A DNA stretch of 64,000 nt, from positions 128,001-192,000 of IMG/VR virus record IMGVR_UViG_3300046779_001841. The stretch is one strand, 5' to 3'. The position numbers were made by a program, and so were the translations under genes. Shown here piece by piece: positions 1-64,000 of this stretch. Position 1 is the first letter of the stretch, and every line of letters starts with the position of its first letter. This DNA is from a virus (taxonomy: Duplodnaviria > Caudoviricetes). The notes under the pieces are model-generated. The model was not told where the DNA came from and ran no database searches. It saw only the letters and a list, made by a program, of their open reading frames with translations.

Positions 1-1458
1 TAGGTAACCACCAGTGATAGTATATTTATCTTGTTTAGCGGAATAGATGCGAAAATCTGCATCATCGTTATATTTGGAATATGTTTTAAGTGGGATAGCA
101 CTTTGAACGAAATAAAGATCTCTATCTCTATCTTGTTGAAAAGATAAGAAAGTGGATTTAAATTCAATATTGATTGTGAAATCAATATTTTTGACGAGTG
201 TGATATATGCTTTAGACCATTTCAATTCATTAGGTAAATCACCATAGGTAGCATAAACATTTGCACTAATAAGATCGCCTACATTATTGATAACATAATT
301 GTTCTTATTTTGAATTGCAATTTTTAAACCACTGCCATCAGGTCTTGAACTTGTAGGCTCTGCACCTGTAGGTATGCAACCAGTACCATCAGCAAGAACA
401 TCGAAACCTGCAGTGTAGTCAGTCTTAGGATAGATTTTGCCATTTTCAATTAAAACAGGAGAAACAAAAGAAATAGGTTTAGAACTCAACACAAGACCAT
501 CATAATATAAAACATATTGATTTGGATTGAGAAGAGAAACTTTACCTGTTTGTTTGCTAATGTATGCGATACCTTTATTTTGAGAAGTAGGCATATCATC
601 ATCAGTATCATAAAATTGAATATCCAGATATTGTCTATTTCCCAATCTTAAAAGTGGTGTTTCAAAACCTTGTGGTTTAGGTGAAAGATAATAAGTATCA
701 TAAATAGGATGAACAATACCATCCAAGACATCTAGTGATTCATTAAAAAACCAAATTTCTTTACCTGCATTTGCAGTAACATATTCATCTTTGAATTGAA
801 CTTTATTTTCATCAACAAAAATGACTGCATCGAAAGAAGTATCAAAAGAGAAAGGATCAGGTTTAACAGAGAATTTTTTTGTAGTGGTAGCGAGTAAATC
901 TTGACCAATAAAAATAAGATTAACAAAGACATCATCTTCATCAACAATACCTTTAGGTAAAGAGAATGTAGAAGTGTCTTGAGATAAGATACCTAAGCTA
1001 ACAGGAGAACCACCTTTTAAGAGTTTCCAATTTTGACCATCCCATTCAAATCGTTGTTTGGAAAGATCATTTCTAGTCCAGTGGAATAAAGGTTCTTCAA
1101 GAATGAAATCTGCATAAGTAAGATTGTTATCTAAAGAATAGAAAAGATTAGGTTTAAGAAATTTAGTGTTTGGATTTACTGCATGAGAAATAGCATCATA
1201 AGTTTGAACTTTGTATTCATAGTAGTTTTCATCGTCTTGGATGCCAGTAGCAATAATAGAGTAATTGCGAGTAGGATTAGAAGACCAAGCAATTTTGGAA
1301 TTATTGATAGAAATGAGAAGGTATTCAACTTGACCCTGATCAAAACAAAGAGTGCCTTGACGATAGGCATCACGATTGCCAATAAATCTAGTAGCAAGAC
1401 TTGTAGTAGATTGATTAGTGTTGGCATTTTTTGTATCTAAAATGATTTTACTAGACAT
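1..1458 (-). CDS. Large putative virion structural protein, partial (runs off left edge)
   Basis: Hand translation from ATG at 1458 (MSSKIILDTKNANTNQSTTSLATRFIGNRDAYRQG...). The frame is also open at 1-240 (...DFRIYSAKQDKYTITGGYL). Absent from the ORF track because it has no stop in the window. Function inferred from composition and context only. Confidence 0.65.
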   Translation of the reverse strand, partial: MSSKIILDTKNANTNQSTTSLATRFIGNRDAYRQGTLCFDQGQVEYLLISINNSKIAWSSNPTRNYSIIATGIQDDENYYEYKVQTYDAISHAVNPNTKFLKPNLFYSLDNNLTYADFILEEPLFHWTRNDLSKQRFEWDGQNWKLLKGGSPVSLGILSQDTSTFSLPKGIVDEDDVFVNLIFIGQDLLATTTKKFSVKPDPFSFDTSFDAVIFVDENKVQFKDEYVTANAGKEIWFFNESLDVLDGIVHPIYDTYYLSPKPQGFETPLLRLGNRQYLDIQFYDTDDDMPTSQNKGIAYISKQTGKVSLLNPNQYVLYYDGLVLSSKPISFVSPVLIENGKIYPKTDYTAGFDVLADGTGCIPTGAEPTSSRPDGSGLKIAIQNKNNYVINNVGDLISANVYATYGDLPNELKWSKAYITLVKNIDFTINIEFKSTFLSFQQDRDRDLYFVQSAIPLKTYSKYNDDADFRIYSAKQDKYTITGGYL

Positions 1459-1464
1459 AAAAGA

Positions 1465-2025
1465 TTATCCTATTTTACAGATGATAGGTGATGCAGAAGG
1501 GACGATACTTGCAGAACCAACAACAACACCAGCACCTGTACCTGTGAGAAACAAGTTACTGATACTAAGAGCGAAAGAATTTAAAACTAAAGGATTTGGA
1601 TTAGGAATACCACTAGCAGGAAAAGATGTTTGAAGACTTGCCAATAATGTTGGATAAGGTGCAATAATATTAACAACAGCACAAGCACCAGTACCTACAA
1701 GAGGACTAAGACCAGAGAATTGCATAGGTAGAGTGCTTAGGCAAGTAGCGATAGCAGAAGCCATAGCAGTCGCATTAGCACTAACAATACCATTAGCAGT
1801 GAAACCAGAGATAGCTAAAGGTGTGTTTGGAATGATAAGAATTTTACCATTAGCAGAACCAACACCAAGAGTACCAGTGCAGGCAACATTTACAAAGACT
1901 GAAGAATTAATCCAATTAAAAATACCAAGACCAAGAGCAGTAGTAGTTAAGACCCAGCTTTGACCTTTAAGAGTAGGACTACTAGCAAGTAAAGTAGAAG
2001 CAATAATTGCTGGTGAAATTGCCAT
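1465..2025 (-). CDS. Hypothetical Gly/Ala/Ser/Thr-rich protein, probably virion structural
   Basis: The track ORF starts at 2133, but the ATG at 2025 (MAISPAIIAS...) has an AAAGGA SD upstream, and the 5' extension overlaps the divergent gene. Confidence 0.6.
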   Translation of the reverse strand: MAISPAIIASTLLASSPTLKGQSWVLTTTALGLGIFNWINSSVFVNVACTGTLGVGSANGKILIIPNTPLAISGFTANGIVSANATAMASAIATCLSTLPMQFSGLSPLVGTGACAVVNIIAPYPTLLASLQTSFPASGIPNPNPLVLNSFALSISNLFLTGTGAGVVVGSASIVPSASPIICKIG

Positions 2026-2103
2026 GTGTGTAAAAATCCTTTGTATTATATTTATATTATATATGTAATGTATATAAAGCATACACAAACAAAGGTTAAA
2101 AAA

Positions 2104-3393
2104 ATGAAATATGCAAATGATGAGAAAGCCCAAATTGAAAAAGCATTATGGGAAGTAGTGAAAACTGCATCAATGGCATTGATGAGATTAAATAAGATGA
2201 GTGGTGAAGAAGAAATTATTGAAGAAGAAAAACCAACCAAACTTGCAAAAAAGGTAGAAGAAATGCCACCTGTTCAAAAAACATTATCAATGGCTGATAG
2301 GATAGCATCTTTGAGAAATCGTAATCTTGAAGAAAGAAAAGTGATGCCTACAAGACAACCAGAAGAAAAAAAAGTAGTGCAGGTAAAGAAAGCGAGTTTG
2401 ACGGATGATAAGATCAAATCATTTGCAACAAGGATAGGAAATGAGATTTCATCTAAAGTGAAAGATGAAGAATATGATTTAAGAGTATTATTTAAGCAAT
2501 CGAATACATGGAATGAGATCAAAGATATGATTGATAGTAATTCAATTAAATCAGTGGTATCATCAGTGAATGAATTTATACAAGATAAGTTAGATCAGAA
2601 GTATGCACAAGAAGTAGAACAAGCGAAGAAGAAACAGGCATTATTAAAACAAAAAGAAGCCTTATTGAAACAAGCAGAAGAGCAAAAGCAATTAGAATTA
2701 GTGGAAGCTAGAAAGCAAAAACTAGCGAATAGTATTAAATCACAAAAGAATGTGATCATGGCATCAATCATTAAAGAGATGAAGCCCTTTGTAAAGGTAG
2801 GCAACATGAATACGATTAATGTAGCATTACAGAAGTCTGCAACATGGCAAAGTGTGAAATCTACATTAGCGAACCAAACAGAAAGAAATGCTTTCTTTAG
2901 TGAAATGATCCAACAATCTGGATTTTTAAATAAACAATCTGATTTCCAAAGAGATGTTATACCACCGAACAGAGATAGTTTTTCTACAGGTGTTCAAACA
3001 AATAGAGGAGTAGATAATTTCAAAGGTAAAGAAAGTGTGCCTAAAGGTTATTCAGATGATATAGGTTCAACTGCACCCGATTCACCAGTGAATAAGACAT
3101 TGAATTTAGATAGGTCGGATAGTCATGGTAGAACACCAGCAACTGCATTAAATAATATAACAGAAGTAGTGCAAAGTGGTGGTTCAGCTAAAGTCATTCC
3201 AGAAAATAAAGGATATGCAAATAATTCATCACCATTAAGACAAGCAGGTGAAGATGAATTAGAGAATTTATGGTCTACTGAAGAAGTAGGTGAAGAAGAA
3301 GATTTAGATGAAATGGAATCGGAATTTGAACAAGAGATAGAAGGTGGAATGGATGATGAAGAATTGGATGATGATGATTTTTTTAATGATTAA
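2104..3393 (+). CDS. Coiled-coil protein with very acidic C-terminus (scaffold-like hypothetical)
   Basis: Start reassigned to ATG 2104 (MKYANDEK; AAAGG upstream). K/E/Q-rich heptads, poly-E/D tail, and RIASLR and KKAS motifs. Confidence 0.7.
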   Translation: MKYANDEKAQIEKALWEVVKTASMALMRLNKMSGEEEIIEEEKPTKLAKKVEEMPPVQKTLSMADRIASLRNRNLEERKVMPTRQPEEKKVVQVKKASLTDDKIKSFATRIGNEISSKVKDEEYDLRVLFKQSNTWNEIKDMIDSNSIKSVVSSVNEFIQDKLDQKYAQEVEQAKKKQALLKQKEALLKQAEEQKQLELVEARKQKLANSIKSQKNVIMASIIKEMKPFVKVGNMNTINVALQKSATWQSVKSTLANQTERNAFFSEMIQQSGFLNKQSDFQRDVIPPNRDSFSTGVQTNRGVDNFKGKESVPKGYSDDIGSTAPDSPVNKTLNLDRSDSHGRTPATALNNITEVVQSGGSAKVIPENKGYANNSSPLRQAGEDELENLWSTEEVGEEEDLDEMESEFEQEIEGGMDDEELDDDDFFND

Positions 3394-3686
3394 CCTTTAT
3401 TGTTTCTATGTTGTTCACACATAGCTTTGAAACTTGCAAGACCATCTTTCCATTCTTGACTACTATAATCAGTAGTATCTTCTTCAATTTGATATTCATC
3501 TTGTTTTTCAACTGGATCACAATACCAATCACTGCTATCAATATCTCTTAAAGACCATTCATCTGTTTGAGTAGTTTGAGCAGTCATTTCATGCCAAGCT
3601 GGTGGTGCAGGATGATCTGCAATGTTAGACCAGTTGAAAGTAGGAAGATCAGTAGTCCAAGTGTTTTTTTCATTTTGCTTTGTCAT
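3390..3686 (-). CDS. Hypothetical acidic Trp-rich protein
   Basis: 98 aa, AAAGGA SD, directly downstream of conserved element copy 1. Confidence 0.7.
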   Translation of the reverse strand: MTKQNEKNTWTTDLPTFNWSNIADHPAPPAWHEMTAQTTQTDEWSLRDIDSSDWYCDPVEKQDEYQIEEDTTDYSSQEWKDGLASFKAMCEQHRNNKG

Positions 3687-3725
3687 TTTTAAATCCTTTG
3701 TTTAGGTTTTCATTTCTCACATATA

Positions 3726-3757
3726 TATAACACTTGTGACTTAGCTATCTTTGCAAC
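3726..3757 (-). promoter_or_regulatory. Conserved promoter-like element, copy 1 (no hairpin)
   Basis: Minus strand GTTGCAAAGATAGCTAAGTCACAAGTGTTATA. Confidence 0.8.
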
Positions 3758-4516
3758 CTATGCAAAAAATTTTTTAATAAAATAATGTAGTGGTTCTCTA
3801 CCATATTGATAATGCAATCCATATTGATAATATGTAAATGGTGTTAGCTTGTTTAAATCTTTAAGAACAGAACCATAGCTATAAATCATAAGATCATGTA
3901 AATCATCCATTGTAGGCTTTGCATCTAATCTAACTAAATCTGCTTCTACTTGAATTGCAATTTGTAGTTGCTTAAAAATCCATTGTTGTGCATCATAGGT
4001 GAGTTTCACATCTTCAAGTTTCTTTAAAAGAATATCACCTAAAGATAGATAATAAAAAGTGAAAAAATAAGGATCTTCGCTTTCAAGATATTTAGAAATA
4101 CAATAATCCAATGTATCAAATTGTGTCTTGTCTTTAAGTCTATCATGTAGAGTAGTTGGACATAAAACACAATTAGTTCCATTGTCTTTAAAAGAACCTA
4201 CACCACTTTCTAAAAGTGGGATAGAACCAATCTCAACATCTGTAGGATATAGAATATTATGATCTAATCCAGATGCTCGTAAATCAGTCATCCAAGTTGC
4301 ATCTGCATTATATAACATAAAAGCATAAAGAGATTTATATTCGCAATCTTTGAGTTCAAAACTTGTATGGTGTTGAATAACTTCAAGCCATGTTTCCGAA
4401 GTGCGAAAGAAATCTGGATTTGCAGTTTGGATAATGTATTTAATCCATTCAATATCATTTTCTCTAAATTTTTCAAGAAGGATTTGTTGTGCTTTTTCAT
4501 ATAAGTAATTTGACAT
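3758..4516 (-). CDS. Hypothetical protein
   Basis: 252-aa ORF; SD GAAAGGTG preceded by a CA-rich leader. Confidence 0.7.
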   Translation of the reverse strand: MSNYLYEKAQQILLEKFRENDIEWIKYIIQTANPDFFRTSETWLEVIQHHTSFELKDCEYKSLYAFMLYNADATWMTDLRASGLDHNILYPTDVEIGSIPLLESGVGSFKDNGTNCVLCPTTLHDRLKDKTQFDTLDYCISKYLESEDPYFFTFYYLSLGDILLKKLEDVKLTYDAQQWIFKQLQIAIQVEADLVRLDAKPTMDDLHDLMIYSYGSVLKDLNKLTPFTYYQYGLHYQYGREPLHYFIKKFFA

Positions 4517-4641
4517 AAGACACCTTTCATGTGTGTGTGTTGTATTTGCTTATATGAAAAGAAATACGATTTACATTTTTCAATAATGTTTTTATTTTTT
4601 TCTTTGTTGTAGAAAATTCAAATGAAAAGGATTAAGAAATC

Positions 4642-5109
4642 ATGAATCACTACCAAGCCATTAGAAAAGCCATGCAACAAAGAGTATCTGCAGATAGGAA
4701 TATTCCAAAATATGTTCAAGATAAGGCAGAATTTTTTGAAAAAGAAAAAGGTTATGAACCTGGTTATGCTTTTAGCACTGCATGGAGTATTTATTGCAAA
4801 TATAAAAACCCTGGTGATAAAGTCCATTGTAAAAAAGAACCAAGTGAATATTTTTCTAAAAAAGCAGGTGCAGTAAAGAATATGATCATGGATGTGATAT
4901 TCGATGCGATTGAATATGTAGAAAAGTTTAGCAAGAAATCTATTGATGAAGATGGAGAAGTCTTTGATCTTACACAAGAATATGTTATGGATGGTTTTAG
5001 TTCAATGACTGAAGCAAGACTTGAAAGATTATTGAAACAAAAAGGTGTGAGTAGCACGATCATTAATAATTATATGAATAAAATTCAACATGAATTACAA
5101 GAGATTTAG
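4642..5109 (+). CDS. Hypothetical protein (AWSIYCxxKNP..HC motif, KKAG)
   Basis: 155-aa ORF with AAAGGA SD. Confidence 0.7.
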   Translation: MNHYQAIRKAMQQRVSADRNIPKYVQDKAEFFEKEKGYEPGYAFSTAWSIYCKYKNPGDKVHCKKEPSEYFSKKAGAVKNMIMDVIFDAIEYVEKFSKKSIDEDGEVFDLTQEYVMDGFSSMTEARLERLLKQKGVSSTIINNYMNKIQHELQEI

Positions 5110-6461
5110 AAAGTAAGTTTCATTTCACCAATTTGATTGCCATTAACATTTTTAATGATAACTTGAGAACATTCTTTTAAATCTAACTCATTGATTTGAA
5201 TATTTTCAATCAATAAAGTAGCACCTGCAGTCATTTGGAATTTCATTCCATTGATACCTGCAGTCTTGAAAAATTTGGTTTCTGTTTTAATATCTGTTTG
5301 TTTCATAACAGTTTCTTCTTTCTGTGGAATAGGTTCTGGATCTAAAATAGATTGTGGTAAAGTTTCTAAACTAACTTGTTCTTGAAGAAGATGTTCTTGA
5401 AGAATATGTTCTTGAAGAATATGTTCTTCAATTACTGGCAAAGCTAATGGTTCATTTTGAATGACTTTTTTATCCAAGACTTTTTGATATTCATCTTGAT
5501 ATTTCATTTCCAACATTTCTTTGACATCACCTTTAAGAGTAGATGGAATACTACAACCAAAGACCATCTTAAAAGCTGAATCAATTTTATTGAAATTCTT
5601 AGTCCATTCTTTACTGAGATTTGCATCTGTAATCATATCCATTAACCAAAGTCTTTTTGTTTCAAGATTTTGTTCTTTGGTGTATTTGGGTGATTTACCT
5701 TGAATAACATGAAGCATATGATCAGACAACAAGATAACACCTTGTTCATACCATTCTTCAACTCTTTTAGGTAAATTTTCATCACTTGATGGATTATCAA
5801 TGATCTTTAGTTTTTCCATTTGTGCTAAAGAAAGATTGATGTTTTCTCTAATGCTTTTTCTATAAAAAGCGATAGGATTTTCATTATTAACATTTACAGG
5901 CACCAGTGCATATGGATGTTTCAAGCAAGATGTTTCAATCTCAATCCAATCTTCTTTTTCAATAATTTGTTTAATAAAGTTCTCAATGGTTAAAACAAAA
6001 AATTCTTCTTCTTGCTTAACATCTTCTGGAGATAGGACTTCTCTTAACATTTTAAACCTTTTTGATATTTCCCAGAAACTGGCATAGTGTTTTTGAATGG
6101 TTTCCATAGATGCTTTGATCTTTTGTGTGATTTCAATAAAAGGCACACCTAAATCATCTGCTTCTTTTTTTGCCCACTCTCTTATTGGATGACTAGACAT
6201 ATCTTTAAAATGAAAAACAATCTTTGTTGTTAAAGGCATGGTTGGAAATGATTTTTTTGTTGGATCTTTGTGTCCACCAAAAACAAGATTTAGACCTAAT
6301 TCTTTTTTCAAAGATGGTAATAGTGCTTCTTTAATGTTATCTAATCGACCACCTACAAAATAACATTGAAATGGAAAATTCAAATTCTCATTTGTAATAT
6401 GGAATGTGTTTGGATTGTTAAAGAAATCATTGACTTTAATGTCTGTTGGAATAGGAATCAT
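5106..6461 (-). CDS. Hypothetical protein with N-terminal DUF2325-like domain
   Basis: FVGG...L...GGH...IVFHFKDMSSH...AKKEA..LGVPFIEI resembles the DUF2325 pattern (from memory); followed by a long helical region and an EHILQ repeat. Confidence 0.55.
   Translation of the reverse strand: MIPIPTDIKVNDFFNNPNTFHITNENLNFPFQCYFVGGRLDNIKEALLPSLKKELGLNLVFGGHKDPTKKSFPTMPLTTKIVFHFKDMSSHPIREWAKKEADDLGVPFIEITQKIKASMETIQKHYASFWEISKRFKMLREVLSPEDVKQEEEFFVLTIENFIKQIIEKEDWIEIETSCLKHPYALVPVNVNNENPIAFYRKSIRENINLSLAQMEKLKIIDNPSSDENLPKRVEEWYEQGVILLSDHMLHVIQGKSPKYTKEQNLETKRLWLMDMITDANLSKEWTKNFNKIDSAFKMVFGCSIPSTLKGDVKEMLEMKYQDEYQKVLDKKVIQNEPLALPVIEEHILQEHILQEHLLQEQVSLETLPQSILDPEPIPQKEETVMKQTDIKTETKFFKTAGINGMKFQMTAGATLLIENIQINELDLKECSQVIIKNVNGNQIGEMKLTF
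5377..5429. repeat. 15-bp tandem repeat (about 3.5 copies) encoding EHILQ/EHLLQ
   Basis: tgttcttgaagaaga-tgttcttgaagaata-tgttcttgaagaata-tgttcttc. Confidence 0.9.
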
Positions 6462-6531
6462 TTTTTATCCTTTGTTTGTTAAAATATTTCTTATAGTAAA
6501 TGAATTGACTTTTACAGATTTTTTATGACTG

Positions 6532-6771
6532 TTATAAACAATCAGCTTCATCTTCATTATCATCAAGAACAGAGTAACAAGTATTAATTACATTCTGATA
6601 ATCACTACTCATGCAAATTTGTTGGAATGTTTGAATGTCTTTCCTAGACCAGCCTTTTCTTCTCAAACATTGACTTGTATAACCAATCAATGAGAAAGCA
6701 TTGCCATCAAGACCAACTAAACAACCATTACCTAAACCATTTTTTTCAATCAAATTTTTGAGTTCTTGCAT
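6532..6771 (-). CDS. Small conserved phage hypothetical protein (LVGxDGNAF family)
   Basis: Start reassigned to ATG 6771 (MQELKNL; AAAGGA SD). The LVGLDGNAF...G...SSDY pattern is familiar from phage hypotheticals. Confidence 0.7.
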   Translation of the reverse strand: MQELKNLIEKNGLGNGCLVGLDGNAFSLIGYTSQCLRRKGWSRKDIQTFQQICMSSDYQNVINTCYSVLDDNEDEADCL

Positions 6772-6799
6772 TTGTTTTTTCCTTTTTTGAAAGTGTTTG

Positions 6800-7120
6800 T
6801 TATCTGTTATAGTGTGTTTCATAGTCATCACAACCATAGTCCATTTCAAAATCTGCATAATCTTCAATCTCAGTCTTAATATATTCCACTAGACTTTCAA
6901 TAGAAGAGAACACTGCTTTTTTAGTCAAATCCACTAATTCATTATCTTCTTTTGTGATGATATAAACATCTTTATATGAAGCTAATATGTACTCATTGTC
7001 TTTGAAATCAATATCTGCAAGATATTGACCTTGCTCAAATTCAATAGAATTTGGATACATTTCACAATAAGAGATTTTAGAAGAAGTGATAGAAGATAGT
7101 GCTTGAATTAAGTTTTGCAT
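6800..7120 (-). CDS. Hypothetical acidic protein
   Basis: 106 aa, AAAGGA SD, directly downstream of element copy 2. Confidence 0.7.
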   Translation of the reverse strand: MQNLIQALSSITSSKISYCEMYPNSIEFEQGQYLADIDFKDNEYILASYKDVYIITKEDNELVDLTKKAVFSSIESLVEYIKTEIEDYADFEMDYGCDDYETHYNR

Positions 7121-7140
7121 TTTTGCATCCTTTTTGAGTT

Positions 7141-7190
7141 TGTCATTATCGACATATAGATAACACTTAAGGATAAGCTATCTTTGCAAC
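7141..7190 (-). promoter_or_regulatory. Conserved promoter/stem-loop element, copy 2
   Basis: GTTGCAAAGATAGCTTATCCTTAAGTGTTATCTATATGTCGATAATGACA. Confidence 0.8.
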
Positions 7191-7270
7191 GACTATGAAA
7201 TTTTTTTAATTTTCTTTTTATTAAATTTCTCTCTTGCATATAGATATAAAAAGATGAAAGGTGAGATACT

Positions 7271-7831
7271 ATGTTTTTTAATAATCGTATCGCCAAAGCT
7301 AATGTCAATCCTGTTCGCCAAAGAACACAATATTCTTGTGTATCTGCATCAACAGCAATGGCATTAAATTCTTTAGGTTTTGATACCACTGAAGATGAAG
7401 TTCAAAAAGTCATAGGTGCTAAACCTATGCAAGGTGCAAGGTGGGAAGAAGTTTTAGCTTGTTTGCAACATTATGGATGTAGAGGAACACTTGTTGTACC
7501 ATCAACATTAAAACAAGTTAAAGGTTGGACTGATCTTGGCAAACCTGTTTTAATCTCTTGGAATCCCGAAGGTAGAGAATGGAGCCATGCAAGTTTAATT
7601 TTTGATGTCATAGAAAAACCAGATGGTTCTATGGATGTTTATGTTGCTGATCCAAATATTCCGGATCCAGATCAAACAGTTCGTATTGTGGATTCAAGTA
7701 GTTTCTATTCTAAGTGGGCTGAAAAGTGGCCAAATTACATGGTTCGTAGACCTGCACTTATGGTAGATCGTGAAATAAACACTGAAGGTCGTCAAATAAT
7801 GGCATCTTTAAGAAAGAAAAAAGGATTTTAA
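7271..7831 (+). CDS. Peptidase C39-like cysteine peptidase
   Basis: RQRTQYSCVSASTAMAL (Q..C), GKPVLI...SHASLI (His) and VYVADP (Asp) match the C39 catalytic layout. Confidence 0.85.
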   Translation: MFFNNRIAKANVNPVRQRTQYSCVSASTAMALNSLGFDTTEDEVQKVIGAKPMQGARWEEVLACLQHYGCRGTLVVPSTLKQVKGWTDLGKPVLISWNPEGREWSHASLIFDVIEKPDGSMDVYVADPNIPDPDQTVRIVDSSSFYSKWAEKWPNYMVRRPALMVDREINTEGRQIMASLRKKKGF

Positions 7832-7832
7832 A

Positions 7833-8822
7833 ATGTTAAACAATAGAAGACGCAATAATCGTATTGCTTGTGGTTGTGGTGATGATACATCTTTATCTCA
7901 ACCTTTAATGATGAGAAGAGATTATGGTTCTCAAGATCATTTTGCTAGTGATGAAATGTTAGCTGATTTTGATAAAGAATCAAGATTTCATGAAGGACCC
8001 AAAGGTAAAAAAGAATGGAAAGAATGGTTTGAAGATCAACCTGAAGATTTTCAAGAAGAATGGAATGAGAATACAGAAAAGTATCGTGATAAATTTAAAG
8101 AAGCAAGATTTCATAGAGGACCCAAAGGCAGAAAGAATTTTGAAAAATGGATTAAGACACAACCATTTGAAGATGAATGGAATGTGAATAATTGTATGTA
8201 TAGTGGAACGATTACAGGTAAAGCACCTAAATCACAAGAATCTTGCGAACAAGAATTAGGTGTTAAACTCGCATCAAGAGTTGCCAATAGATTTATGGAA
8301 AATACCAACAATAATAGATTTCTCAATCGCACTGCTAGACATCTTATTGCATCTATTGAAACTGAAATGAATGAACTCTTATCTGAAGCAGATAAGGCTG
8401 ATGAAAAAGCTAAAGAATATAAAACTGCATGGTCTAAACAAGATCTTTCTTATTTAAAGAAATCAAATATTATTCCAGCTGATTTACATGATAAACTTGC
8501 ATCATCTTTTGATATTATTAAGAGTGCAGAAGAAATGGTAAAGAATGCAGTAAAAAAATTAAAAGCTACTGCAAAGAGTAAAAGAAAAGAAGCTAGAAAA
8601 TTAGGTAAAAAAGCTAATGCTATCATGGAACTCCAAGCAGATAGTGATGGTTCTTATATGTCTGTTTCTAATATCAATCAAATGATTACTCAATTAACTT
8701 CTCTTGCAGATGTTATTCATGCAGATACAGAATTAGAAGACTGGGTTGAAAGCAAACTTGCACACGCACATCAAAATATTCTTGATGTTGCGAACTATAT
8801 GTTCTTTTCACCTAAAGTTTAA
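7833..8822 (+). CDS. Hypothetical (putative head-associated) protein with internal repeat
   Basis: Two RFH(E/R)GPKG.K....W...QP repeats. The C-terminal QL..L....D.ELEDWVESKLAHA.....V..YM segment resembles a helical motif common in myovirus hypotheticals. Confidence 0.65.
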   Translation: MLNNRRRNNRIACGCGDDTSLSQPLMMRRDYGSQDHFASDEMLADFDKESRFHEGPKGKKEWKEWFEDQPEDFQEEWNENTEKYRDKFKEARFHRGPKGRKNFEKWIKTQPFEDEWNVNNCMYSGTITGKAPKSQESCEQELGVKLASRVANRFMENTNNNRFLNRTARHLIASIETEMNELLSEADKADEKAKEYKTAWSKQDLSYLKKSNIIPADLHDKLASSFDIIKSAEEMVKNAVKKLKATAKSKRKEARKLGKKANAIMELQADSDGSYMSVSNINQMITQLTSLADVIHADTELEDWVESKLAHAHQNILDVANYMFFSPKV

Positions 8823-9021
8823 ATTTTAGATACCATTTAATTTTCCAAATATTTTTATCTATCAAATATTCCAGCATTTCTACATACCAAAATAAAAAAA
8901 GGTAGCTTGATATTTTTACATACCAAACTACCTTCTTTTGAACTGATATTTGACTATTCAATAATATGGTGCTTACTTTGATCAATGATAGAAACCAGAA
9001 AGCCATCCATATTATTACCAT
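8812..9021 (-). CDS. Possible small Trp-rich membrane protein
   Basis: AGGA 7 nt upstream of ATG 9021, two hydrophobic stretches, and it fills an otherwise empty 240-bp gap. Confidence 0.35.
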   Translation of the reverse strand: MVIIWMAFWFLSLIKVSTILLNSQISVQKKVVWYVKISSYLFLFWYVEMLEYLIDKNIWKIKWYLKFKL

Positions 9022-9066
9022 AATCACATCCTATCTTTAAATATAGATAGAATGTTTATTTAATCA

Positions 9067-9324
9067 TTATGCCTTTTTAACTGCAAAACCTGTAGCAAAT
9101 TTCTTCTTTGGATTGGCAAGGCTTTCTTCTTTTCTCTTAGCTTTTTCTGCTTTAGCATTTTCTAACAAATCTTTTCTTAAAGAATTTAAAGACTTGGTGA
9201 TTGCCAAAAGTTCTTTTCTTGCTCTTACACTTGGTTTGAGTTTGCCATTTTGTGCTGATTCAACATCAGTAGCGACTAATTGTAACTTTTCGATTGCTTG
9301 TGCAAGTTCTTGTGTCAATGTCAT
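9067..9324 (-). CDS. Histone H1-like (Hc1-family-like) DNA-binding protein
   Basis: D.E....GKLKPSVRARKELL.I...L..LRKD resembles the Hc1 core (D..K...GNKAA..RARK...EL....RK); Lys/Ala-rich tail. Confidence 0.55.
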   Translation of the reverse strand: MTLTQELAQAIEKLQLVATDVESAQNGKLKPSVRARKELLAITKSLNSLRKDLLENAKAEKAKRKEESLANPKKKFATGFAVKKA

Positions 9325-9359
9325 TTGAACATATCCTTTTTGTTAAAGTGGTTTTGATT

Positions 9360-9728
9360 TCATTTGATTATACAATAATATTTTTGTAGATACTCAACAA
9401 TTTTTTTATGGGATGTCATTTTTATCACTGTTTGAAATTGTTCTTCTCCACAAATCTTTGATATATCTATCAACTCTTGCATAGTAGGTTTAATAATCGT
9501 ATTTACAAAAACATGATTTTCTTCCATATACACAAATTCATCTTTTCGGATCAATCCTTTTAGATATAAGATTATGCTACCATATTTTAAGACCCATTCT
9601 TCTGCTTCTCTCAAAGCCTTCTTTTGTTTCTTATTGATTTTTGGTATCAAATCTGGTGGCAACACTAAGACTGGATCTACCAATCTTTTAAAGTAAAAAT
9701 TTTTTCCAAGATAGTCTTTCAAATTCAT
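9360..9728 (-). CDS. Hypothetical protein
   Basis: 122-aa ORF overlapping the upstream ORF by 41 nt; start uncertain. Confidence 0.55.
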   Translation of the reverse strand: MNLKDYLGKNFYFKRLVDPVLVLPPDLIPKINKKQKKALREAEEWVLKYGSIILYLKGLIRKDEFVYMEENHVFVNTIIKPTMQELIDISKICGEEQFQTVIKMTSHKKIVEYLQKYYCIIK

Positions 9729-9900
9729 TCGCTTCTTCCCATCGCAAGAAAATAAGTTTGTCTTTGTCTTTTACTTCATTTGTAGATGTGATGGTCAAGT
9801 TATAATACTTGACCTCGATCTTTAATTCTTTTTTCACTAATGCTGGTAATACAACTTGGTATCCATCATTGACTGCTTGAATGATTGTTGAATTTAACAT
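9688..9900 (-). CDS. Hypothetical protein
   Basis: 70 aa, tightly coupled (TAAAAATG) to the upstream gene. Confidence 0.55.
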   Translation of the reverse strand: MLNSTIIQAVNDGYQVVLPALVKKELKIEVKYYNLTITSTNEVKDKDKLIFLRWEEANEFERLSWKKFLL

Positions 9901-9902
9901 TT

Positions 9903-10397
9903 TTATTTCCCCATCTGGAATTTTCCACCAACTTTTAAAGTTTTAGCTGGAATACTCCATTCGTCTTGTTGTAGTGTTTGTTTTGGTTGTTCTTTGATTT
10001 CTTGAACATTACCTACATAATATAGGTTTTGAACAGGTGTGTTGATCTCATCATCTTGAGAAGTGATGATTTTAGGTGTTTGTTGTTTAGGTTCTGCAAT
10101 CTCATAATGTTTAGGTTGTTTAGTAAAATCTAAACTCGCAGGTGTCCATATATCAATCGTTGGATTGATATGATATTCTTCAAAATCACTGATGCCTTGA
10201 TATTGAGATGCTTCGGATTGTTTAATTGTAGGTGTATGAAAAAATCTATCATATTGAGTGAGTATTCTTTCATCCCAGTTAGAAAAAGCCCAACTTGCTC
10301 TTGCACATTTTCTATTTTTACAGACTTTACAAAAAGTATCTGTAAAGTCTTTTTCTGATAGACCTTGATCATTACACTCAAATAACAAATCTTTCAT
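9903..10397 (-). CDS. Hypothetical Cys-containing protein (C...FC..C.N..C)
   Basis: 164 aa, translationally coupled within the polymerase operon. Confidence 0.7.
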   Translation of the reverse strand: MKDLLFECNDQGLSEKDFTDTFCKVCKNRKCARASWAFSNWDERILTQYDRFFHTPTIKQSEASQYQGISDFEEYHINPTIDIWTPASLDFTKQPKHYEIAEPKQQTPKIITSQDDEINTPVQNLYYVGNVQEIKEQPKQTLQQDEWSIPAKTLKVGGKFQMGK

Positions 10398-10398
10398 T

Positions 10399-10620
10399 TT
10401 AATCTCTTTCTAAAGGTTCGATATATCTATTGCCATGTGTCAACCAATTTGATTGTGCTATTATCGTATCACTTTTACATACAGAAAAAGATACAAATCT
10501 TCTAAAATTTGCAATATAGATTTCTATACCATTTCCTGTTGGCGATCTGGATGATACTAAATAACAAATCACTCTATTCGTGGTTGTACAGCTACCAATA
10601 TTTTCAAACCAACAAATCAT
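10399..10620 (-). CDS. 73-aa MICWFEN paralog B
   Basis: TAA-A-ATG coupling on both sides; gap-free paralog of 10622..10843. Confidence 0.75.
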   Translation of the reverse strand: MICWFENIGSCTTTNRVICYLVSSRSPTGNGIEIYIANFRRFVSFSVCKSDTIIAQSNWLTHGNRYIEPLERD

Positions 10621-10621
10621 T

Positions 10622-10843
10622 TTATTTACTTACCTTAGGTGCTAGGTAGACATTATTATGTGTACGAAAATCTGTAGTGGATATAATATCTCTATTTCTA
10701 GCTATATAGAGAGATAGTGATCTTCTAAAATTAAAAGGGTGAGTAAAGACACCTCTTTTTCTACTCGATACACTAGATAATAAGAATACATAAGTATCTA
10801 TATTAGATGTGTCATTACCACTATTTTCAAACCAACAGATCAT
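10622..10843 (-). CDS. 73-aa MICWFEN paralog A
   Basis: Same length and scaffold as 10399..10620 (26/73 identical by hand). Confidence 0.75.
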   Translation of the reverse strand: MICWFENSGNDTSNIDTYVFLLSSVSSRKRGVFTHPFNFRRSLSLYIARNRDIISTTDFRTHNNVYLAPKVSK

Positions 10844-10848
10844 TTTAT

Positions 10849-13434
10849 TTATTCCTTTAAGAGAACAGACACATCTCTGCCTTGATAGATAATCTTTAAA
10901 TGTTTATCTTTGTTCAGACTTAACCATTCAGTCAATTTATCTGCTTCACTATATGATAATTCATTTAATTCATATACCAAGTATTCTATCTTTTCTTCTT
11001 GAACTTCTGAAGGTTCGATTACATTTTTTGGTTGATCTTTATGTTCTTCTTTAAATGTAGAAACTAAAAATTCATCATCACCTATTCCTTCTCTCAATTC
11101 TTTCAAATCATAAGGCACAGACCAATCTTTCCCAATTTCAACATCGACTGTTAAAGGCACAATCCAATTCATATTTTGTAATGCTTTGTTTCTTACCATG
11201 ATATTGCATAACATAGGAATGGCTTCACCTATAATATCTTTATGGATTTCAAAAACAATTTCATCATGCACTGTTAAGATCATCATCAATTTATCAAACC
11301 AATTTCTTTTCTTAACATTTTCATAAATCAAAGACATGGCAATTTTAGTAATATCCGCACTCGTGCCTTGCACTGGTGAATTTACTGCCTTTCTTTCATC
11401 TTTAGATCTCAAACTAAATTCTTTAGATTTAATATCTGGCATTAACATTCTTCTACCAAATGCAGTTAAAACATATCCATTTTCTTTGGCAAAATCGACT
11501 TCTTTTTTCCACCATTTAGTCAATCCTTTATATGTCTTTGTGAATGTTTGGTATTTCTCATCACCTTCTTCTTGAGTGCAATTAATTGTTCTCACTACTG
11601 CTTTACCAGTACCACCATAACACAATGCAAAATTTACACCTTTCGCATTTCCTCTTAATGCTTTCCAATCTGGTCTTTTCTTTGCTTCTTCACCATAAAA
11701 AGCAACTGCAGTCAATGTATGTAGATCTCCTATTTTATCTGAACCACAAATACAAATTGAAGGTGGTACAATAGGAAAGCCATCATCACCGCGTTCTTTA
11801 GTGTATTTTCTATTGCATGATGAACATCTAAAAAACTCTTCTATCCATAATGGTTCTTTGCTAATATTTGTAACAATTCTCAATTCAACACCAGCATAAT
11901 CTATTGCCACTAGATAATGATCTGGATTTCTTACTGCAATACATTCTCTTAATTTTGATGTGATCATTGGTCTTTTTGGATCATAACCTGATGGTATCCC
12001 TTGAAAAGGAACACGACATCCACCATCTTTAACTTCCCATGGTTTACTTGTTGTCCCACAAGAAAAACGACCAGTATCTGCACCAAATTGATTAAATTTT
12101 GGTTTTAAAGTACCATCATCTGCAATATCTTCTTTCATAGGTATAAGATATTGTGTAAGTGCTTTTGCCAATTCTCTAAGTCTTTTGATCTTTCTTACAA
12201 ATGGAAAAGTGTCTTCATTTTCTTCAATTACTTCATCTAAAACATCAGCACCTGTTGCGACTTGACCACCTCCAGTTGTTTTAAGATTGGGTACTTCTAA
12301 TTCTCTAAACATCATACCTAATTGAGATGGTGAAAGAATATCATACTTATATTCAAATACTACTTCTTCTTGTTGTTTTGGATTTGTTAAACTTGCAACC
12401 ATTTTACGAGCAACAAATGTTGAATCTGGCATATCTAAATGTGGATACATACGATCTGCTTCTTTTCTTGCTTCATCTATGCAATCTTTAAAACTTTCTG
12501 TATCATCTACATTGAACTTATTGACACCTTTCAATTCGCCTTTCATAATTTTAATATATGCAGGCATGACATCTCTACCTAAAAGTTCATTTGCACCTTC
12601 ATAAACATCAATTAAACTTTCCATCCATTCTTTTTGACCAATCTTGATAAAATCTAGTGTTTTCTTTTGATCGATATACACACGATTTCTGTGCATCCAG
12701 CGAACAGATGTATTACATTTCTTTTCTATCATATAAAGACTATACATCTCTTTTGGAAATTCATTTTTTAAAATATTATAAAGTTTAAGAGTGCAAAGAG
12801 CATCTGAACCTGCATACCAAATACTTGGTTGCCAACTTGGATCAAGTGTTGAATAGTCTTTGATTTTAGCTTTAGGAATTAAATCTTCTAATTCGATCAT
12901 TTCCATATCTAATTTTTTCTTAGACATATCTTTTAAACCACGACCACCTTTATCACGACTATTCATTAAACAAGCCATGATATAGTTATCTTCCCAAAGT
13001 TTAGGATTTTCAAATCGTTCTTTACCTAAAAGTGTTTCTCCATTATATTCTAAAAACTCTTGATCGAAAGCACCATTATGAAAAACAGGTATCGCAGTAG
13101 CATTTACATTTAATAAACGACTAAATTCTCTATCTATAATTGACCATGAAACATTATGTTCTGTTCCTGCACTATGTCTGATCGGAAAATAATATGCTTT
13201 CTTTTCATTCGGTGCGATTGAAATACCTACAATAGATGCTCTTGTTCTACCATGAAACACACGATTATCTAAACCTGTTGTTTCTAAGTCTATTCCATAA
13301 TGACTAGATGCTAAACATTCATCTATTGCTTGTTTAATATTATCTTTTGTGCCTAAAAGAAGATCTACTTCTTTCATCCATTTTTTAGGTTTTACATCTG
13401 GTCTTTGTAGTGATTCAAAAAAATCTGCAAACAT
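10849..13434 (-). CDS. polA: Family A DNA polymerase (3'-5' exonuclease + polymerase, no 5' nuclease)
   Basis: ExoI GIDLETTGLD, ExoII HNGAFD, ExoIII YAGSDA; motif A AIDYAGVELRI, motif B RGNAKGVNFALCYG (Phe762-equivalent), motif C TVHDEIV. Confidence 0.95.
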   Translation of the reverse strand: MFADFFESLQRPDVKPKKWMKEVDLLLGTKDNIKQAIDECLASSHYGIDLETTGLDNRVFHGRTRASIVGISIAPNEKKAYYFPIRHSAGTEHNVSWSIIDREFSRLLNVNATAIPVFHNGAFDQEFLEYNGETLLGKERFENPKLWEDNYIMACLMNSRDKGGRGLKDMSKKKLDMEMIELEDLIPKAKIKDYSTLDPSWQPSIWYAGSDALCTLKLYNILKNEFPKEMYSLYMIEKKCNTSVRWMHRNRVYIDQKKTLDFIKIGQKEWMESLIDVYEGANELLGRDVMPAYIKIMKGELKGVNKFNVDDTESFKDCIDEARKEADRMYPHLDMPDSTFVARKMVASLTNPKQQEEVVFEYKYDILSPSQLGMMFRELEVPNLKTTGGGQVATGADVLDEVIEENEDTFPFVRKIKRLRELAKALTQYLIPMKEDIADDGTLKPKFNQFGADTGRFSCGTTSKPWEVKDGGCRVPFQGIPSGYDPKRPMITSKLRECIAVRNPDHYLVAIDYAGVELRIVTNISKEPLWIEEFFRCSSCNRKYTKERGDDGFPIVPPSICICGSDKIGDLHTLTAVAFYGEEAKKRPDWKALRGNAKGVNFALCYGGTGKAVVRTINCTQEEGDEKYQTFTKTYKGLTKWWKKEVDFAKENGYVLTAFGRRMLMPDIKSKEFSLRSKDERKAVNSPVQGTSADITKIAMSLIYENVKKRNWFDKLMMILTVHDEIVFEIHKDIIGEAIPMLCNIMVRNKALQNMNWIVPLTVDVEIGKDWSVPYDLKELREGIGDDEFLVSTFKEEHKDQPKNVIEPSEVQEEKIEYLVYELNELSYSEADKLTEWLSLNKDKHLKIIYQGRDVSVLLKE

Positions 13435-13478
13435 GATTGTCCTTTTAATAAAAAGAGTTCAATCATCTTATAGTATTT

Positions 13479-14213
13479 TTAATTCTCTTCATCAATATAT
13501 CTATGTGCTTTAATTTTATACTGGCAACTCATCTCAATACCTACATTTAAACGATTGACTTCAAAACTCATCACAATCTTTTCTAATTCTGTTATATCTA
13601 ATTTTTGATCGTCAATCACAATTACACCAATACCAGGAATCTGACCAATATTTTCTTTAGCTAAATTGATGTTTTCTTGAAATACACGATCAATAAAATC
13701 TTCTATATCTTCTTCTTCAAAAAAACCATCTTCACTATTATCCCAACTCTCATCATCATCATCATCATCAGTACCTTTGATTTGACTTTGAAGTTCTTTC
13801 ATCAAACCATCTTTACCTGTATCTGTAGATAAATCACTTTTGATTGCATTTAAAAGATCAGCTTGATTGCCATAATTCTTTACTGCTTTAAGTAACTTTT
13901 TTGCCATATCGCTATGCAAAATATTCCCTTGAAAGAACATTCTAAATCCTACAATCACATCATCAACTTTAATTTCTTTAGTGTTTGCAAAACTTGCTTT
14001 AGTCAAAATCGCTTCACCTTTAATTTTTTCTAATGGTGTTAAAGATTTAGTAGCATAGATTTTTAAATTCATAATCTCTTCTGCTAATGCAGAAATTAAA
14101 GCATCTGCGACTAACTTTTCTTTATCCATAGGTATTAAATTAAAGAGATTTCCAAATGCTAATTTCACAATAGATGTTGGACTTGCATATTTACTGATAT
14201 ATGAATATTTCAT
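13479..14213 (-). CDS. Hypothetical protein with acidic tract
   Basis: 244 aa, AAAGGA SD, poly-Asp stretch, TKASF motif. Confidence 0.7.
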   Translation of the reverse strand: MKYSYISKYASPTSIVKLAFGNLFNLIPMDKEKLVADALISALAEEIMNLKIYATKSLTPLEKIKGEAILTKASFANTKEIKVDDVIVGFRMFFQGNILHSDMAKKLLKAVKNYGNQADLLNAIKSDLSTDTGKDGLMKELQSQIKGTDDDDDDESWDNSEDGFFEEEDIEDFIDRVFQENINLAKENIGQIPGIGVIVIDDQKLDITELEKIVMSFEVNRLNVGIEMSCQYKIKAHRYIDEEN

Positions 14214-14276
14214 TTTTCATCCTTTGTTTATCTTTCCAATATACAAAGGACATCTCAATTAAATAACTATTAAACT

Positions 14277-17200
14277 CTATCCATTTGAACGAACATTAAA
14301 TGTAAATTGAATATAGAGTAATGGGAACACTGGCTTGTAGAAAGCATTTACTTGTAATCCTGTTGCATCTTCTGGATCTTGTACAACTTCTAAACCTGTA
14401 TATGATTCAATGATACCACCAAGAACAAGTCTTTGGAACTCATTATTTACTGCAAGTAAAACTTGTGATTGAATTACTGGTAAATTCTTTACACCAATAA
14501 AGCCATCTAAAACATTTCTCATATTTCTTTGGACTTGATCAGCAATTTGAATAATGGTTGGTGTCTTTGTCAATACAGATGACATATTGGTTGTTAAACC
14601 ATGTCTAATCTTAATTGTTGTCCCTGCATTTTCAAGAATTGAAACACCTTTAACTGCAGTAGAGTTCGCTTCAACAGGTGTTAGATTTCTCAATACACCA
14701 TTAAAACCATTTACTTGTCTTGATTCCCAGGGTGTTGCAACATCTATATTAATAGATGTTGTTGTACCAGCTACTGCACAAGCTAAATAACGACCATCTA
14801 CAATATAGGTAACAGGAGTACCTGTAGCATTTGTCAATGTCAAACTTGCAATATCTGGATATACAACACGAACACGACTAGAACCTGTTAGGTTTGCCAA
14901 ACGACCAGCTTCTTTAGGAATTGTACCACTGGCAAAACCTAAAATTGCAGTTCTTTCTGATCTAAATCTTAATGAACTTTGTAAATCGCAATGCTTACTA
15001 ATATGACTTAATAAACTTTCACTTGCTGGTATCAATGGCAAAATTACACTTGGTGTTAAGACTGCAGTTATACCACCTTCGATTGAATCAATCGCTTCAA
15101 TCATTTGTGTTTCTGTAATTTCTGCAGTGTTTGGCAATCTCTTGATTTGCTTACAAGCAATAGTACCTGCACCATTCAAAATTGCCAAGTATGCACCTAA
15201 TGATAATGGATTAGATGTTGATACATCACCATATTCAGATACTACATCTGCAATGCTATTAAATACCTTTGTTGTGTAATCTACTTTCTCTTGTGTATAA
15301 GAGATATAGTAAACTTGACCAATATCTGGTTCATTTCCACCTTTATCAAATGTTTCAAGATTTGCAGTATCACCAACAGAAACACCAGTTGTATTTGATA
15401 CGATAACAGAAACACCATTAACAAAGTTCTTAGGTATATTCGCATTACAAGTGATATTTTGACTTACATTCCACTTAAAGAAAGCATTAGCATCTTGTGG
15501 ATAATCAACACCACCTTCTCTAGCAAGAATAGTAAATGTTAAACCAGTAACACTATCTACATAAGTTTGACCAATGAAACCATCTTGACCATCACCACTA
15601 TTGAAAATAGATGTATTTGCAGAACCACTACCATTTGATACAGATGATTTAACATAGAAACCTTGTTTAGCATCTTCACCAACTGCACCATCAGTAGTAG
15701 TAATCTTTAAGCCAGTGCCTTTAGTAGTAATTGCATTTCCACCTGTGAAATCAACAATAGATCCAACACCAGTGCTTAAACTTTCAATCGCTAAGTATTG
15801 TTTATTGGTTGCACTTGTATGTACAAAAGCAACTGCTTTAGATTTAAAGTAATCATTTGCAACATCTTCACCAAACAATAAATCAGTCAAAGTATCTGAT
15901 TGGTGGCTCATTAATGCACTAACAATTTGACTAGCAGTAACACTTGTAGATGTAGATGTTTGGTTTGCAATTAAACCTAAAGTATCATTTGCACTACCAT
16001 TTAAAACTTTAAGATAACTATTGATAGCAGAACCACCACCTACAATACGAATACCTGCACCTTCTTGAGTAGCTTCTACAATACTATCTACACCAGCATC
16101 TGCAAAAGCATTATTGATTTGATCTACAATAGAATTAGAAATTAAGACTAAACCATCAAGAATACTTTCACCTACACAAGTTAAGATACCTGTTGCACTT
16201 GATGTAAATTCTACATTGACAATAGTCCCATTCACATCTAGCAATAAAATATTATTTGCAGGATATGAATTGTTGTTGCCATTATAGAATTTTACTGCTG
16301 GTTGACTATCATCAGTCTTTTGTTCAGACCAACCTACGATAGATTTAAGAGTAGGTTGTTGAACAACTGCACTCTTGATAGCAGGTGAGTAGCTAGACTT
16401 TAATCCTGCTTTAGTCAATAAACTACCAGCTACTATACGAACACCTAATTCACCACTTGGCAAGAAATAAGAATTTCCCATGAAGAAACGATTTCTTAAA
16501 ATCAATCTTTCTTTAACTGCACTACCACCTAAAGATGTTGATGATACTTGAGCAACAGGGAAAAATCCAAATTTGGTTTGTAATCCATCTACATCATCTG
16601 TATCAATACCTGCAATAATAGCAAAATCATCTTCTGGATCAGCTTGACTTACAAATTCAAGATAACCATAGGTATCTTCAACATCTACAAGTCTTTCAGC
16701 TTTACCAGAACCTGCACCTACACCAGTAGCAACAAATGTTGTACCTAACATATTATTTGGAGAACCAATATTTGTCCAAATAGTATCACCAATCACAGTA
16801 ATGGTATAAGTTTCACCTACAACAAAAGTACCAGCATCTTCTTCTACAAGTTCTGCAATAGCATGAACAACAGTACCATTACCAGCTAAAACACTACCAT
16901 CATCATCAGCAGTGAATGTAGTACCAATAGTATTATTTGCACTACCTACCAAAGTAAAATCTGTATTGCCAGCATCTGTATCTAAAATAACATATACTTC
17001 ACCTGCAACAATATCTACTGCATCTACAATTTCAAATTTCTTACCTACTTGATCAAGACTAAATACTAGACGACCTGATGAATTTGCAGTAACAGAAACT
17101 ACAACACCTTGTGTTACACCATTTACTTCGTATTGAAGAAGATTATCTACTAAAACCTCATTGATCTTAGTTTCAAGTTCTGTTGCCAATGCACTCGCAG

Positions 17201-19502
17201 TGGAATAAACTGCATCTGTTAAAGTAATAGATACTTCACCAATAGCAGTATGTACACTACCTATAAATTGGAATGATAATGTATCATGACTATTTGCAAT
17301 AATCTCTACACCACCATTTAAAGTAGTCATAGCTTGATATTGTGGTGCTACTGAATTACAAGCAATATTAATCGCATCTGCAATATCTTGTGCTGTGCAA
17401 TTCGCAACAGTGCCTATATTCACTACAATATCTTGATTATCTATCTTTAATTGAAGACTATCATTCCCTGCACTAATTGTTCCTAAATCTTGCAATCCAC
17501 TTTCTACTGTGTATGGCAATACATCACCTACGATATGTGCAAGAACACCAAAACGACCATCACCTGTTGGTGATGATAAACTTACACCACCTGTTACTGT
17601 TACTTCATCAATAGATAAATTGATTTGATCACTTGTATCTTTGATAGTGAAATAAGGACTTGATCCAGCACTAATAAAAGATGCACTTGTTGGATTGCTT
17701 GATGCAAATTTAACTGTTACTGTTTCATTAACAGGTGTGCCTGTAGTAATTCTAGCATCGGGCAATAATTCACTACCACTTGGGAATGATAAATCTACAC
17801 CATTTAAAGAAGAACCTTTAGTGCTTAATGTCACATCATGTAAAGCAACACCTTGTTTCAAAACTTGGTATTTACCTTGACCACTCGCACCCTCAGATAA
17901 ACATACAAATTGATATTGATTGTTTCCACCAATAGTAGAATCTGTCAAAGTGTTGTAATAGAAAGTAGCAAAAACTTCTTTACCTTCTTCAACTTCTTCA
18001 GCCAAAGTGATTGTTGAATCTACATGATTTACTCTTGCGACTACTGAATCAGTCTTTTCAATCGCATCAGTAAAATTATAACCAACTTTTACTTGAACTA
18101 AATCTGCTCTTGATGTTGGACTACCACTGCCTGTTCCATCAACAGGTTGATATGGCAATTTGAAAGTGCTTGGTAATGCTCTTGGTGGTACTACACTTGT
18201 ATCAATTACTCTTTCACATTGAACAAGATAAATCTTATCATCTTTGAGTGATGCAGTGATTTGAGCATCATTAAAAGCAGTAGCATTTAATGATGTTTCA
18301 CCAGCAGAAACTAATGCAGATGTTCCCCAAACAATTTTATCGTCTTTAAGAATCCAAGAGATGCCTTCGATAAAGTTAGATGAAGAACCACCACTACCAT
18401 CAGAAACTAAAGATACAGATTCAACACTAAGAACACCAGTGCTTGGAATGTAGTCAAATTGATCTCTAAAGCTATTGAAATAATAAGTGACTGTTAAAGT
18501 AGCATCTGTTGCAGGTGCTTCTGTTAAAGTGATAGAACCATTTGAACCATCAACACTCGCAGGTGTGATAGTAGCACCATTAAGTTTAACTACAATATCG
18601 GTAATATCTGTAGTAGTGATACCACCATTTGTACCATCCACGATAGGATAATGACTTGTAAAGAAAGTCTTATTTCTTGAAGTGGATTGATTTACAACAA
18701 GACCAAGTTTAGCATTAGCAGAACCATTACCAATAGTAATAGATCCACTCGCATTTAATTGAAGATTTTCTAAATTGAAATTATCGGTATATGTAGATGC
18801 TTCTAAAGTACCATAAGAACCAGAATTGATGATCGCAACAACACGATTTAGATCATCTTCTCTATTGCCTGTTGAAATAGTAGGTAGTGTAATAGAATAT
18901 TGAACACCATCTACAACAAAAACAAAAACATTGGATAGAGCATCAAAATCAAAGCTACCATTTGAACCAGTGATTTCTGCCATTGTTGTAGTGATTTGAG
19001 AAGAAAGACTTTCATCTTCAATTAAAGTATCTGTTCTCTTAAAATAATAAGAAACTAAGACGGTATCTGTAAGTGCGGGTGTGGCCGCCAATTCAACAAT
19101 ACCTTTAGCACCATCTACACTTAGAACAACAGTAACGATACCATTGACATAAGCAGTAACACTTGAACTATCAGTGGCAACAACACCACCACCAGTACCA
19201 TCTACCATAGGAAATTTTTGGACTTGAACTTTAGTAGCAGTTCCATTGAAATTTCCCAAAATAGGTGTACCATCTGGATTAAATCCTAGAACAGCACGAC
19301 CACTCATGTTTTCATTAACAATTCGTTGGTCAACAGATGAAGAAGAACCTCGTATCATTTGAACACCAACAGATTGGATAGTTTCTTTACCAGCACCTAG
19401 TAATAAAGGAATTTGTCCAGTAAAATTACTAGATGGTAAAGGTGAATCAAATACTGTTTGAGTATAAACACCTGGTGGTGCATAACCGCCTTGAATAGCC
19501 AT
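14277..19502 (-). CDS. Contractile tail sheath protein, very large (1741 aa)
   Basis: N-terminal YAPPGVYTQT. C-terminal sheath core ERTAILG...RVRVVYP...VAG...RQVNGF...GVSIL...IRHGLTT...IADQV...FIG.KN...FYKPVFPLLYIQFTFNV. Confidence 0.9.
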   Translation of the reverse strand: MAIQGGYAPPGVYTQTVFDSPLPSSNFTGQIPLLLGAGKETIQSVGVQMIRGSSSSVDQRIVNENMSGRAVLGFNPDGTPILGNFNGTATKVQVQKFPMVDGTGGGVVATDSSSVTAYVNGIVTVVLSVDGAKGIVELAATPALTDTVLVSYYFKRTDTLIEDESLSSQITTTMAEITGSNGSFDFDALSNVFVFVVDGVQYSITLPTISTGNREDDLNRVVAIINSGSYGTLEASTYTDNFNLENLQLNASGSITIGNGSANAKLGLVVNQSTSRNKTFFTSHYPIVDGTNGGITTTDITDIVVKLNGATITPASVDGSNGSITLTEAPATDATLTVTYYFNSFRDQFDYIPSTGVLSVESVSLVSDGSGGSSSNFIEGISWILKDDKIVWGTSALVSAGETSLNATAFNDAQITASLKDDKIYLVQCERVIDTSVVPPRALPSTFKLPYQPVDGTGSGSPTSRADLVQVKVGYNFTDAIEKTDSVVARVNHVDSTITLAEEVEEGKEVFATFYYNTLTDSTIGGNNQYQFVCLSEGASGQGKYQVLKQGVALHDVTLSTKGSSLNGVDLSFPSGSELLPDARITTGTPVNETVTVKFASSNPTSASFISAGSSPYFTIKDTSDQINLSIDEVTVTGGVSLSSPTGDGRFGVLAHIVGDVLPYTVESGLQDLGTISAGNDSLQLKIDNQDIVVNIGTVANCTAQDIADAINIACNSVAPQYQAMTTLNGGVEIIANSHDTLSFQFIGSVHTAIGEVSITLTDAVYSTASALATELETKINEVLVDNLLQYEVNGVTQGVVVSVTANSSGRLVFSLDQVGKKFEIVDAVDIVAGEVYVILDTDAGNTDFTLVGSANNTIGTTFTADDDGSVLAGNGTVVHAIAELVEEDAGTFVVGETYTITVIGDTIWTNIGSPNNMLGTTFVATGVGAGSGKAERLVDVEDTYGYLEFVSQADPEDDFAIIAGIDTDDVDGLQTKFGFFPVAQVSSTSLGGSAVKERLILRNRFFMGNSYFLPSGELGVRIVAGSLLTKAGLKSSYSPAIKSAVVQQPTLKSIVGWSEQKTDDSQPAVKFYNGNNNSYPANNILLLDVNGTIVNVEFTSSATGILTCVGESILDGLVLISNSIVDQINNAFADAGVDSIVEATQEGAGIRIVGGGSAINSYLKVLNGSANDTLGLIANQTSTSTSVTASQIVSALMSHQSDTLTDLLFGEDVANDYFKSKAVAFVHTSATNKQYLAIESLSTGVGSIVDFTGGNAITTKGTGLKITTTDGAVGEDAKQGFYVKSSVSNGSGSANTSIFNSGDGQDGFIGQTYVDSVTGLTFTILAREGGVDYPQDANAFFKWNVSQNITCNANIPKNFVNGVSVIVSNTTGVSVGDTANLETFDKGGNEPDIGQVYYISYTQEKVDYTTKVFNSIADVVSEYGDVSTSNPLSLGAYLAILNGAGTIACKQIKRLPNTAEITETQMIEAIDSIEGGITAVLTPSVILPLIPASESLLSHISKHCDLQSSLRFRSERTAILGFASGTIPKEAGRLANLTGSSRVRVVYPDIASLTLTNATGTPVTYIVDGRYLACAVAGTTTSINIDVATPWESRQVNGFNGVLRNLTPVEANSTAVKGVSILENAGTTIKIRHGLTTNMSSVLTKTPTIIQIADQVQRNMRNVLDGFIGVKNLPVIQSQVLLAVNNEFQRLVLGGIIESYTGLEVVQDPEDATGLQVNAFYKPVFPLLYIQFTFNVRSNG

Positions 19503-19514
19503 AATCTTTTGCTC

Positions 19515-19940
19515 CTATTTTTGTTGGAAATTACATCCAATTTCTTTTCTGACTTGGTTTTTTATATCTCTTTGAGTTTCATGGTAATTTTTGTCCATTA
19601 TATATTCATTGTCATATCCAACGATTATATCTAATGGATTGCCTTTTGTTTCTTCAAGTAGTTTCACTTTGTCTTTATATCTTAATTTTGCAATTTCCCA
19701 TTTTCTTATGGAATCTTGCATAAGTACTCTTTCAAAGTTTGTATCTAAATTTTCAATACCAGTCGATTGTGGTTTCACTTCTTCTACTTGAATATTATTA
19801 TATCCAACACTCTTTGCACCTTGTAAAATTGAAAAAGCATCTTTTCCACAAGATGTGCAAGATTGCGAATTAACATCGGTAGCTACTCTTTTACTAAAAG
19901 AAAGACCACAAGTCCTGCATTGGAATTTTAAAATAGGCAT
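19515..19940 (-). CDS. FmdB-like zinc-ribbon protein
   Basis: MPILKFQCRTCG...CTSCG matches the MP.Y.(Y/F).C..CG...CP.CG pattern. Confidence 0.75.
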   Translation of the reverse strand: MPILKFQCRTCGLSFSKRVATDVNSQSCTSCGKDAFSILQGAKSVGYNNIQVEEVKPQSTGIENLDTNFERVLMQDSIRKWEIAKLRYKDKVKLLEETKGNPLDIIVGYDNEYIMDKNYHETQRDIKNQVRKEIGCNFQQK

Positions 19941-19985
19941 TAAGATTACTCCTCTTTGTTTAATAAGATTGATAATATAAATAAA

Positions 19986-21095
19986 TTATTTAAGATCTTG
20001 AATTTTATTTTTCACTAAGCCAGTATATCCCACTTGATTTTCTGCTATCGGTAATTCTTTTTCTAAACTTAATGATTTCCCATAAGACATTAATGGTGCT
20101 ATCAATGGAATGTGCATAAACCAATCCACCTGCAATGTTGTTGATACACTCGCAGTATAAAAATAATCATCTCCATTCTCATCATATACTTCTTCACTCT
20201 CACCACCTAAACTTACTTCATTCATATTAATTCCTCTTGATGCAAGTTGATCTCTTAATACTGCCCACATCCAAACTACTGTTCGATCTGCTAAATCTGC
20301 TTGTGAATGTACATCTCTTGCTATAATTTCTATTTCTACAGATACATCCCATCTACCACCATATTCTTTATAAATATCATCAGCTTCATCCAGCACTACG
20401 ATTGCTTGTTGATCACCACCTCTTAATCGTCTACCAAAATATATTAAAACACCAGGAATAATTTTATGATAGACTTGATCGGGTCTTACATATTTAGGTT
20501 CGATTACATCTGTTTGTAGTTCGGTATATGTAATCTCAATGCTAAGACCATTTAATAATTCATCTGCCAACTCAATGATATTTCCATTTAAAGTATAGTC
20601 TACACCTTCAACATATCTAGTGTAAGATGGTTTCTCAATAATTCTTAAACTATTCTCTACAGGTGTGCCAAGTAATTGGATTTCATTTGCACCTATAAAA
20701 ACAGGTTCTGTTTCTTTTACTCTTTTATATTTAGTCATATCTACTCGATAGATTTCATACTGATCTTCCATCTTTGTTATATCTAAAATATAGATACCTT
20801 CATCTGGTTTAAAATTTGGATTTTCTTTAACCCATTCAATCGAACCATATTCAAGTTTTTTAGTTTTTGCTAGATAGACATAACCACGAACTGTGGATAA
20901 ATAATTATCTGCACTAAGCACAACATTACTCGCACCACCTGTTTTAATGACCATACCAAATTGTGGTCTTTGGTCGAAACTATATTTGCCTTGAATATTA
21001 TTTGCAATTTCTGGGTATCTTGGGTGATCAGACCAATATTTTCTCAATTCTTCTATCATGAGATTACGAACTTCTAGTGTTAAATAATGAAACAT
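19986..21095 (-). CDS. Putative tail completion/terminator-like structural protein
   Basis: 369 aa, upstream of the sheath in the same operon. C-terminal beta-rich segment (WDVSVEIEIIARD...YFYTASVSTTLQVDW). Assignment rests mainly on synteny. Confidence 0.5.
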   Translation of the reverse strand: MFHYLTLEVRNLMIEELRKYWSDHPRYPEIANNIQGKYSFDQRPQFGMVIKTGGASNVVLSADNYLSTVRGYVYLAKTKKLEYGSIEWVKENPNFKPDEGIYILDITKMEDQYEIYRVDMTKYKRVKETEPVFIGANEIQLLGTPVENSLRIIEKPSYTRYVEGVDYTLNGNIIELADELLNGLSIEITYTELQTDVIEPKYVRPDQVYHKIIPGVLIYFGRRLRGGDQQAIVVLDEADDIYKEYGGRWDVSVEIEIIARDVHSQADLADRTVVWMWAVLRDQLASRGINMNEVSLGGESEEVYDENGDDYFYTASVSTTLQVDWFMHIPLIAPLMSYGKSLSLEKELPIAENQVGYTGLVKNKIQDLK

Positions 21096-21137
21096 CTTTA
21101 TTTACTCTTTCTTTTTTGGAATATACTTTTAATCACT

Positions 21138-21734
21138 TCATCTATTATCTTGTCTACCATCTTCAGCACTCCTTGTTGTTAATGCTTTAAATCTTATTTG
21201 TTTTCTTTTACTTTGGAGCATCAGCTTTTTTTTATCAAGCATTTCTTGACCAGTCATTTTTTCATAAGTTAAAATTGTAGTTGCCTGCATGACTGCACGA
21301 TCAATCGCTTTTTCTATCCATGAGTATTTTACAACAGCTGGGTGTATCCAAGATTTTTCTGTTACTAATGGCAATGTTCTAAACTCAATTTCACCATTTC
21401 TATTTTTAACAGGTATGGCTTGTCTTGGTTTATTTCTTTCTGTTTTAAGCCAGTGCATAGGATAAGCAGGTTTGTTTCTTAAATGATACTTGATATGTTG
21501 CCATGTAGAATATAATACAATATCACCATTATCTTTTATCTGTACACCAAAAGAATAAATAAACTCTTGTGTTTTAGGAACTGCACTAAATAATTGACCT
21601 GCTCTTTTAGCTTCTTCTCTAACTTCATTTAAAATCATTTCTGCGATAAATTGAATTTCTTTTCGTGTTTTGTCTTTGATAGGTTGTCTAAAGACAAATT
21701 GTTTTTTAAGTCTATCTACCATTTTAAAATGCAA
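21138..21734 (-). CDS. Putative neck/tail component, hypothetical
   Basis: Basic 198-aa ORF; the start may be ATG 21722; same operon as the tail genes. Confidence 0.5.
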   Translation of the reverse strand: MHFKMVDRLKKQFVFRQPIKDKTRKEIQFIAEMILNEVREEAKRAGQLFSAVPKTQEFIYSFGVQIKDNGDIVLYSTWQHIKYHLRNKPAYPMHWLKTERNKPRQAIPVKNRNGEIEFRTLPLVTEKSWIHPAVVKYSWIEKAIDRAVMQATTILTYEKMTGQEMLDKKKLMLQSKRKQIRFKALTTRSAEDGRQDNR

Positions 21735-21748
21735 TCTTAATAAATGTT

Positions 21749-21784
21749 CTTTAATAGAAACTTTAATAGAAACTTTAATAGAAA
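21749..21784. repeat. 12-bp perfect tandem repeat x3 (CTTTAATAGAAA)
   Basis: Directly visible; intergenic, upstream of the 21734 operon. Confidence 0.9.
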
Positions 21785-21824
21785 TTGGGATTATAGAAAT
21801 CGGTATTTGATCTTTTAAAAAAGA

Positions 21825-22154
21825 CTATCTATTATATAAATAGCTAAGATGTTCATCAAGTTCTTCAGTAATTCTTTCTGTCTTACCCAACAAACTGCTA
21901 ATTTCAACAAGTACTTCGAGCAGAGGTCTTCTTAACTTATTCAAAGAATCTACAAGTTGAGCATTTCCTGTTCTTTTAGCTTCTCTAATAAGAACATCAA
22001 GCGCACTAATTTCTTCCTCAAGTGCGGTATCCAAAAGGTTAAAAGTACTTTGGACTTCATCTGAAGAGGTTGCTAGTCGGTCTAAAACACTTGGTGATAT
22101 GATTGATGCTTTTTTAAGCAAAGAAGCCAAACGACTTAATCTTTGTGAATACAT
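21825..22154 (-). CDS. Small helical protein with RLAS...KKAS leader
   Basis: MYSQRLSRLASLLKKAS followed by a heptad helical hairpin. Confidence 0.8.
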   Translation of the reverse strand: MYSQRLSRLASLLKKASIISPSVLDRLATSSDEVQSTFNLLDTALEEEISALDVLIREAKRTGNAQLVDSLNKLRRPLLEVLVEISSLLGKTERITEELDEHLSYLYNR

Positions 22155-22171
22155 GGTAGTTTCTCTTTTTG

Positions 22172-22537
22172 TTAAAACTGTCCGATTTCGCCTAATTCAT
22201 TACATTCTTCATAAATATGTGCGGCCAAAAATTCTGATTTCTTAACAAGATTTTGAAGTTGGTATGAAACTTGTTGCAATTCTTGTTTAATCTGATTTAA
22301 CTGGTAAACATCTTCACGATGTTCAGCTTGATCCATCACTTCTTCAAGTGCATCTTGTTGTTCCATTGCCAAATTAAATAAATCACCAATAGCATCAACA
22401 AAAGCACTTGTAGTGTTATGTAATTCTTCTAAACTCTTCTCAGAAAACATAGGTGATGCTTTTTTGCTTCTTAAAGAAGCCAAACGATTTTGTCTTAAAG
22501 AAGCCAAACGGCTTTGTCTTTGTCTTTGTGAATACAT
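22172..22537 (-). CDS. Small helical protein with duplicated RLASLR leader
   Basis: MYSQRQRQSRLASLRQNRLASLRSKKAS; GGAG SD. Confidence 0.8.
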   Translation of the reverse strand: MYSQRQRQSRLASLRQNRLASLRSKKASPMFSEKSLEELHNTTSAFVDAIGDLFNLAMEQQDALEEVMDQAEHREDVYQLNQIKQELQQVSYQLQNLVKKSEFLAAHIYEECNELGEIGQF

Positions 22538-22616
22538 AATAGTATCTCCATTTGTTTGTTAAAGTTTTAAGTTTATTAAACTCATCTCAATAAAAGATTA
22601 TAAATAAACTATAATC

Positions 22617-23105
22617 TTATTTTGAATATGGAGAACCTACAAAAATAGGTGCAAGACTTCCATATTTATCTTCAAAATCTCTTAAATCATCAAGAGCAGG
22701 AATGTTCCCATACAAGATTTCTCTTTCACCTTCGGAAGCATCAAAAAAATCTTCTCCTTCAGTCATCAATTCTATCACCTGTTGAATATATTCTGGGAAT
22801 CCTCTTTCAAGCATCTCAAGAAAACCTTCTCCTACCTTAAATGCCTGACTCTTCTTATCCTTCATAGAACTCAAAAGTTTAACTGTCTTAGCTTTTGTCA
22901 TGGCTATTTCTTTTAGCCATTCAGGTTTTGCTTTTACTATAAACTGGTCTGAGAAATTATCACTTCTTAAATTCTCCACTAATCCCCAAATTTGCAGAAG
23001 TTTGTCATCATCACCAGATGGCATTACAGAAGATTTTCTTAAAGAAGCTAAACGGCTTTTTCTTAAAGAAGACAAACGGCTTAATCTTTGTCTTTGTGTA
23101 AACAT
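22617..23105 (-). CDS. Leader-bearing small protein (paralog of 23892..24353)
   Basis: MFTQRQRLSRLSSLRKSRLASLRKSSVMPSGD; GGAG SD. Confidence 0.8.
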   Translation of the reverse strand: MFTQRQRLSRLSSLRKSRLASLRKSSVMPSGDDDKLLQIWGLVENLRSDNFSDQFIVKAKPEWLKEIAMTKAKTVKLLSSMKDKKSQAFKVGEGFLEMLERGFPEYIQQVIELMTEGEDFFDASEGEREILYGNIPALDDLRDFEDKYGSLAPIFVGSPYSK

Positions 23106-23193
23106 GGTAGTTTCTCCATTTGTAAAAAAAGTTTTAAGTTTATTAAACTCATCTTAATAAAAGAATATCAATAAACTATTGATGCGAATGTTT
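23001..23193. repeat. About 190-bp direct repeat, copy 1 (leader coding + SD + upstream motif)
   Basis: Near-identical to 24249..24439 by visual alignment. Confidence 0.9.
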
Positions 23194-23195
23194 AA

Positions 23196-23225
23196 TAATA
23201 ATAGTTTATAGATAAACTATTATTA
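23196..23225. promoter_or_regulatory. Perfect 14-bp inverted repeat of the ATAGTTTAT motif between divergent genes
   Basis: TAATAATAGTTTAT-AG-ATAAACTATTATTA, checked base by base. Confidence 0.75.
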
Positions 23226-23261
23226 AGATATATTGTCTTTACACAAAAGGATCACTAAAAA

Positions 23262-23768
23262 ATGATTAATCAAAAATTAGCTTCTCTTGAAGCAAGAATT
23301 ACTAGACTTGAATCAAGTCTTAATCAAAAACAAGCATCTTGGATGTCATCACCAGGTTCAAAACATGAACAATTTTTAGACATGAAAAATGATTTTCTTA
23401 GCAATATTGATGTTAAGAAAATTAAAGACATTCTCAATATGAAAACTAAAAAATATGATCTTGAATTTGTTCTTGGATCAACAGGTGAAGATGGTCGTTT
23501 TTCAGTAGAGCAATTTAAAATTGTATGTAAGAATTTAGAAGGCACTAAATTTTACCCACCTATCTATTTTGAATTTTCTTTTACTGTTGAAGAAGAAGAA
23601 TTGTTTTTTCATGCAGGTGCTTGGTTGCCAAAAAATAGATCTAAACTTTCACCTGATGCTGAAGATGGTTTATCCTTTTCCTATACAAAAAAAGTTAATG
23701 TTAATGTAGAAGTAGTAGATTTTCTTGTTGATTGGATTGACCAAATTAAGATGGACTATCCATATTAA
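23262..23768 (+). CDS. Small protein with QKLASLEARITRLE...KQAS leader
   Basis: 168 aa; upstream TTTACACAAAAGGAT is identical to that of the 24536 gene. Confidence 0.8.
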   Translation: MINQKLASLEARITRLESSLNQKQASWMSSPGSKHEQFLDMKNDFLSNIDVKKIKDILNMKTKKYDLEFVLGSTGEDGRFSVEQFKIVCKNLEGTKFYPPIYFEFSFTVEEEELFFHAGAWLPKNRSKLSPDAEDGLSFSYTKKVNVNVEVVDFLVDWIDQIKMDYPY

Positions 23769-23891
23769 TTTTATCCTTCTCATTCTCATAAACAACAATC
23801 TTTTTGAATGATGGATATAGATAAGTATCCTAAAAGTCATGAAGAAAATATTTTAAAAGATGCTCGTGAATTTATTAAAAACAAAACAGGA

Positions 23892-24353
23892 TTATAACTT
23901 TAAATTAAACTTTCTTGCAAGGTCATCTAAATAATCATACACATCAGGGTCATAAGAAAAAACCAATGGTTCGTGCATCTCAAAACGGAGTTCTCTTCCC
24001 TCATCCAGACTAGAGGTCAAATCATTAATATAATATGGCCATTCATTTTCAAGAACCTCAAGAAGAATTTTAGCGGCCTTAAATTCTTCACCATTCTTAT
24101 CTTCAATAGTTCCCATAACTTTCATCGCATAAGATTTTACATTAGCCATTTTTTTAAGAAATTCGGGTTTTGGCTTTATAGTAAAAGCATCTGAGAATTT
24201 TTCAATACTATTTTCAAGACCATTGACTTGTGCAAAAATTTTCAGAACTTTGTCTTCATCACCAGATGGCATTAAAGAAGATTTTCTTAAAGAAGCTAAA
24301 CGGCTTTTTCTTAAAGAAGCCATACGGCTTAATCTTTGTCTTTGTGTAAACAT
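23892..24353 (-). CDS. Leader-bearing small protein (paralog of 22617..23105)
   Basis: MFTQRQRLSRMASLRKSRLASLRKSSLMPSGD. Confidence 0.8.
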   Translation of the reverse strand: MFTQRQRLSRMASLRKSRLASLRKSSLMPSGDEDKVLKIFAQVNGLENSIEKFSDAFTIKPKPEFLKKMANVKSYAMKVMGTIEDKNGEEFKAAKILLEVLENEWPYYINDLTSSLDEGRELRFEMHEPLVFSYDPDVYDYLDDLARKFNLKL

Positions 24354-24439
24354 AATAGTTTCTCCATTTGTTAAAAAAGTTTTAGTTTATTAAACTCATC
24401 TATAAATAGACTATAAATAAACTATTGATGCGAATGTTT
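24249..24439. repeat. About 190-bp direct repeat, copy 2
   Basis: Matches 23001..23193. Confidence 0.9.
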
Positions 24440-24535
24440 TAATAGTTTAGCTTTATATTGAAGTTTAAGGTTTCAATAGTTTATTTATAATTTTTCTTTA
24501 TAGAAAACTTGTTTTTACACAAAAGGATAATCAAA

Positions 24536-24955
24536 ATGATTAGTCAAAAAATCGCTTCTTTAGAAGCTCGTATTGCTAGACTCGAAGGTCGCAATAAAAA
24601 TGCTGGGTTTGGGGGGGGTTTAAATCTTAAGATTGTAGCATCAAATCTTACTAAGATTCAAGATTGGATGTATGAACCTGTAGAAGTTTTTGGTGACACA
24701 TTAGAAACTCATAATTATTTTAAACAAGCCCCAGATGATGCTTATTCTTGGACTTTTAAAATTTCTCAAGAATCCGAATTAATTTATATTGACTATGAAG
24801 GGATTCCTAAAGGGGTTAATCGTAAATATCGTGGTGAAGAAACTATTTCTACTTACGATGTAAGTGGTGATCTTAATAAATATGTGGCAAGGTATATTAA
24901 AGATGAAATTATGAACTTGAATGCACAGGGACGGAGATTACTGAGTCGGAGATAA
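24536..24955 (+). CDS. Small protein with QKIASLEARIARLE...KNAG leader
   Basis: Start reassigned from TTG 24509 to ATG 24536 (AAAGGA SD); the cargo does not align with that of the 23262 gene by eye. Confidence 0.8.
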   Translation: MISQKIASLEARIARLEGRNKNAGFGGGLNLKIVASNLTKIQDWMYEPVEVFGDTLETHNYFKQAPDDAYSWTFKISQESELIYIDYEGIPKGVNRKYRGEETISTYDVSGDLNKYVARYIKDEIMNLNAQGRRLLSRR

Positions 24956-24957
24956 TT

Positions 24958-26325
24958 TTATCCACCATGATTATGATTTTCCCATACTGCTGTTCTCCCT
25001 CTTAATTCATGATTGGCTGATACTTCAGCTTTCTCACTCATCATTGGTATCGCATTATCTGTTTGTGTTGAATATGGTGCATCATTTCTTGCAGAATATG
25101 TATCTCTTATTGTTTGATATGTATATCTTGTCTTATGCCATAACACTGGAACTCCATCCATTGGTACAGAATATCTTATATCTGCAGGTTCAAAATATGC
25201 TAAATTAAAATGTTGTTGCAATACATTTCCTCTTGCATTTGGTCTTCTTACGGGTCCTAGACTATATCGGTCATTATTCTGTTTCACTATAAAATCTCTT
25301 TGACTTACGATTGGACTGGGACCAATATACACTTCATACGAATGTTCTTTTCTCCTACCTTGTGTTGCTTGACTTATTCTTCTTTCTGCATCATCTGGTG
25401 CTACTATTATATCATAGGGACCATCATATCCACCTATCAATCCAGTGCCAAAACATCTTATACATCTTGAATCAGGTTGCTTTCCATATTCTAATGTATA
25501 CCTATTAAATGCTCCACACTCGCATGGCTGTCCAACCACTTTCTTTAAAAACAATCTTACTCTTTCTCCACCTTGTTCTAAAGCCCACTGATTTCTTCTC
25601 ACACCTTCCCTCCACATCCAATCTACTTTTTCAATTTCTATATCACTAAATGGTTGTGTGTAATCTAATGGACTTTCATGTAAAGCACCTGTTGTAGGAT
25701 CTTCTGCAACAGTGGTTACACGATAATATGTTTTTTTATCTATGATAGAAGAAATTTTGCCTTCTGGTAAATAAGATAAATATGTACAAGTCACAACACT
25801 GGTATTTGGATCAAAGACTAATTGAATATCATTCATTAATGTAATGACATTAGTGGTTGCACCTTGTCTTAATACAATTTCACCTGTTTGTCCAAACACA
25901 CTTGCTGGATATGCAACTTGACCATCTATTTTAACAATCACATCTCTATATGATGTAGATGGTTCTATTGCACTACCTATTCTTGCGATTGGTCTTGCAG
26001 TTTTAAAACGATATGCACCATCTGCATTACTGCCTATGCTTATCCAATTTGTTATCACTTCATCAAAAATCATTTCAGTGATATTTGTATCTCTATAAAA
26101 AGTTGCACTGACTGGTTGTTGATTTATTCTTTGATAGGGTCCACGATCAGATGTGTTTGATCTATATATATTGACACCACGAATAATCCATCCTTCATTT
26201 TCATGTATAAAAGAAGGACTATCCCAGCGAAGATCAATCGCACCTTTAAGAAAAGGTGAATTTGCAGATGTATTTCTTGGAGGCATTGGATAAGGTGATC
26301 TTGAATATTCCCAGCCAGCAGTCAT
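24958..26325 (-). CDS. Putative head-completion/neck protein with FN3-like N-terminus and zinc motif
   Basis: LRWD.P....GVNIYRS...YQRIN (FN3-like), then GERV.LF.K...G.PCEC...PDSRC..CFGTG..GGY.GP, a pattern I associate with neck/head-closure proteins of large phages. Confidence 0.6.
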   Translation of the reverse strand: MTAGWEYSRSPYPMPPRNTSANSPFLKGAIDLRWDSPSFIHENEGWIIRGVNIYRSNTSDRGPYQRINQQPVSATFYRDTNITEMIFDEVITNWISIGSNADGAYRFKTARPIARIGSAIEPSTSYRDVIVKIDGQVAYPASVFGQTGEIVLRQGATTNVITLMNDIQLVFDPNTSVVTCTYLSYLPEGKISSIIDKKTYYRVTTVAEDPTTGALHESPLDYTQPFSDIEIEKVDWMWREGVRRNQWALEQGGERVRLFLKKVVGQPCECGAFNRYTLEYGKQPDSRCIRCFGTGLIGGYDGPYDIIVAPDDAERRISQATQGRRKEHSYEVYIGPSPIVSQRDFIVKQNNDRYSLGPVRRPNARGNVLQQHFNLAYFEPADIRYSVPMDGVPVLWHKTRYTYQTIRDTYSARNDAPYSTQTDNAIPMMSEKAEVSANHELRGRTAVWENHNHGG

Positions 26326-26383
26326 AATAAAAAACCTTTCTATATAGCATTATAGAAAGGTAAAAAATAGAAAGATTAAAAGT

Positions 26384-26803
26384 TTAATACCATGCAACCA
26401 ATTTCACATCTTCTACTTGAGAATAGAATTTGAAATACTTAACAATTTCTTCTATTTCTTCTACAGTATATTCACTAACATAACCATAAAAGTCATATTT
26501 ACTTGCAGTAGTCATTAATGCAGACCAAACATTATGATCTTTGAGATCATAAGATGCAAATTTGAGATATGCTTCTTTAATCTCATTTGCAGTGTGTTCA
26601 TTGAAAAGCCAAAGATCTTCATAATCTCTTGGATTTTCAAGTTCAAGACCAAGCATAGCTTGAATGATAGGAAAATAGTATTTGCCCCTCCATGCACCTT
26701 GTTCTGGCATACCCATAGATGCACAGACAAATGCAGTTAATGGTTCACCTGTATAATTAACAGGTTCATTTTTGGAATTTTGGAAAAAGTTATCAAGACC
26801 CAT
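26384..26803 (-). CDS. Hypothetical protein
   Basis: 139 aa; AAAGGA SD with CA-rich leader. Confidence 0.7.
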   Translation of the reverse strand: MGLDNFFQNSKNEPVNYTGEPLTAFVCASMGMPEQGAWRGKYYFPIIQAMLGLELENPRDYEDLWLFNEHTANEIKEAYLKFASYDLKDHNVWSALMTTASKYDFYGYVSEYTVEEIEEIVKYFKFYSQVEDVKLVAWY

Positions 26804-26859
26804 GATGTAAATCCTTTGTGTGTGTTGTTGTGTTTATTTTTTTTAAGTGAAAGAGTTTC

Positions 26860-27051
26860 TTACTTGTCTTCAGAATAGCCATCAAACCAAGCACCAACTT
26901 TATTGGTATATCTAATCTTCTCAGCACTTTGACAAGTTTTACTACTTGTTTCTGGATGATTACAATGTTCTTGAGCCTGTTCTAAAGTCAAGCCTCTTTT
27001 GATCACTCTTTTAGAGTTTGTTTTGTAAAAAAATCTTACTATGGAATACAT
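26860..27051 (-). CDS. Small hypothetical protein (GLTLEQAQEHC motif)
   Basis: Start reassigned to ATG 27051 (AAAGGA SD); the track's 5' extension simply runs through element copy 3. Confidence 0.7.
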   Translation of the reverse strand: MYSIVRFFYKTNSKRVIKRGLTLEQAQEHCNHPETSSKTCQSAEKIRYTNKVGAWFDGYSEDK

Positions 27052-27073
27052 AAATGTCCTTTTTTTAGGTTTA

Positions 27074-27122
27074 GTCGCTATCGACATAACTATAACACTT
27101 GTCACTTAGCAACCTTTGCAAC
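27074..27122 (-). promoter_or_regulatory. Conserved promoter/stem-loop element, copy 3
   Basis: GTTGCAAAGGTTGCTAAGTGACAAGTGTTATAGTTATGTCGATAGCGAC. Confidence 0.85.
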
Positions 27123-27127
27123 GAATG

Positions 27128-27490
27128 TTAAATTTTTTTTTCATACCATTCTTTAATCTGATCATTGATTTGATCAAAAGTGTCTGACACAACAAGAAGG
27201 TCGGTATTGTTTAGTGTTTCTAAGAATTTGGAAATGATAAAGACTTGGTTTTTAACATTAAGAAATTCTTTAAGTTCTGGTTTTTTCTTTGTGGTTTCAA
27301 ATGGTTCAAAAAGCACGGGTATAGATGAAAGATTTTCATCTTCAAAAAGTTGATCCATGTAATAGCAAATATAATCTATCATGCAGAGTTTAGTCGCATA
27401 TTGTAGAGAATGGCAATCATCAAATGGCATTACAATGTTGATCATTTCTCTTAGATTAAAAAGAATAAGGTATAATTTTTCATTCTTCAT
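27128..27490 (-). CDS. Hypothetical protein
   Basis: 120-aa ORF co-oriented in the island. Confidence 0.65.
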   Translation of the reverse strand: MKNEKLYLILFNLREMINIVMPFDDCHSLQYATKLCMIDYICYYMDQLFEDENLSSIPVLFEPFETTKKKPELKEFLNVKNQVFIISKFLETLNNTDLLVVSDTFDQINDQIKEWYEKKI

Positions 27491-27504
27491 AAATGTTTCT
27501 TTCT

Positions 27505-28074
27505 TTATTTATAAGTGTTCAAAGAACAAATATCATTCATAACTTCTCTTAAATCTTTTAAAGTCATGTGTTCATCTTCTGATGTATGGAAATATGGATT
27601 CATCTGTTTATCAAATGAATCTACAATTTCCCAAAGAGTTTCAGTCTGTTCTTCCATAGATGGGAATTCCAGATAGCTAAAACTTTCATATAAACATCTA
27701 ACTGCTTTTAAAATTTCTTTCTTTAGAGAAGGCAGTTTATAAAATTCTACTTGTGATGGATCAGTAATCAATGCAAGTAGTCTTTGAATTTCTTTGACTT
27801 CTTCTTTGGATGTTAAGAAAACTTTTTGTTTTTCTATGCTATCTTTTGAAATCTCTTTCAAAGAATCTATCAGATCTTCAATTTCATTGGAATTATCTGC
27901 AATCAAAGATAGCTTTTGAAAAAAATCACCATTATGGTCTTTATTGAGAACTTTTTGGATAGCATTTTTTAGGTTGGTTTCTACTGTATCAAAACTTTCT
28001 ACACATGAATCATGTTCAGAAATAACTTCTTTGATAGCAAGTAGTGTTTCTAAAATAAAAGATGTTGGTTTCAT
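27505..28074 (-). CDS. Helical hypothetical protein (MKPTSF paralog 1)
   Basis: Aligns end to end with 28163..28705. Confidence 0.75.
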   Translation of the reverse strand: MKPTSFILETLLAIKEVISEHDSCVESFDTVETNLKNAIQKVLNKDHNGDFFQKLSLIADNSNEIEDLIDSLKEISKDSIEKQKVFLTSKEEVKEIQRLLALITDPSQVEFYKLPSLKKEILKAVRCLYESFSYLEFPSMEEQTETLWEIVDSFDKQMNPYFHTSEDEHMTLKDLREVMNDICSLNTYK

Positions 28075-28098
28075 ATCTCATTTTCCTTTTTTGAGAGT

Positions 28099-28149
28099 TT
28101 GTCCTTAATGACAATTCTATAACACTTATCGTTGAGCAGTCTTTGCAAC
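28099..28149 (-). promoter_or_regulatory. Conserved promoter/stem-loop element, copy 4
   Basis: GTTGCAAAGACTGCTCAACGATAAGTGTTATAGAATTGTCATTAAGGACAA. Confidence 0.8.
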
Positions 28150-28162
28150 TCGCATGAAATTC

Positions 28163-28705
28163 TTATAAAGAAAGTTCATTCATAACTTCTCTTAGATTAT
28201 TTAAGGTTTGATGTTCATCTTCTGGATCAAAATCTTTTGATTTTTGATTTTCAAAACAATCTTTGATCTCATAGATACTTTGAGCATGGTCATTTAGATT
28301 TTCAAAATTTAGAATGTCTAAATTCTCATTTAGTGAAGATACTGCTTTAAAGATTTTTGTCTTTAATGCTTTATCAAGACTATAAAATTCTACTTCTGTT
28401 GTGCTGGATAAAAGTTTATTTATTCTGGCAATATCTTTTTTTGCACTCAAATAGATTTCTTGCTTATCCACACATTCTTGTGCAAGATCTATCAAATCTG
28501 ATATTCTTTCTTCTATACCAGAAATCTGTTTCTCTATGATAGATAGTTTCTCTAAAGATGAACCATTATGTTCTTTGGCAATTTCTTGTTGTACAAGATC
28601 TTTAAAATCTTTTTCAATTTCATCATTTGGTGAGAGATTGAAATGATGAAATACTAAGTCACTAAGACCAAGAAGAATTTCTAAAACAAAAGATGTTGGT
28701 TTCAT
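28163..28705 (-). CDS. Helical hypothetical protein (MKPTSF paralog 2)
   Basis: Shares MKPTSF.LE.LL, HNG, VEFY.L and EDEH.TL..LREVMN with paralog 1. Confidence 0.75.
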   Translation of the reverse strand: MKPTSFVLEILLGLSDLVFHHFNLSPNDEIEKDFKDLVQQEIAKEHNGSSLEKLSIIEKQISGIEERISDLIDLAQECVDKQEIYLSAKKDIARINKLLSSTTEVEFYSLDKALKTKIFKAVSSLNENLDILNFENLNDHAQSIYEIKDCFENQKSKDFDPEDEHQTLNNLREVMNELSL

Positions 28706-28736
28706 AGGTTTTTCCTTTTCTATGTATGTTGTGTTT

Positions 28737-29159
28737 TTATTTATTTAAGTAGTCATCCCAATCCATTGCAGGTAATATCTCAATTTTTTCTTTTGGTGGT
28801 TTAATCTTTAAAACTTTTTTGCTCCACTCACCTTTAAAAATATCCATTTGTTTTTCACTTAACACTCTACCACTTTTAAGTTGAGTAGTGATTGAATCAC
28901 AAAAATTTAAAAGCCATACAGACTTTGTTTTAGTTTTCAAAAGACTTATTTGATTTAAAAACTCTTGATCTACTTCTACAGGTTCTGGTGGGTTTAACAT
29001 ATTGTCCAATTTTCTGTTAAAGAGATTTATTTGTTTTTCACTTAAGGCTCTACCTGCATTTACTTGATCAAGTAGTGATTGCACAAAATTCTTTGTCCAA
29101 TCATCACTTGTTACCATCAAAAGAGCATTTGCATTATTTTTGAAATCTTGCATATTCAT
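28737..29159 (-). CDS. Hypothetical protein with two W..NF..S...Q...GR.LSEKQ repeats
   Basis: Internal duplication is visible in the translation. Confidence 0.75.
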   Translation of the reverse strand: MNMQDFKNNANALLMVTSDDWTKNFVQSLLDQVNAGRALSEKQINLFNRKLDNMLNPPEPVEVDQEFLNQISLLKTKTKSVWLLNFCDSITTQLKSGRVLSEKQMDIFKGEWSKKVLKIKPPKEKIEILPAMDWDDYLNK

Positions 29160-29184
29160 TTTTCAAATCCTTTTTTTAGGTTTA

Positions 29185-29233
29185 GTCATTATCGACATTC
29201 TTATAACACTTATGCTTAAGCTACCTTTGCAAC
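29185..29233 (-). promoter_or_regulatory. Conserved promoter/stem-loop element, copy 5
   Basis: GTTGCAAAGGTAGCTTAAGCATAAGTGTTATAAGAATGTCGATAATGAC. Confidence 0.85.
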
Positions 29234-29297
29234 CAAATGAAATTTTTTTTAAATAATTTTATTCTTTGTATCTACATAAGAAAGGCAGATAAAATAT

Positions 29298-30326
29298 ATG
29301 AGTAAAGACATTCATGTTTCACATCCATGTACACACTACATTCGATATGAATCTTATACACTCGATAATATTACTGATGTTGTAACAAGAAGTCCTATCA
29401 ATGGATCTAGTCTTTTTAGTATTACCAAAAATGATATTGTCATAAATACAGATGGTCTTTTTTCTTCTGCTGAAATTATCTTTCCACTTAATGCACCATA
29501 TAAAATCACAAATCCAAACTACACTTTTATTTATCAAGACATTTCATATCCTATCAAATTTGACACTGGACTTTTAAATGCCAACCAAATTCAAAACACT
29601 TTGATTAAATCTCTACCTATGAATAAAGTAGAAGTAAATCTTGTAAATCAATCTATCCAGATCAAAGATAAAACATCTGGATTATCATCAAGATTGGAAT
29701 TACAAGGCGATTTGTCTAAATTTGGTTTTACTTATGATAAATATAAAGCACAAGGCAAACTTTTACATACTGGATGGAAACTTTTCAAAAGAGATGATGG
29801 CTTAGGTTACTTCATTCGTTTTAATGAAATTGTTAAAGGCAATTATCTTATCTCATATACAACAGAAAAGAATTATTGTAATCGTTGTGCATCTACAGGT
29901 GTTGAGAATGATCTTAGATTTAATGTATATGGTGAAATTAAACAAGTGGAAAAACATGATTTACTTTACCAGCAAGTTGCCAAAGTTTGCTTAACAAAAA
30001 TTAATTCTAATCCACAACACGCTTGGTATGGTACAAATGCTTTTGATTATGTTGGTGTTAAACAAGGTGGTCTTGCTAAACTTAGTATTGAAGAATCTGT
30101 AAGACAAGCTATAAACCAACATATCAATATTCAAAATCAGGTCGGTAAAATACAAAAGCTATCTTTAGAAGAACAAATTGCTTCGGTAAGAAAAATAGAT
30201 GTACAACAAGTTGCTAATACAAATAATGCCTACCTTGTAGATATTGTTCTTGTTAGTAGAGCGAACACAACTGTTAATCTTAACATTGTGTTTAGTGTTC
30301 CTGGTTCGATTGACTTAACAAATTGA
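29298..30326 (+). CDS. Baseplate protein with C-terminal gp25/W-like domain
   Basis: C-terminal LYQQVAK..LT...SNP.H.WYGT...I..V..I.V......Y.V.I pattern, located just upstream of the baseplate-J-like gene. Confidence 0.65.
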   Translation: MSKDIHVSHPCTHYIRYESYTLDNITDVVTRSPINGSSLFSITKNDIVINTDGLFSSAEIIFPLNAPYKITNPNYTFIYQDISYPIKFDTGLLNANQIQNTLIKSLPMNKVEVNLVNQSIQIKDKTSGLSSRLELQGDLSKFGFTYDKYKAQGKLLHTGWKLFKRDDGLGYFIRFNEIVKGNYLISYTTEKNYCNRCASTGVENDLRFNVYGEIKQVEKHDLLYQQVAKVCLTKINSNPQHAWYGTNAFDYVGVKQGGLAKLSIEESVRQAINQHINIQNQVGKIQKLSLEEQIASVRKIDVQQVANTNNAYLVDIVLVSRANTTVNLNIVFSVPGSIDLTN

Positions 30327-30337
30327 AAGATTAAAAA

Positions 30338-33300
30338 ATGATAGAAATTATTTCTCCCAGTGGATCTTTATTAAATAGTCCTGCTAACTATTCCACTACA
30401 CAAAAAAATATCTTCATCAAAGGTATTACTGATGACCCAACCAATCTTAGTATCACTATTGAAAACCAAACCTATACAAGTTCGGATATTTTCTTTGATG
30501 GTGATTATTTTACTTTTCCTAATCCTGCTCTTAGTCCAAATGGTCTTATTCTTTATAATGGTAATAATAATATCACACTTAGTCTTTCGTCTAGTGAAAT
30601 TTTTTATCTCAATGTCATTCAACCTATTGTCAATCGTTTTCAATTACCAGATCAGCCACAAGGTATTTATATTGAAAGACTTGCTCAAGATGTTCTTATC
30701 AAATTCCAACATACAGATACTGAAGTTAAATACTATAATATCTATGCTTCTGTTGCCAGTGGTGGTGGTATCAATGGTTATCAAAAAATTAACTTTGAAC
30801 CTTTAGATCCAATTAGCTATGGTCAAGGTAGAGAAGTCTTGACTACCATTGCAGATGAAACTTTTAATACTAATACAGAAGTCGCTGATCCTTTATATGC
30901 CAAACTTAATTTCATCCAAACTGATGGTTCAACAAACTTAGCAAGTGATATTATTTTTAATAGTGAAATTGGTGAAAGTGTAAAAAGATTACGATTGACT
31001 ACTAATCTTTCTTCTATTGATATTCAAACAGAAATTGTCTTTAAACATAACAGACAAGCTACTCAAAATTCTATGCCACCTACAATCCAAATTGGTGCTT
31101 TTGCTTCACTATCAAATGAGAATGTTTTATATTATGTTGCGACTGCTATTAAAGTTGTTGATGGTACTGAAATTGAAAGTCCTTATTCTTTAGAAGTTGT
31201 TGGCAAACCCGTTAATATTAATCAATCTAATGTATCTTTGCCTGTTGTAAATAGACAATCTTTAACAACAGATATGATCACCACCATACACAAACTCCAA
31301 CCTGATGCTTTAGTCAATCCTGGTTCTGTTACTCGTGATGTTATTATTGATCCTTTTGTTAATGAAATGGAAAGATCCAGATTTTTACTAGACTTCACTT
31401 ATCGTGCTATGTCATTTACTACATTACTCGCTATTGATGATCCTAGAAACACTGGTAAAAGTATCGCAGTCAGTAATTCAAATTATAAAACTGCTTTGGG
31501 TCAAGCATTATTCTTTAATGAACAAAATAGAGTTCAAGCAGTCATTGATTCTGCATTTGATAAACTTGCATATAACTTTGGTATTAAAAGACGATTAGGC
31601 ACTAAAGCTATTGGTGAAGTTGTCTTTTTTGTTAAGACTGCACCTACCCGCACCATCAATATTCCTGCATACACAACCATCAGTGCAGGTAGCATTTCTT
31701 TTCAAACTACTCAATTCGCTAGGATTTCTACAGACACTTTATCTTCATACTACGATCCTGTTAAAGATAGATATGCCATTTATGTGCCTATTCAAGCAGT
31801 AAATATTGGTATCAATGGCAATGTTACTAGCAATCAAATTAGAACATCATCTATCAGTGGTGTTAATGTAAATAATGAAAATCCTACTTTTGGTGGTTCG
31901 GATGTAGAATCAAATTTAGATTTGAGTGCTAGATCTATTAATACACTCGCAAGTGTTGATACTGGTACAAAATCTGGTATTGAAAGAATTGCATCTGCTA
32001 CTGCTGGTGTTACAGAAGTTTTTATTGCAAGTGCTGAATCACCATATCAATTTAGAGGTGATGGTAAAGTTGATGTTTGGATTCGTGGTATCAGTTTAGC
32101 CACTGCTACTGATCTTTATGCTCCAAATTTCCAAACTCATAAAGATAGTCTTTTCATTCCGATTGCAGAAGGTATCTATCAATTTAAACTCGCAGATCTT
32201 AATGCTACTCTTTATAAAATGATAGACAATCAAACTTTAGATTATGGTTTAAAAAATGCTACCACTGGTGAATGGTTTGATCTCACTAATCATACCATTA
32301 CAAATGATAATATTGTTATCTTAGATACTTCTTTGACACAACCTGATTACAATATCACAGATGTTATCATAGGTGACTGGCAAGAAAATATTAGTGAAAT
32401 CATTTATCTGACTAGACAACCTGTTGAAGCGATCACCTCTTTGATAGATGAAAATAATATTGAATACAATCAAGATACCGATTATTTCTTTAAGAAAACA
32501 CAAGATCCTTTATTAGAAGGATATTCCACTAAAGCAAAAGACTATGTTTTAATTAATAATGGTGTTATCACTTCGGATTTTTACTTTACCAGTGAAGTCT
32601 TTAGTTTTATAGGTTTCTATCCATATCAAATCACCAAGAAAGGTGTAGATGCTTTAAGTATTCAACTCCGACTTGATTCAAGTGGTGATGGTGAAAGTGA
32701 ATATACTTTCTTTAATTCATCTTTTCAAGACAATCCAGATTTCATTATTGAAACTACTGATGATGGTTATACTACTTTAACACGAACATCTAATTCTACC
32801 ATTCCAGAAAATGTTACAGTCAAAGTAAATTACAGTTATCTCTTAAATCTTGAAATCACATATACATACAATCAAGTCTTGCAAAATGTTCAAACACAAA
32901 TCAATAATACAAAACACCTAACTGCAGATATACTTGTTAAAGAGTGTATTCCTTGTCCAATAGATATTAAAGCAAATATAGTAGTTAGAAAAGGTTATCA
33001 AGTCAGTGATCTTGATCTCACAATCCGAAACAATATCCAAAATTATATTTCTTATCTCAATCTTGGTGCGAATCTAAGAGTAAGTGATATTATTCGTGTG
33101 CTTGATAATGCAAATGGTGTTGCTTTTATTGAACTACCATTAACTCAACTTTCTTTTAGTGAAAACACTCCAGTCATTAGAGAAGAGATCATACCGAACA
33201 ATAATTACACACAAATTGTATCTTTAACCACTGGTGTTGCGATTGCATGGCTTATTGATGTAAATCTAAGCCAACCTGCAACTACTGATGGTGGTGAATT

Positions 33301-33607
33301 GGGTCGTGTTTATGGAAATGGTTTAGAATTTAATCTTGTTTCACAATCTCTTATCACTACCTTAGGTAATACTCCAAATAGTGTTTGTATTATTGGTAAT
33401 GCAGATCTTGTTATAGGTGGCAGTCCTATTACAAATAGTAAAAATAAAATCCTTGTTGCATTGCCTATTGGTAAATCACCTAGTGAATATACATTCTATG
33501 TGAATTATCAAACTGCTGATGGTGCTGGTTTTGTGAATAACTTATCTTTAAATCCATTCTCTTATTTCACTGTTGGCAACTTAAACTTCACTTACAGAGC
33601 AGAGTAA
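30338..33607 (+). CDS. Baseplate J-like (gp6/gp47-type) wedge protein, 1089 aa
   Basis: NPGSVTRDVIIDP, DKLAYNFGIKRRLGTKA.G.V.F, V.IQAV..G..GNV, GGSDVESN.DL..R. Confidence 0.85.
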   Translation: MIEIISPSGSLLNSPANYSTTQKNIFIKGITDDPTNLSITIENQTYTSSDIFFDGDYFTFPNPALSPNGLILYNGNNNITLSLSSSEIFYLNVIQPIVNRFQLPDQPQGIYIERLAQDVLIKFQHTDTEVKYYNIYASVASGGGINGYQKINFEPLDPISYGQGREVLTTIADETFNTNTEVADPLYAKLNFIQTDGSTNLASDIIFNSEIGESVKRLRLTTNLSSIDIQTEIVFKHNRQATQNSMPPTIQIGAFASLSNENVLYYVATAIKVVDGTEIESPYSLEVVGKPVNINQSNVSLPVVNRQSLTTDMITTIHKLQPDALVNPGSVTRDVIIDPFVNEMERSRFLLDFTYRAMSFTTLLAIDDPRNTGKSIAVSNSNYKTALGQALFFNEQNRVQAVIDSAFDKLAYNFGIKRRLGTKAIGEVVFFVKTAPTRTINIPAYTTISAGSISFQTTQFARISTDTLSSYYDPVKDRYAIYVPIQAVNIGINGNVTSNQIRTSSISGVNVNNENPTFGGSDVESNLDLSARSINTLASVDTGTKSGIERIASATAGVTEVFIASAESPYQFRGDGKVDVWIRGISLATATDLYAPNFQTHKDSLFIPIAEGIYQFKLADLNATLYKMIDNQTLDYGLKNATTGEWFDLTNHTITNDNIVILDTSLTQPDYNITDVIIGDWQENISEIIYLTRQPVEAITSLIDENNIEYNQDTDYFFKKTQDPLLEGYSTKAKDYVLINNGVITSDFYFTSEVFSFIGFYPYQITKKGVDALSIQLRLDSSGDGESEYTFFNSSFQDNPDFIIETTDDGYTTLTRTSNSTIPENVTVKVNYSYLLNLEITYTYNQVLQNVQTQINNTKHLTADILVKECIPCPIDIKANIVVRKGYQVSDLDLTIRNNIQNYISYLNLGANLRVSDIIRVLDNANGVAFIELPLTQLSFSENTPVIREEIIPNNNYTQIVSLTTGVAIAWLIDVNLSQPATTDGGELGRVYGNGLEFNLVSQSLITTLGNTPNSVCIIGNADLVIGGSPITNSKNKILVALPIGKSPSEYTFYVNYQTADGAGFVNNLSLNPFSYFTVGNLNFTYRAE

Positions 33608-33611
33608 TAAC

Positions 33612-36002
33612 ATGAGTGATAAAATTCCTTTTTATCCAAATTTTCCTATCGCTAATACAGACCCTGTTGGTAGTAAAAGTGAAGAAAAGAAAGCACTCCA
33701 AGATAGTCTTGTTGTTGCTTATGCTAATGCACTTTCTGGTTCTTTAGCTTCTAATTATCTTTCCGAATTTGGTAGCAACAATCGTCTTTTATATGAAGGT
33801 GTTAGTAAAATCTTATCTAATCTTTTACTCGATTGTTTAGATCTTGTTAATGAAGTCGATTACTCTCAAATTAGACCAGAATTTTTTAATGATAGACTTT
33901 ATAGTTTGCTTTTTCCCAAATCGGTAGATCGTCCAACTTTTAATAATGAAACAGAATTAAAACAAACCATTTTAAATCTTATTCAAGCATTACTGCAAGG
34001 TAGTAAAGGCTCTGCTATCCTTGAACTCTTAAATAAAATCCAACCTAATACTCTTGTTGAGATCACTGAAATTGGTGATTTCTTGATTGATTGTTTAATC
34101 TCTTCTTATACAATCACTACAGAAGTTAATGACCATAAACATTATGTTTATGCACCCATTTTAGGTTTAGGTAAAACTTCTGCACCTATCGGATATAAAT
34201 GGGGTGATGATATTCATCAACATGATGTTTTAGATGGTATTGTTCAAACTGCGAATGAACACACACATGAAGTTCTTTTTGGTTTCCAACAAGATGTCAT
34301 CACACTACAAGATAATCTTTACAAACTACTCTTAAAAACAAAACCTGCCCATGTGAATATTGGCAATAGACCAAGTAGTTTATTTAAAGAAATTTTTCCT
34401 GCACCTGCTTTTGATTTCTCTTTGACTGCTGGTTTAATGTTTCAAGAAGATTTAAGAAAGACTGATCAAGGTATTTATCTTTCCAGTGTCTATGGTTACA
34501 CTACTGCTAATTCTAAATTCCTTAGATTTTATGATAGTGGCTTTAAAATAAATGATCGTGTTCGCATTAACAATCAAGAAAGAAAAATCATTTCTGCATC
34601 TACTGTTTTAGCTGATGATATTCCAGAAGTTATCTATTCTGTACCAAGACTTGATCTCATTGGTGTTGGTCAAATTCTAAATCATTGTTTAATTGTACCA
34701 CCACCTGGTGGATTTGTTCTTACTACTTATGAAATGCAAGAAGGTGAATTAGTTCTGATAGGTTCATCTGCATATTTCATCTTAAAAGTAAATCCATACA
34801 CATATAAATTATCTGCTCAAGTTTTTACTTTAGATCGACCTTTGACTTCAACCACTGCAGGACTTTATCTTGTAGAAGACACTCAATCATCTTTTAAAAC
34901 ACGACCATTAAGATATAAAAAATACACACAAACATTTGAATATTTAACAAGCCAATTCACATTACCTTTCTCTACACCATACACAATACATGGTATGCCT
35001 ATTTTACCATCTGATTTTACTTGCTCTACACCTATTCTTGAATATAACACATATACTCGTGTTGTAAGTCTTACAACATCAGTTAATGAAATTGAGATCA
35101 CTTATCCATATGATGAAACAGATCAAGTGTGTTTTAATGCTCTAAATGATACCAGTTTTGTTCTCAATTCTTATAGACCAATAAATCAAAGACCAAATAC
35201 AAATTTATTGCCTACAAACAGAATTGAGAAAAGAAATGGACAAGTTTTATTTCATCATCGGAATAAATATCCTTTGGTCAAAGAATGGGTAAGGTCTTTT
35301 TATGCACATAGCGATACGAATACTCTAAATAACACTTCTTTGGTTTTAAATTCTAAGACGAAGTTAAACAGATATAATGTGATCAATGCAGTCCATAGAA
35401 TACTCGCACCATCTACTGCGAGTGTTAGTGTATTAGATGGCAAAATTATTTTACCTTTTGTAGTCAAACGAATTATTTCTGTTAAACAAGGAATGACAAA
35501 TATCACATCATTTAAAGTAAATGGCAATGCAATTACTTTTACTGGCATTGCAGATGGCATAGTGATAGATGTTGTTTGTTTAACAAATCGTACAGTTAGT
35601 CAAACAGGTGATTGGTTTAGACCCGAACAATTAAATGAAGGTATGATACCTTTTAAAAATATTGTTAAACAAGTAGCATTTGATGTAGATGAATTTATGG
35701 CAAATCCTTTGGGAAATGCAACAACAATAGAAAAGCCAAGACAAACAAAAATTAAAGAAACGATTACAGATAATAGTGGTGTTGCGAGTGAATTTAGTTT
35801 TTTTAAAGATGAGTGGATAGGATTAGAACAGACTTATGTATATGAAGAAGTGTGTCCAATTTTTAGAACAAGTGGAGTAAATAATGCACCATTCTTGTTA
35901 AATAGTGGCATACTTAATCTTACACAATATGTATTAAATAATAACACTCAAGTTATATATGATGGTAATGCTAGTGTTGAAATTTTACTCATAGAACTTT
36001 AA
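33612..36002 (+). CDS. Putative baseplate wedge subunit (gpI/gp7-like position)
   Basis: Follows the J-like gene; L..LLQGS...LLK.KPAHV pattern. Assignment rests mostly on synteny. Confidence 0.55.
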   Translation: MSDKIPFYPNFPIANTDPVGSKSEEKKALQDSLVVAYANALSGSLASNYLSEFGSNNRLLYEGVSKILSNLLLDCLDLVNEVDYSQIRPEFFNDRLYSLLFPKSVDRPTFNNETELKQTILNLIQALLQGSKGSAILELLNKIQPNTLVEITEIGDFLIDCLISSYTITTEVNDHKHYVYAPILGLGKTSAPIGYKWGDDIHQHDVLDGIVQTANEHTHEVLFGFQQDVITLQDNLYKLLLKTKPAHVNIGNRPSSLFKEIFPAPAFDFSLTAGLMFQEDLRKTDQGIYLSSVYGYTTANSKFLRFYDSGFKINDRVRINNQERKIISASTVLADDIPEVIYSVPRLDLIGVGQILNHCLIVPPPGGFVLTTYEMQEGELVLIGSSAYFILKVNPYTYKLSAQVFTLDRPLTSTTAGLYLVEDTQSSFKTRPLRYKKYTQTFEYLTSQFTLPFSTPYTIHGMPILPSDFTCSTPILEYNTYTRVVSLTTSVNEIEITYPYDETDQVCFNALNDTSFVLNSYRPINQRPNTNLLPTNRIEKRNGQVLFHHRNKYPLVKEWVRSFYAHSDTNTLNNTSLVLNSKTKLNRYNVINAVHRILAPSTASVSVLDGKIILPFVVKRIISVKQGMTNITSFKVNGNAITFTGIADGIVIDVVCLTNRTVSQTGDWFRPEQLNEGMIPFKNIVKQVAFDVDEFMANPLGNATTIEKPRQTKIKETITDNSGVASEFSFFKDEWIGLEQTYVYEEVCPIFRTSGVNNAPFLLNSGILNLTQYVLNNNTQVIYDGNASVEILLIEL

Positions 36003-36009
36003 AGGATGA

Positions 36010-36642
36010 ATGATAAAAATGATGAATGAAAAAGTTAAAAAACCCCAAAGTTCAGTCGCTTTTGGATTAGGTTTTAATGAAAACACATATCGAGTAAAAG
36101 GTGAAGTCTTTATTAAACTTGATGATAATGAAATCAAGGTTGATAATGTTTATACTTTAGATGGCAGTCTTTTAGCTAGTATTCTTTTCTCTGGTCAATA
36201 TCCTACACGAACTGCTATCACTATGCTGGCAGTAGGTACAGGTGCAACAGGTACAAGTTTAGTTCCAAGTATTGCAGATCAAAGACAAAGACGATTAAAT
36301 ACCGAATTAGAAAGAAAAACTTTTGCAAGTGTTGTCTTTAGAAATCCTACAACATTTGCAGTTAGTACTATTCCTACGAATGTTGTAGATTTTACAACAG
36401 TCTTTAATGAAGGTGAAGCAGTAGGTGCTTTAAATGAAATGGGTTTATTAAGTCCATTTAGTAGTAGTCCAAGCACCACAACACCTTTGCTTGATGGTAG
36501 TGGAGATCCTGTTTCTTTTCCAGATTACGATACCACTTTAGATGTTAGCGATTATGACATTTTGATTAACTATTTAACTTTTCCAGTTATCAATAAACCA
36601 TCAAATTCAGTTCTAGCTATCACTTGGCGATTAACATTCTAA
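36010..36642 (+). CDS. Tail-collar/fibre-attachment-like protein
   Basis: MLAVGTG...L.TEL.RK...FTTVF.EGEA.G.L.EMGL...ITWRLTF resembles the phage tail-collar fibre N-terminal domain. Confidence 0.65.
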   Translation: MIKMMNEKVKKPQSSVAFGLGFNENTYRVKGEVFIKLDDNEIKVDNVYTLDGSLLASILFSGQYPTRTAITMLAVGTGATGTSLVPSIADQRQRRLNTELERKTFASVVFRNPTTFAVSTIPTNVVDFTTVFNEGEAVGALNEMGLLSPFSSSPSTTTPLLDGSGDPVSFPDYDTTLDVSDYDILINYLTFPVINKPSNSVLAITWRLTF

Positions 36643-36652
36643 GAGGTTTAGC

Positions 36653-39547
36653 ATGGCAAAATATATCAACACGACTTCAAGAAATCTTGATCCAAGTTTG
36701 ACGAATTATGAAAGTGTAGTTTTTCAAACAGGTAAGCCTTTACTTGATAGCGAATTAAATTTAGTTCAAGACATCAGTTTATCTAATGTTAAACCTAGTG
36801 GTATTATTTCAAATAAAAAAGATATTTTCGATGACTATGTTTTTGATACTACACCAAACACTTTAAAAATGAGTGCTTTTGATGTTCGAGTAAATAACAA
36901 AGTTTTACGAATTGCATATTCAAATGATACCAGTGGTTCAAATCAAATCACTATTCCAAGTCCACCTGCATCTCAAAAATCATCAGTCTTTGTTTTTCTT
37001 GAAGTTTGGAGAGCATTAGTAAGTCCAGCGACTTTAGCTACTGCAAGACTTAGAATAGGTGATAATGTTCAAGTTGGAGATAGTATCACTATTGATAGCG
37101 ATACTTTTACTTGTGGTACAGATTTTGATCTAGGTAGCGATAAATATGTCACTGCTTTAAATATAGCTAATGCAGTTTCAAGTGGTAGTGCAGTTGTATC
37201 TGCAGATAGTAAAGGCACGGATTTTGTCTTCTTAACTTTAAATGATACAGTTCCTGTTAATACTACTTCACTTGCTATCACAATTACACCTGCATCTGGT
37301 TTCTCAAGTGGTACAAATATTCCAGCTACTAACAAAATTTATATCTATGGTAATGTTGAATCTGAAAGTTCAAATTGGTTGGATGATGATATTTATGATA
37401 CTACTTTAAATGCAGAATCTACAAAGCGTATTCAATATCAATATCGTTTTAGAACAGTGGATAATTTTGCAGTTGGAACATATCAAGATGGCTTTTCAGA
37501 TACTACAAATGTTAAAGCACAAGGAACAAATGGTTCGCCAACATCTTATTCTTTTAGTGCAAGTACAACAGATAATGGTTTATGGATAGCAGGTAGTGGT
37601 GATCAAACAAGTGCAACTGATTTAGGCACAATAGATGGTTATGTCTATGCTTTACCTATTTGTTTTGTGAATAGAAGAAATAGTAGTGGTTTTAATCCAG
37701 TCAATCCAAATGGTGGTTTATTATCTACACATACAGGTGCAAGTTCATATTGGTTGGATATTCCTGATCCATTTGTAATTCCTGCAGGTGTTAGTGATCG
37801 TCCTGATGGTTTGTTTGCAGATATAGTAGCTGATGTAGATGTTACAGATTTAAGAAAAAAAGTGATAGACATAATAGATAGTGAGAAACTTCTAACAGAA
37901 CAAACACAATATCTTTTTGACAATAATCTTAAGACAATTCAAAGAGATGGTAGAGATAGATTTTATATAGGCAATCAAATTACAGATGGTGATCGAAGTA
38001 CAACACCTTTAGTATGTGATGCGATAGAATATTATGGATATACACAACCAGACACTTATGGAAATTTGATTGGTTTTGCAGATAGTCTTAGAAGAAGATA
38101 TTCAAGTTATCCAAATGTAGAGAAAGTGATCGCAACAATTACTTTAAGTGATACAGATCCAACAGGATTTAGTTATGTAGATAAAGCATCGGGTACTAAA
38201 TGGTATGAAGGTGATGAGATCATTTTAGATTTTGCAAATTTTTATGTCACTGGTTTCTTTAATCCTGTTACCGATTCTTTTCCTATAGGCACAAAAATCA
38301 TAGATGTTTTAAGAGCATGGCATGATGATGGACATACTACAACAGCAGTTAGTCAAAATATTCAGTTTAAGAAAATAGAGTTTATCTCTGCAACAAAGGT
38401 TTCTTTGATATTAGATAAAAATGATTTCACTGTAAATGGTGGTTTGAGTGCAAATAGTAATTATCAAATGGTAGGCAATAGTTCGGATGGTGATGTTGGT
38501 AGTTCAAGAAATATTTTTATTGAACTTGCTTTGTGTTATCCAGAAGGTGAAGGCTTAAGAGCAACACCTATAATAATATATCCAGACAACAGTGTTTATC
38601 CAAATGGTAGTGTGATTAATGAAGCTAGTTTATTTTTCTCAGAATTTGAAACGGGTCCCATTTTTAGTTTTGAAGAAGAAAAAAGATCTGTTTCTTTAGA
38701 ATATGTTAAGAAAGAACAAACAATCGAACTTGTAAGTAAATCAGCCACTGAAATTTTAACACCTTTTAAATTCTATGGTGATGGTATTACATATTATGTT
38801 GAATATGAAGATCAAGAAGTTGGTGCAGGATATTCTAATGTACTAAACACATCAGATTACAATAAATCCGATGCGAGTGTTTTAGTCAATTCTTTAACAA
38901 ATGCAGGTCAAACATTAGTCAGTCTAAAATACTATTCTTTAATGGCAAATAAAGCAAGAGCAATGATTTACTATAGGTATCTAGCATCTCAAACAACAAT
39001 ACCATCAGGTTCAACAATCGAAGTTGAACCTATCTATATTTCTAAATCTATGTTTGCCATCCAAACAAGCAAAGGTAGTTTGAGTGAATCTTACCCATAC
39101 CCAAGTGCAAGTGATATGGTAGGTATTCATATTGATTTTGATATAGATGAATGGGATTTACGAGCAAATGCTCAAATTTCTATCAGTGATTTTAATATTG
39201 ATGCAGGTATGTTACAATTAAACAATTTCATGCCTATTGATCTTAATACAGATATGACATTAACAAGTAAAACAACAGATTCTCAAGGTAATACAATTTA
39301 TGTAGGTGGTACTGGATATTTACCAGTGACATATACATCACCATTTTCAAGTGAAGTTGGTCATAAAAATGTATTGCCTTTATTATGTAAAGCAAAAACA
39401 AACACATCATATTTTAGAAAAGGTGAAGTGTTATTGGTTTTGATTAGTCGATATGGTGAATTAGATAGTGAGAATAAAATCACATTAGGAAATAATTACA
39501 CTATTGCGAGTATCTACAACACTAAGAACAGATTGATCGTGGAGTAA
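36653..39547 (+). CDS. Large virion structural protein (baseplate/fibre-associated), paralog of 42654..47816
   Basis: N-terminal VVFQTGKPLLDSELN..Q; shared FVFLEVWR, ETTKR.Q.QYR, YA.PIC.V.RRN and RPDGL.AD blocks. Confidence 0.7.
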   Translation: MAKYINTTSRNLDPSLTNYESVVFQTGKPLLDSELNLVQDISLSNVKPSGIISNKKDIFDDYVFDTTPNTLKMSAFDVRVNNKVLRIAYSNDTSGSNQITIPSPPASQKSSVFVFLEVWRALVSPATLATARLRIGDNVQVGDSITIDSDTFTCGTDFDLGSDKYVTALNIANAVSSGSAVVSADSKGTDFVFLTLNDTVPVNTTSLAITITPASGFSSGTNIPATNKIYIYGNVESESSNWLDDDIYDTTLNAESTKRIQYQYRFRTVDNFAVGTYQDGFSDTTNVKAQGTNGSPTSYSFSASTTDNGLWIAGSGDQTSATDLGTIDGYVYALPICFVNRRNSSGFNPVNPNGGLLSTHTGASSYWLDIPDPFVIPAGVSDRPDGLFADIVADVDVTDLRKKVIDIIDSEKLLTEQTQYLFDNNLKTIQRDGRDRFYIGNQITDGDRSTTPLVCDAIEYYGYTQPDTYGNLIGFADSLRRRYSSYPNVEKVIATITLSDTDPTGFSYVDKASGTKWYEGDEIILDFANFYVTGFFNPVTDSFPIGTKIIDVLRAWHDDGHTTTAVSQNIQFKKIEFISATKVSLILDKNDFTVNGGLSANSNYQMVGNSSDGDVGSSRNIFIELALCYPEGEGLRATPIIIYPDNSVYPNGSVINEASLFFSEFETGPIFSFEEEKRSVSLEYVKKEQTIELVSKSATEILTPFKFYGDGITYYVEYEDQEVGAGYSNVLNTSDYNKSDASVLVNSLTNAGQTLVSLKYYSLMANKARAMIYYRYLASQTTIPSGSTIEVEPIYISKSMFAIQTSKGSLSESYPYPSASDMVGIHIDFDIDEWDLRANAQISISDFNIDAGMLQLNNFMPIDLNTDMTLTSKTTDSQGNTIYVGGTGYLPVTYTSPFSSEVGHKNVLPLLCKAKTNTSYFRKGEVLLVLISRYGELDSENKITLGNNYTIASIYNTKNRLIVE

Positions 39548-39550
39548 AAA

Positions 39551-41992
39551 ATGCCTACAAGTTCTTTTAATGGAAATGCTGGTAACGGTACTAATAAAAA
39601 CATAAATAATATCATTTATGTTCAAGATAATGGAAATAAAAATCTTGATGGTTATTTAAATGTTAGTGGTGATACATCTTTAGATAGTGATTTATATGTT
39701 GGTGGCAATACTACTTTAGATGGCAATTTAATTGTTAATGGTAGCACCACTACCATTGATAGTGTTACTTTAACGATTGAAGATCCTGTTATCACTTTAG
39801 CAAAAAATGCTAATCAACATACAACTGCATCTACAGATGCTGGACTATTTATCCAAAGAGGAAGCACAGAAAATCCAGCGATCTTGATTTGGAATGAAAA
39901 TTCTAATCAATTTGAAGTTTCAACAGTGACAGGTGCTACAAGTGCAACAACTAATTTTACTGGTGGTGGTGTTACAAAAACATTTGTACCTTTTAAAGCT
40001 GGTGATATTTATGGCAGTTCGCTAGATGTGACAAATCAAGTAATTTCTTCTAGTGTAAGCACGAGTGTTTTATCCATAGGCGAACATAATTTTGATATAA
40101 ATGGTTTATTTTTTGGTGAATATGGCAATTTGAATATTCATTCTGCTCAATCATCTTCTAGTATTCTTTTAAATTGGAATGTAAGTTCTGGTATTCCTAC
40201 TACAAATGCTACTATTGAAGTTAAAAGAGGTTCTCTCACAAGTGCATTATTAAAATGGGATGAAACTAATGATGCTTGGGATTTCAATAAAGACATTTCT
40301 TCTCAAAAAATAAAAATTAGAACGGATGAAACAAGTGGTTCTTCTTCAAGAGTTTATATTTATTTCTATTATGGTGTTGGTCTTCTTAGTGAATTAGTTT
40401 ATTTCTATATCTATAAAACATCTGATAGTGGTTTAACTCGTACTGTTGTTCCTATCTCTATCATTTCTACATCTAGGATAGAAGCATATACTTCTAGTGG
40501 TTACAATGCGATCAAATTCAATAGTAATTCAGCATATAGTACTCATGCAAATGCAGATGCTTTTATTGATTTTGAAGATGGTGCTTCTTACTACATTAAT
40601 GTTTATAGTCCAAATGCTTCTGTTACATTCTCACCAAGTATTTCTTTTAGTTTTAGATACACTTCAGATGTTGGTTTAAGTGCAAACTACACTACACTTA
40701 CAAATGCTAATTATATTGCATCTGGTGGTTATAATGGCTTAATCCAAGTAAATAATGTTACACCTTTGGTTTCTCAAGTTTTTAGTGCTGGTACTAATAT
40801 TTCAAATTCCATAGATAATGCACCTGCTTTGAGTTTAGAATATTCTAAAGGTATTGCCAGTATTGTTTTAAATGCTGGTACTACAAGCACACCTACAGAT
40901 GCTAGTCTTCTTGTTGATCGTGGTTTAAATAGTTCAGCTAAAATACTATGGGATGAATCACAAACAGGTTGGATTTTTAATCAAGATATTCGATTAAGTG
41001 ATTCCACAAATATTCCAAACTTATATTTAGAAGATACAAGTTCTTTATATTTAGTAGATAGTGGCAGTGTTTGGATCAATGATGGTATTCTTGCTCTTGA
41101 AAGTCGATCTTCTAACACTACTCGTATTTATTTAAATAGTGAATTAGGTGTTGGCGATACTCCTACTACAGATGCTCAAATTACTGTTAATCGTGGAAAT
41201 GAAACCGCATCTTACATTAATTGGAATGAAACTTCTGATGTTTGGCAATTCACACCTAATATTAAAGTCACCGATTTTTCTTCTAATGTTGCACTCCAAA
41301 CTGATAATACTTTTGTCTATACTTATAAACCTTTAAGTTTAAATAATAGCTTGTTCTACAAGATACAAAGAATATCTAGTGCGACCACTGACATTAATTC
41401 AGATGTTTCTTTTGTAGTGATTGAAAATGGTGCTTTGGGTTCTGCAGTTTTTCAACCATCGTTGCCAGATTTAGATAGTGATACCATAGGTGGTCGTGTT
41501 ATCAATATTGCAATTAAAAATGCAAACTATGCTGAAATTTATCCTGCTACTATTTCTCAATACATTAGACATGGTGGTACAACTTATTCTAGTGGTAGTC
41601 CTTTAGTTCTAAGTGGATATAGTTCTGTTCAATTAGTTTCACATATTGTAGGTAGTGTAAAAGACTGGTATGTAACAGCTATTTCTAATTCAGATATGGT
41701 AGATACTCTTACAACAAATGGTGCAATTACTATTTTTAATGGTAAAATTTATCATTGCAATCCAGCAGGTGCTATTGCATTAACATTAGGTATTGCACCT
41801 AATGGTACTACTCTTACTTTTAGATCTATTATAAATCAAACCACTACTATCACTACTGCATCTAATGGTATCGAAGGTAATCACAACACGATTACATTAA
41901 ATTCAAATTCGGAAGGCTTGACGATATATTATTATGGTACAAGCTGGTGGATTTCTAGTATGTATGGCAATGTTGGTATAACCACAGTTTAA
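39551..41992 (+). CDS. Tail fibre protein with four T(D/N)A.(I/L).V.RG......W.E...W repeats
   Basis: GNLIVNGSTTTIDS...TIEDPVI.L and the repeats resemble motifs in T4-like/cyanophage fibre proteins. Confidence 0.75.
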   Translation: MPTSSFNGNAGNGTNKNINNIIYVQDNGNKNLDGYLNVSGDTSLDSDLYVGGNTTLDGNLIVNGSTTTIDSVTLTIEDPVITLAKNANQHTTASTDAGLFIQRGSTENPAILIWNENSNQFEVSTVTGATSATTNFTGGGVTKTFVPFKAGDIYGSSLDVTNQVISSSVSTSVLSIGEHNFDINGLFFGEYGNLNIHSAQSSSSILLNWNVSSGIPTTNATIEVKRGSLTSALLKWDETNDAWDFNKDISSQKIKIRTDETSGSSSRVYIYFYYGVGLLSELVYFYIYKTSDSGLTRTVVPISIISTSRIEAYTSSGYNAIKFNSNSAYSTHANADAFIDFEDGASYYINVYSPNASVTFSPSISFSFRYTSDVGLSANYTTLTNANYIASGGYNGLIQVNNVTPLVSQVFSAGTNISNSIDNAPALSLEYSKGIASIVLNAGTTSTPTDASLLVDRGLNSSAKILWDESQTGWIFNQDIRLSDSTNIPNLYLEDTSSLYLVDSGSVWINDGILALESRSSNTTRIYLNSELGVGDTPTTDAQITVNRGNETASYINWNETSDVWQFTPNIKVTDFSSNVALQTDNTFVYTYKPLSLNNSLFYKIQRISSATTDINSDVSFVVIENGALGSAVFQPSLPDLDSDTIGGRVINIAIKNANYAEIYPATISQYIRHGGTTYSSGSPLVLSGYSSVQLVSHIVGSVKDWYVTAISNSDMVDTLTTNGAITIFNGKIYHCNPAGAIALTLGIAPNGTTLTFRSIINQTTTITTASNGIEGNHNTITLNSNSEGLTIYYYGTSWWISSMYGNVGITTV

Positions 41993-42008
41993 ACAAAAGA
42001 GTAAATAA

Positions 42009-42644
42009 ATGATAATAATAAATAGAAAAAACGATAAAATCATTCAAAGATCAAGCGAAGATACTATCACTGATATGAATGGTAAATATCTTTTAGATGA
42101 ACCTGCAAATACTAAAGTTTCTTTAGTAGAAATTATTCCTAATATTCAAACAAATATTGAAGATAGTTTTCTTGCTATTTATTCTGATTATACAGGTATC
42201 ACTTTTAACACACTACCAGTGAAAACTGATTTTGATACAAGTGCAGTATATCTTACATATAGTTCAAGATGTCAATTAGGTGATGACTATAATCATTGTG
42301 CAATTTTATCTAAAAATGAAAATACAAATGATCCAGGTGTTCTTATCACTGATACTATCACTATTCCAAGTTCAGATAAATTTCTTGTTTATTGGAAAGT
42401 AGCAGTTATTAGTTATGGTCAAGAACAATCTGTTACGGCTAATATTCCCAGTGAAATGATTTATAGTATTTTAGAACCAACTGACATCTCAGTGTATATT
42501 TCTAATGATGATGGTGTATCTTATACCGAAGCGACTTATTTGACACCTGTAAGTTTTTCAAGTGGTTCTACTACTATGCGAATTGCTTTCGTCAATAATT
42601 CATTAAATAAAATACACTTATTAGGATATGCAATACTATACTAG
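42009..42644 (+). CDS. Putative structural protein
   Basis: 211 aa inside the structural operon; VYISNDDG.SY motif. Confidence 0.6.
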   Translation: MIIINRKNDKIIQRSSEDTITDMNGKYLLDEPANTKVSLVEIIPNIQTNIEDSFLAIYSDYTGITFNTLPVKTDFDTSAVYLTYSSRCQLGDDYNHCAILSKNENTNDPGVLITDTITIPSSDKFLVYWKVAVISYGQEQSVTANIPSEMIYSILEPTDISVYISNDDGVSYTEATYLTPVSFSSGSTTMRIAFVNNSLNKIHLLGYAILY

Positions 42645-42653
42645 GAGATTAAC

Positions 42654-45600
42654 ATGGCTGATAATTTTGGAATTGATGTCAGTAGAGTTCTAAATAATGA
42701 TAACACTAAATTTACTCATCTCATTTGGCAATCTGGCAAACCACCTTTAGATTCTGAACTAAATTTTGTTGGGCAAATCGCTAACGATTCACTTAGAGAT
42801 GCAATTAAACAAACTACACCAAGTGGTTTTCTTGCTGACCCTATCACTGCGATTGATTTTGAATGTAATGCTTTAGATAGCAACCAATTCAAATTAAATT
42901 CTATTGATGCTATCGTTAATGGTATGCCTATTCAAATTCGTGGTTGTAACACTAATGATGAAACTACAAATGTCATTAAACTATCCGCACCACCTGCTAC
43001 TAGCAATCGTGTAGATTTTGTTTTCTTAGAAGTTTGGAGATCTCTTGTTAGTCCAAATCCATCTACAGATTTTAAACCCAGTGCTATCACTTTCTTTAAA
43101 TATGGTAACACTCAATTTGGTGGCACTAATATTACTGATGATCTTATTGATAATGATATTGGTTTTGAAACCACTAAAAGAGTTCAAATCCAATATCGTT
43201 TAAGAGTTGAAACTAATATTGATATTGATACTTATCCTCAAGGTTTAGGTGATCCTTCTGTTTTTGGTCAAGGCAACTCTGCTAATCCTGTTACCAGTGC
43301 AACATATACTAATATGGCAAATGATGGTGATCCTTCTTGTTGGAAAGCTACATCTGTTGATTTTGATTCAGTAGATAATATTTCTTATGCTATTCCTATT
43401 TGTGCAGTCTTTAGAAGAAATACATCTTCTTATGTTGCAGTGCTTAATGGTTCATCACCTACTCATAATGGTGCTTCTTTAAGATCTACATCTACACCTA
43501 AAACTTTAACACAAGCTACTTTAAGTGCAAACCTTACTGATACTGCGACCACTCTCAATTTAAGCACTTCTATTGTAGGTAGTGGTTTAGATGAAGGCAA
43601 TTCTGTTGGTGATTATCTTGTCTTAAATACAGGTATCAATAAAGAAATTGTTCAGATTACCAATGTTAATGTAGGCACAGGTGCAGTCATTATTACTCGT
43701 GGTCAATTAGGTACTCAAGCTAAATCTCATCTAGCTACTACAACAGTCAGTTTATATAATCCAAGACCTGATGGTTTATATGCAGATCAAATTCATGAAC
43801 AAGATATTTTAGATTTGATGAATACAATCTCTTTATCTGGATTTGATTATTCCCAACTACTTCAAAATGCACTTAATGAATTATTGTCTAATAATTTAAG
43901 AACATCTTGGAAATCTAGTGCTACTGGTAGTGATAGCAAAGGCATCACTTTAACTCAAGTTGATATTATTGGTGATCCTAATACATCAAGACCATATACT
44001 GAAATTTTAGATGCTCCAAATGGTATCCGAACTGTTTGGTCTGATAGTGCAGTCATTGAGAAGAATGTTAATATCATTATTGATCCTGCTACTGCTTTAA
44101 ATGATGATGGTACTACTGTTGGTTATTTTGATAGTGGTTTAACTGATAATTGGACTATCAGTGCTGATTTGAAACCTACTGGTTTTATGCCAAGTGTTGA
44201 TATTGGTGGTGGTACTTATCAACAAGCATGGTCAAGTGGTGCTGTTATCTTCTTAAATTTAGGTGGTGCTGATGGTATCTCTGGTGCAAGAAAAGGTTTT
44301 AAAAATAATCAAAAAGCAGTTCGCTTCTTAACAGAAAATGAAGAAGATTTAAAAATCTATCTTATTAATGATAATGGTTATACAGACCCTTTCACTAAAA
44401 CAAATCTCTTACCTATTCTTTCTACTTTTGTTGGTTATCCATCTAAAATGGAAATCTTTGGTGGTCTTGTTCATTCATCTTTAAAAGTCACTGGAATTTC
44501 TACAGTTTCTGCAGATAATCAAATCAAAAGAATTACTAATAGTGCTGATGTCAATCTTGAATATTTTTATGAAATTGATTTAGGTGTTAGTCTTGCATCT
44601 TTTCTTGATGGTACAACACAAGTTCTTGGTAATGAAACTATTCCAGATCTTCTTACAAATTATGGTAAAGATAATACAGGTTTCTCTTCAGAACTTTATG
44701 CGATTGTTTATGGTTCGCCTAAAACATCTAACAATCAATGTTTTAGAATTATTGGTATGGGTAAAGATGGTTTAACTTTTAATGAAACTAATGGTAGTGA
44801 TGGTGGTTTAAATACAGATACCACTATTCGACTGCTTCGTTTAAATGGTGCTTTCTCAAATTGGACTGAAGATACAGATGGCAATACTTTAACAGTAGAA
44901 ATTAGAACAAGACGAACTTATGCTTTTGATGGTTCAACTGCAACAGATCCTTCTTTATGTATCGTTTTGCCATATCACACAATTTATGACATTACAACAA
45001 ATACACCTACTCAAATCTATTCAACTGAAGGCACTTACTCAACATCTAAACTTTTAATTAATGCTACTTTACAATATGCACCTGGACATAGTGGTGTTGC
45101 TCGTGTTCCTGATCAAATCCATAATGTTTCTCTTAGAAATAAAAGCACTGCTTATCTTAGAAATGCTATTAGTGATTTAGATGCTACACAAACAATCTTT
45201 GAAACAGATCTTGTTAAATATGATGCAAATACTCATATTCAATTATGGAATGCTTTAAAATCTAAGAATGTTGACCCAAGTCCAACAGGCAATGTTAATG
45301 ACTTTGGTGGACATATTATTGGTGGTGCAGATATAGATAGGAATAATGAAATCTTTGCAGACCCAAGTTCTAAAACACTTGTGCTTAGACCTTTCAAACA
45401 ACAAAATTTATTGTTGCAATCTTTTCGTGCTGGTGCATCCACTGATCTTCTTTTAAGTCAATTCTATCAAGATGGTATCACTACTAAAGATGGTGCGGGT
45501 CTTTTCACTGGCAGTGGTTTGCCACAAGATTATTTTGAATTTCCTCCAATGCACTTACCTAAATTTGGTCGTCAAGATATTCCTTTCCATACAAACAATG

Positions 45601-47816
45601 GTATTGCTGATCCTTTCTTAAATGGTTTGCATCACTTGTTTATTGATACAAATACAAATACAGATGATGTTTACAATATTATTGGTGGTGATAGTAATGA
45701 AGGTTCTGCTGGTATTGAAGCTATGCTTTTCTACACTGCGATTGATTATGGTTCAAGTGATGATATTACAGTTGGTCATCCAAGTCTTGGTGCTAGAAAA
45801 GTTTCTCTTGAAATTCCCAGCACAGATTTTGGCAATATCTTAAATGGTATTGAATTACCACCTTATCATGGTTTTGCTAGAGTTTATGGTGTCTATGAAA
45901 AAGTTGATTATCTTGCCAAAGTTGGTTCTTCAGTCGCAGGTGGTCATGAATCTGATCGTGTTACACCTATTGCCAATCCACCTATCAATCTTTTAAGAAC
46001 AGATGCTACTAAATACACCATGTATATTAGACAAGATGGTGCTTCTGATGTTGCTGATGCTACTGGTAGTCATACATATATTTTAACAGAACATTCTCTT
46101 GATATTCGCAAAATTCCTACTTATACAACAGGTGATGAATTTGCAGATTTTGATTATGTGGTTGAGTGTTGTGTGTTTGGTTTTGCGAATGGATTTATCA
46201 ATAAAAATAGTTTTATTCTTGTTCGTCAATATGATGGTGCGGGTGTGGAGAATGTAAATCTTACTACATTGCCAACAGAATTACAAAATGTTGATGTTGT
46301 CATTCCTTCACCTTTTGGTAGTGCAGATGAACTTTTTGTTGAATATTCCAGAACTGCATATCAAGGTGATGTTTATCATACAAGAGGTGGTACAGTTGCA
46401 AATTATAATGATGAAATTATTCGATCAGGACAACTTAATCCAAACGATCATTATTATGGTGGACTTACAAGAAAACAATTTAATACAGATGGTTCATCAG
46501 CTATTACAATCACTAATCCAAGAGCATTTACAGTTTTGGCTTCTATGGATTTCTATTTAACATTAGGTACTGGCAATATTGGTGGTACTTTATATGAAAA
46601 CACTATTACAGATGTTGGTTATGAAGAAACACATATTCCACCCAGTGCTTTAAATCAAGAATTAATCCATGTAAAACCTAAAGCATTTCATGAAAATGAA
46701 ATTGGTTTAACAAATGCAACTGCGACTTTAACTTTTGTTAAAAATAAAATCGTGGATGGTGTTTTACAAGTTAATGCTTGTTATATCACTATCTATTTGC
46801 CAGATGGTACAATTAAAGCTGATGACTTTGTTATTACTTCAAGTTTTAGTGATGAAGATTTAGGTAATTCGATCATTGAAATGGTAGGCACTTTATCAAA
46901 TTATATTATCAGTGGGTCTTATACTACAGATAGTGTACAAAATAGAATTGTCTTTACTTATCTTGAAAAAGGTATTATTGGCAATCAAGCACAAATCTCT
47001 ATCTATTTCACTTATCCTGCAAATCAAAATAAATTTACCTACAAATTAGGAACAGACACTTTATTTTCAACAACTAAAGTTTATATGACTGGTGGTAGTG
47101 GTATTCAAAATAATGCAGGTTCTGGATCTCTTGATCCTTCTTTGATTGGTCTATCTTCAAGACTTCCTTTAGGTTTGCTTGTAAATGATTATGATTTCTT
47201 AGGTGAAGATATTTTAAATGATGGTTCGAGTTATCTACAATCATCTTTAGGTAGTGTTAAGACTGCTAACATTTCTTTACCGATCAGTAGTAATGGTCTT
47301 GTTTATTCTAAAGTAAATGGTGTGGCTGGTGATACTTTAATCATGTGTGAAGCAGTAAATGATACCTATATTGCTTTTACAGACATTAGTCCATCTGGAA
47401 CAAAAACATATAGAACACATCGTGGTGCAGTTGTTTATGGTGCGAGTGGTAAAGTTAAAGGTAGTCCAGTGTCTTATGTTGTGAATAGCTTTCCTACAAG
47501 TGTTCAACCTGTTCTTAAAGGTGGTGTTTTAGCTTGTAAAGCAATGCTTGTACAAAACTTTAATGAAACTGCATTTACGACTAATGATGAAGTATCTTAT
47601 GGTAGTGAATTACAATTAGTAGTCATTACACAAGCGATTTACAGATCAGATGTAAATCAACCTATCACACTACAAGGCAATATTTCACCAAGTGGTTATG
47701 GTGAAGGTTATGCGAGTGCAGATAGATTTATCATTAAAGGTAGACCAGTTGTAAAAAATAAGATAGCAGATCCAAGTCTTGCAATTACACCAGCACCATA
47801 TCAAACATCAAATTAA
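42654..47816 (+). CDS. Very large virion structural protein (1720 aa)
   Basis: LIWQSGKPPLDSELN; paralogous N-terminal region to 36653..39547; T/S/G/N-rich beta-type composition. Confidence 0.7.
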   Translation: MADNFGIDVSRVLNNDNTKFTHLIWQSGKPPLDSELNFVGQIANDSLRDAIKQTTPSGFLADPITAIDFECNALDSNQFKLNSIDAIVNGMPIQIRGCNTNDETTNVIKLSAPPATSNRVDFVFLEVWRSLVSPNPSTDFKPSAITFFKYGNTQFGGTNITDDLIDNDIGFETTKRVQIQYRLRVETNIDIDTYPQGLGDPSVFGQGNSANPVTSATYTNMANDGDPSCWKATSVDFDSVDNISYAIPICAVFRRNTSSYVAVLNGSSPTHNGASLRSTSTPKTLTQATLSANLTDTATTLNLSTSIVGSGLDEGNSVGDYLVLNTGINKEIVQITNVNVGTGAVIITRGQLGTQAKSHLATTTVSLYNPRPDGLYADQIHEQDILDLMNTISLSGFDYSQLLQNALNELLSNNLRTSWKSSATGSDSKGITLTQVDIIGDPNTSRPYTEILDAPNGIRTVWSDSAVIEKNVNIIIDPATALNDDGTTVGYFDSGLTDNWTISADLKPTGFMPSVDIGGGTYQQAWSSGAVIFLNLGGADGISGARKGFKNNQKAVRFLTENEEDLKIYLINDNGYTDPFTKTNLLPILSTFVGYPSKMEIFGGLVHSSLKVTGISTVSADNQIKRITNSADVNLEYFYEIDLGVSLASFLDGTTQVLGNETIPDLLTNYGKDNTGFSSELYAIVYGSPKTSNNQCFRIIGMGKDGLTFNETNGSDGGLNTDTTIRLLRLNGAFSNWTEDTDGNTLTVEIRTRRTYAFDGSTATDPSLCIVLPYHTIYDITTNTPTQIYSTEGTYSTSKLLINATLQYAPGHSGVARVPDQIHNVSLRNKSTAYLRNAISDLDATQTIFETDLVKYDANTHIQLWNALKSKNVDPSPTGNVNDFGGHIIGGADIDRNNEIFADPSSKTLVLRPFKQQNLLLQSFRAGASTDLLLSQFYQDGITTKDGAGLFTGSGLPQDYFEFPPMHLPKFGRQDIPFHTNNGIADPFLNGLHHLFIDTNTNTDDVYNIIGGDSNEGSAGIEAMLFYTAIDYGSSDDITVGHPSLGARKVSLEIPSTDFGNILNGIELPPYHGFARVYGVYEKVDYLAKVGSSVAGGHESDRVTPIANPPINLLRTDATKYTMYIRQDGASDVADATGSHTYILTEHSLDIRKIPTYTTGDEFADFDYVVECCVFGFANGFINKNSFILVRQYDGAGVENVNLTTLPTELQNVDVVIPSPFGSADELFVEYSRTAYQGDVYHTRGGTVANYNDEIIRSGQLNPNDHYYGGLTRKQFNTDGSSAITITNPRAFTVLASMDFYLTLGTGNIGGTLYENTITDVGYEETHIPPSALNQELIHVKPKAFHENEIGLTNATATLTFVKNKIVDGVLQVNACYITIYLPDGTIKADDFVITSSFSDEDLGNSIIEMVGTLSNYIISGSYTTDSVQNRIVFTYLEKGIIGNQAQISIYFTYPANQNKFTYKLGTDTLFSTTKVYMTGGSGIQNNAGSGSLDPSLIGLSSRLPLGLLVNDYDFLGEDILNDGSSYLQSSLGSVKTANISLPISSNGLVYSKVNGVAGDTLIMCEAVNDTYIAFTDISPSGTKTYRTHRGAVVYGASGKVKGSPVSYVVNSFPTSVQPVLKGGVLACKAMLVQNFNETAFTTNDEVSYGSELQLVVITQAIYRSDVNQPITLQGNISPSGYGEGYASADRFIIKGRPVVKNKIADPSLAITPAPYQTSN

Positions 47817-47818
47817 TC

Positions 47819-48349
47819 TTATTGTTTTTTATCATTTGCATTGATAGTGAAAAACATCTTTGGATCATTTAAAACATTTTTAATTTCTTCACAGAAAGCA
47901 TGAATATCTTCTAAAGAAGAAGTATTGTCTTTGGCAATATCATTTAACAAATCTATTTTTTCTAAGATATTTGCCTTTAACATTTCATGTTCATCAAAAA
48001 GTTGAGAAATTAAAGAAAGTAGAATTTCTTTCTTTAAGATCATTTGATCTGGTAGAGCTTCCATAAACAATTCTAAAGAATTGCTATTCAGATCTAATTG
48101 TATTGAAAAGATAGCATCATATGGTATTAAAACTTCAAATGGTTTTCCATTGAATGTTAAAATAGTTTGCACACAATCATCATTGAGATATGTTGGACTT
48201 GCAAATTTATATGATAGACTTAATCCTACATCATACTTGTTTTGCAAATGACTTGGGAGTTTAACATCTTTATGGCAACCATTTAGATGGATAATGGTTT
48301 TACCTTGACTTAGATAGTCAATCAAAATTTGTTTTTTCATTTCAGACAT
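47819..48349 (-). CDS. SspB-like ClpXP adaptor domain with coiled-coil C-terminus
   Basis: IIHL...DVKLPSHL....V.L.LSYKF......DD.VQTILTFNGKPFEVLIPYDAIFSI matches the SspB V.VP..L...L.F.G.....IP..AI pattern. Confidence 0.7.
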   Translation of the reverse strand: MSEMKKQILIDYLSQGKTIIHLNGCHKDVKLPSHLQNKYDVGLSLSYKFASPTYLNDDCVQTILTFNGKPFEVLIPYDAIFSIQLDLNSNSLELFMEALPDQMILKKEILLSLISQLFDEHEMLKANILEKIDLLNDIAKDNTSSLEDIHAFCEEIKNVLNDPKMFFTINANDKKQ

Positions 48350-48398
48350 AACTTTTTCCTTTAAGTTTAATGTTGTTTGGTTTTAATGTTGTGAAGAT

Positions 48399-49181
48399 TT
48401 ATTCTGGAATGCTTGTTTTAGCTTGTTGTCTAGCTTGTCTTTCTTCTTTTCTTTGTGCTTTTACTTGTTCTGTATATGAAACACACCATTTAGACAATAA
48501 ACAAGCAGTGCAATCACTCTTATTATAATTGCCATAACAAGCAGTGTTTTCTATCAAAGAATTTCTAAAACTATCACAAGCAAGTAATTTTTCTTCTCTT
48601 GTTTCTTCAACAATTAAAGATCTTGTTTCAATCACAAGTGTTGGTTCAATTTCAATGATAGGTTGAGTTTTTACTACCATTGATGGTTCTTCAATCTCAA
48701 TGATAGGTTGTGTTTCTATTGTAGTTTCTTCAATCATTACAGGTTCAGGTTGTGTTTCTACTACCATTACAGGTGCTTCATTAACCACTTCTTCAATCTC
48801 AATGAAAGTCATAGGAATGATATGTCTTTTAGGTTGAGTTTGGATTGAAACCATAGGTTGTGTTTCTACTGCAGGTTTTTCAATCTCAATAGTAGGTTCA
48901 ACAATCATGATATTTGATTGATTTGCAATCAACCATGTAGTTCCATTTTGAGTAGTTTTACCTTCTTGTTTTAATTTCCAAAATTCATCACTAATAAACT
49001 TTTCAAGTTTAGAAACATTGCTACCAGAAACAAATCCAAATTGATCTCTTGTAAATCCTAAAGAAGAGATTAATTGTTGTTTGTAATCTGCACTCTTGAT
49101 TGGTGACAATGTTTCTAACATTGGCAACATAGCTTGTTTAATGGAGATTTTGATTTCTTTAGTAAAGTCTTGCATTTGCAT
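48399..49181 (-). CDS. Hypothetical protein with ETQP-rich linker and C-terminal Cys cluster
   Basis: Repeated (V/I)ETQP(I/V) units; C...ACYGNY..SDCTACLLSKWC. Confidence 0.7.
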   Translation of the reverse strand: MQMQDFTKEIKISIKQAMLPMLETLSPIKSADYKQQLISSLGFTRDQFGFVSGSNVSKLEKFISDEFWKLKQEGKTTQNGTTWLIANQSNIMIVEPTIEIEKPAVETQPMVSIQTQPKRHIIPMTFIEIEEVVNEAPVMVVETQPEPVMIEETTIETQPIIEIEEPSMVVKTQPIIEIEPTLVIETRSLIVEETREEKLLACDSFRNSLIENTACYGNYNKSDCTACLLSKWCVSYTEQVKAQRKEERQARQQAKTSIPE

Positions 49182-49201
49182 TTTCCTTTTTTTTAGGTCT
49201 A

Positions 49202-49250
49202 GTCGTTATCGACATTCTTATAACACTTGTCACTTAGCTATCTTTGCAAC
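49202..49250 (-). promoter_or_regulatory. Conserved promoter/stem-loop element, copy 6
   Basis: GTTGCAAAGATAGCTAAGTGACAAGTGTTATAAGAATGTCGATAACGAC. Confidence 0.85.
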
Positions 49251-49268
49251 GGATATGAAAAAAAATTT

Positions 49269-51098
49269 TTACATCAACATATTTAGAAAATCTTGTTCTG
49301 TAATCACTTTAATTCCAAGTGCATTTGCCTTATCTAGTTTAGATCCTGCTTTTTCACCAGCCACTAGATAATTTAAATTCTTGCTTACTGATGATGCTAC
49401 ATTCCCACCAAGTTCTAAAACCTTAGCTTCTGCATCATTTCTTTTCAATGTTGTCAATGTACCAGTGAATAAGAAAGACATACCTTTAAAGATACCAGTC
49501 TTTTCACTACCATTGTCTATCACAATGTATTGCAAGAGATCATTGATAAGACTTTCATTTGCTTTTAATCCATTCACAATATCTTGTGCAGTAACATTAC
49601 CAAAGCCATCAATCTTTTCAAGATCATCAGTCTTTAATGTTTTGATTACATCTAAAGTCTTGAATTGACTTGCTAAAACTTCACTGGCTTTTCTACCTAA
49701 GCTATCAATACCTAATCCAGATAAGAATTTATCTAAAGATAGTCTTGTGCTTTTAGTAATGCTAGATAACCAATTATCTGCTCTAGTTTCACCTACACTT
49801 TCAATCTTGAGTAAATCTTCTCTTTTAAGTCTGTATAGATCAGCAAAGCTATTCACTAAACCACTTTCAATTAATTTCTCAATCCATACATTACCTATAC
49901 CTTCAATTCCTACTCTTTCCATGTAATGAGAAACCTTTGTGGATAATGAACAATTTGCAGTGCAATAAAGAAAATCATCTCTTTGTTCTGTTACAGATGA
50001 ACAAAATGGACAATTTGATGGAATTTGAATTTCTTGATCACCTGCATTGATTACTTTTTCAAGATGTGGAATAACACCACCTCTTCTAATAGCTAAAACA
50101 TCTGCATTGAGTGTTAAACCTTTTGTCTTAATCATACCTGCATGATGAAGAGAAATCCTACCTACCATAGCACCACTCAATTTAACTGGTTGAACAATAG
50201 CTACTGGTGTTAAGATACCTGTTCTGCTTACTTGCCATTCAACATTTAAAAGTTTAGTAGTGCCAAATTCACCTTGAAATTTATATGCCATAGCACCTTT
50301 AGGATGGTGACTTGTATATCCAGCATTTTCATATTCTTGATTTGAATTTGCTCTAAAGACAACACCATCTAATTCATAATCTAAACTATCTTTGATATTG
50401 AGAATATGATCATATCCAGCTTGATGATTATCATCTTTATTGAGAATGAAAAATGGAGTAGTTTCAAATCCTAAAGTCTTTAATGTTTCTAGTCTATCAG
50501 AAAAAAGATTGAGATCACTACCTATCAAATCATAAGCAAGAAATTTGATACCTTGAACATTACCATCTTTTCTTTTTACCATACCAGCTACTGCATTTCT
50601 TGGATTGGCAAATACATCTTTTTGTGTTTCAAAAATAGACACTGGCATATACAATTCACCTCTTATTTCAAGAGATGTTGTGATAGCAATTTGTTTAGGT
50701 ACAATGTTGATGATATTTTGTGTTATATCTTCACCTTTAGAACCATCACCTCTTGTAGCACCTTGAACAAGAAGTCCATTCTCATATTTAATAGAACAAG
50801 CCATACCATCAATTTTAGGAGTATAGACAAGACTTGAGAAAGATTTAGACCACTTGATCAAATCTTCTTCATTATAGCATTTATCTAAACTTAACATAGG
50901 TTTAGAATGAGAAACTTCATTACCAAGTTCTGCAAAATTTTCACCTAATGATGAAAGCACTGGTGAATTTGGAGCAAGTGATCTTAATTGCTCTACAAGA
51001 GCATCAAATTCAATATCACTTATTTCTGGAGCATTTAAGTCCCAATAAAGTGCATTATGTTTGGCAACTAAATTTTCTAAATCTTGAACTGAATACAT
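49269..51098 (-). CDS. ligA: NAD-dependent DNA ligase
   Basis: PEISDIEFD, HSKPMLSLDK, PKIDG (adenylation Lys), TRGDG..GEDIT, ELDGVV, W.VSRTG.LTP, zinc finger CPFC...CTANC, HhH repeats, C-terminal BRCT (FLFTGTL...GG.V.SSVSK...YLVAGEKAGSKL). Confidence 0.97.
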   Translation of the reverse strand: MYSVQDLENLVAKHNALYWDLNAPEISDIEFDALVEQLRSLAPNSPVLSSLGENFAELGNEVSHSKPMLSLDKCYNEEDLIKWSKSFSSLVYTPKIDGMACSIKYENGLLVQGATRGDGSKGEDITQNIINIVPKQIAITTSLEIRGELYMPVSIFETQKDVFANPRNAVAGMVKRKDGNVQGIKFLAYDLIGSDLNLFSDRLETLKTLGFETTPFFILNKDDNHQAGYDHILNIKDSLDYELDGVVFRANSNQEYENAGYTSHHPKGAMAYKFQGEFGTTKLLNVEWQVSRTGILTPVAIVQPVKLSGAMVGRISLHHAGMIKTKGLTLNADVLAIRRGGVIPHLEKVINAGDQEIQIPSNCPFCSSVTEQRDDFLYCTANCSLSTKVSHYMERVGIEGIGNVWIEKLIESGLVNSFADLYRLKREDLLKIESVGETRADNWLSSITKSTRLSLDKFLSGLGIDSLGRKASEVLASQFKTLDVIKTLKTDDLEKIDGFGNVTAQDIVNGLKANESLINDLLQYIVIDNGSEKTGIFKGMSFLFTGTLTTLKRNDAEAKVLELGGNVASSVSKNLNYLVAGEKAGSKLDKANALGIKVITEQDFLNMLM

Positions 51099-51122
51099 AG
51101 GTTTTTCCTTTTTGTTTTGTTT

Positions 51123-51171
51123 ATCGTTATCGACATATCTATAACACTTGACGAATTGCTATCTTTGCAAC
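51123..51171 (-). promoter_or_regulatory. Conserved promoter/stem-loop element, copy 7
   Basis: GTTGCAAAGATAGCAATTCGTCAAGTGTTATAGATATGTCGATAACGAT. Confidence 0.85.
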
Positions 51172-51186
51172 AGACTGCAAATTTTT

Positions 51187-51555
51187 TTAGAATGATCTAT
51201 TATTATTATCAAAATCATTCTTGTTTCTTTTTAACCATAATGCAAATGTTGAGAGTTGATCATCTTTATTAAAATTAGGATTTCTCAAATCTCTTGCTAG
51301 AACATTATGAACTACATTTAGATTTGAAGATATTCTATAATCTCTTGCATATTTAAGAACTAAATATTCCCATTTTTTGCTATTACCATCAGTGAATAAC
51401 AATGCACATATATGTTTACAAGGAATACCTTCTTTCATTGCATTTTGCCATCCACTACAATCACAAGAAAAATTTTCTTGACCATTTTCAAAGACTGTTT
51501 TTGTGCAAGTTTGATTATCAACATGAGCAGTAAATTTTTGCTTTGTCATTTTCAT
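51187..51555 (-). CDS. SWIM zinc-finger protein
   Basis: FSCDCSGW......PCKHICALL (CxC...CxH). Confidence 0.8.
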   Translation of the reverse strand: MKMTKQKFTAHVDNQTCTKTVFENGQENFSCDCSGWQNAMKEGIPCKHICALLFTDGNSKKWEYLVLKYARDYRISSNLNVVHNVLARDLRNPNFNKDDQLSTFALWLKRNKNDFDNNNRSF

Positions 51556-51592
51556 TTTCCTTTGTTTTTTGGTTTATCATCAATCACATATA

Positions 51593-51624
51593 TATAACAC
51601 TTGTGACTTAGCTACCTTTGCAAC
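51593..51624 (-). promoter_or_regulatory. Conserved promoter-like element, copy 8 (no hairpin)
   Basis: GTTGCAAAGGTAGCTAAGTCACAAGTGTTATA; differs from copy 1 at one base. Confidence 0.8.
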
Positions 51625-51726
51625 ATAGGATAAAAAATGTTAAAATTTATTTTACTTGGATTTGTTCTCTACTTCATTAATGCAGAAGCCTTATACATAT
51701 ATATAGTGTGTATGCTAGGTGGATAT

Positions 51727-52881
51727 TTAAAACATTTGAGCAATAGCTTTAGCTAATGGTGGTGGAACTGCATTTCCTATTTGTCTATACATAGAATTTA
51801 AAGATCCTGTAAAAATAAAGTCGATTGGGAAACCTTGTAGTATTGCACACTCTCTTACAGATAATCGTCTTTGTTTATTTGGATGGATTTCTGGAATTGA
51901 TGCAGTAATTGTATCACTTGGTGTTTCCCAATTACACACTCTTAACATTTGATCAAATGTTATTTTTCTTTCTTCAAATGTTAGCATTACTTTATCATAA
52001 GTATCATCTAAATTTAATATTTGTTTTAAAGCTAACCAATCTTCTCTATTTGGCAAACTACCATAATCATCTTTTCTAAACCAATGTTCTGCAGTATGTG
52101 TATATCCTAAAATCTCATTTATTTTTTTCATACTCTTAGTTTTATATTTATCTAAATATACTGCGATCTCTTTTTGACAAACATCATATTTTCTTTTCAT
52201 AAAAGTATCTTCAACATTCGTACTCGCAACATGATTATATATCATTTGACCATTATGTTCAAATGGCAAATCTCTTGTTCTTACACCAGCTAAAAATCCT
52301 ATCGCTTCTTTTGTTGTGATATGAAGTTGTTGTGAAAATAAAGAATATTCAGATTGATGTGTTGGTATAGGAAAAGAAACAGGTTTATTTATATTATTGC
52401 CAATAATGATAACTCTTTCTCTATTTTGTGGTACACCATAATCACTGGCTTTTACTAATTTGTAATTTACATTATATCCAATATCTTTAAAATCTTTAAG
52501 AATGTTTTCAAAGATTTTACCACCACTTAAAGACAAAATACCTTTAACATTTTCTGCCACAAAATATTTAGGTTGCTTATCTTTTATTATTCTAAGCATT
52601 TCTTTATACAAGAAATTTCTTTTATCCATTTCATTTCTATTTGCATTAGATATACTGAAACCTTGACAAGGAAAACCACCCACTACTATATCTATATCAT
52701 TTGGCAAATCTTCCGATTTAACTTGTTGTATATCTTGAAGAAGAGTATGTTTGCCAATATTCAATTCATAAGTGTTTAGTGCATCTTTGTAGAAATCCAA
52801 AGCTAAAACAATTTCATGTCCTGCTTGAATGAAACCTAAATCAAAACCACCACATCCAGAAAATAAACTCAAAACTTTCAT
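51727..52881 (-). CDS. dcm: DNA (cytosine-5)-methyltransferase, orphan
   Basis: Motif I LFSGCGG, IV GGFPCQGFS, VI ENV, VIII QNRERV, IX RRLSVRECAILQGFP, X YRQIGNAVPP. Confidence 0.95.
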   Translation of the reverse strand: MKVLSLFSGCGGFDLGFIQAGHEIVLALDFYKDALNTYELNIGKHTLLQDIQQVKSEDLPNDIDIVVGGFPCQGFSISNANRNEMDKRNFLYKEMLRIIKDKQPKYFVAENVKGILSLSGGKIFENILKDFKDIGYNVNYKLVKASDYGVPQNRERVIIIGNNINKPVSFPIPTHQSEYSLFSQQLHITTKEAIGFLAGVRTRDLPFEHNGQMIYNHVASTNVEDTFMKRKYDVCQKEIAVYLDKYKTKSMKKINEILGYTHTAEHWFRKDDYGSLPNREDWLALKQILNLDDTYDKVMLTFEERKITFDQMLRVCNWETPSDTITASIPEIHPNKQRRLSVRECAILQGFPIDFIFTGSLNSMYRQIGNAVPPPLAKAIAQMF

Positions 52882-53718
52882 TTATAGTGCAGACCATTTT
52901 TCTTCATTGTTAGGTGCATTATCTACTATTGTTGGATATGCACTTTGTTGTGTGGAAATTCTAGGATTATTGAAATCTCTACTCATACTAGAATCTAAGT
53001 TTGGATATATTATATTATCTATGTTATTTACAATAAAACTTAAATGATGACTTTCTGAATATGATTCACTATCAAATAAAAGACTTGGTACAACTCCTCC
53101 GACTGCACCTAATAATATCTCATCTCTCTCTTTCACTAATTGTTCTCTTAGATCGCAAAGTTTTATTATTCTTGCTTCAAGATCGTTTCTCAATTCTTTG
53201 ATTTCTTGTGGCAACCATCTCTTTGCAGATTCTATCGCATCACTAATCTCTTTACCAAAATCATAGATATTCAAATTCTTTCCAAATTTTCTTGGTGGAA
53301 ATTTCCATAATGGCAACCAACCACCAGTGCTTAAAACTCCTGTTTGTGGATTCTTATCTGGTAGTGGTGCAATCACACCAGTGTATGGTTGTGTTTCAAT
53401 GATTTGTTCTTCTGCATAGTAATATGAATCAGGTTTTAAGAACATAGATATATCAAAAGGATTGCCACCTTGTACAACATAAGCAATAATAAGTTTATGC
53501 AAACTCGAACCTTTATTGACTTCAAATCCTAATCTCTTTTCAGTCATTTTACTTGTAGCAGTATCTTGTTGAAAAGTTATCCGAACATATCCAATTTGTG
53601 AAAGTTCATTGTTAATCACTTTTAATCGTGCTTCTACATTTCTTCTTTGATTTAAAGCAAAGTTTCTAAATTCATACCATGAACCTTCTCTAAAATATAC
53701 ACACCATGCGAATGACAT
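52882..53718 (-). CDS. Hypothetical (probably virion-associated) protein
   Basis: 278 aa, coupled to its neighbours. Confidence 0.6.
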   Translation of the reverse strand: MSFAWCVYFREGSWYEFRNFALNQRRNVEARLKVINNELSQIGYVRITFQQDTATSKMTEKRLGFEVNKGSSLHKLIIAYVVQGGNPFDISMFLKPDSYYYAEEQIIETQPYTGVIAPLPDKNPQTGVLSTGGWLPLWKFPPRKFGKNLNIYDFGKEISDAIESAKRWLPQEIKELRNDLEARIIKLCDLREQLVKERDEILLGAVGGVVPSLLFDSESYSESHHLSFIVNNIDNIIYPNLDSSMSRDFNNPRISTQQSAYPTIVDNAPNNEEKWSAL

Positions 53719-53720
53719 TT

Positions 53721-56201
53721 TTATCCTCCAAAGATTGCAGAGAAAAGATCAATAATGATTTGTGGTGGTCCAGGTATCACTACACATTGACCCATACCTA
53801 AAGATGGTGCTTCTGGCTTTTTAGTTGAAGATAGAAAATCAGACAATACACCATCTGTACCTTGTGAAGTAACAAATAACATTCCAACAGTCGCACCTAA
53901 ATCCAAAGTGAAATTTAAGATCGCATCAATAAATGCTTTTAGTTTCGCAATTATTCTCTGGATCTCTTGGATTCTCTTTTGAAGAACTTCTATGAAATCT
54001 TTAATTGCTCTTATTAAACCTTCTAAACCTAATGTTAAGTTTTCTACAAAAGCAACAATTTCATTTAGGTATGCAGTGAAATCTGGAAAACCATCTATAA
54101 AGAATTTTACATTATACCAAGCACCTGTTTCATTTAAGACTTTCTGTGGTAATGCACTTAACATTCTTCTTGCATTTGTTATCATGTCTTGATTTACAAG
54201 ATCATACATAATAGACAATTTAGAAATCGTCTTGACCTGTTCTTTATCTGATACTCCAAGTTTCTTTTCTGTATATGCAGTTGGAAATACAGGTTCTATT
54301 CTTCTTTCAAGACCTGATGTTAAATATAAAAGTGTATTTCCTGCAGTTCTTGATCGTGATACTTTATTTGCACTTATTGCAAGATCAAAAGATGAATCGC
54401 CAAAACTACCAAAATTATTTACATTCGCATGAACACCATACATACTATCTTCATTTAAGAAATCATAAAAACTTTTCTTTTCAATATTACCATCCACTAC
54501 CACTTCTATTCTTTTTTGACTAAGATATTCAATCGTGTCTTTTAAAGCATCTAATTGTGACAAGGTAGGAAAAGGTATACGATTTATAATATTCTGAATG
54601 ACTGCTAAAACATCACTTCTAAAATCACTCGCATCTTGATCAAATTTAACTAAACTTGTTGCGGATGCTGAACGATTTGCATAAGCCATAAGATTAAATC
54701 TTACTTGTGATGGCAAATTGAAAAAGTAAAACTTATCAGAACCATATAGAAAGGGTTTGGCAAATTCTGCACTTGAAACACCAGGTTGTTGACCATTTAG
54801 ATAATTCTTTTCGTTTAGATAATCGCCTAATATAAAAATTGCTAATGCTTCTTTTAAAGCATTGATATAATCCACTCGATCATATTTAGGCATCTTTATA
54901 CCAGATCGTGATGGTGTTATAGATACTGTATCTGTTGTTAAACCAAAAGACACTACACTATTCCATGTATATAAACTTTTATTCTCTACTACATCACCAT
55001 CAGATAAACCTAAATCTTTACTTAAAGATAAGACTTCTATATATAAATCTTCTGCATCACTTTCTGTTACTTTATCTAAGATAGTGATACCATTTGTGGT
55101 ATCACCATCCACTTCGTAAGGCTGACTAGAATATGTGATCTTTTTTGGTAGTTGATCTAATGGTATTGTCAAGCTATATGAATTACCTGTTAAGAAAGCA
55201 CCTAGTGCAAATGGATTATAATAAAATGTTTTATTTGTTTTTTCTACAAGTGCTTGTGTTAAGACTACTTTGTCATCTTTAAAAAAGTATTGATAGTTTG
55301 ATGGATTGCCTTCAAGAATGATTGCATCCATATTATCTGCATAAGGCAATACTCTATTACTTTGAATGAGATTTGGACTGCCATACAATGTAAAAGATTT
55401 ATTATTTACAGATACTGATTTATATAAAGTACTCGCTATTTCTCTGGCAAGTTCAATATTGGTAGATGTTTGTGCAGATTTAGTTCTTCTTAATAAACCT
55501 ACTTGCACTGGCATTGTTGTTATGTTTATTAAGAAAGCATCGGGTGGTACAACAAAAGAAGGAAAGAAACTATCTTGACTATTTGCAGGTGGTGATAATT
55601 CCCAAGTGATTTTTAAACCTTCAGGTGCTTTCATTTTTGAATTATTAAAAGGTATTCCAAACTTAGTAACAAGAGTAGCATTTACACCAGAAGGCACTGG
55701 CAATCCAGTGTCTTGTAAAATACCAGTGAATAACTTTCTTAATTGTATAAATGCACGGATTACTGCGAAGATACCTTCTGTGTTTGCACCTGCAAATTGA
55801 AATATAGCAAGAACTGCACTATCTTTACTAATAACAGGTCGTGTTGTATCTGCAGGGTTTGTAAATTTATTTACCATTCTTTGTTCAAATGCAGAATACC
55901 CACCTGCAAATACTTTATAACCATCATCAAAAACTTTAGGTATCAAATCAAGATCTGTAGTTAGATAGATACCTAAATTTTGAAAATCGGAAATAAGATT
56001 TTTAATGAGTGCAATAAGTTCTTTTAAAAGTAAAAGCAATGGATTACTAAAATCAATAAGAAATGCTTTAACAAATTCCAGAACATTGTTTAAAAAAGTT
56101 AAGAAGATATTAAGAGTAGCAAAGATGTTATCTACTATAGGTCTTACATTTTCAAAAATGTCTGGAATTTTAGGTGTTTTGACAACTGACCATTCTGCCA
56201 T
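53721..56201 (-). CDS. Large hypothetical protein with helical termini (probably virion-associated)
   Basis: 826 aa; amphipathic heptad N- and C-terminal segments with a beta-rich middle. Confidence 0.6.
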   Translation of the reverse strand: MAEWSVVKTPKIPDIFENVRPIVDNIFATLNIFLTFLNNVLEFVKAFLIDFSNPLLLLLKELIALIKNLISDFQNLGIYLTTDLDLIPKVFDDGYKVFAGGYSAFEQRMVNKFTNPADTTRPVISKDSAVLAIFQFAGANTEGIFAVIRAFIQLRKLFTGILQDTGLPVPSGVNATLVTKFGIPFNNSKMKAPEGLKITWELSPPANSQDSFFPSFVVPPDAFLINITTMPVQVGLLRRTKSAQTSTNIELAREIASTLYKSVSVNNKSFTLYGSPNLIQSNRVLPYADNMDAIILEGNPSNYQYFFKDDKVVLTQALVEKTNKTFYYNPFALGAFLTGNSYSLTIPLDQLPKKITYSSQPYEVDGDTTNGITILDKVTESDAEDLYIEVLSLSKDLGLSDGDVVENKSLYTWNSVVSFGLTTDTVSITPSRSGIKMPKYDRVDYINALKEALAIFILGDYLNEKNYLNGQQPGVSSAEFAKPFLYGSDKFYFFNLPSQVRFNLMAYANRSASATSLVKFDQDASDFRSDVLAVIQNIINRIPFPTLSQLDALKDTIEYLSQKRIEVVVDGNIEKKSFYDFLNEDSMYGVHANVNNFGSFGDSSFDLAISANKVSRSRTAGNTLLYLTSGLERRIEPVFPTAYTEKKLGVSDKEQVKTISKLSIMYDLVNQDMITNARRMLSALPQKVLNETGAWYNVKFFIDGFPDFTAYLNEIVAFVENLTLGLEGLIRAIKDFIEVLQKRIQEIQRIIAKLKAFIDAILNFTLDLGATVGMLFVTSQGTDGVLSDFLSSTKKPEAPSLGMGQCVVIPGPPQIIIDLFSAIFGG

Positions 56202-56387
56202 TTATTTTTTCTCTCTTTGATTTCTTTTTTGTGCTTCTAATCTTTCCAATTCCATTTGTGCTTTACTCAATTCTATTAAGTCTTTATCAAGCATCGATTG
56301 AAACATTTGCTTCAAGTTTTCTAATTGGTCTGTAAAAGATTTAACTTTTTCTTGATCTGGATTGATCTTGTTTTTCCATTCTGCCAT
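56202..56387 (-). CDS. Small coiled-coil hypothetical protein
   Basis: 61 aa, TAA-ATG coupled to the next gene. Confidence 0.65.
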   Translation of the reverse strand: MAEWKNKINPDQEKVKSFTDQLENLKQMFQSMLDKDLIELSKAQMELERLEAQKRNQREKK

Positions 56388-56440
56388 ATTGCACCATACT
56401 TTTTTAAAAGAAGAAAAAATTATAAATAATATACAATCTA

Positions 56441-56490
56441 TTGCAAAGATTGCTCAATAACAAGTGTTATAAGTATGTCAATAATGACAT
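56441..56490 (+). promoter_or_regulatory. Conserved promoter/stem-loop element, copy 9 (+ strand)
   Basis: TTGCAAAGATTGCTCAATAACAAGTGTTATAAGTATGTCAATAATGACAT. Confidence 0.85.
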
Positions 56491-56509
56491 ACTCAAAAAG
56501 GAACTCAAA

Positions 56510-57118
56510 ATGAGATCAATTCTACTTTTTCTTTTTCTCTTCTCTTTCTCTAACACTGCTTTTGCTCAAAATAAAATCCAGTCAATAGATATTCTATATA
56601 CTATGATGGAAATGCTTGATGAAGAAAATGCAAATGTTGGGAATGATGAAATATGTAGATTAAGTCAATTATCAAATACCATTTATGAGTATAGTGTAGA
56701 AAACAAATATTTTACACAAGAACAAAGTGTAGAACATTTACTGGCATTAGCTTGGAATGAAACAAGATTTAGTTTTGAAACAGATCATATCACTTCAAAT
56801 TATTATGGTCATGCTTGTGGTTACTATCAACAAACAGATGCTTTCTCTATCAATAAATATGATTGTAGAGAATTGCTTTATCCAAACAATGCAACACAAG
56901 AAGCACTTGATCAAATGCAATCTATTAAAGAAAGATGGAATGGTAAATTAGATCAAACCATTTGTCATTATTTTAGTGGTAATAGATGTGGAGATAAAGC
57001 TAGTCAAAAATATGCCAGTAATCATAAAAATGCAAGACTTAAAGCTAAAGAATATTTAAAGAAATCTAAAAACCAAGACCACTCAAATGTTAAAAAAGTG
57101 ATTGCTACTTGTCTTTAA
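56510..57118 (+). CDS. Signal-peptide-bearing lytic transglycosylase (SLT-like)
   Basis: Start reassigned to ATG 56510. MRSILLFLFLFSFSNTAFA signal (AFA site); LALAWNETRF (catalytic Glu), ACGYYQ, CHYFSGNRC...KYA. Confidence 0.7.
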   Translation: MRSILLFLFLFSFSNTAFAQNKIQSIDILYTMMEMLDEENANVGNDEICRLSQLSNTIYEYSVENKYFTQEQSVEHLLALAWNETRFSFETDHITSNYYGHACGYYQQTDAFSINKYDCRELLYPNNATQEALDQMQSIKERWNGKLDQTICHYFSGNRCGDKASQKYASNHKNARLKAKEYLKKSKNQDHSNVKKVIATCL

Positions 57119-57131
57119 GGAGTATAAATAA

Positions 57132-57752
57132 ATGAAACATACTGTAATAGACATTCTTTTTACAATTCTAGGTTTCCTAACTGACCTTGAACTTGGTGGT
57201 AGTTCAAGAATGGAGTATATTGAAAAGAAATATGATATTTGTGTATTACATAAATTTGCAAATATTCTTCAATCTACATCACATTTAGAAGGCAAGGGCG
57301 ATGAAGATATTGAAAATTTATTATCTGTTCTCTCTAATAAAGATATAGAACATTTATACAAGTATCCCAAATATCCAACATTAGGTTGTGGTGTATTTGG
57401 GACATCACCTAAACTTTCTTTAATGAAGTTAAGTTGCGATCAATTACAAGACACTATCTTTGCAACAAGAGAAGCATTAGTGAGATTTAGTCTTATTAAA
57501 AAAAAATTCTTTGAAAAGAATTTTTATGATAATAAAGGAAATATAAACGAAGATAAACAAGTTGAACTATCTGTAATTTGGATGATGGGAAGTGGCTGTA
57601 AGAAATCAAGTAAATCTTGTGATAGAGAAAGAAGATATATTAAGAAAAAAATAAGATATATAAAATCTGTATCTCATTCAAAGATTTCATCATCACAGGA
57701 ATATAAAAAAATTCATGATTGGATAAAAAACAAAATATCAAAATGTCTTTAA
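57132..57752 (+). CDS. Hypothetical basic protein
   Basis: 206 aa with AAGGAG SD. Confidence 0.7.
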   Translation: MKHTVIDILFTILGFLTDLELGGSSRMEYIEKKYDICVLHKFANILQSTSHLEGKGDEDIENLLSVLSNKDIEHLYKYPKYPTLGCGVFGTSPKLSLMKLSCDQLQDTIFATREALVRFSLIKKKFFEKNFYDNKGNINEDKQVELSVIWMMGSGCKKSSKSCDRERRYIKKKIRYIKSVSHSKISSSQEYKKIHDWIKNKISKCL

Positions 57753-57787
57753 TATAAGAAGAAAGAAAAACAAAGGAGTATAAATAA

Positions 57788-57955
57788 ATGAATTGCACTA
57801 TCTGTGGTAGGAAATTTCAAGAACTACCAAATGCTATTAAATGGTCTGAAAGAGATGGTGGTGCTTGTGAACCTTGTGTTCATAGACTTAGAAAAACATT
57901 TGGTAAATACCATGAACAATTTATTCCACATAAACCAAAGAAAGATCGAAAATGA
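57788..57955 (+). CDS. 55-aa C4 zinc-finger protein (below the ORF-track cutoff)
   Basis: Hand translation MNCTICGRKFQELPNAIKWSERDGGACEPCVHRLRKTFGKYHEQFIPHKPKKDRK*; AAGGAG SD; ATGA overlap with the primase. Confidence 0.75.
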   Translation: MNCTICGRKFQELPNAIKWSERDGGACEPCVHRLRKTFGKYHEQFIPHKPKKDRK

Positions 57956-58629
57956 ATTGGTTAAACGATTTTATTCCTATACTACCTTTGAGTATAGAAC
58001 ACCAACTTTATTTAAAGAAAAGAGGTGTAGATGATAACTCGAATGTTATGTTTAAAACTTTTGATATTGTTAATTTTAATATTCCTTGTGATAGGTTCAA
58101 ATCCAATTTTGGCAAATCTGGAGAAAAATTAAAAGATTGTCTGATTATTCCAGCTACTTGTCCTCGTGGTGATATTTATGGTTTTGAAGCTAGATCTTGG
58201 GATGCTAATGGCAATAAAAGAGTTTTCAAATATATGCTTGATCGCAGTCAATGGTTACCATCATTATTAAATGCACATGAAGTTGCAGAAGCATTATGGT
58301 CTAATGGTGATGTTTATTTTGTTGAAGGTGTTTTTGATATGGTTGCACTTAAAAAAGTCATTACATATCCAAATGCAGTAGGTTGCACTATGAGAGCAGG
58401 TGTAGATGATTTAACAATTAATCTTATCCAAAGATTTGCAAACAAGATCAGTACAATTTACATGGCTTATGATAATGATGCGACTGGAAAAATGAAATCC
58501 AATGAAGCTATTTTCAAGTTTAAGAAATTAGGTATTCGTGCAGTCGAATCTAAATATCGTGGTAAAGATCCTAATGATTTATGGACACAACAAGGTGAAG
58601 CGGGTCTTAAAAAATATTTTTTATTTTAG
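57952..58629 (+). CDS. DnaG-like primase catalytic (Toprim) domain
   Basis: YLKKRG, LIIP...G.IYGF.AR, YFVEGVFD..AL, AYDNDATG, KDPND; no N-terminal zinc-binding domain. Confidence 0.9.
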   Translation: MNWLNDFIPILPLSIEHQLYLKKRGVDDNSNVMFKTFDIVNFNIPCDRFKSNFGKSGEKLKDCLIIPATCPRGDIYGFEARSWDANGNKRVFKYMLDRSQWLPSLLNAHEVAEALWSNGDVYFVEGVFDMVALKKVITYPNAVGCTMRAGVDDLTINLIQRFANKISTIYMAYDNDATGKMKSNEAIFKFKKLGIRAVESKYRGKDPNDLWTQQGEAGLKKYFLF

Positions 58630-58696
58630 CGAAAAAATTTGTTCAGATAATATAAGCATATATGAGATCCACACACACTTTTTAAAAGGAAAAACT

Positions 58697-59746
58697 ATGG
58701 AAATTCATTTTCATGTTAAACCAAACAGACAACATCTCAGATCATTGATCAATTTGTCTAAAAAGAATAAAACAACAAGAGCAATCAAATTTGAATGTTT
58801 TGATAACACCATTAAAGCCACTGCTACAAATAATGATTTCATGTTATCATGCTTACTAGAAGGTTCTATTTATGAAGATGGTGAAGTCTTTTTACCTACC
58901 GAATCTTTAGATAAAGTGATGAAATCATCTACAATTATCTTAAGAGATACTTCTATTACACATGGTGAAGAACCTGAAGGTCTTTTTTCTCAAGGTGATA
59001 CTGAAACACTTAATTTCACTGAAACACCATTTATCCTAGATGATGATACTTTTGAAACATTTTCTGGTAAAAAGATTACACAAGCACAAGCTATTGAACT
59101 TGGATATGCACTTAAAAATGCAGTAAGGTTCTTATCTAAAGAAGAAGGCAAAAACAAAACCACTGGTGTTTATTATGATCATTTAAATCGTAATGTTGTT
59201 TCTACAGATGGGACTAAACTCTTTACTCAAAAAATCTCATTTGATTTTTTAAATGCTAAAGCACTTATACCTGCAGATGCTATTCCTATTCTTGTTGATA
59301 ATCTTATCAATGCGAATGCGAATGTTAAAGACAATCATTTGAATATTCAAAATGCTACTACAAGATATTCAATTTTATTGATCAATGATGTATTTCCTAA
59401 TTATCAAGTGATTATGCCAAAAGATACTGATTTGGAAAAAATCAATATCTCTGCAAGAGGTAAACAAGCATTGTATGAAAGTGAAAAAGTCATTGATACA
59501 CCTATTATGAAAATAGATGTAGATGAAAGATCAACACTAAGATTGACCAATACAGAAAGTCAGTATGTTTGGCAAGAAAATGAATTTCAAGGTAAAGAAC
59601 GATCTGTTACTTTTAATATTAACAATCTCACTCAAGTTCTTGCATTGACTGAAAACATTTATTGCAATCCTAAAAATTTCTCATCCGCACCATTCTTATT
59701 TACCAAAGATAGTGTTAAAATTTTATTGATGCCTACTAAGGTTTAA
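58697..59746 (+). CDS. DNA polymerase III beta sliding-clamp-like protein
   Basis: Start reassigned to ATG 58697 (AAAGGA SD), 349 aa; VVSTDGTKL, ALIP, DVFPNYQVIMP, VTFN...L, C-terminal LLMP. Confidence 0.8.
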   Translation: MEIHFHVKPNRQHLRSLINLSKKNKTTRAIKFECFDNTIKATATNNDFMLSCLLEGSIYEDGEVFLPTESLDKVMKSSTIILRDTSITHGEEPEGLFSQGDTETLNFTETPFILDDDTFETFSGKKITQAQAIELGYALKNAVRFLSKEEGKNKTTGVYYDHLNRNVVSTDGTKLFTQKISFDFLNAKALIPADAIPILVDNLINANANVKDNHLNIQNATTRYSILLINDVFPNYQVIMPKDTDLEKINISARGKQALYESEKVIDTPIMKIDVDERSTLRLTNTESQYVWQENEFQGKERSVTFNINNLTQVLALTENIYCNPKNFSSAPFLFTKDSVKILLMPTKV

Positions 59747-62700
59747 GATCACCTTTTAATTCTTTAATTTCTTTTTTAAGATTTAATACTTTTTCTTGTT
59801 CATTTACATTTAATGAGATTGCAGTAAGAATATCGCTATCTTGTTCTGCAATACCATACATCATTTGTTCATAAGTCTTATATTGTTTTTCTGATGCTTT
59901 TTTCTTTCTGGCAACTCTAGTAATAAGATTTACTTTCGTTTTCTTCCTATCAAAAACAACAGGCACTTTAAGATTAAATTTAGCTTCAAATTCAGCAATC
60001 ATAGCAAGAGCAGATTCTAAGACAAGTTTTAAATCTTTTGATGTTTTTACTTTAAGTGAACGACTCTTAAAAGCATTTTTTAGATTTTCTTCATAGGTTT
60101 TTAAGATCATTTGTTTTTCTTCTATGGTAGTATGATCTAAAATCTCTTCTCTAAAGAAATCCAACCAACAATTAAGACTATCCACATCAAAAGGTTCAAC
60201 AGGTGAAGATAGATATTCTTCTAATGTTTCATATCCTGCTTCTGCAACCTTAAACTTAACATATTGATTCAATTTCTTAAATGATTTACTTTTGTCATCC
60301 AGATTTAAAGTGTAATCCTGACCTGTACCTACTAATTTCCACCACTCTTCTCCTGCTTTGATAGTTTTACCATTCTCATCTTTAAATGTTATTTCATATA
60401 AACTTAAAATATCATCTATTTTAAAACCACCTTCTATCTTTTTTTGGATATAATATGCACAACGAGCATAACTCATAAGATACCAACTAGAACCGCTTGT
60501 TAAGAAAAATCTTTGATCTTGTTCAAAGACTTTATCTTGAATTGCTTGTTGAATAGTTATTTTATCCACTGGCAAAATAAAAGCATTAAACATTTCTTCT
60601 TGTTTTTCATATTCTATAAGTTTTTCTTCATATTCTCTTTTTCTAATCTGAAATTGTTTTTCTTCTTTCTCATAAGCATCTAGTTTTTGATAATATTCAT
60701 CTAAGGCTTGTGAAAATAATTCTTCTTTAGAATCTTCATCTGTAAAAATACCATTAGAAATATCATTGAGTTTCTGCATTGCTTGATGATGACCTTTCAT
60801 AGCCCATTTAACAATTAGATCATTCCATATATCTAAATTATGATCTTCCAATTTTAAAATTTCACTATTCTTCTCATAAATATATTCAGTTGTTTTATCA
60901 TCAAGAAATCTACCATTTCCCAATTCAATACTTTCAGGTTTCAATAAATTCTTTTCATGGTATGGAAAAACATTATTATGTCTTTCCATGAAATGAAGCA
61001 CCAAACGATTCTTCATAGCATATGCAAATTCTTCATCTAGCTCTCTTGGCTTGAAATAACAATATTTATCTATTTGGTCTTTCCAGTATTGTGGTGTATT
61101 TCCAAAATTTGCAATCAAATCTGTAGTACAGTCATTATAAAATGAAGTAAGATATTTTAGCTTGAAATCAAAATTTTCTAGTACAGGTGGATTGCCAGGG
61201 TGCATTAACTTTAAAGGTTGTAAAACAGGTTGTGGAATAGCTTGAGATGGAAGTGCATCTTTGAAATAAGATTTCCTAGCTTTTATATAATGATTAGCAT
61301 ATTCTTTCAATGCAAATTCATTTAATTGATAACCAATAGGTGCATTATATCCGAATTTTGGCCACACATAATATCCAATAAAAGCAGATGGTTTACCTAT
61401 TCCTGTTTCTGGATCAATTTGAGTAAAATCACCTGCACCATGAGTATATAAGTCAGTGGCACCTTCTTTTTTCATTGCAATAAGTTGAGTGAATAAAGCA
61501 CGATTACCTAGACTATTTGGCGCACATGAAGAAGTCTTAAATAATTTGTTTTCCACTACCATTGCATCCCAATCATCTATATGTCTACTAAGACCATCCA
61601 ACCAGTCACTCTTACTACCAGAACCAGTAAGTTTATTAAAATAAAGATCTAGCATATTACTGGTAACATTTACACTTTGATCAATATCTCCAACATTGAT
61701 ATGTTCAGATGCGACATTTAAGATACCACTAAAACCAGTTAAATCTAACATCTTTTTTAGTTCTTCTTGTCTTCCAGGTTCAAAATTTAATATTTTCTTA
61801 GCTACTGGATGATTAAAACGATTTGGATCTAATGTTGTGTTTGTTAATGGTCTTTCTCTTTTACTTTTTTGAACAGATTCTATCACTGACAATTCTTTTT
61901 TTGTAGGCATTAATGCTCTTTTGAATTTGGATATAGATGTAGAATCGCTTACATTTACTTGTTCGCTAAATTGCACTGGAACATTACCCACAATAATCTT
62001 ATCTACCACTTCATTATAAAATTTTGGTGTGATTGCGATCTCAATATCATCTCCTTCTGTTGCACCTTCTTCTGCATAAACAGAATTGATAAAACGCTCT
62101 TGTTCAAAATCACCACTTAATTTTCTTCTCATCACAATATTATTGTCCCAACCACCTTCATCTAAATGTATCAAGACTTTAAATTTGTTTAATTTAAAAT
62201 CGGTATAAGATGAATTACAAACCATTGTTGCGACTTGATAATTGTCTATAATAAATTCTTTGATTGTCTTATTTGCCCAAGTCATTGATTTTGGATTTGC
62301 AGTCCTTAAAACAAAATTCTGTAAATTTGTTTCTCTTGTCACTTTACCTTTTTTCAATGGCATACCATTTTGATAAAACTGAATATAGTTTGTTAAACAT
62401 AAGACATGGATCTTACCTTTAATCTTATGTGATAAAGATATAACTGTTTCTTTTGCTAAATCATCATCTTGTGTGTAATAAACCACTCTTTTAGAATCAT
62501 TGATAAATTGAATACCTTGTTCGACTGCAGAAATCACTTTACTATTATCTTGTTCAAATTTTTGATCTGGCTTACCTTTCATTCTCAAGTATTTTGCCAT
62601 CGCTTTATTTGGATTAATATTAAACTGGTTCAAGAGATCGATCTTTTCACTTAGTTCATATTTTGCTTTTTCTTTTTCACTTCTGATCGCATCAGTGTCT

Positions 62701-63986
62701 TCTAATTCTAAATATGCTTCTTGCATATCTGTAATTTGTTTATGAACTGATTTTGCAATTTCTCTATATGCTTTAGTAATATCTTTAGACATTGTTGCGA
62801 AGATATAAACATTATTTGTATATGGATAGATTTGACCATCTCTTATCACTATTTGAGTAATGGTGTCTTTTGTAGTTTCAATATCGTTCATTAAATGAAG
62901 ATTGTCTTTTAACCAAACACTAAAAGCCTTACTAAATTCGGGTTTAATACCAACAAACTTACCACCTATATTTATCGCATACCTGTTTAGAAATTCACTT
63001 TCTTTCTCTACATCCAATTTCTGATTATTAGCTAACAATGAAAGTCGATATACTTGTTTAGGTGAACTTTCTAAATTTTTCTTGAGAGTTAAGAAAATCT
63101 TTCTTGGATGTTCTAAAGTTTCAATTTCTTTTCCAATATGGTCAATCAAGATCGCATAATATTCTTTTTTGAAATCAAATTTGTCTTTTAGCATTTGCTT
63201 AAATTTAGTATAACCAATTTCTGTGGTTGCACTTGCGACTACATCTGCATCTTTTAGATTTGCATACATAGATGCTTTAAAATCGCCTACATTTCTATCG
63301 CTTGTGATGATTAAAATTTTGGCACTGGCTTTCTTCTTTAAACTTAATTTAATTGCACCTAGACCAACTAACATCTTATCATAATTATCAGATACACCAC
63401 ATAGACCTTTTAAATCATTCCCATCTAACCATGATAATGCTAGACTTTGTTCTGGTGTTAAATCTGTATAAAAACCACCTAAAGCTATTGCAGAGTATTT
63501 CTTTAAATTTTCTTCATTTTCGGAATGTTCAAGTTCTTCAAATCTTGTGAAATATTTTTGTAATTCTTCATGTGCTTTTTTAGATAACAAACATGAACCT
63601 AAACAATCTTTAATAGTGGCATAGTCATTTGCTTGGAATAAGTAATTGCCATTTTCATTAGTCTTTAATTTTAATCTTTTTAAAGACGATCTTTCATTTG
63701 TTGCATTGACTGGCAAACCTAAAACAAATTTACCATTATTCCAAGTGATATATGGTTCTGCAAGAACATCGGTATTAATAATAAGACTACCATCACTTTG
63801 TTTTAATGTTTCAAAAGTTGAAATCATTTGACCTGTTTTACTCGCTGAGTAGCTTTTACCTTCACCTAAGAATTTACCCATAACATTAACCAAAGGATCT
63901 AGCTGAAAACCTTTAAATTTACCACTAGACACGATATAAATTTTATCTTGTTCAGGTCTTTCAACAGTAACCACTTTTACCATCAT
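59736..63986 (-). CDS. Large protein with degenerate SF2/SNF2-like helicase region and GNAT-like domain (5' end may lie outside window)
   Basis: LTPEQSLALSWL.......GLC.VSD.YDK (decayed motif I), AILIDH (motif II), VLIHLDEGGW; later LFTQL...K.EG...GYYVWPKFGY. The frame stays open upstream of 63986. Confidence 0.6.
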   Translation of the reverse strand: MMVKVVTVERPEQDKIYIVSSGKFKGFQLDPLVNVMGKFLGEGKSYSASKTGQMISTFETLKQSDGSLIINTDVLAEPYITWNNGKFVLGLPVNATNERSSLKRLKLKTNENGNYLFQANDYATIKDCLGSCLLSKKAHEELQKYFTRFEELEHSENEENLKKYSAIALGGFYTDLTPEQSLALSWLDGNDLKGLCGVSDNYDKMLVGLGAIKLSLKKKASAKILIITSDRNVGDFKASMYANLKDADVVASATTEIGYTKFKQMLKDKFDFKKEYYAILIDHIGKEIETLEHPRKIFLTLKKNLESSPKQVYRLSLLANNQKLDVEKESEFLNRYAINIGGKFVGIKPEFSKAFSVWLKDNLHLMNDIETTKDTITQIVIRDGQIYPYTNNVYIFATMSKDITKAYREIAKSVHKQITDMQEAYLELEDTDAIRSEKEKAKYELSEKIDLLNQFNINPNKAMAKYLRMKGKPDQKFEQDNSKVISAVEQGIQFINDSKRVVYYTQDDDLAKETVISLSHKIKGKIHVLCLTNYIQFYQNGMPLKKGKVTRETNLQNFVLRTANPKSMTWANKTIKEFIIDNYQVATMVCNSSYTDFKLNKFKVLIHLDEGGWDNNIVMRRKLSGDFEQERFINSVYAEEGATEGDDIEIAITPKFYNEVVDKIIVGNVPVQFSEQVNVSDSTSISKFKRALMPTKKELSVIESVQKSKRERPLTNTTLDPNRFNHPVAKKILNFEPGRQEELKKMLDLTGFSGILNVASEHINVGDIDQSVNVTSNMLDLYFNKLTGSGSKSDWLDGLSRHIDDWDAMVVENKLFKTSSCAPNSLGNRALFTQLIAMKKEGATDLYTHGAGDFTQIDPETGIGKPSAFIGYYVWPKFGYNAPIGYQLNEFALKEYANHYIKARKSYFKDALPSQAIPQPVLQPLKLMHPGNPPVLENFDFKLKYLTSFYNDCTTDLIANFGNTPQYWKDQIDKYCYFKPRELDEEFAYAMKNRLVLHFMERHNNVFPYHEKNLLKPESIELGNGRFLDDKTTEYIYEKNSEILKLEDHNLDIWNDLIVKWAMKGHHQAMQKLNDISNGIFTDEDSKEELFSQALDEYYQKLDAYEKEEKQFQIRKREYEEKLIEYEKQEEMFNAFILPVDKITIQQAIQDKVFEQDQRFFLTSGSSWYLMSYARCAYYIQKKIEGGFKIDDILSLYEITFKDENGKTIKAGEEWWKLVGTGQDYTLNLDDKSKSFKKLNQYVKFKVAEAGYETLEEYLSSPVEPFDVDSLNCWLDFFREEILDHTTIEEKQMILKTYEENLKNAFKSRSLKVKTSKDLKLVLESALAMIAEFEAKFNLKVPVVFDRKKTKVNLITRVARKKKASEKQYKTYEQMMYGIAEQDSDILTAISLNVNEQEKVLNLKKEIKELKGDLKP

Positions 63987-64000
63987 TGTTAATTTATATG

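Follow-up and report, generated by a model that had tools for sequence, protein, structure and literature searches.

A Fixed-Geometry, Predicted Promoter Element Heads CG-Depleted Gene Units in an Uncultured Freshwater Jumbo Phage

The genome of a 316-kb uncultured freshwater jumbo phage (G000) carries a uniform, strictly oriented DNA element, hereafter class I, in front of a discrete set of short gene units nearly devoid of CG dinucleotides. From its sequence we predict that class I is active as a promoter and propose, at about even confidence, that with its leader it forms a phage-specific cassette used by the host core RNA polymerase, the specificity most likely coming from a phage-encoded factor, for which a 240-aa sigma protein is the best candidate. 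Jumbo phages without an RNA polymerase of their own are thought to reprogram the host enzyme through their own sigma factors; we know of no promoters or temporal classes described for uncultured jumbo-phage lineages. Class I would be a sharply defined and easily synthesised promoter, with natural variants in the spacing, the auxiliary box and the -10 tail and, since a candidate cognate sigma is also at hand, in vitro tests of the pair would not require a culture of the phage. An orthogonal pair of promoter and sigma would also be useful for synthetic biology.

Results and Discussion

An Oriented Element of Constant Spacing

We analysed a stretch of 64,000 nt of this genome (the window), in which exact matches to TTGCAA-N15-AAGTGTTAT occur nine times, eight on the minus strand and one on the plus strand (Table 1); no match was found in 100 dinucleotide-preserving shuffles of the window. 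The nine copies listed in a preliminary description are all present, each with a gap of exactly 15 nt from TTGCAA to AAGTGTTAT. Six of the start coordinates given there (7141, 27074, 28099, 29185, 49202 and 51123) lie 18–20 nt below the core, and they are consistent with it because they mark the far end of an extended element of ~49 bp. Counts for the whole genome are 44 exact and 47 near-exact copies and, in a PWM scan, their scores were well above the shuffled genome, whose best score remained far under them. The 15-nt gap was kept in 45/45 copies. All 47 copies are intergenic and lie on the same strand as the next start codon, at 30–51 nt before it (39–44 nt in the window), and the placement without regard to gene starts and orientation that the preliminary description had considered as evidence against a regulon was not seen.

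The cassette spans ~70 nt and comprises an UP-like A/T tract, the core G-TTGCAAAG-N3-GC-N8-AAGTGTTAT, the word TATGTC, usually a 4-bp hairpin, and an A-rich Shine-Dalgarno leader. In the alignment of the 47 copies, an A-tract followed by a T-tract occupies the 7–20 nt upstream of TTGCAA, at no more than 1.1 bits per position; both this tract and the A-rich AAAGGA leader, already noticed in the preliminary description, are real features of the window copies. Conservation along the same alignment is position-specific, with conserved blocks alternating with variable bases. We regard as extremely improbable a main role other than that of a promoter, for example as a mobile or recombination cassette or as a signal acting on RNA alone: the many near-identical copies, and the variants evolving in concert within each genome, would agree with it, but not the strict orientation and start-codon distance of every copy, the uneven conservation and the constant exclusion from the inside of genes.

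The units behind class I are short (1–3 genes), mostly made of small genes of unknown function. Among the first genes, 32/46 are unrelated singletons, so that gene duplication does not explain the uniformity of the element. In the window the products are small ORFans, a SWIM zinc-finger protein and an NAD-dependent DNA ligase, none recognisably structural, which is in line with the earlier remark that no copy heads a structural gene.

Table 1. Class I elements, the units that they head and neighbouring features in the window.
Feature	Position	Core	Strand	Remarks
Element 1	3709..3776	3727-3756	-	leader without canonical hairpin
Unit 1	3390..3686		-	98-aa ORFan within CG-free tract 3321-4077
Element 2	7142..7209	7160-7189	-	GTCG-ATAA-TGAC hairpin
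Unit 2	5106..7120		-	3 genes: 106 aa, ~80-110 aa, 451 aa; two CG across 5058-7149
Element 3	27074..27141	27092-27121	-	
Unit 3	26384..27051		-	ORFans of 63 aa and 139 aa within CG-free tract 26240-27075
Element 4	28101..28168	28119-28148	-	
Unit 4	27505..28074		-	189-aa ORFan within CG-free tract 27396-28129
Element 5	29185..29252	29203-29232	-	back to back with plus-strand baseplate/tail operon start
Unit 5	28163..29159		-	ORFans of 140 aa and 180 aa within CG-free tract 28152-29192
Element 6	49202..49269	49220-49249	-	
Unit 6	47819..49181		-	ORFans of 260 aa and 176 aa within CG-free tract 47714-49203
Element 7	51123..51190	51141-51170	-	heads ligase gene
Unit 7	49269..51098		-	NAD-dependent DNA ligase; 0 CG vs 45 expected over 1830 bp
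Element 8	51576..51643	51594-51623	-	
Unit 8	51187..51555		-	122-aa SWIM zinc-finger protein within CG-free tract 51153-51821
C5-cytosine DNA methyltransferase	51727..52881		-	just upstream of element 8
Element 9	56421..56488	56441-56470	+	sole plus-strand copy in window
Unit 9	56510..57118		+	202-aa protein, signal-peptide-like N-terminus, within CG-free tract 56296-57298
Divergent canonical promoter TTGCAA-N16-TATAAT	56419..56446		-	its -35 is the palindromic TTGCAA shared with element 9

Class I and Host Promoters

The -10 element of housekeeping sigma-70/sigma-A promoters is TATAAT-like, with A at -11 and T at -7, and lies 16–18 nt from the -35. In class I, TTGCAA matches TTGACA at 4/6 positions with an invariant TTG, and the A/T tract agrees with an UP element, expected at about -40 to -60. 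The downstream half does not conform: the 18-nt register gives the hexamer TGTTAT, where -11 is always G instead of A, and the alternative TATAnn, as already pointed out in the preliminary description, is 21 nt from the -35 with an unconserved would-be -7 (0.3 bits), and is lost in the relatives G001 and G003. A scan with the sigma-70 consensus called none of the class I sites in their own orientation and, together with the analysis of the registers, it supports the poor fit to housekeeping sigma-70 that had been suspected.

Other promoter classes were compared and rejected. An extended -10 promoter has TG one base upstream of a TATAAT-like hexamer and functions without a -35; G000 does show TGTTATAnn, but -7 is unconserved, and the relatives that keep AAGTGTT have TTTTnn or TTTAnn. 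Bacteroidota promoters combine TTTG and TAnnTTTG at 17–21 nt, in front of genes mostly without a Shine-Dalgarno site; here this -33/-7 pair was found in 0/355 upstream regions, and a Shine-Dalgarno core is present at 82% of the genes. In sigma-54 promoters GG at -24 and GC at -12 are 10 nt apart, and the TTGC of class I recalls the -12 element, but the conserved upstream GG is absent from the 47-copy alignment.

We also considered that the real promoter might be nTGACA-N17-RATAAT in a second register overlapping the hairpin, with TTGCAAAG..GC and AAGTGTTAT bound by an activator or repressor of the phage. Positions 40–45 often hold RATAAT-like hexamers, and 10/47 copies reach sigma-70-like criteria there; however, the other 37 fail, the best conserved bases of the element would fall in the spacer, and the register is lost in G001 and G003, which makes this arrangement quite improbable.

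A possible, though doubtful, alternative is that class I copies are immediate-early promoters read by the host holoenzyme alone, with its housekeeping or an alternative sigma, and very strong owing to extra consensus, as in T4. The early promoters of T4, called "uber" promoters, do combine UP, -35, TGn and -10 elements in a consensus exceeding that of sigma-70 (PMC2988021). Class I resembles them in its dozens of scattered copies, UP-like tract, TTG-type -35, TG, additional consensus and the many small unknown genes downstream; by contrast, the -10 of T4 fits sigma-70 very well, while in class I position -11 is a G and a conserved TATAAT is missing from any register of workable spacing. Moreover, at 5/47 sites, against ~0.24 expected, a divergent promoter with a perfect TATAAT uses TTGCAA as its -35, and thus the canonical holoenzyme would accept this hexamer as a -35. 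The ORFan-rich, early-like gene content is in keeping with this alternative, the CG-free units suggest expression ahead of other phage functions, and a phage needs some promoters that are active before any phage protein exists; in fact, if class I were immediate-early, a sigma made by the phage could not read it unless delivered with the virion. Besides the misfit at the -10 and the silent sigma-70 scan, two observations argue against the host holoenzyme alone: bacterial and archaeal genomes, 185,579 in all, contain the full motif no more often than expected by chance, and phages sharing 90% identity in DNA polymerase show concerted differences across many positions of the element, even in its spacing.

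Variants in Close Relatives

The relatives in question, with ~90% identical DNA polymerase, each have a uniform class I variant of their own, as emerged from scanning them for the element. G001 carries TTGCAATGAAAGC-N8-AAGTGTTTT, with the 15-nt gap in 14/14 copies, and G003 carries GAAC-TTGCAAT...AAGTGTTT, with a 14-nt gap in 21/22 copies. Only TTGCAA and AAGTGTT are invariant across the relatives, and an A-to-T change in the G001 and G003 variants destroys the putative TATA box.

A Possible Mechanism and Its Precedents

In the mechanism that we favour, the enzyme would most likely be the bacterial-type core RNA polymerase of the host, with its alpha subunits contacting the UP-like A/T tract; TTGCAA would act as the -35 and AAGTGTTAT, 15 nt downstream, as an extended -10 that is not canonical. 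The predicted start site is the conserved G of TATGTC, and each of the ~47 cassettes would launch its short unit of 1–3 genes, as for the DNA ligase. Such a geometry would be nearer to promoters of group-3 sigmas than to housekeeping ones. The sigma-28/FliA-type (group 3) promoter is TAAA-N15-GCCGATAA, and class I has in common with it a short -35 word, the 15 nt, a -10 block of 8–9 nt and a G where housekeeping promoters have A; the sequences are unlike, a flagellar context is missing, and the likeness is one of layout.

Phage precedents can be found for most of these features. The middle promoters of Bacillus phage SPO1 are read by the phage sigma gp28. SPO1 is reported to switch from host sigma-A to phage sigmas (PMC13401047). 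Like SPO1, the present phage appears to have no RNA polymerase of its own, encodes a sigma and reuses across its genome a two-part promoter of fixed spacing unlike the host consensus; the differences are that the sequence is unrelated, the sigma is here only a candidate reader, the units are free of CG and the consensus shifts from one close relative to the next. Promoters of phages phiEco32 and 7-11 are essentially single -10-type elements. They are reported to be read by a phage sigma (PMC8948821). The likeness is in a phage-encoded sigma-70-family protein working with the host core enzyme, but such promoters are nearer to another class of this phage, TAATATAAG, than to class I. The MotA box of T4-type phages is placed 12 ± 1 bp from an excellent sigma-70 -10 element. 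T4 middle promoters combine this box and the sigma-70 -10 through sigma appropriation (PMC2988021). Here too a phage-specified upstream box, in numerous copies, would replace or supplement the -35; class I, however, lacks the excellent sigma-70 -10 demanded by T4, and a profile search of the phage proteins with MotA_activ and AsiA gave no match at E ≤ 1, so a T4-type middle promoter was rejected.

Candidate Readers

A sigma-70-family ORF of 240 aa, with sigma2 and sigma4 domains, is encoded at 275940-276662 of G000. Its profile match to the solved sigma-H 3mzy spans both domains (E 8e-7), the structural matches of its fold model are almost only sigma factors, some of its homologs carry Pfam Sigma70_r2, and the closest relatives of solved structure belong to sigma groups 3 and 4. 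As sigma2 and sigma4 are needed for a two-part promoter, this protein would be a suitable reader of class I. On the other hand, its family is spread over huge phages of 31–67% GC without the class I motif and is far older than the motif, and its region 2 and region 4 helices are near-identical in G000 and G003 despite their different promoter variants; this sigma may thus work at promoters of a different class, for instance the -10-only TAATATAAG. Of the early regulon under a phage-specific or unusual host sigma or activator suggested in the preliminary description, the coherent and strictly oriented regulon, the poor sigma-70 fit and the presence of a phage sigma are retained; "early" is indicated only by the gene content and the CG-free property, and nothing ties the sigma to class I over another class.

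A search for a phage RNA polymerase detected none: Pfam profiles PF00940 and PF00562 gave no matches, in a weak test since the PF00940 control also matched nowhere, and no multisubunit-type catalytic motif was found. Six proteins of 1257–2847 aa have no family assignment and, as virion polymerases are often invisible to sequence profiles, one of these giants might be an unrecognised RNA polymerase reading class I, possibly virion-delivered, as in N4 or crAss-like phages. We deem this improbable: compared by sequence with solved structures, the giants match nothing RNAP-like, they gave no atlas lead, and an UP-like tract with a TTG -35 is typical of promoters for bacterial RNA polymerase. The hairpin adjoining the conserved boxes speaks for such an enzyme, and its absence in the relatives against it. 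The early promoters of N4 are hairpins read by the virion RNA polymerase (PMC4496689), and in both cases a small hairpin at a conserved position adjoins the start region; the N4 hairpin, however, is a recognition element upstream of the start, whereas the class I stem has 4 bp and is located at the predicted start or downstream of it, and the searches in this phage turned up no N4-like polymerase.

A Hairpin at the Predicted 5′ End

With the predicted start, the mRNA of this lineage would begin with the stem-loop GTCR-ATAA-YGAC, followed by the A-rich Shine-Dalgarno leader. The full 4-bp stem is present in 32/47 copies, and the count of paired cells is above that of all 2000 shuffles. The variable pair is A-T in 22 copies, G-T in 11, G-C in 9 and A-C in 2, a covariation compatible with G-U pairing. 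Stability is weak (-2 to -4 kcal/mol), and the hairpin is not conserved in G001 and G003. Stabilising stem-loops at mRNA 5′ ends begin no more than a few nt from the end and are kept by compensatory change. The comparison with such 5′-terminal stem-loops has in its favour the covariation in G000, with a start site that is only predicted, a weak stem and its absence in these two relatives.

CG-Depleted Units

The ratio of observed to expected CpG is 0.025 in class I units and 0.37 elsewhere, and 35/48 long CG-free tracts begin at a class I element. The CG-purged state of the units tracks the promoter variant across relatives, and class I, marking exactly these units, thus opens a way to study a selective force, so far unexplained, to which a defined part of the expression programme is subject. 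A more speculative reading, which we rate as unlikely, is that the promoter variant with the GC box and the 15-nt gap, the CG-free units and the phage C5-cytosine methyltransferase form one co-evolving module, with class I as the address label of an expression programme working under some CG-reading activity from which only CG-free units escape. This putative activity may be of host or phage origin, may act on DNA or RNA and is perhaps linked to methylation. T4 Alc, which tells templates apart by cytosine modification, would be a loose analogue, and such gating, if true, would be a new kind of control of phage gene expression based on sequence composition. Near-CG-free class I units are found also in G001 and not in G003, and the methyltransferase is missing from the syntenic slot of G003.

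A repeated, putative promoter-plus-leader element on the whole phage genome

The phage genome that contains the window (G000) is a single record of 316,221 bp, 31% G+C and rated complete by IMG/VR, in which the window occupies bases 128001-192000. It belongs to an uncultured tailed jumbo phage encoding a family-A DNA polymerase, baseplate and tail proteins and a 1741-aa tail-sheath protein, whose DNA is present in freshwater and lake metagenomes of several studies. The nine window copies of TTGCAA-N15-AAGTGTTAT (class I) claimed in the preliminary description were all recovered in place, against none in 100 shuffles, and the observation is confirmed and extends beyond what was described. The whole of G000 contains 44 exact (47 near-exact) copies, which a PWM scan set cleanly apart from shuffled sequence. 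The orientation to gene starts also held genome-wide: every copy lies between genes, with a start codon on its own strand 30-51 nt downstream; the sole outlier is an artefact of a rough gene call.

As revealed by the alignment of the 47 copies, the element is about 70 nt long and its conservation varies by position. Both the upstream AT-rich tract and the A-rich AAAGGA leader described for the window were seen. In order, the element comprises an A-tract followed by a T-tract (7-20 nt upstream); a conserved G; TTGCAAAG, 3 semi-variable bases and GC; 8 variable bases; A, AAGTGTTAT and A; 2 variable bases, then TATGTC; GTCR-ATAA-YGAC in most copies; and an A-rich stretch, AAAGGA and ATG. Since 32/46 first genes, i.e. 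the genes next to the element, have no paralog among the others (the remaining 14 fall in six small families), gene-plus-promoter duplication was ruled out as the source of this uniformity. The units, short runs of genes behind one element, encode in the window small ORFans, a SWIM zinc-finger protein and an NAD-dependent ligase; divergent from element 2 is the gene of a peptidase C39-like protein. On sequence grounds, we predict that class I is a phage-specific promoter-plus-leader cassette defining a regulon of short CG-free units; its timing, reader and start site are what we infer.

Positions of the features discussed in the text
Feature	Position	Strand	Basis
CG-poor stretches at class I units	window 3321-4077, 5058-7149, 26240-29192, 47714-51821, 56296-57298		
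Divergent TATAAT promoter sharing TTGCAA as -35	window 56419-56446		sequence scan
(T)AATATAAG copy	window ~4549-4555	-	
(T)AATATAAG copy	window ~58650-58656	+	
ATAGTTTAT-TATAAT family	window 22575-22612, 23142-23220, 24389-24476	both	
Peptidase C39-like protein	window 7271-7831	+	
329-aa ORF	7833-8822		
1741-aa protein	window 14277-19502	-	
C5-cytosine DNA methyltransferase	window 51727-52881	-	
Clamp-loader-like, NusG/KOW-like and 187-aa protein genes	G000 76176-78183, outside window	-	
tRNA-Met	G000 230478-230551		
240-aa sigma-70-family protein	G000 275940-276662, outside window	+	
Class I copies with an 8-nt insert that shifts the TATGT box	G001 21273, 62973, 63620		

Class I and known promoter grammars

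The fit to sigma-70 had been judged poor, and the 47 copies bear this out: TATA lies 21 nt from TTGCAA, position -7 is not conserved, and TGTTAT, the hexamer found at 18 nt, has an invariant G at -11. None of the class I sites was called by a standard sigma-70 scan, and no workable housekeeping -10 element can be predicted in the class I direction. A second register, nTGACA-N17-RATAAT, was tried and rejected, as only 10/47 copies pass. TTGCAA itself would be a reasonable -35 element. It is its own reverse complement, and perfect divergent TTGCAA-N16/17-TATAAT promoters occur at 5/47 class I sites versus ~0.24 expected by chance; this second use suggests that the canonical holoenzyme probably works on G000 and accepts TTGCAA as -35. 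Neither MotA nor AsiA was found in the phage. The class I layout, a short -35 word, 15 nt and a 9-nt block with G at -11, is closest to that of group-3 sigma promoters, e.g. of the sigma-28 type.

A hairpin in the leader

In G000, 32/47 copies possess the full 4-bp stem, with more paired cells than in any of 2000 column shuffles. The variable pair is A-T in 22 copies, G-T in 11, G-C in 9 and A-C in 2, which would fit an RNA or single-strand structure better than a duplex palindrome. With a transcription start at the G of TATGTC, which lies 7 nt beyond the -10 block, the mRNA would begin with the stem, and stem-loops in this position are known to protect transcripts. The stem is weak, and is predicted in 35/45 copies of G000, 6/14 of its relative G001 and 3/21 of its relative G003; this scarcity in the relatives suggests that the stem was added in this lineage and does not belong to the core promoter.

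Promoter variants in the relatives

Five IMG/VR contigs encode a DNA polymerase ~90% identical to that of G000. G001 (72 kb) carries 14 copies of TTGCAATGAAAGC-N8-AAGTGTTTT, with the 15-nt gap of G000, and G003 (196 kb) about 21 copies of GAAC-TTGCAAT-AAA...AAGTGTTT, with a 14-nt gap, no GC box and only one copy at 15 nt. The variant is uniform inside each of the three genomes and different between them; only TTGCAA and AAGTGTT are invariant, and an A-to-T change in G001 and G003 abolishes the putative TATA box. In some G001 copies the TATGT box is shifted by an 8-nt insert, and another small hairpin, TACC-ATA-GGTA, follows directly on AAGTGTTTT. A G003-type copy is present in a more distant relative with an 80% identical sigma factor (see below), and relatives in which this protein is 49-51% identical have no class I-like copy within 20 kb.

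Outside this group, the full G000 motif gave 3 single matches in 185,579 bacterial and archaeal genomes, i.e. chance level. The exact motif gave in IMG/VR only chance matches within the coding sequence of two unrelated phage gene families, and in metagenome contigs short pieces of the same population, the same chance matches and nothing else. A ligase-based search for further lineages returned only the G003 species, and megablast against deposited phages gave 0 matches to G000. The nearest GenBank record, the metagenomic phage LR745208.1 (485 kb, 54% G+C, DNA polymerase 47% identity), has no class I motif even at 3 mismatches and is too distant to inform. Variants uniform within and different between genomes, with the motif at chance level elsewhere, are difficult to explain if the only reader is a host housekeeping sigma, which evolves slowly; rather, the comparative pattern points to a probable phage-specified component in class I reading.

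CG-free units

The first genes of class I contain 13 CG in 22.8 kb, compared to 524 expected (observed/expected 0.025), and 44/47 contain none; in the other G000 genes the ratio is 0.37, and neither set departs from normal in GpC. The CG-free tracts, 0.7-1.9 kb long, run from the leader to the end of each unit (median CG spacing 76 bp), and of the 48 tracts that reach 600 bp or more, 35 begin at a class I element. The cassette keeps CGs in its hairpin stem and immediately ahead of TTGCAA.

The CG-free state tracks the promoter variant: it is found in G001 (15-nt gap, GC box), where 12/14 units lack CG in 400 nt, but not in G003 (14-nt gap, no GC box), where units are ordinary, with a mean of 2.7 CG versus 2.9 in random windows. 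The orthologous ligase has 0 CG in G000, 0 in the G001 fragment and 7 in G003. The window also encodes a C5-cytosine DNA methyltransferase whose closest similarity, confined to the catalytic half, is to M.HaeIII and M.HhaI; the enzyme is missing from G003 both in the syntenic slot (278-aa gene/ligase) and in the available 196 kb, a comparison based on a small sample of three genomes with G003 only 63% complete.

A phage sigma factor as candidate reader

The search for a sigma factor, proposed in the preliminary description, identified a 240-aa sigma-70-family protein with sigma2 and sigma4 domains and a ~100-aa N-terminal domain. A profile of this ORF and its homologs matches the solved sigma-H 3mzy across sigma2 and sigma4 (E 8e-7), its AlphaFold model (pLDDT 71) matches almost exclusively sigma factors, and some homologs, annotated as sigma factors, contain Sigma70_r2. 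The gene, which is not CG-free, is followed by that of thymidine kinase, a gene order that relatives with as little as 49% identity retain. It lacks a Shine-Dalgarno site, and immediately ahead of its ATG is a conserved AATAT-type box, so that its mRNA may be leaderless. No further sigma paralog was found in the phage; a 329-aa ORF gave a weak match and is not a sigma.

Multisubunit or T7-like RNA polymerases were not detected in the phage, and its giant ORFans gave no polymerase signal by motif, PDB sequence search or atlas (both weak negatives). According to published comparative work (PMC7824862), a jumbo phage that lacks a polymerase typically has sigma factors of its own for recruiting the host core enzyme. 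Most likely, class I works on the host core polymerase with a phage-specified reader that we infer, for which the phage sigma is the leading candidate. On the other hand, the DNA-reading helices of this protein are virtually identical in G000 and G003, and its family occurs across huge phages with G+C contents of 31-67% and no class I motif; thus, its reading may be confined to the invariant words TTGCAA and AAGTGTT, or it may serve another class. At 48 loci of distant carriers of the family no comparable repeated element was found, and the TTGCAA enrichment at one of them is not promoter-like.

Phage sigma factors and phage promoter classes are known in SPO1, phiEco32 and T4, and class I would be the same kind of system; new are its sequence and geometry, its concerted drift among close relatives and its coupling to CG-free units. 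A separate cluster, reminiscent of a T4-style late-transcription module, has one clamp-loader-like and one NusG/KOW-like gene and encodes a 187-aa protein whose HTH motifs resemble those of sigma region 4.

Other promoter classes and the host

Separate from class I and from the TATAAT-type promoters also present in G000 is a second promoter-like class, (T)AATATAAG. This motif, -10-only with no conserved -35, has ~31 gene-proximal copies, 10-67 nt ahead of the start codons of mostly larger genes, and is conserved in G003 at similar density. A small family consists of ATAGTTTAT, then a TATAAT-like box, then a conserved GAGTTTAATAAA leader, and heads three paralogous genes (121-162 aa, MFTQRQR... 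start) in front of the tail-sheath block.

A Shine-Dalgarno core precedes 82% of G000 genes versus 8% in an internal control, and a scan of upstream regions found no Bacteroidota host-type promoters, which together argue against a Bacteroidota host. These features fit poorly with the Bacteroidota hosts that have been predicted for comparable freshwater jumbo phages, a lineage of large aquatic phages whose likeness to G000 is one of habitat (PMC12619734). A single tRNA gene, for tRNA-Met, was observed in the 316 kb. The 1741-aa protein is unusually long for a sheath and carries the tail-sheath C-terminal domain only at its extreme C-terminus.

Follow-up and report, generated by a model that had tools for sequence, protein, structure and literature searches.

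A family of N-terminal leader peptides on small, mostly unrelated proteins of a lake jumbo phage: a possible removable capsid-loading tag

In phage T4, the internal proteins IPI, IPII and IPIII and the protein Alt carry a capsid-targeting sequence (CTS) that is removed by the gp21 prohead protease, and their packaging has been proven (PMC9026906). Like the T4 CTS, an N-terminal signal on P1 DarB directs head loading (PMC9026906, PMC9024508); this P1 signal has ~30 residues, which suffice for head placement, and the cargo acts after injection (PMC9024508). A T4 review also suggests that the propeptide of the protease may take the same route (PMC9026906). In the jumbo phages phiKZ and SPN3US, head and ejection proteins have propeptides that are cut at S/A/G-x-E (PMC10052503, PMC7411985). 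Here we describe a family of leader peptides in an uncultivated lake jumbo myophage (316 kb, 31% GC) and ask how it compares with these systems.

The window analysed is a 64,000-nucleotide stretch of this genome. Six small genes lie in it between sheath-side genes on one flank and baseplate-side genes on the other, and each begins with a short leader of either a basic or a heptad form. All six open reading frames of the initial annotation are present, with the start of g6 moved:

21825..22154, minus strand: g1, 109 aa, basic leader with one RLASL unit
22172..22537, minus strand: g2, 121 aa, basic leader with two RLASLR units
22617..23105, minus strand: g3, 162 aa, basic leader with two units; minus member of divergent pair 1
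23106..23261, no strand: divergent intergenic region of pair 1, duplicated for pair 2 at 24354-24535
23262..23768, plus strand: g4, 168 aa, heptad leader; plus member of pair 1
23892..24353, minus strand: g5, 153 aa, basic leader as in g3; minus member of pair 2
24536..24955, plus strand: g6, 139 aa from ATG 24536, heptad leader; plus member of pair 2

The genes are thus arranged as two duplicated divergent pairs (g3/g4 and g5/g6) and one tandem pair. For g6, the most likely start is ATG 24536 (MISQK...), which is preceded by an AAAGGAT ribosome site; the upstream TTG 24509 was rejected. The ribosome sites, a minus-side GATGAGTTTAATAAAC and a central AAACTATTGATGCGAATGTTT recur in both intergenic copies, neither of which contains the early-type promoter TTGCAA...TGTTATA. 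A TTTAATA box precedes 10 of 17 leader genes (P = 4e-6), but we dropped it as a sign of late expression because 34 other genes, of all kinds, have it too in an AT-rich genome. In close relatives whose flanks are 95% identical, the slot measures 0.45-3.2 kb and holds other leader genes. The six-gene site is a fast-changing accessory slot within the tail gene region, one that adds at least four different bodies; T4 cargo genes likewise lie in fast-changing loci. The DNA of the region had no match among 50,697 phage records, degenerate DNA patterns for both leaders had 0 matches in IMG/VR once the phage's own record was set aside, and a search for related loci with g3 and g4 returned no relatives. 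An S21 gene, sought to test membership in the freshwater bS21 phages (PMC9723584), was not found.

The basic leaders (minus-strand genes) contain the unit L-(A/S)-S-L-R, twice, and the heptad leaders (plus-strand genes) the units L-A-S-L-E and I-A-K-L-E. The latter follow an a/d pattern, L-x-x-L-x-x-x-I-x-x-L, with E at the e positions and K/R at g, and the basic form is a charge-swapped, 8-residue-repeat counterpart of it. The LASL core is common to both and is written with identical codons. The 24-nt tandem repeat noted in the initial annotation is real, and in g2 it encodes the repeated 8-residue leader unit. The leaders and repeats are as follows, with a slash for the candidate cut:

22107-22154 (approximate), minus strand: g1 leader, MYSQRLSRLASLLKKA/S
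22457-22537 (approximate), minus strand: g2 leader, terminating KKA/S
22469..22520, no strand: 24-nt tandem of g2, 2.2 copies, 92%
23031-23105 (approximate), minus strand: g3 leader, terminating RKSS
23034-23082, no strand: 24-nt tandem of g3, 2.0 copies
23262-23336, plus strand: g4 leader, MINQKLASLEARITRLE...KQA/S
24279-24353 (approximate), minus strand: g5 leader, RKSS as in g3
24282-24330, no strand: 24-nt tandem of g5, 2.0 copies
24536-24604, plus strand: g6 leader, MISQKIASLEARIARLE..KNA/G

As in T4, a short N-terminal peptide stands on otherwise unrelated small proteins. However, the leaders show no sequence likeness to the T4 CTS (MKTYQEFIAE), and they consist of 16-27 residues with two repeated helical units, compared with 10-19 residues in T4.

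The leaders are far better conserved than what follows them. The g3 and g5 leaders are ~96% identical in DNA, against a protein identity of 39% for the bodies, and g4 and g6 have 14 of 18 N-terminal residues in common and no likeness beyond, so that these two plus-strand cargos indeed do not align. The description of the cargo as variable fits the mostly unrelated bodies across the family but is too broad for the minus strand, where g3 and g5 are clear paralogues (E = 9e-23) and g1 and g2 weak ones (E = 0.002-0.06); no kinship between these two sets was seen after the leader was removed. The bodies seen here are acidic (g1 helical with a pI of 4.6, g2 with a net charge of -14), whereas those of T4 are basic. 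Lake metagenomes contain a near-identical g1 orthologue (P0007), in which 2 of 3 differences fall within the leader; g2 orthologues P0006 and P0008 retain the leader with bodies down to ~35% identity, and g4 orthologues P0001-P0003 retain leader and KQAS. These comparisons indicate that the peptide itself is under selection, since heptad codons differ and orthologues keep the leader as the body diverges.

The structure models are of low confidence: g3 is predicted to be all-helical (pLDDT 55) with a leader helix at residues 4-24, and g4 to start with the leader as a helix and to continue as an alpha/beta body (pLDDT 62). Fold searches with the g4 model found merely common alpha/beta sandwiches (best Z 6.5, every Foldseek TM <0.5), and we claim no fold. 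Pfam and PHROGs gave no usable match for the six proteins and their neighbours, the sole match, phrog_184 on g1 (E = 0.007), being judged chance, and the ESM Atlas gave no lead on the cargos. The suggestion that the cargo acts against the host found no support: no Pfam, PHROG or solved-fold match came up for the cargos.

The family extends well beyond the six genes first described. When the N-termini of all 1980 candidate starts were clustered, the leader family, with at least 19 genes, was by far the largest cluster, and is therefore not due to chance; T4 has only a handful of such cargos. Its members are spread over at least 8 loci, the majority distant from tail genes, and the upstream DNA at the other loci is quite different. 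Three other proteins of this genome carry the motif at the C-terminus instead, among them a 447-aa protein ending ...KKAS-LKNRVASLLRRYYQI and a 227-aa protein adjoining the portal gene and ending ...RVASRLATLKKKIQK. A search with the leader profile found no match in the 485-kb relative LR745208.1, in Tunturi_5 or in phage G. De novo clustering of N-termini in the same three genomes, however, revealed a leader family in LR745208.1, where a different leader, M(T)TLRSKLIRLAHENPALRPQLLPLLKEA[AG], stands on at least 11 genes. The leader-plus-body architecture is the same, in other sequence and at 55% GC. By this clustering, phage G and Tunturi_5, which belong to the same capsid lineage, are without such a family. 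That lineage, phage G / mycobacteriophage cluster C, is another point of difference from T4.

Next, we considered how the leaders end. The majority terminate in [KR]-x-A-[SG] or in RKSS, after a helix-to-site linker that varies from 0 to 9 residues. Within residues 11-34, K-x-A-[SG] is present for 9 of 17 leader genes but just 9 of 330 others (Fisher, 5e-9). Where it is missing, leader genes mostly carry KKSS, RKSS or EKAS, and two family members (51904 and 85232) have no site at all. The residue after the Ala is S or G, but E in P0008 and Y and N in L089. The site also recurs in the head module, in which portal and protease genes are followed by those for a 694-aa acidic coiled-coil scaffold and the major capsid protein (MCP). 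In genome coordinates, the protease lies at 289836-291320, the scaffold at 287738-289822 and the MCP at 285973-286854. The scaffold, adjoined by the head maturation protease gene, has 6 strict K-x-A-[SG] sites, or 8 with Arg allowed, against ~1.1 in shuffled sequences (P = 6e-4), and the LR745208.1 scaffold is likewise enriched (P = 1e-3). Furthermore, in an alignment of six diverged scaffolds, [KR]-x-A-[SA] directly precedes the conserved C-terminal domain in 6/6, and LG[RK]KAS is retained in 4/6. The site was not enriched in two more distant scaffolds; G001 shows none, though this phage has a leader. The KLAS of the MCP N-arm was dropped as a cut site, as this stretch is conserved structurally in phage G without the Lys.

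These data suggest that the head protease may be specific for [KR]-x-A-[SG]. Its sole match is phrog_18299, and not the gp21 family; no Pfam family was found at E < 0.01, and a PDB sequence search gave no match. The proposed site also differs from the L/I-x-E of T4, but the logic would be the same, in that the T4 leader ends at the kind of site that is cut in the scaffold core. phiKZ and SPN3US similarly trim many head proteins at a short motif with one protease in a jumbo phage, but their propeptides are long and are not a common portable leader, and the basic leaders here lack Glu, while the heptad leaders do contain S-L-E. The initial proposal of a head-targeted leader removed at K-x-A is the best supported of the readings, through the site statistics, the scaffold conservation, the position of the protease gene and the protease likeness described below, all of them sequence comparisons; the RKSS of g3 and g5, which has no Ala, speaks against it.

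In both this phage (G000) and LR745208.1, the head protease ends in a helix that contains the signature pentapeptide of the same phage's leader. R[IL]AK[LI] occurs 7 times in 124,000 residues in G000 (5 leaders, 1 elsewhere and 1 in the protease, within its last 13 residues), and [LI]IRLA 9 times in 352,000 residues in LR745208.1 (7 leaders, 1 protease tail, 1 elsewhere). RLASL occurs once in the scaffold. These protease-tail and scaffold likenesses were noticed post hoc and are based on 5-residue words. Encapsulin cargo-loading peptides are short terminal tags that can carry foreign proteins into the shell, and in HK97 the maturation protease reportedly has a C-terminal tail that brings the protease itself into the shell and can bring in foreign proteins (Duda, Oh and Hendrix 2013). 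The leaders resemble these in repeating the C-terminal helix of the protease, and the three C-terminally tagged proteins do so in position, but the six genes have theirs at the N-terminus, ahead of a presumed cut site. The two phages have nearly identical capsid proteins (MCP 87.5% identical) despite their differing leaders, and therefore the diverged scaffold is more likely than the MCP to be the leader's partner.

Our preferred reading, at roughly even odds (about 0.5), is a T4-like capsid-targeting propeptide assembled from other parts: a leader that brings changeable cargo into the capsid and is then removed. The leader units would mimic the helix with which this phage's head protease ends as well as the helix-plus-site stretch of the scaffold, enabling the protein to join the scaffold/protease core during prohead assembly. 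The flexible linker would then expose the cut site, [KR]-x-A-[SG] or, in g3 and g5, RKSS; the head protease would cleave it as in the scaffold, and the body would be left free in the head while the leader departs with the scaffold fragments. We infer docking, cutting, packaging and any role after injection from sequence. The comparison with T4 holds in logic alone, given the different site and the lack of likeness to the T4 CTS. With P1 Dar the predicted likeness is the N-terminal head-loading signal; in P1 a single signal is known, on one large protein, with neither a leader family nor scaffold-site logic. KLAS/RLAS within the leader itself matches the proposed cut site, so a docking helix cannot be separated from an array of cut sites.

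It is possible, though unlikely, that the leader is instead a permanent docking or oligomerisation helix that fastens small proteins to a common hub, for instance part of the virion or a complex of the host or phage, and is neither cleaved nor directed to the head. The heptad form has a textbook a/d pattern, the leader forms a long helix in the g3 and g4 models alike, the residue that follows the proposed cut is variable, and the six genes sit between sheath-side and baseplate-side genes. However, two heptads give little length for a stable coiled coil, and the basic form has an 8-residue period with a helical hydrophobic moment near nil over its full length (0.08-0.16). Such a helix would also leave unexplained both the [KR]-x-A-[SG] after a variable linker and the same site throughout the scaffold, and most of the loci are far from tail genes.

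The window also encodes a second candidate processing enzyme:

7271..7831, plus strand: Peptidase_C39_2 protein, 186 aa (PF13529, 35.4 bits, E = 2e-8)

The leaders could thus be recognition sequences for this stand-alone papain-fold peptidase, with one enzyme serving many precursors as in bacteriocin/RiPP systems, a reading we consider improbable. Homologues are present in 4/4 leader-bearing phages tested (G000, G002, G001 and, weakly, LR745208.1) and absent from the two leaderless relatives, phage G and Tunturi_5, but this co-occurrence is based on six genomes and tracks their relatedness. Double-glycine leaders have hydrophobic positions at 3-5-3 spacing, and the 8-residue repeat sets Leu at the same spacing; still, our leaders have neither Gly-Gly, with the Gly expected at -2, nor a fixed hydrophobic register (-4, -7, -12, -15), and the 0-9-residue linker leaves the helix-site register free. 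While the peptidase C-terminus, ...GRQIMASLRKKKGF, resembles a basic leader unit, Q-[IV]-[MV]-A-S is conserved across the peptidase family even in phages with a different leader, and is therefore part of the enzyme and not a matched tag. Furthermore, there is no fused ABC transporter, no radical-SAM enzyme was found in the genome, and the peptidase and its neighbour bear capsid-like stretches, so that the peptidase may itself be a head protein.

Finally, we consider it highly improbable that the peptide is functionless and that duplication and gene conversion have spread the block as a DNA cassette of promoter, ribosome site and first codons. In favour of this, g3 and g5 are 90-96% identical over the leader and ~90 nt upstream, with 0 synonymous differences in 35 codons and saturated bodies, and the heptad leaders have the same DNA through codons 1-5. 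Against it, the seven heptad leaders keep their residues while codons vary at L6, L9, A11, R12, I13, K15, L16 and E17, upstream DNA differs at other loci, orthologues in other phages retain the peptide, and LR745208.1 has the same architecture in a different sequence.

Returning to the removable capsid-loading propeptide, we suspect only tentatively, and think it rather unlikely, that the clade has an open, programmable loading code, in which a copy of the protease docking helix plus [KR]-x-A-[SG] at either end would admit any protein. The code would drift with protease and scaffold, the neutral heptad form and the basic tandem form would address different partners or places in the core (the basic form might, as one possibility, bind the very acidic scaffold or DNA), the divergent pairs would supply two-part cargos, and the hypervariable slots would hold an injected counter-defence arsenal.

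If the leader is indeed a capsid-loading propeptide, the head-carried, injected proteins of uncultivated freshwater jumbo phages would be readable from sequence alone, with a predicted head cargo of ~19 proteins in this phage and at least 11 in its 485-kb relative. The charge-swapped basic form and the co-drift of leader and protease tail would offer a natural experiment on docking determinants, and large capsids could be loaded with foreign proteins by means of a small portable tag whose cut site is defined. Altogether, the 'address label' principle of T4 would have arisen independently in another capsid lineage, from a protease tail and a segment of scaffold.

Between positions 21825 and 24955 of the window we found all six open reading frames claimed by the initial annotation, and its observation that they bear N-terminal leaders was confirmed. 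The four minus-strand genes (g1, g2, g3 and g5) start with M-[YF]-[ST]-Q-R and continue with an 8-residue unit of the type S-R-L-A-S-L-R-K, present once in g1 and twice in g2, g3 and g5, where the 24-nt DNA tandem is the repeat of this unit; these basic leaders end in KKAS or RKSS. The two plus-strand genes (g4, and g6, whose start is best placed at the ATG at 24536) start with M-I-[NS]-Q-K-[LI]-A-S-L-E-A-R-I-x-R-L-E, with KQAS or KNAG a few residues downstream. The leaders carry a net charge of +2 to +8, and the bodies behind them are acidic in all six cases (pI 4.2–5.4). As had been stated from the sequence, the g4 and g6 bodies do not align. With the leader removed, g3 and g5 are clear paralogues and g1 and g2 weak ones, while no link was found among the other groups; the six genes therefore hold at least four kinds of body.

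The heptad form of the leader (g4, g6) and the basic form align with a one-residue offset. They have in common an L-A-S-L core with identical Ala-Ser codons (GCT TCT), and differ in having Glu in the heptad form (LASLE, IAKLE) versus Arg in the basic form (LSSLR, LASLR). In the heptad form the a/d pattern is regular and the helical moment is 0.45–0.50; the basic form, because it has an 8-residue period and a near-nil moment along the whole leader (0.08–0.16), is more aptly described as a pair of short units than as a single extended amphipathic helix. In a whole-genome scan at least 19 genes proved to carry the leader; they are spread over eight or more loci, and 13 of them lie outside the window. 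The seven heptad leaders keep their residues with two or three codons used at eight positions. Orthologues of g4 from lake metagenomes (98, 79 and 74% identity) keep the leader and KQAS, and nearly the whole basic leader is kept in a g2 orthologue (P0006) and in P0008, a far more distant relative whose body is about 35% identical. All this indicates selection on the leader peptide. Between g3 and g5 the leader, together with some 90 nt upstream of it, is near-identical with zero synonymous changes, which suggests that a promoter-leader cassette was recently duplicated or copied by gene conversion; both processes, peptide selection and cassette copying, seem to be at work. The window also encodes a 367-aa protein (2290–3393, plus strand) whose N-terminus, MADRIASLRNR, weakly resembles the leader and which has VKKAS at residues 33–36. 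Its middle part is a Gln/Lys-rich coiled coil and its C-terminus is strongly acidic. This protein may be the window's seventh family member, larger than the other six, or else its second scaffold-like protein.

The six genes occupy a variable slot between two flanking genes:

21138–21734: 198-aa gene
24958–26325, minus strand: 455-aa gene

Within the slot, a basic-leader and a heptad-leader gene form a divergent pair around a common intergenic region, present in two copies (g3/g4 and g5/g6), and g2 and g1 stand in tandem behind g3. Where relatives have flanking genes 95–96% identical, the slot spans just 0.45–2.1 kb and its genes are different ones, some of which carry additional leader variants (MLRRNKLASLKVRLASLNTKKAY and MFNYKLSFIRSRLANLKKAN among them); relatives further removed have the two flanking genes side by side. 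Because its length and content vary among relatives and it is missing in distant ones, the comparison indicates that the slot is a hypervariable accessory island. The 455-aa flank protein, which matched no family, has a Cys-x-Cys...Cys-x-x-Cys cluster and is conserved, at 95–96% identity in several IMG/VR contigs; its gene is a good anchor for slot comparison. A perfect 12-nt tandem in three copies, CTTTAATAGAAA, lies at 21749–21784, between g1 and the 198-aa gene.

The window covers bases 128001–192000 of its source record (IMG/VR virus, 316,221 bp, 31% GC), which is that of a large myovirus, coding for a 1741-aa sheath-like protein, a baseplate J protein, a family A DNA polymerase and an NAD ligase. 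Its head module lies beyond the window, at genome 283–299 kb, in this order:

portal
1266-aa protein
494-aa head maturation protease (phrog_18299)
694-aa acidic coiled-coil protein, in scaffold position
223-aa protein
293-aa major capsid protein (MCP)

By MCP, the closest records are LR745208.1 (uncultured, 485 kb; 87.5% identity), Tunturiibacter phage Tunturi_5 (47%) and Bacillus phage G (38%). We found K-x-A-[SG] at residues 11–34 in 9 of 17 leader genes versus 9 of 330 other genes (Fisher 5e-9). The remaining leader genes mostly have KKSS, RKSS or EKAS, and the linker from the last helix Leu to the site measures 0 to 9 residues. The scaffold contains six strict K-x-A-[SG] sites, or eight with Arg allowed first, versus about 1.1 in composition-preserving shuffles (P 6e-4), and the LR745208.1 scaffold also has six (P 1e-3). 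When six otherwise largely diverged scaffolds were aligned, [KR]-x-A-[SA] stood immediately ahead of the conserved C-terminal domain in every one and LG[RK]KAS was retained in four. Also conserved was a helix with G-x-K-x-A-G after it, this phage's version being RLASLFFAS...KKAS. Two distant scaffolds showed no overall site enrichment, so the site rule does not hold throughout the clade.

Across the clade the C-terminal end of the head protease is a conserved helix: ILVRLAKILSLK in this phage, TLIRLASLLSAHKSAS in LR745208.1, and TLIRLGKLLS, TLVKLCKLLS and SIIRIGAVMS in three relatives. The leader of LR745208.1 is a different one, 29 residues long: M(T)TLRSKLIRLAHENPALRPQLLPLLKEA[AG]. At least 11 genes of 93–351 aa carry it (stretches L015–L034 and L051–L055, for example L034:18171–18575, minus strand), and two of these genes lie within that phage's head module; a similar leader occurs in a 381-kb IMG/VR phage (L102:513–1148). 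The word [LI]IRLA turned up nine times among 352,000 residues of LR745208.1 six-frame ORFs (seven leaders, one protease tail, one elsewhere); for R[IL]AK[LI] in this phage the count was seven among 124,000 residues (five leaders, one within the final 13 protease residues, one elsewhere). Both words were picked after the pattern had been noticed, which makes the odds rough. Even so, a leader/protease-tail match that recurs in two phages with different leaders is difficult to see as accidental. The HK97 protease tail, the subject of work by Duda et al. in 2013, reportedly follows the same logic as the proposed leader. This phage and LR745208.1 have closely similar MCPs but unlike leaders, protease tails and scaffolds, which favours the scaffold/protease core over the shell protein as the more likely docking partner. 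In three further proteins the leader motif is C-terminal, in one directly behind KKAS; the following lie beyond the window:

Genome 272583–273926, plus strand: 447-aa protein ending KKAS-LKNRVASLLRRYYQI
Genome 295751–296434, minus strand: 227-aa HAD/polynucleotide-kinase-like protein adjoining the portal, ending RVASRLATLKKKIQK

A second enzyme could in principle process the leaders:

7271–7831, plus strand: stand-alone 186-aa Peptidase_C39_2 protein (PF13529, 35.4 bits)

Homologues of this C39-like peptidase are present in all four leader-bearing phages tested (this phage and three relatives) and in neither leaderless relative (phage G, Tunturi_5), and its C-terminus, ...QIMASLRKKKGF, is similar to the basic unit. 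However, Q-[IV]-[MV]-A-S is conserved in the peptidase family whatever the leader type, and the lack of Gly-Gly together with the variable linker argues against a double-glycine mechanism; we consider this enzyme an unlikely processor of the leaders. No radical-SAM gene was found in the genome. Directly behind the peptidase gene, a 329-aa protein (7833–8822, plus strand) carries near its N-terminus SQPLMMRRDYGS, which closely copies the stretch TQPLRLRRDYTS of the MCP N-arm. It also has two KLAS sites, one within KLASSF, a hexapeptide also found in the scaffold. LR745208.1 has this capsid-like stretch as a C-terminal fusion on its own C39-like peptidase. Both proteins may be head-internal and mimic the capsid N-arm.

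An early-type promoter of roughly 40 copies was found at 0 of 17 leader genes versus 34 of 330 others, a difference that is not significant, and the TTTAATA box upstream of leader genes is too common for dating expression. The initial annotation had read the genes as capsid-targeted proteins with anti-host cargo. This reading is partly supported: the site statistics, the scaffold sites and the likeness to the protease tail speak for its targeting logic, but not for its anti-host part. The cargos gave no confident match to any family or fold. We give roughly even odds (about 0.5) to the leader being a removable capsid-loading signal. The leader would let the protein co-assemble with the scaffold/protease core, the head protease would cut at [KR]-x-A-[SG], and the body would be left inside the head. 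The logic would be that of the T4 capsid-targeting sequence (PMC9026906) and the P1 DarB signal (PMC9024508), to which the sequence here is unrelated, in the setting of a phage G-like capsid lineage.
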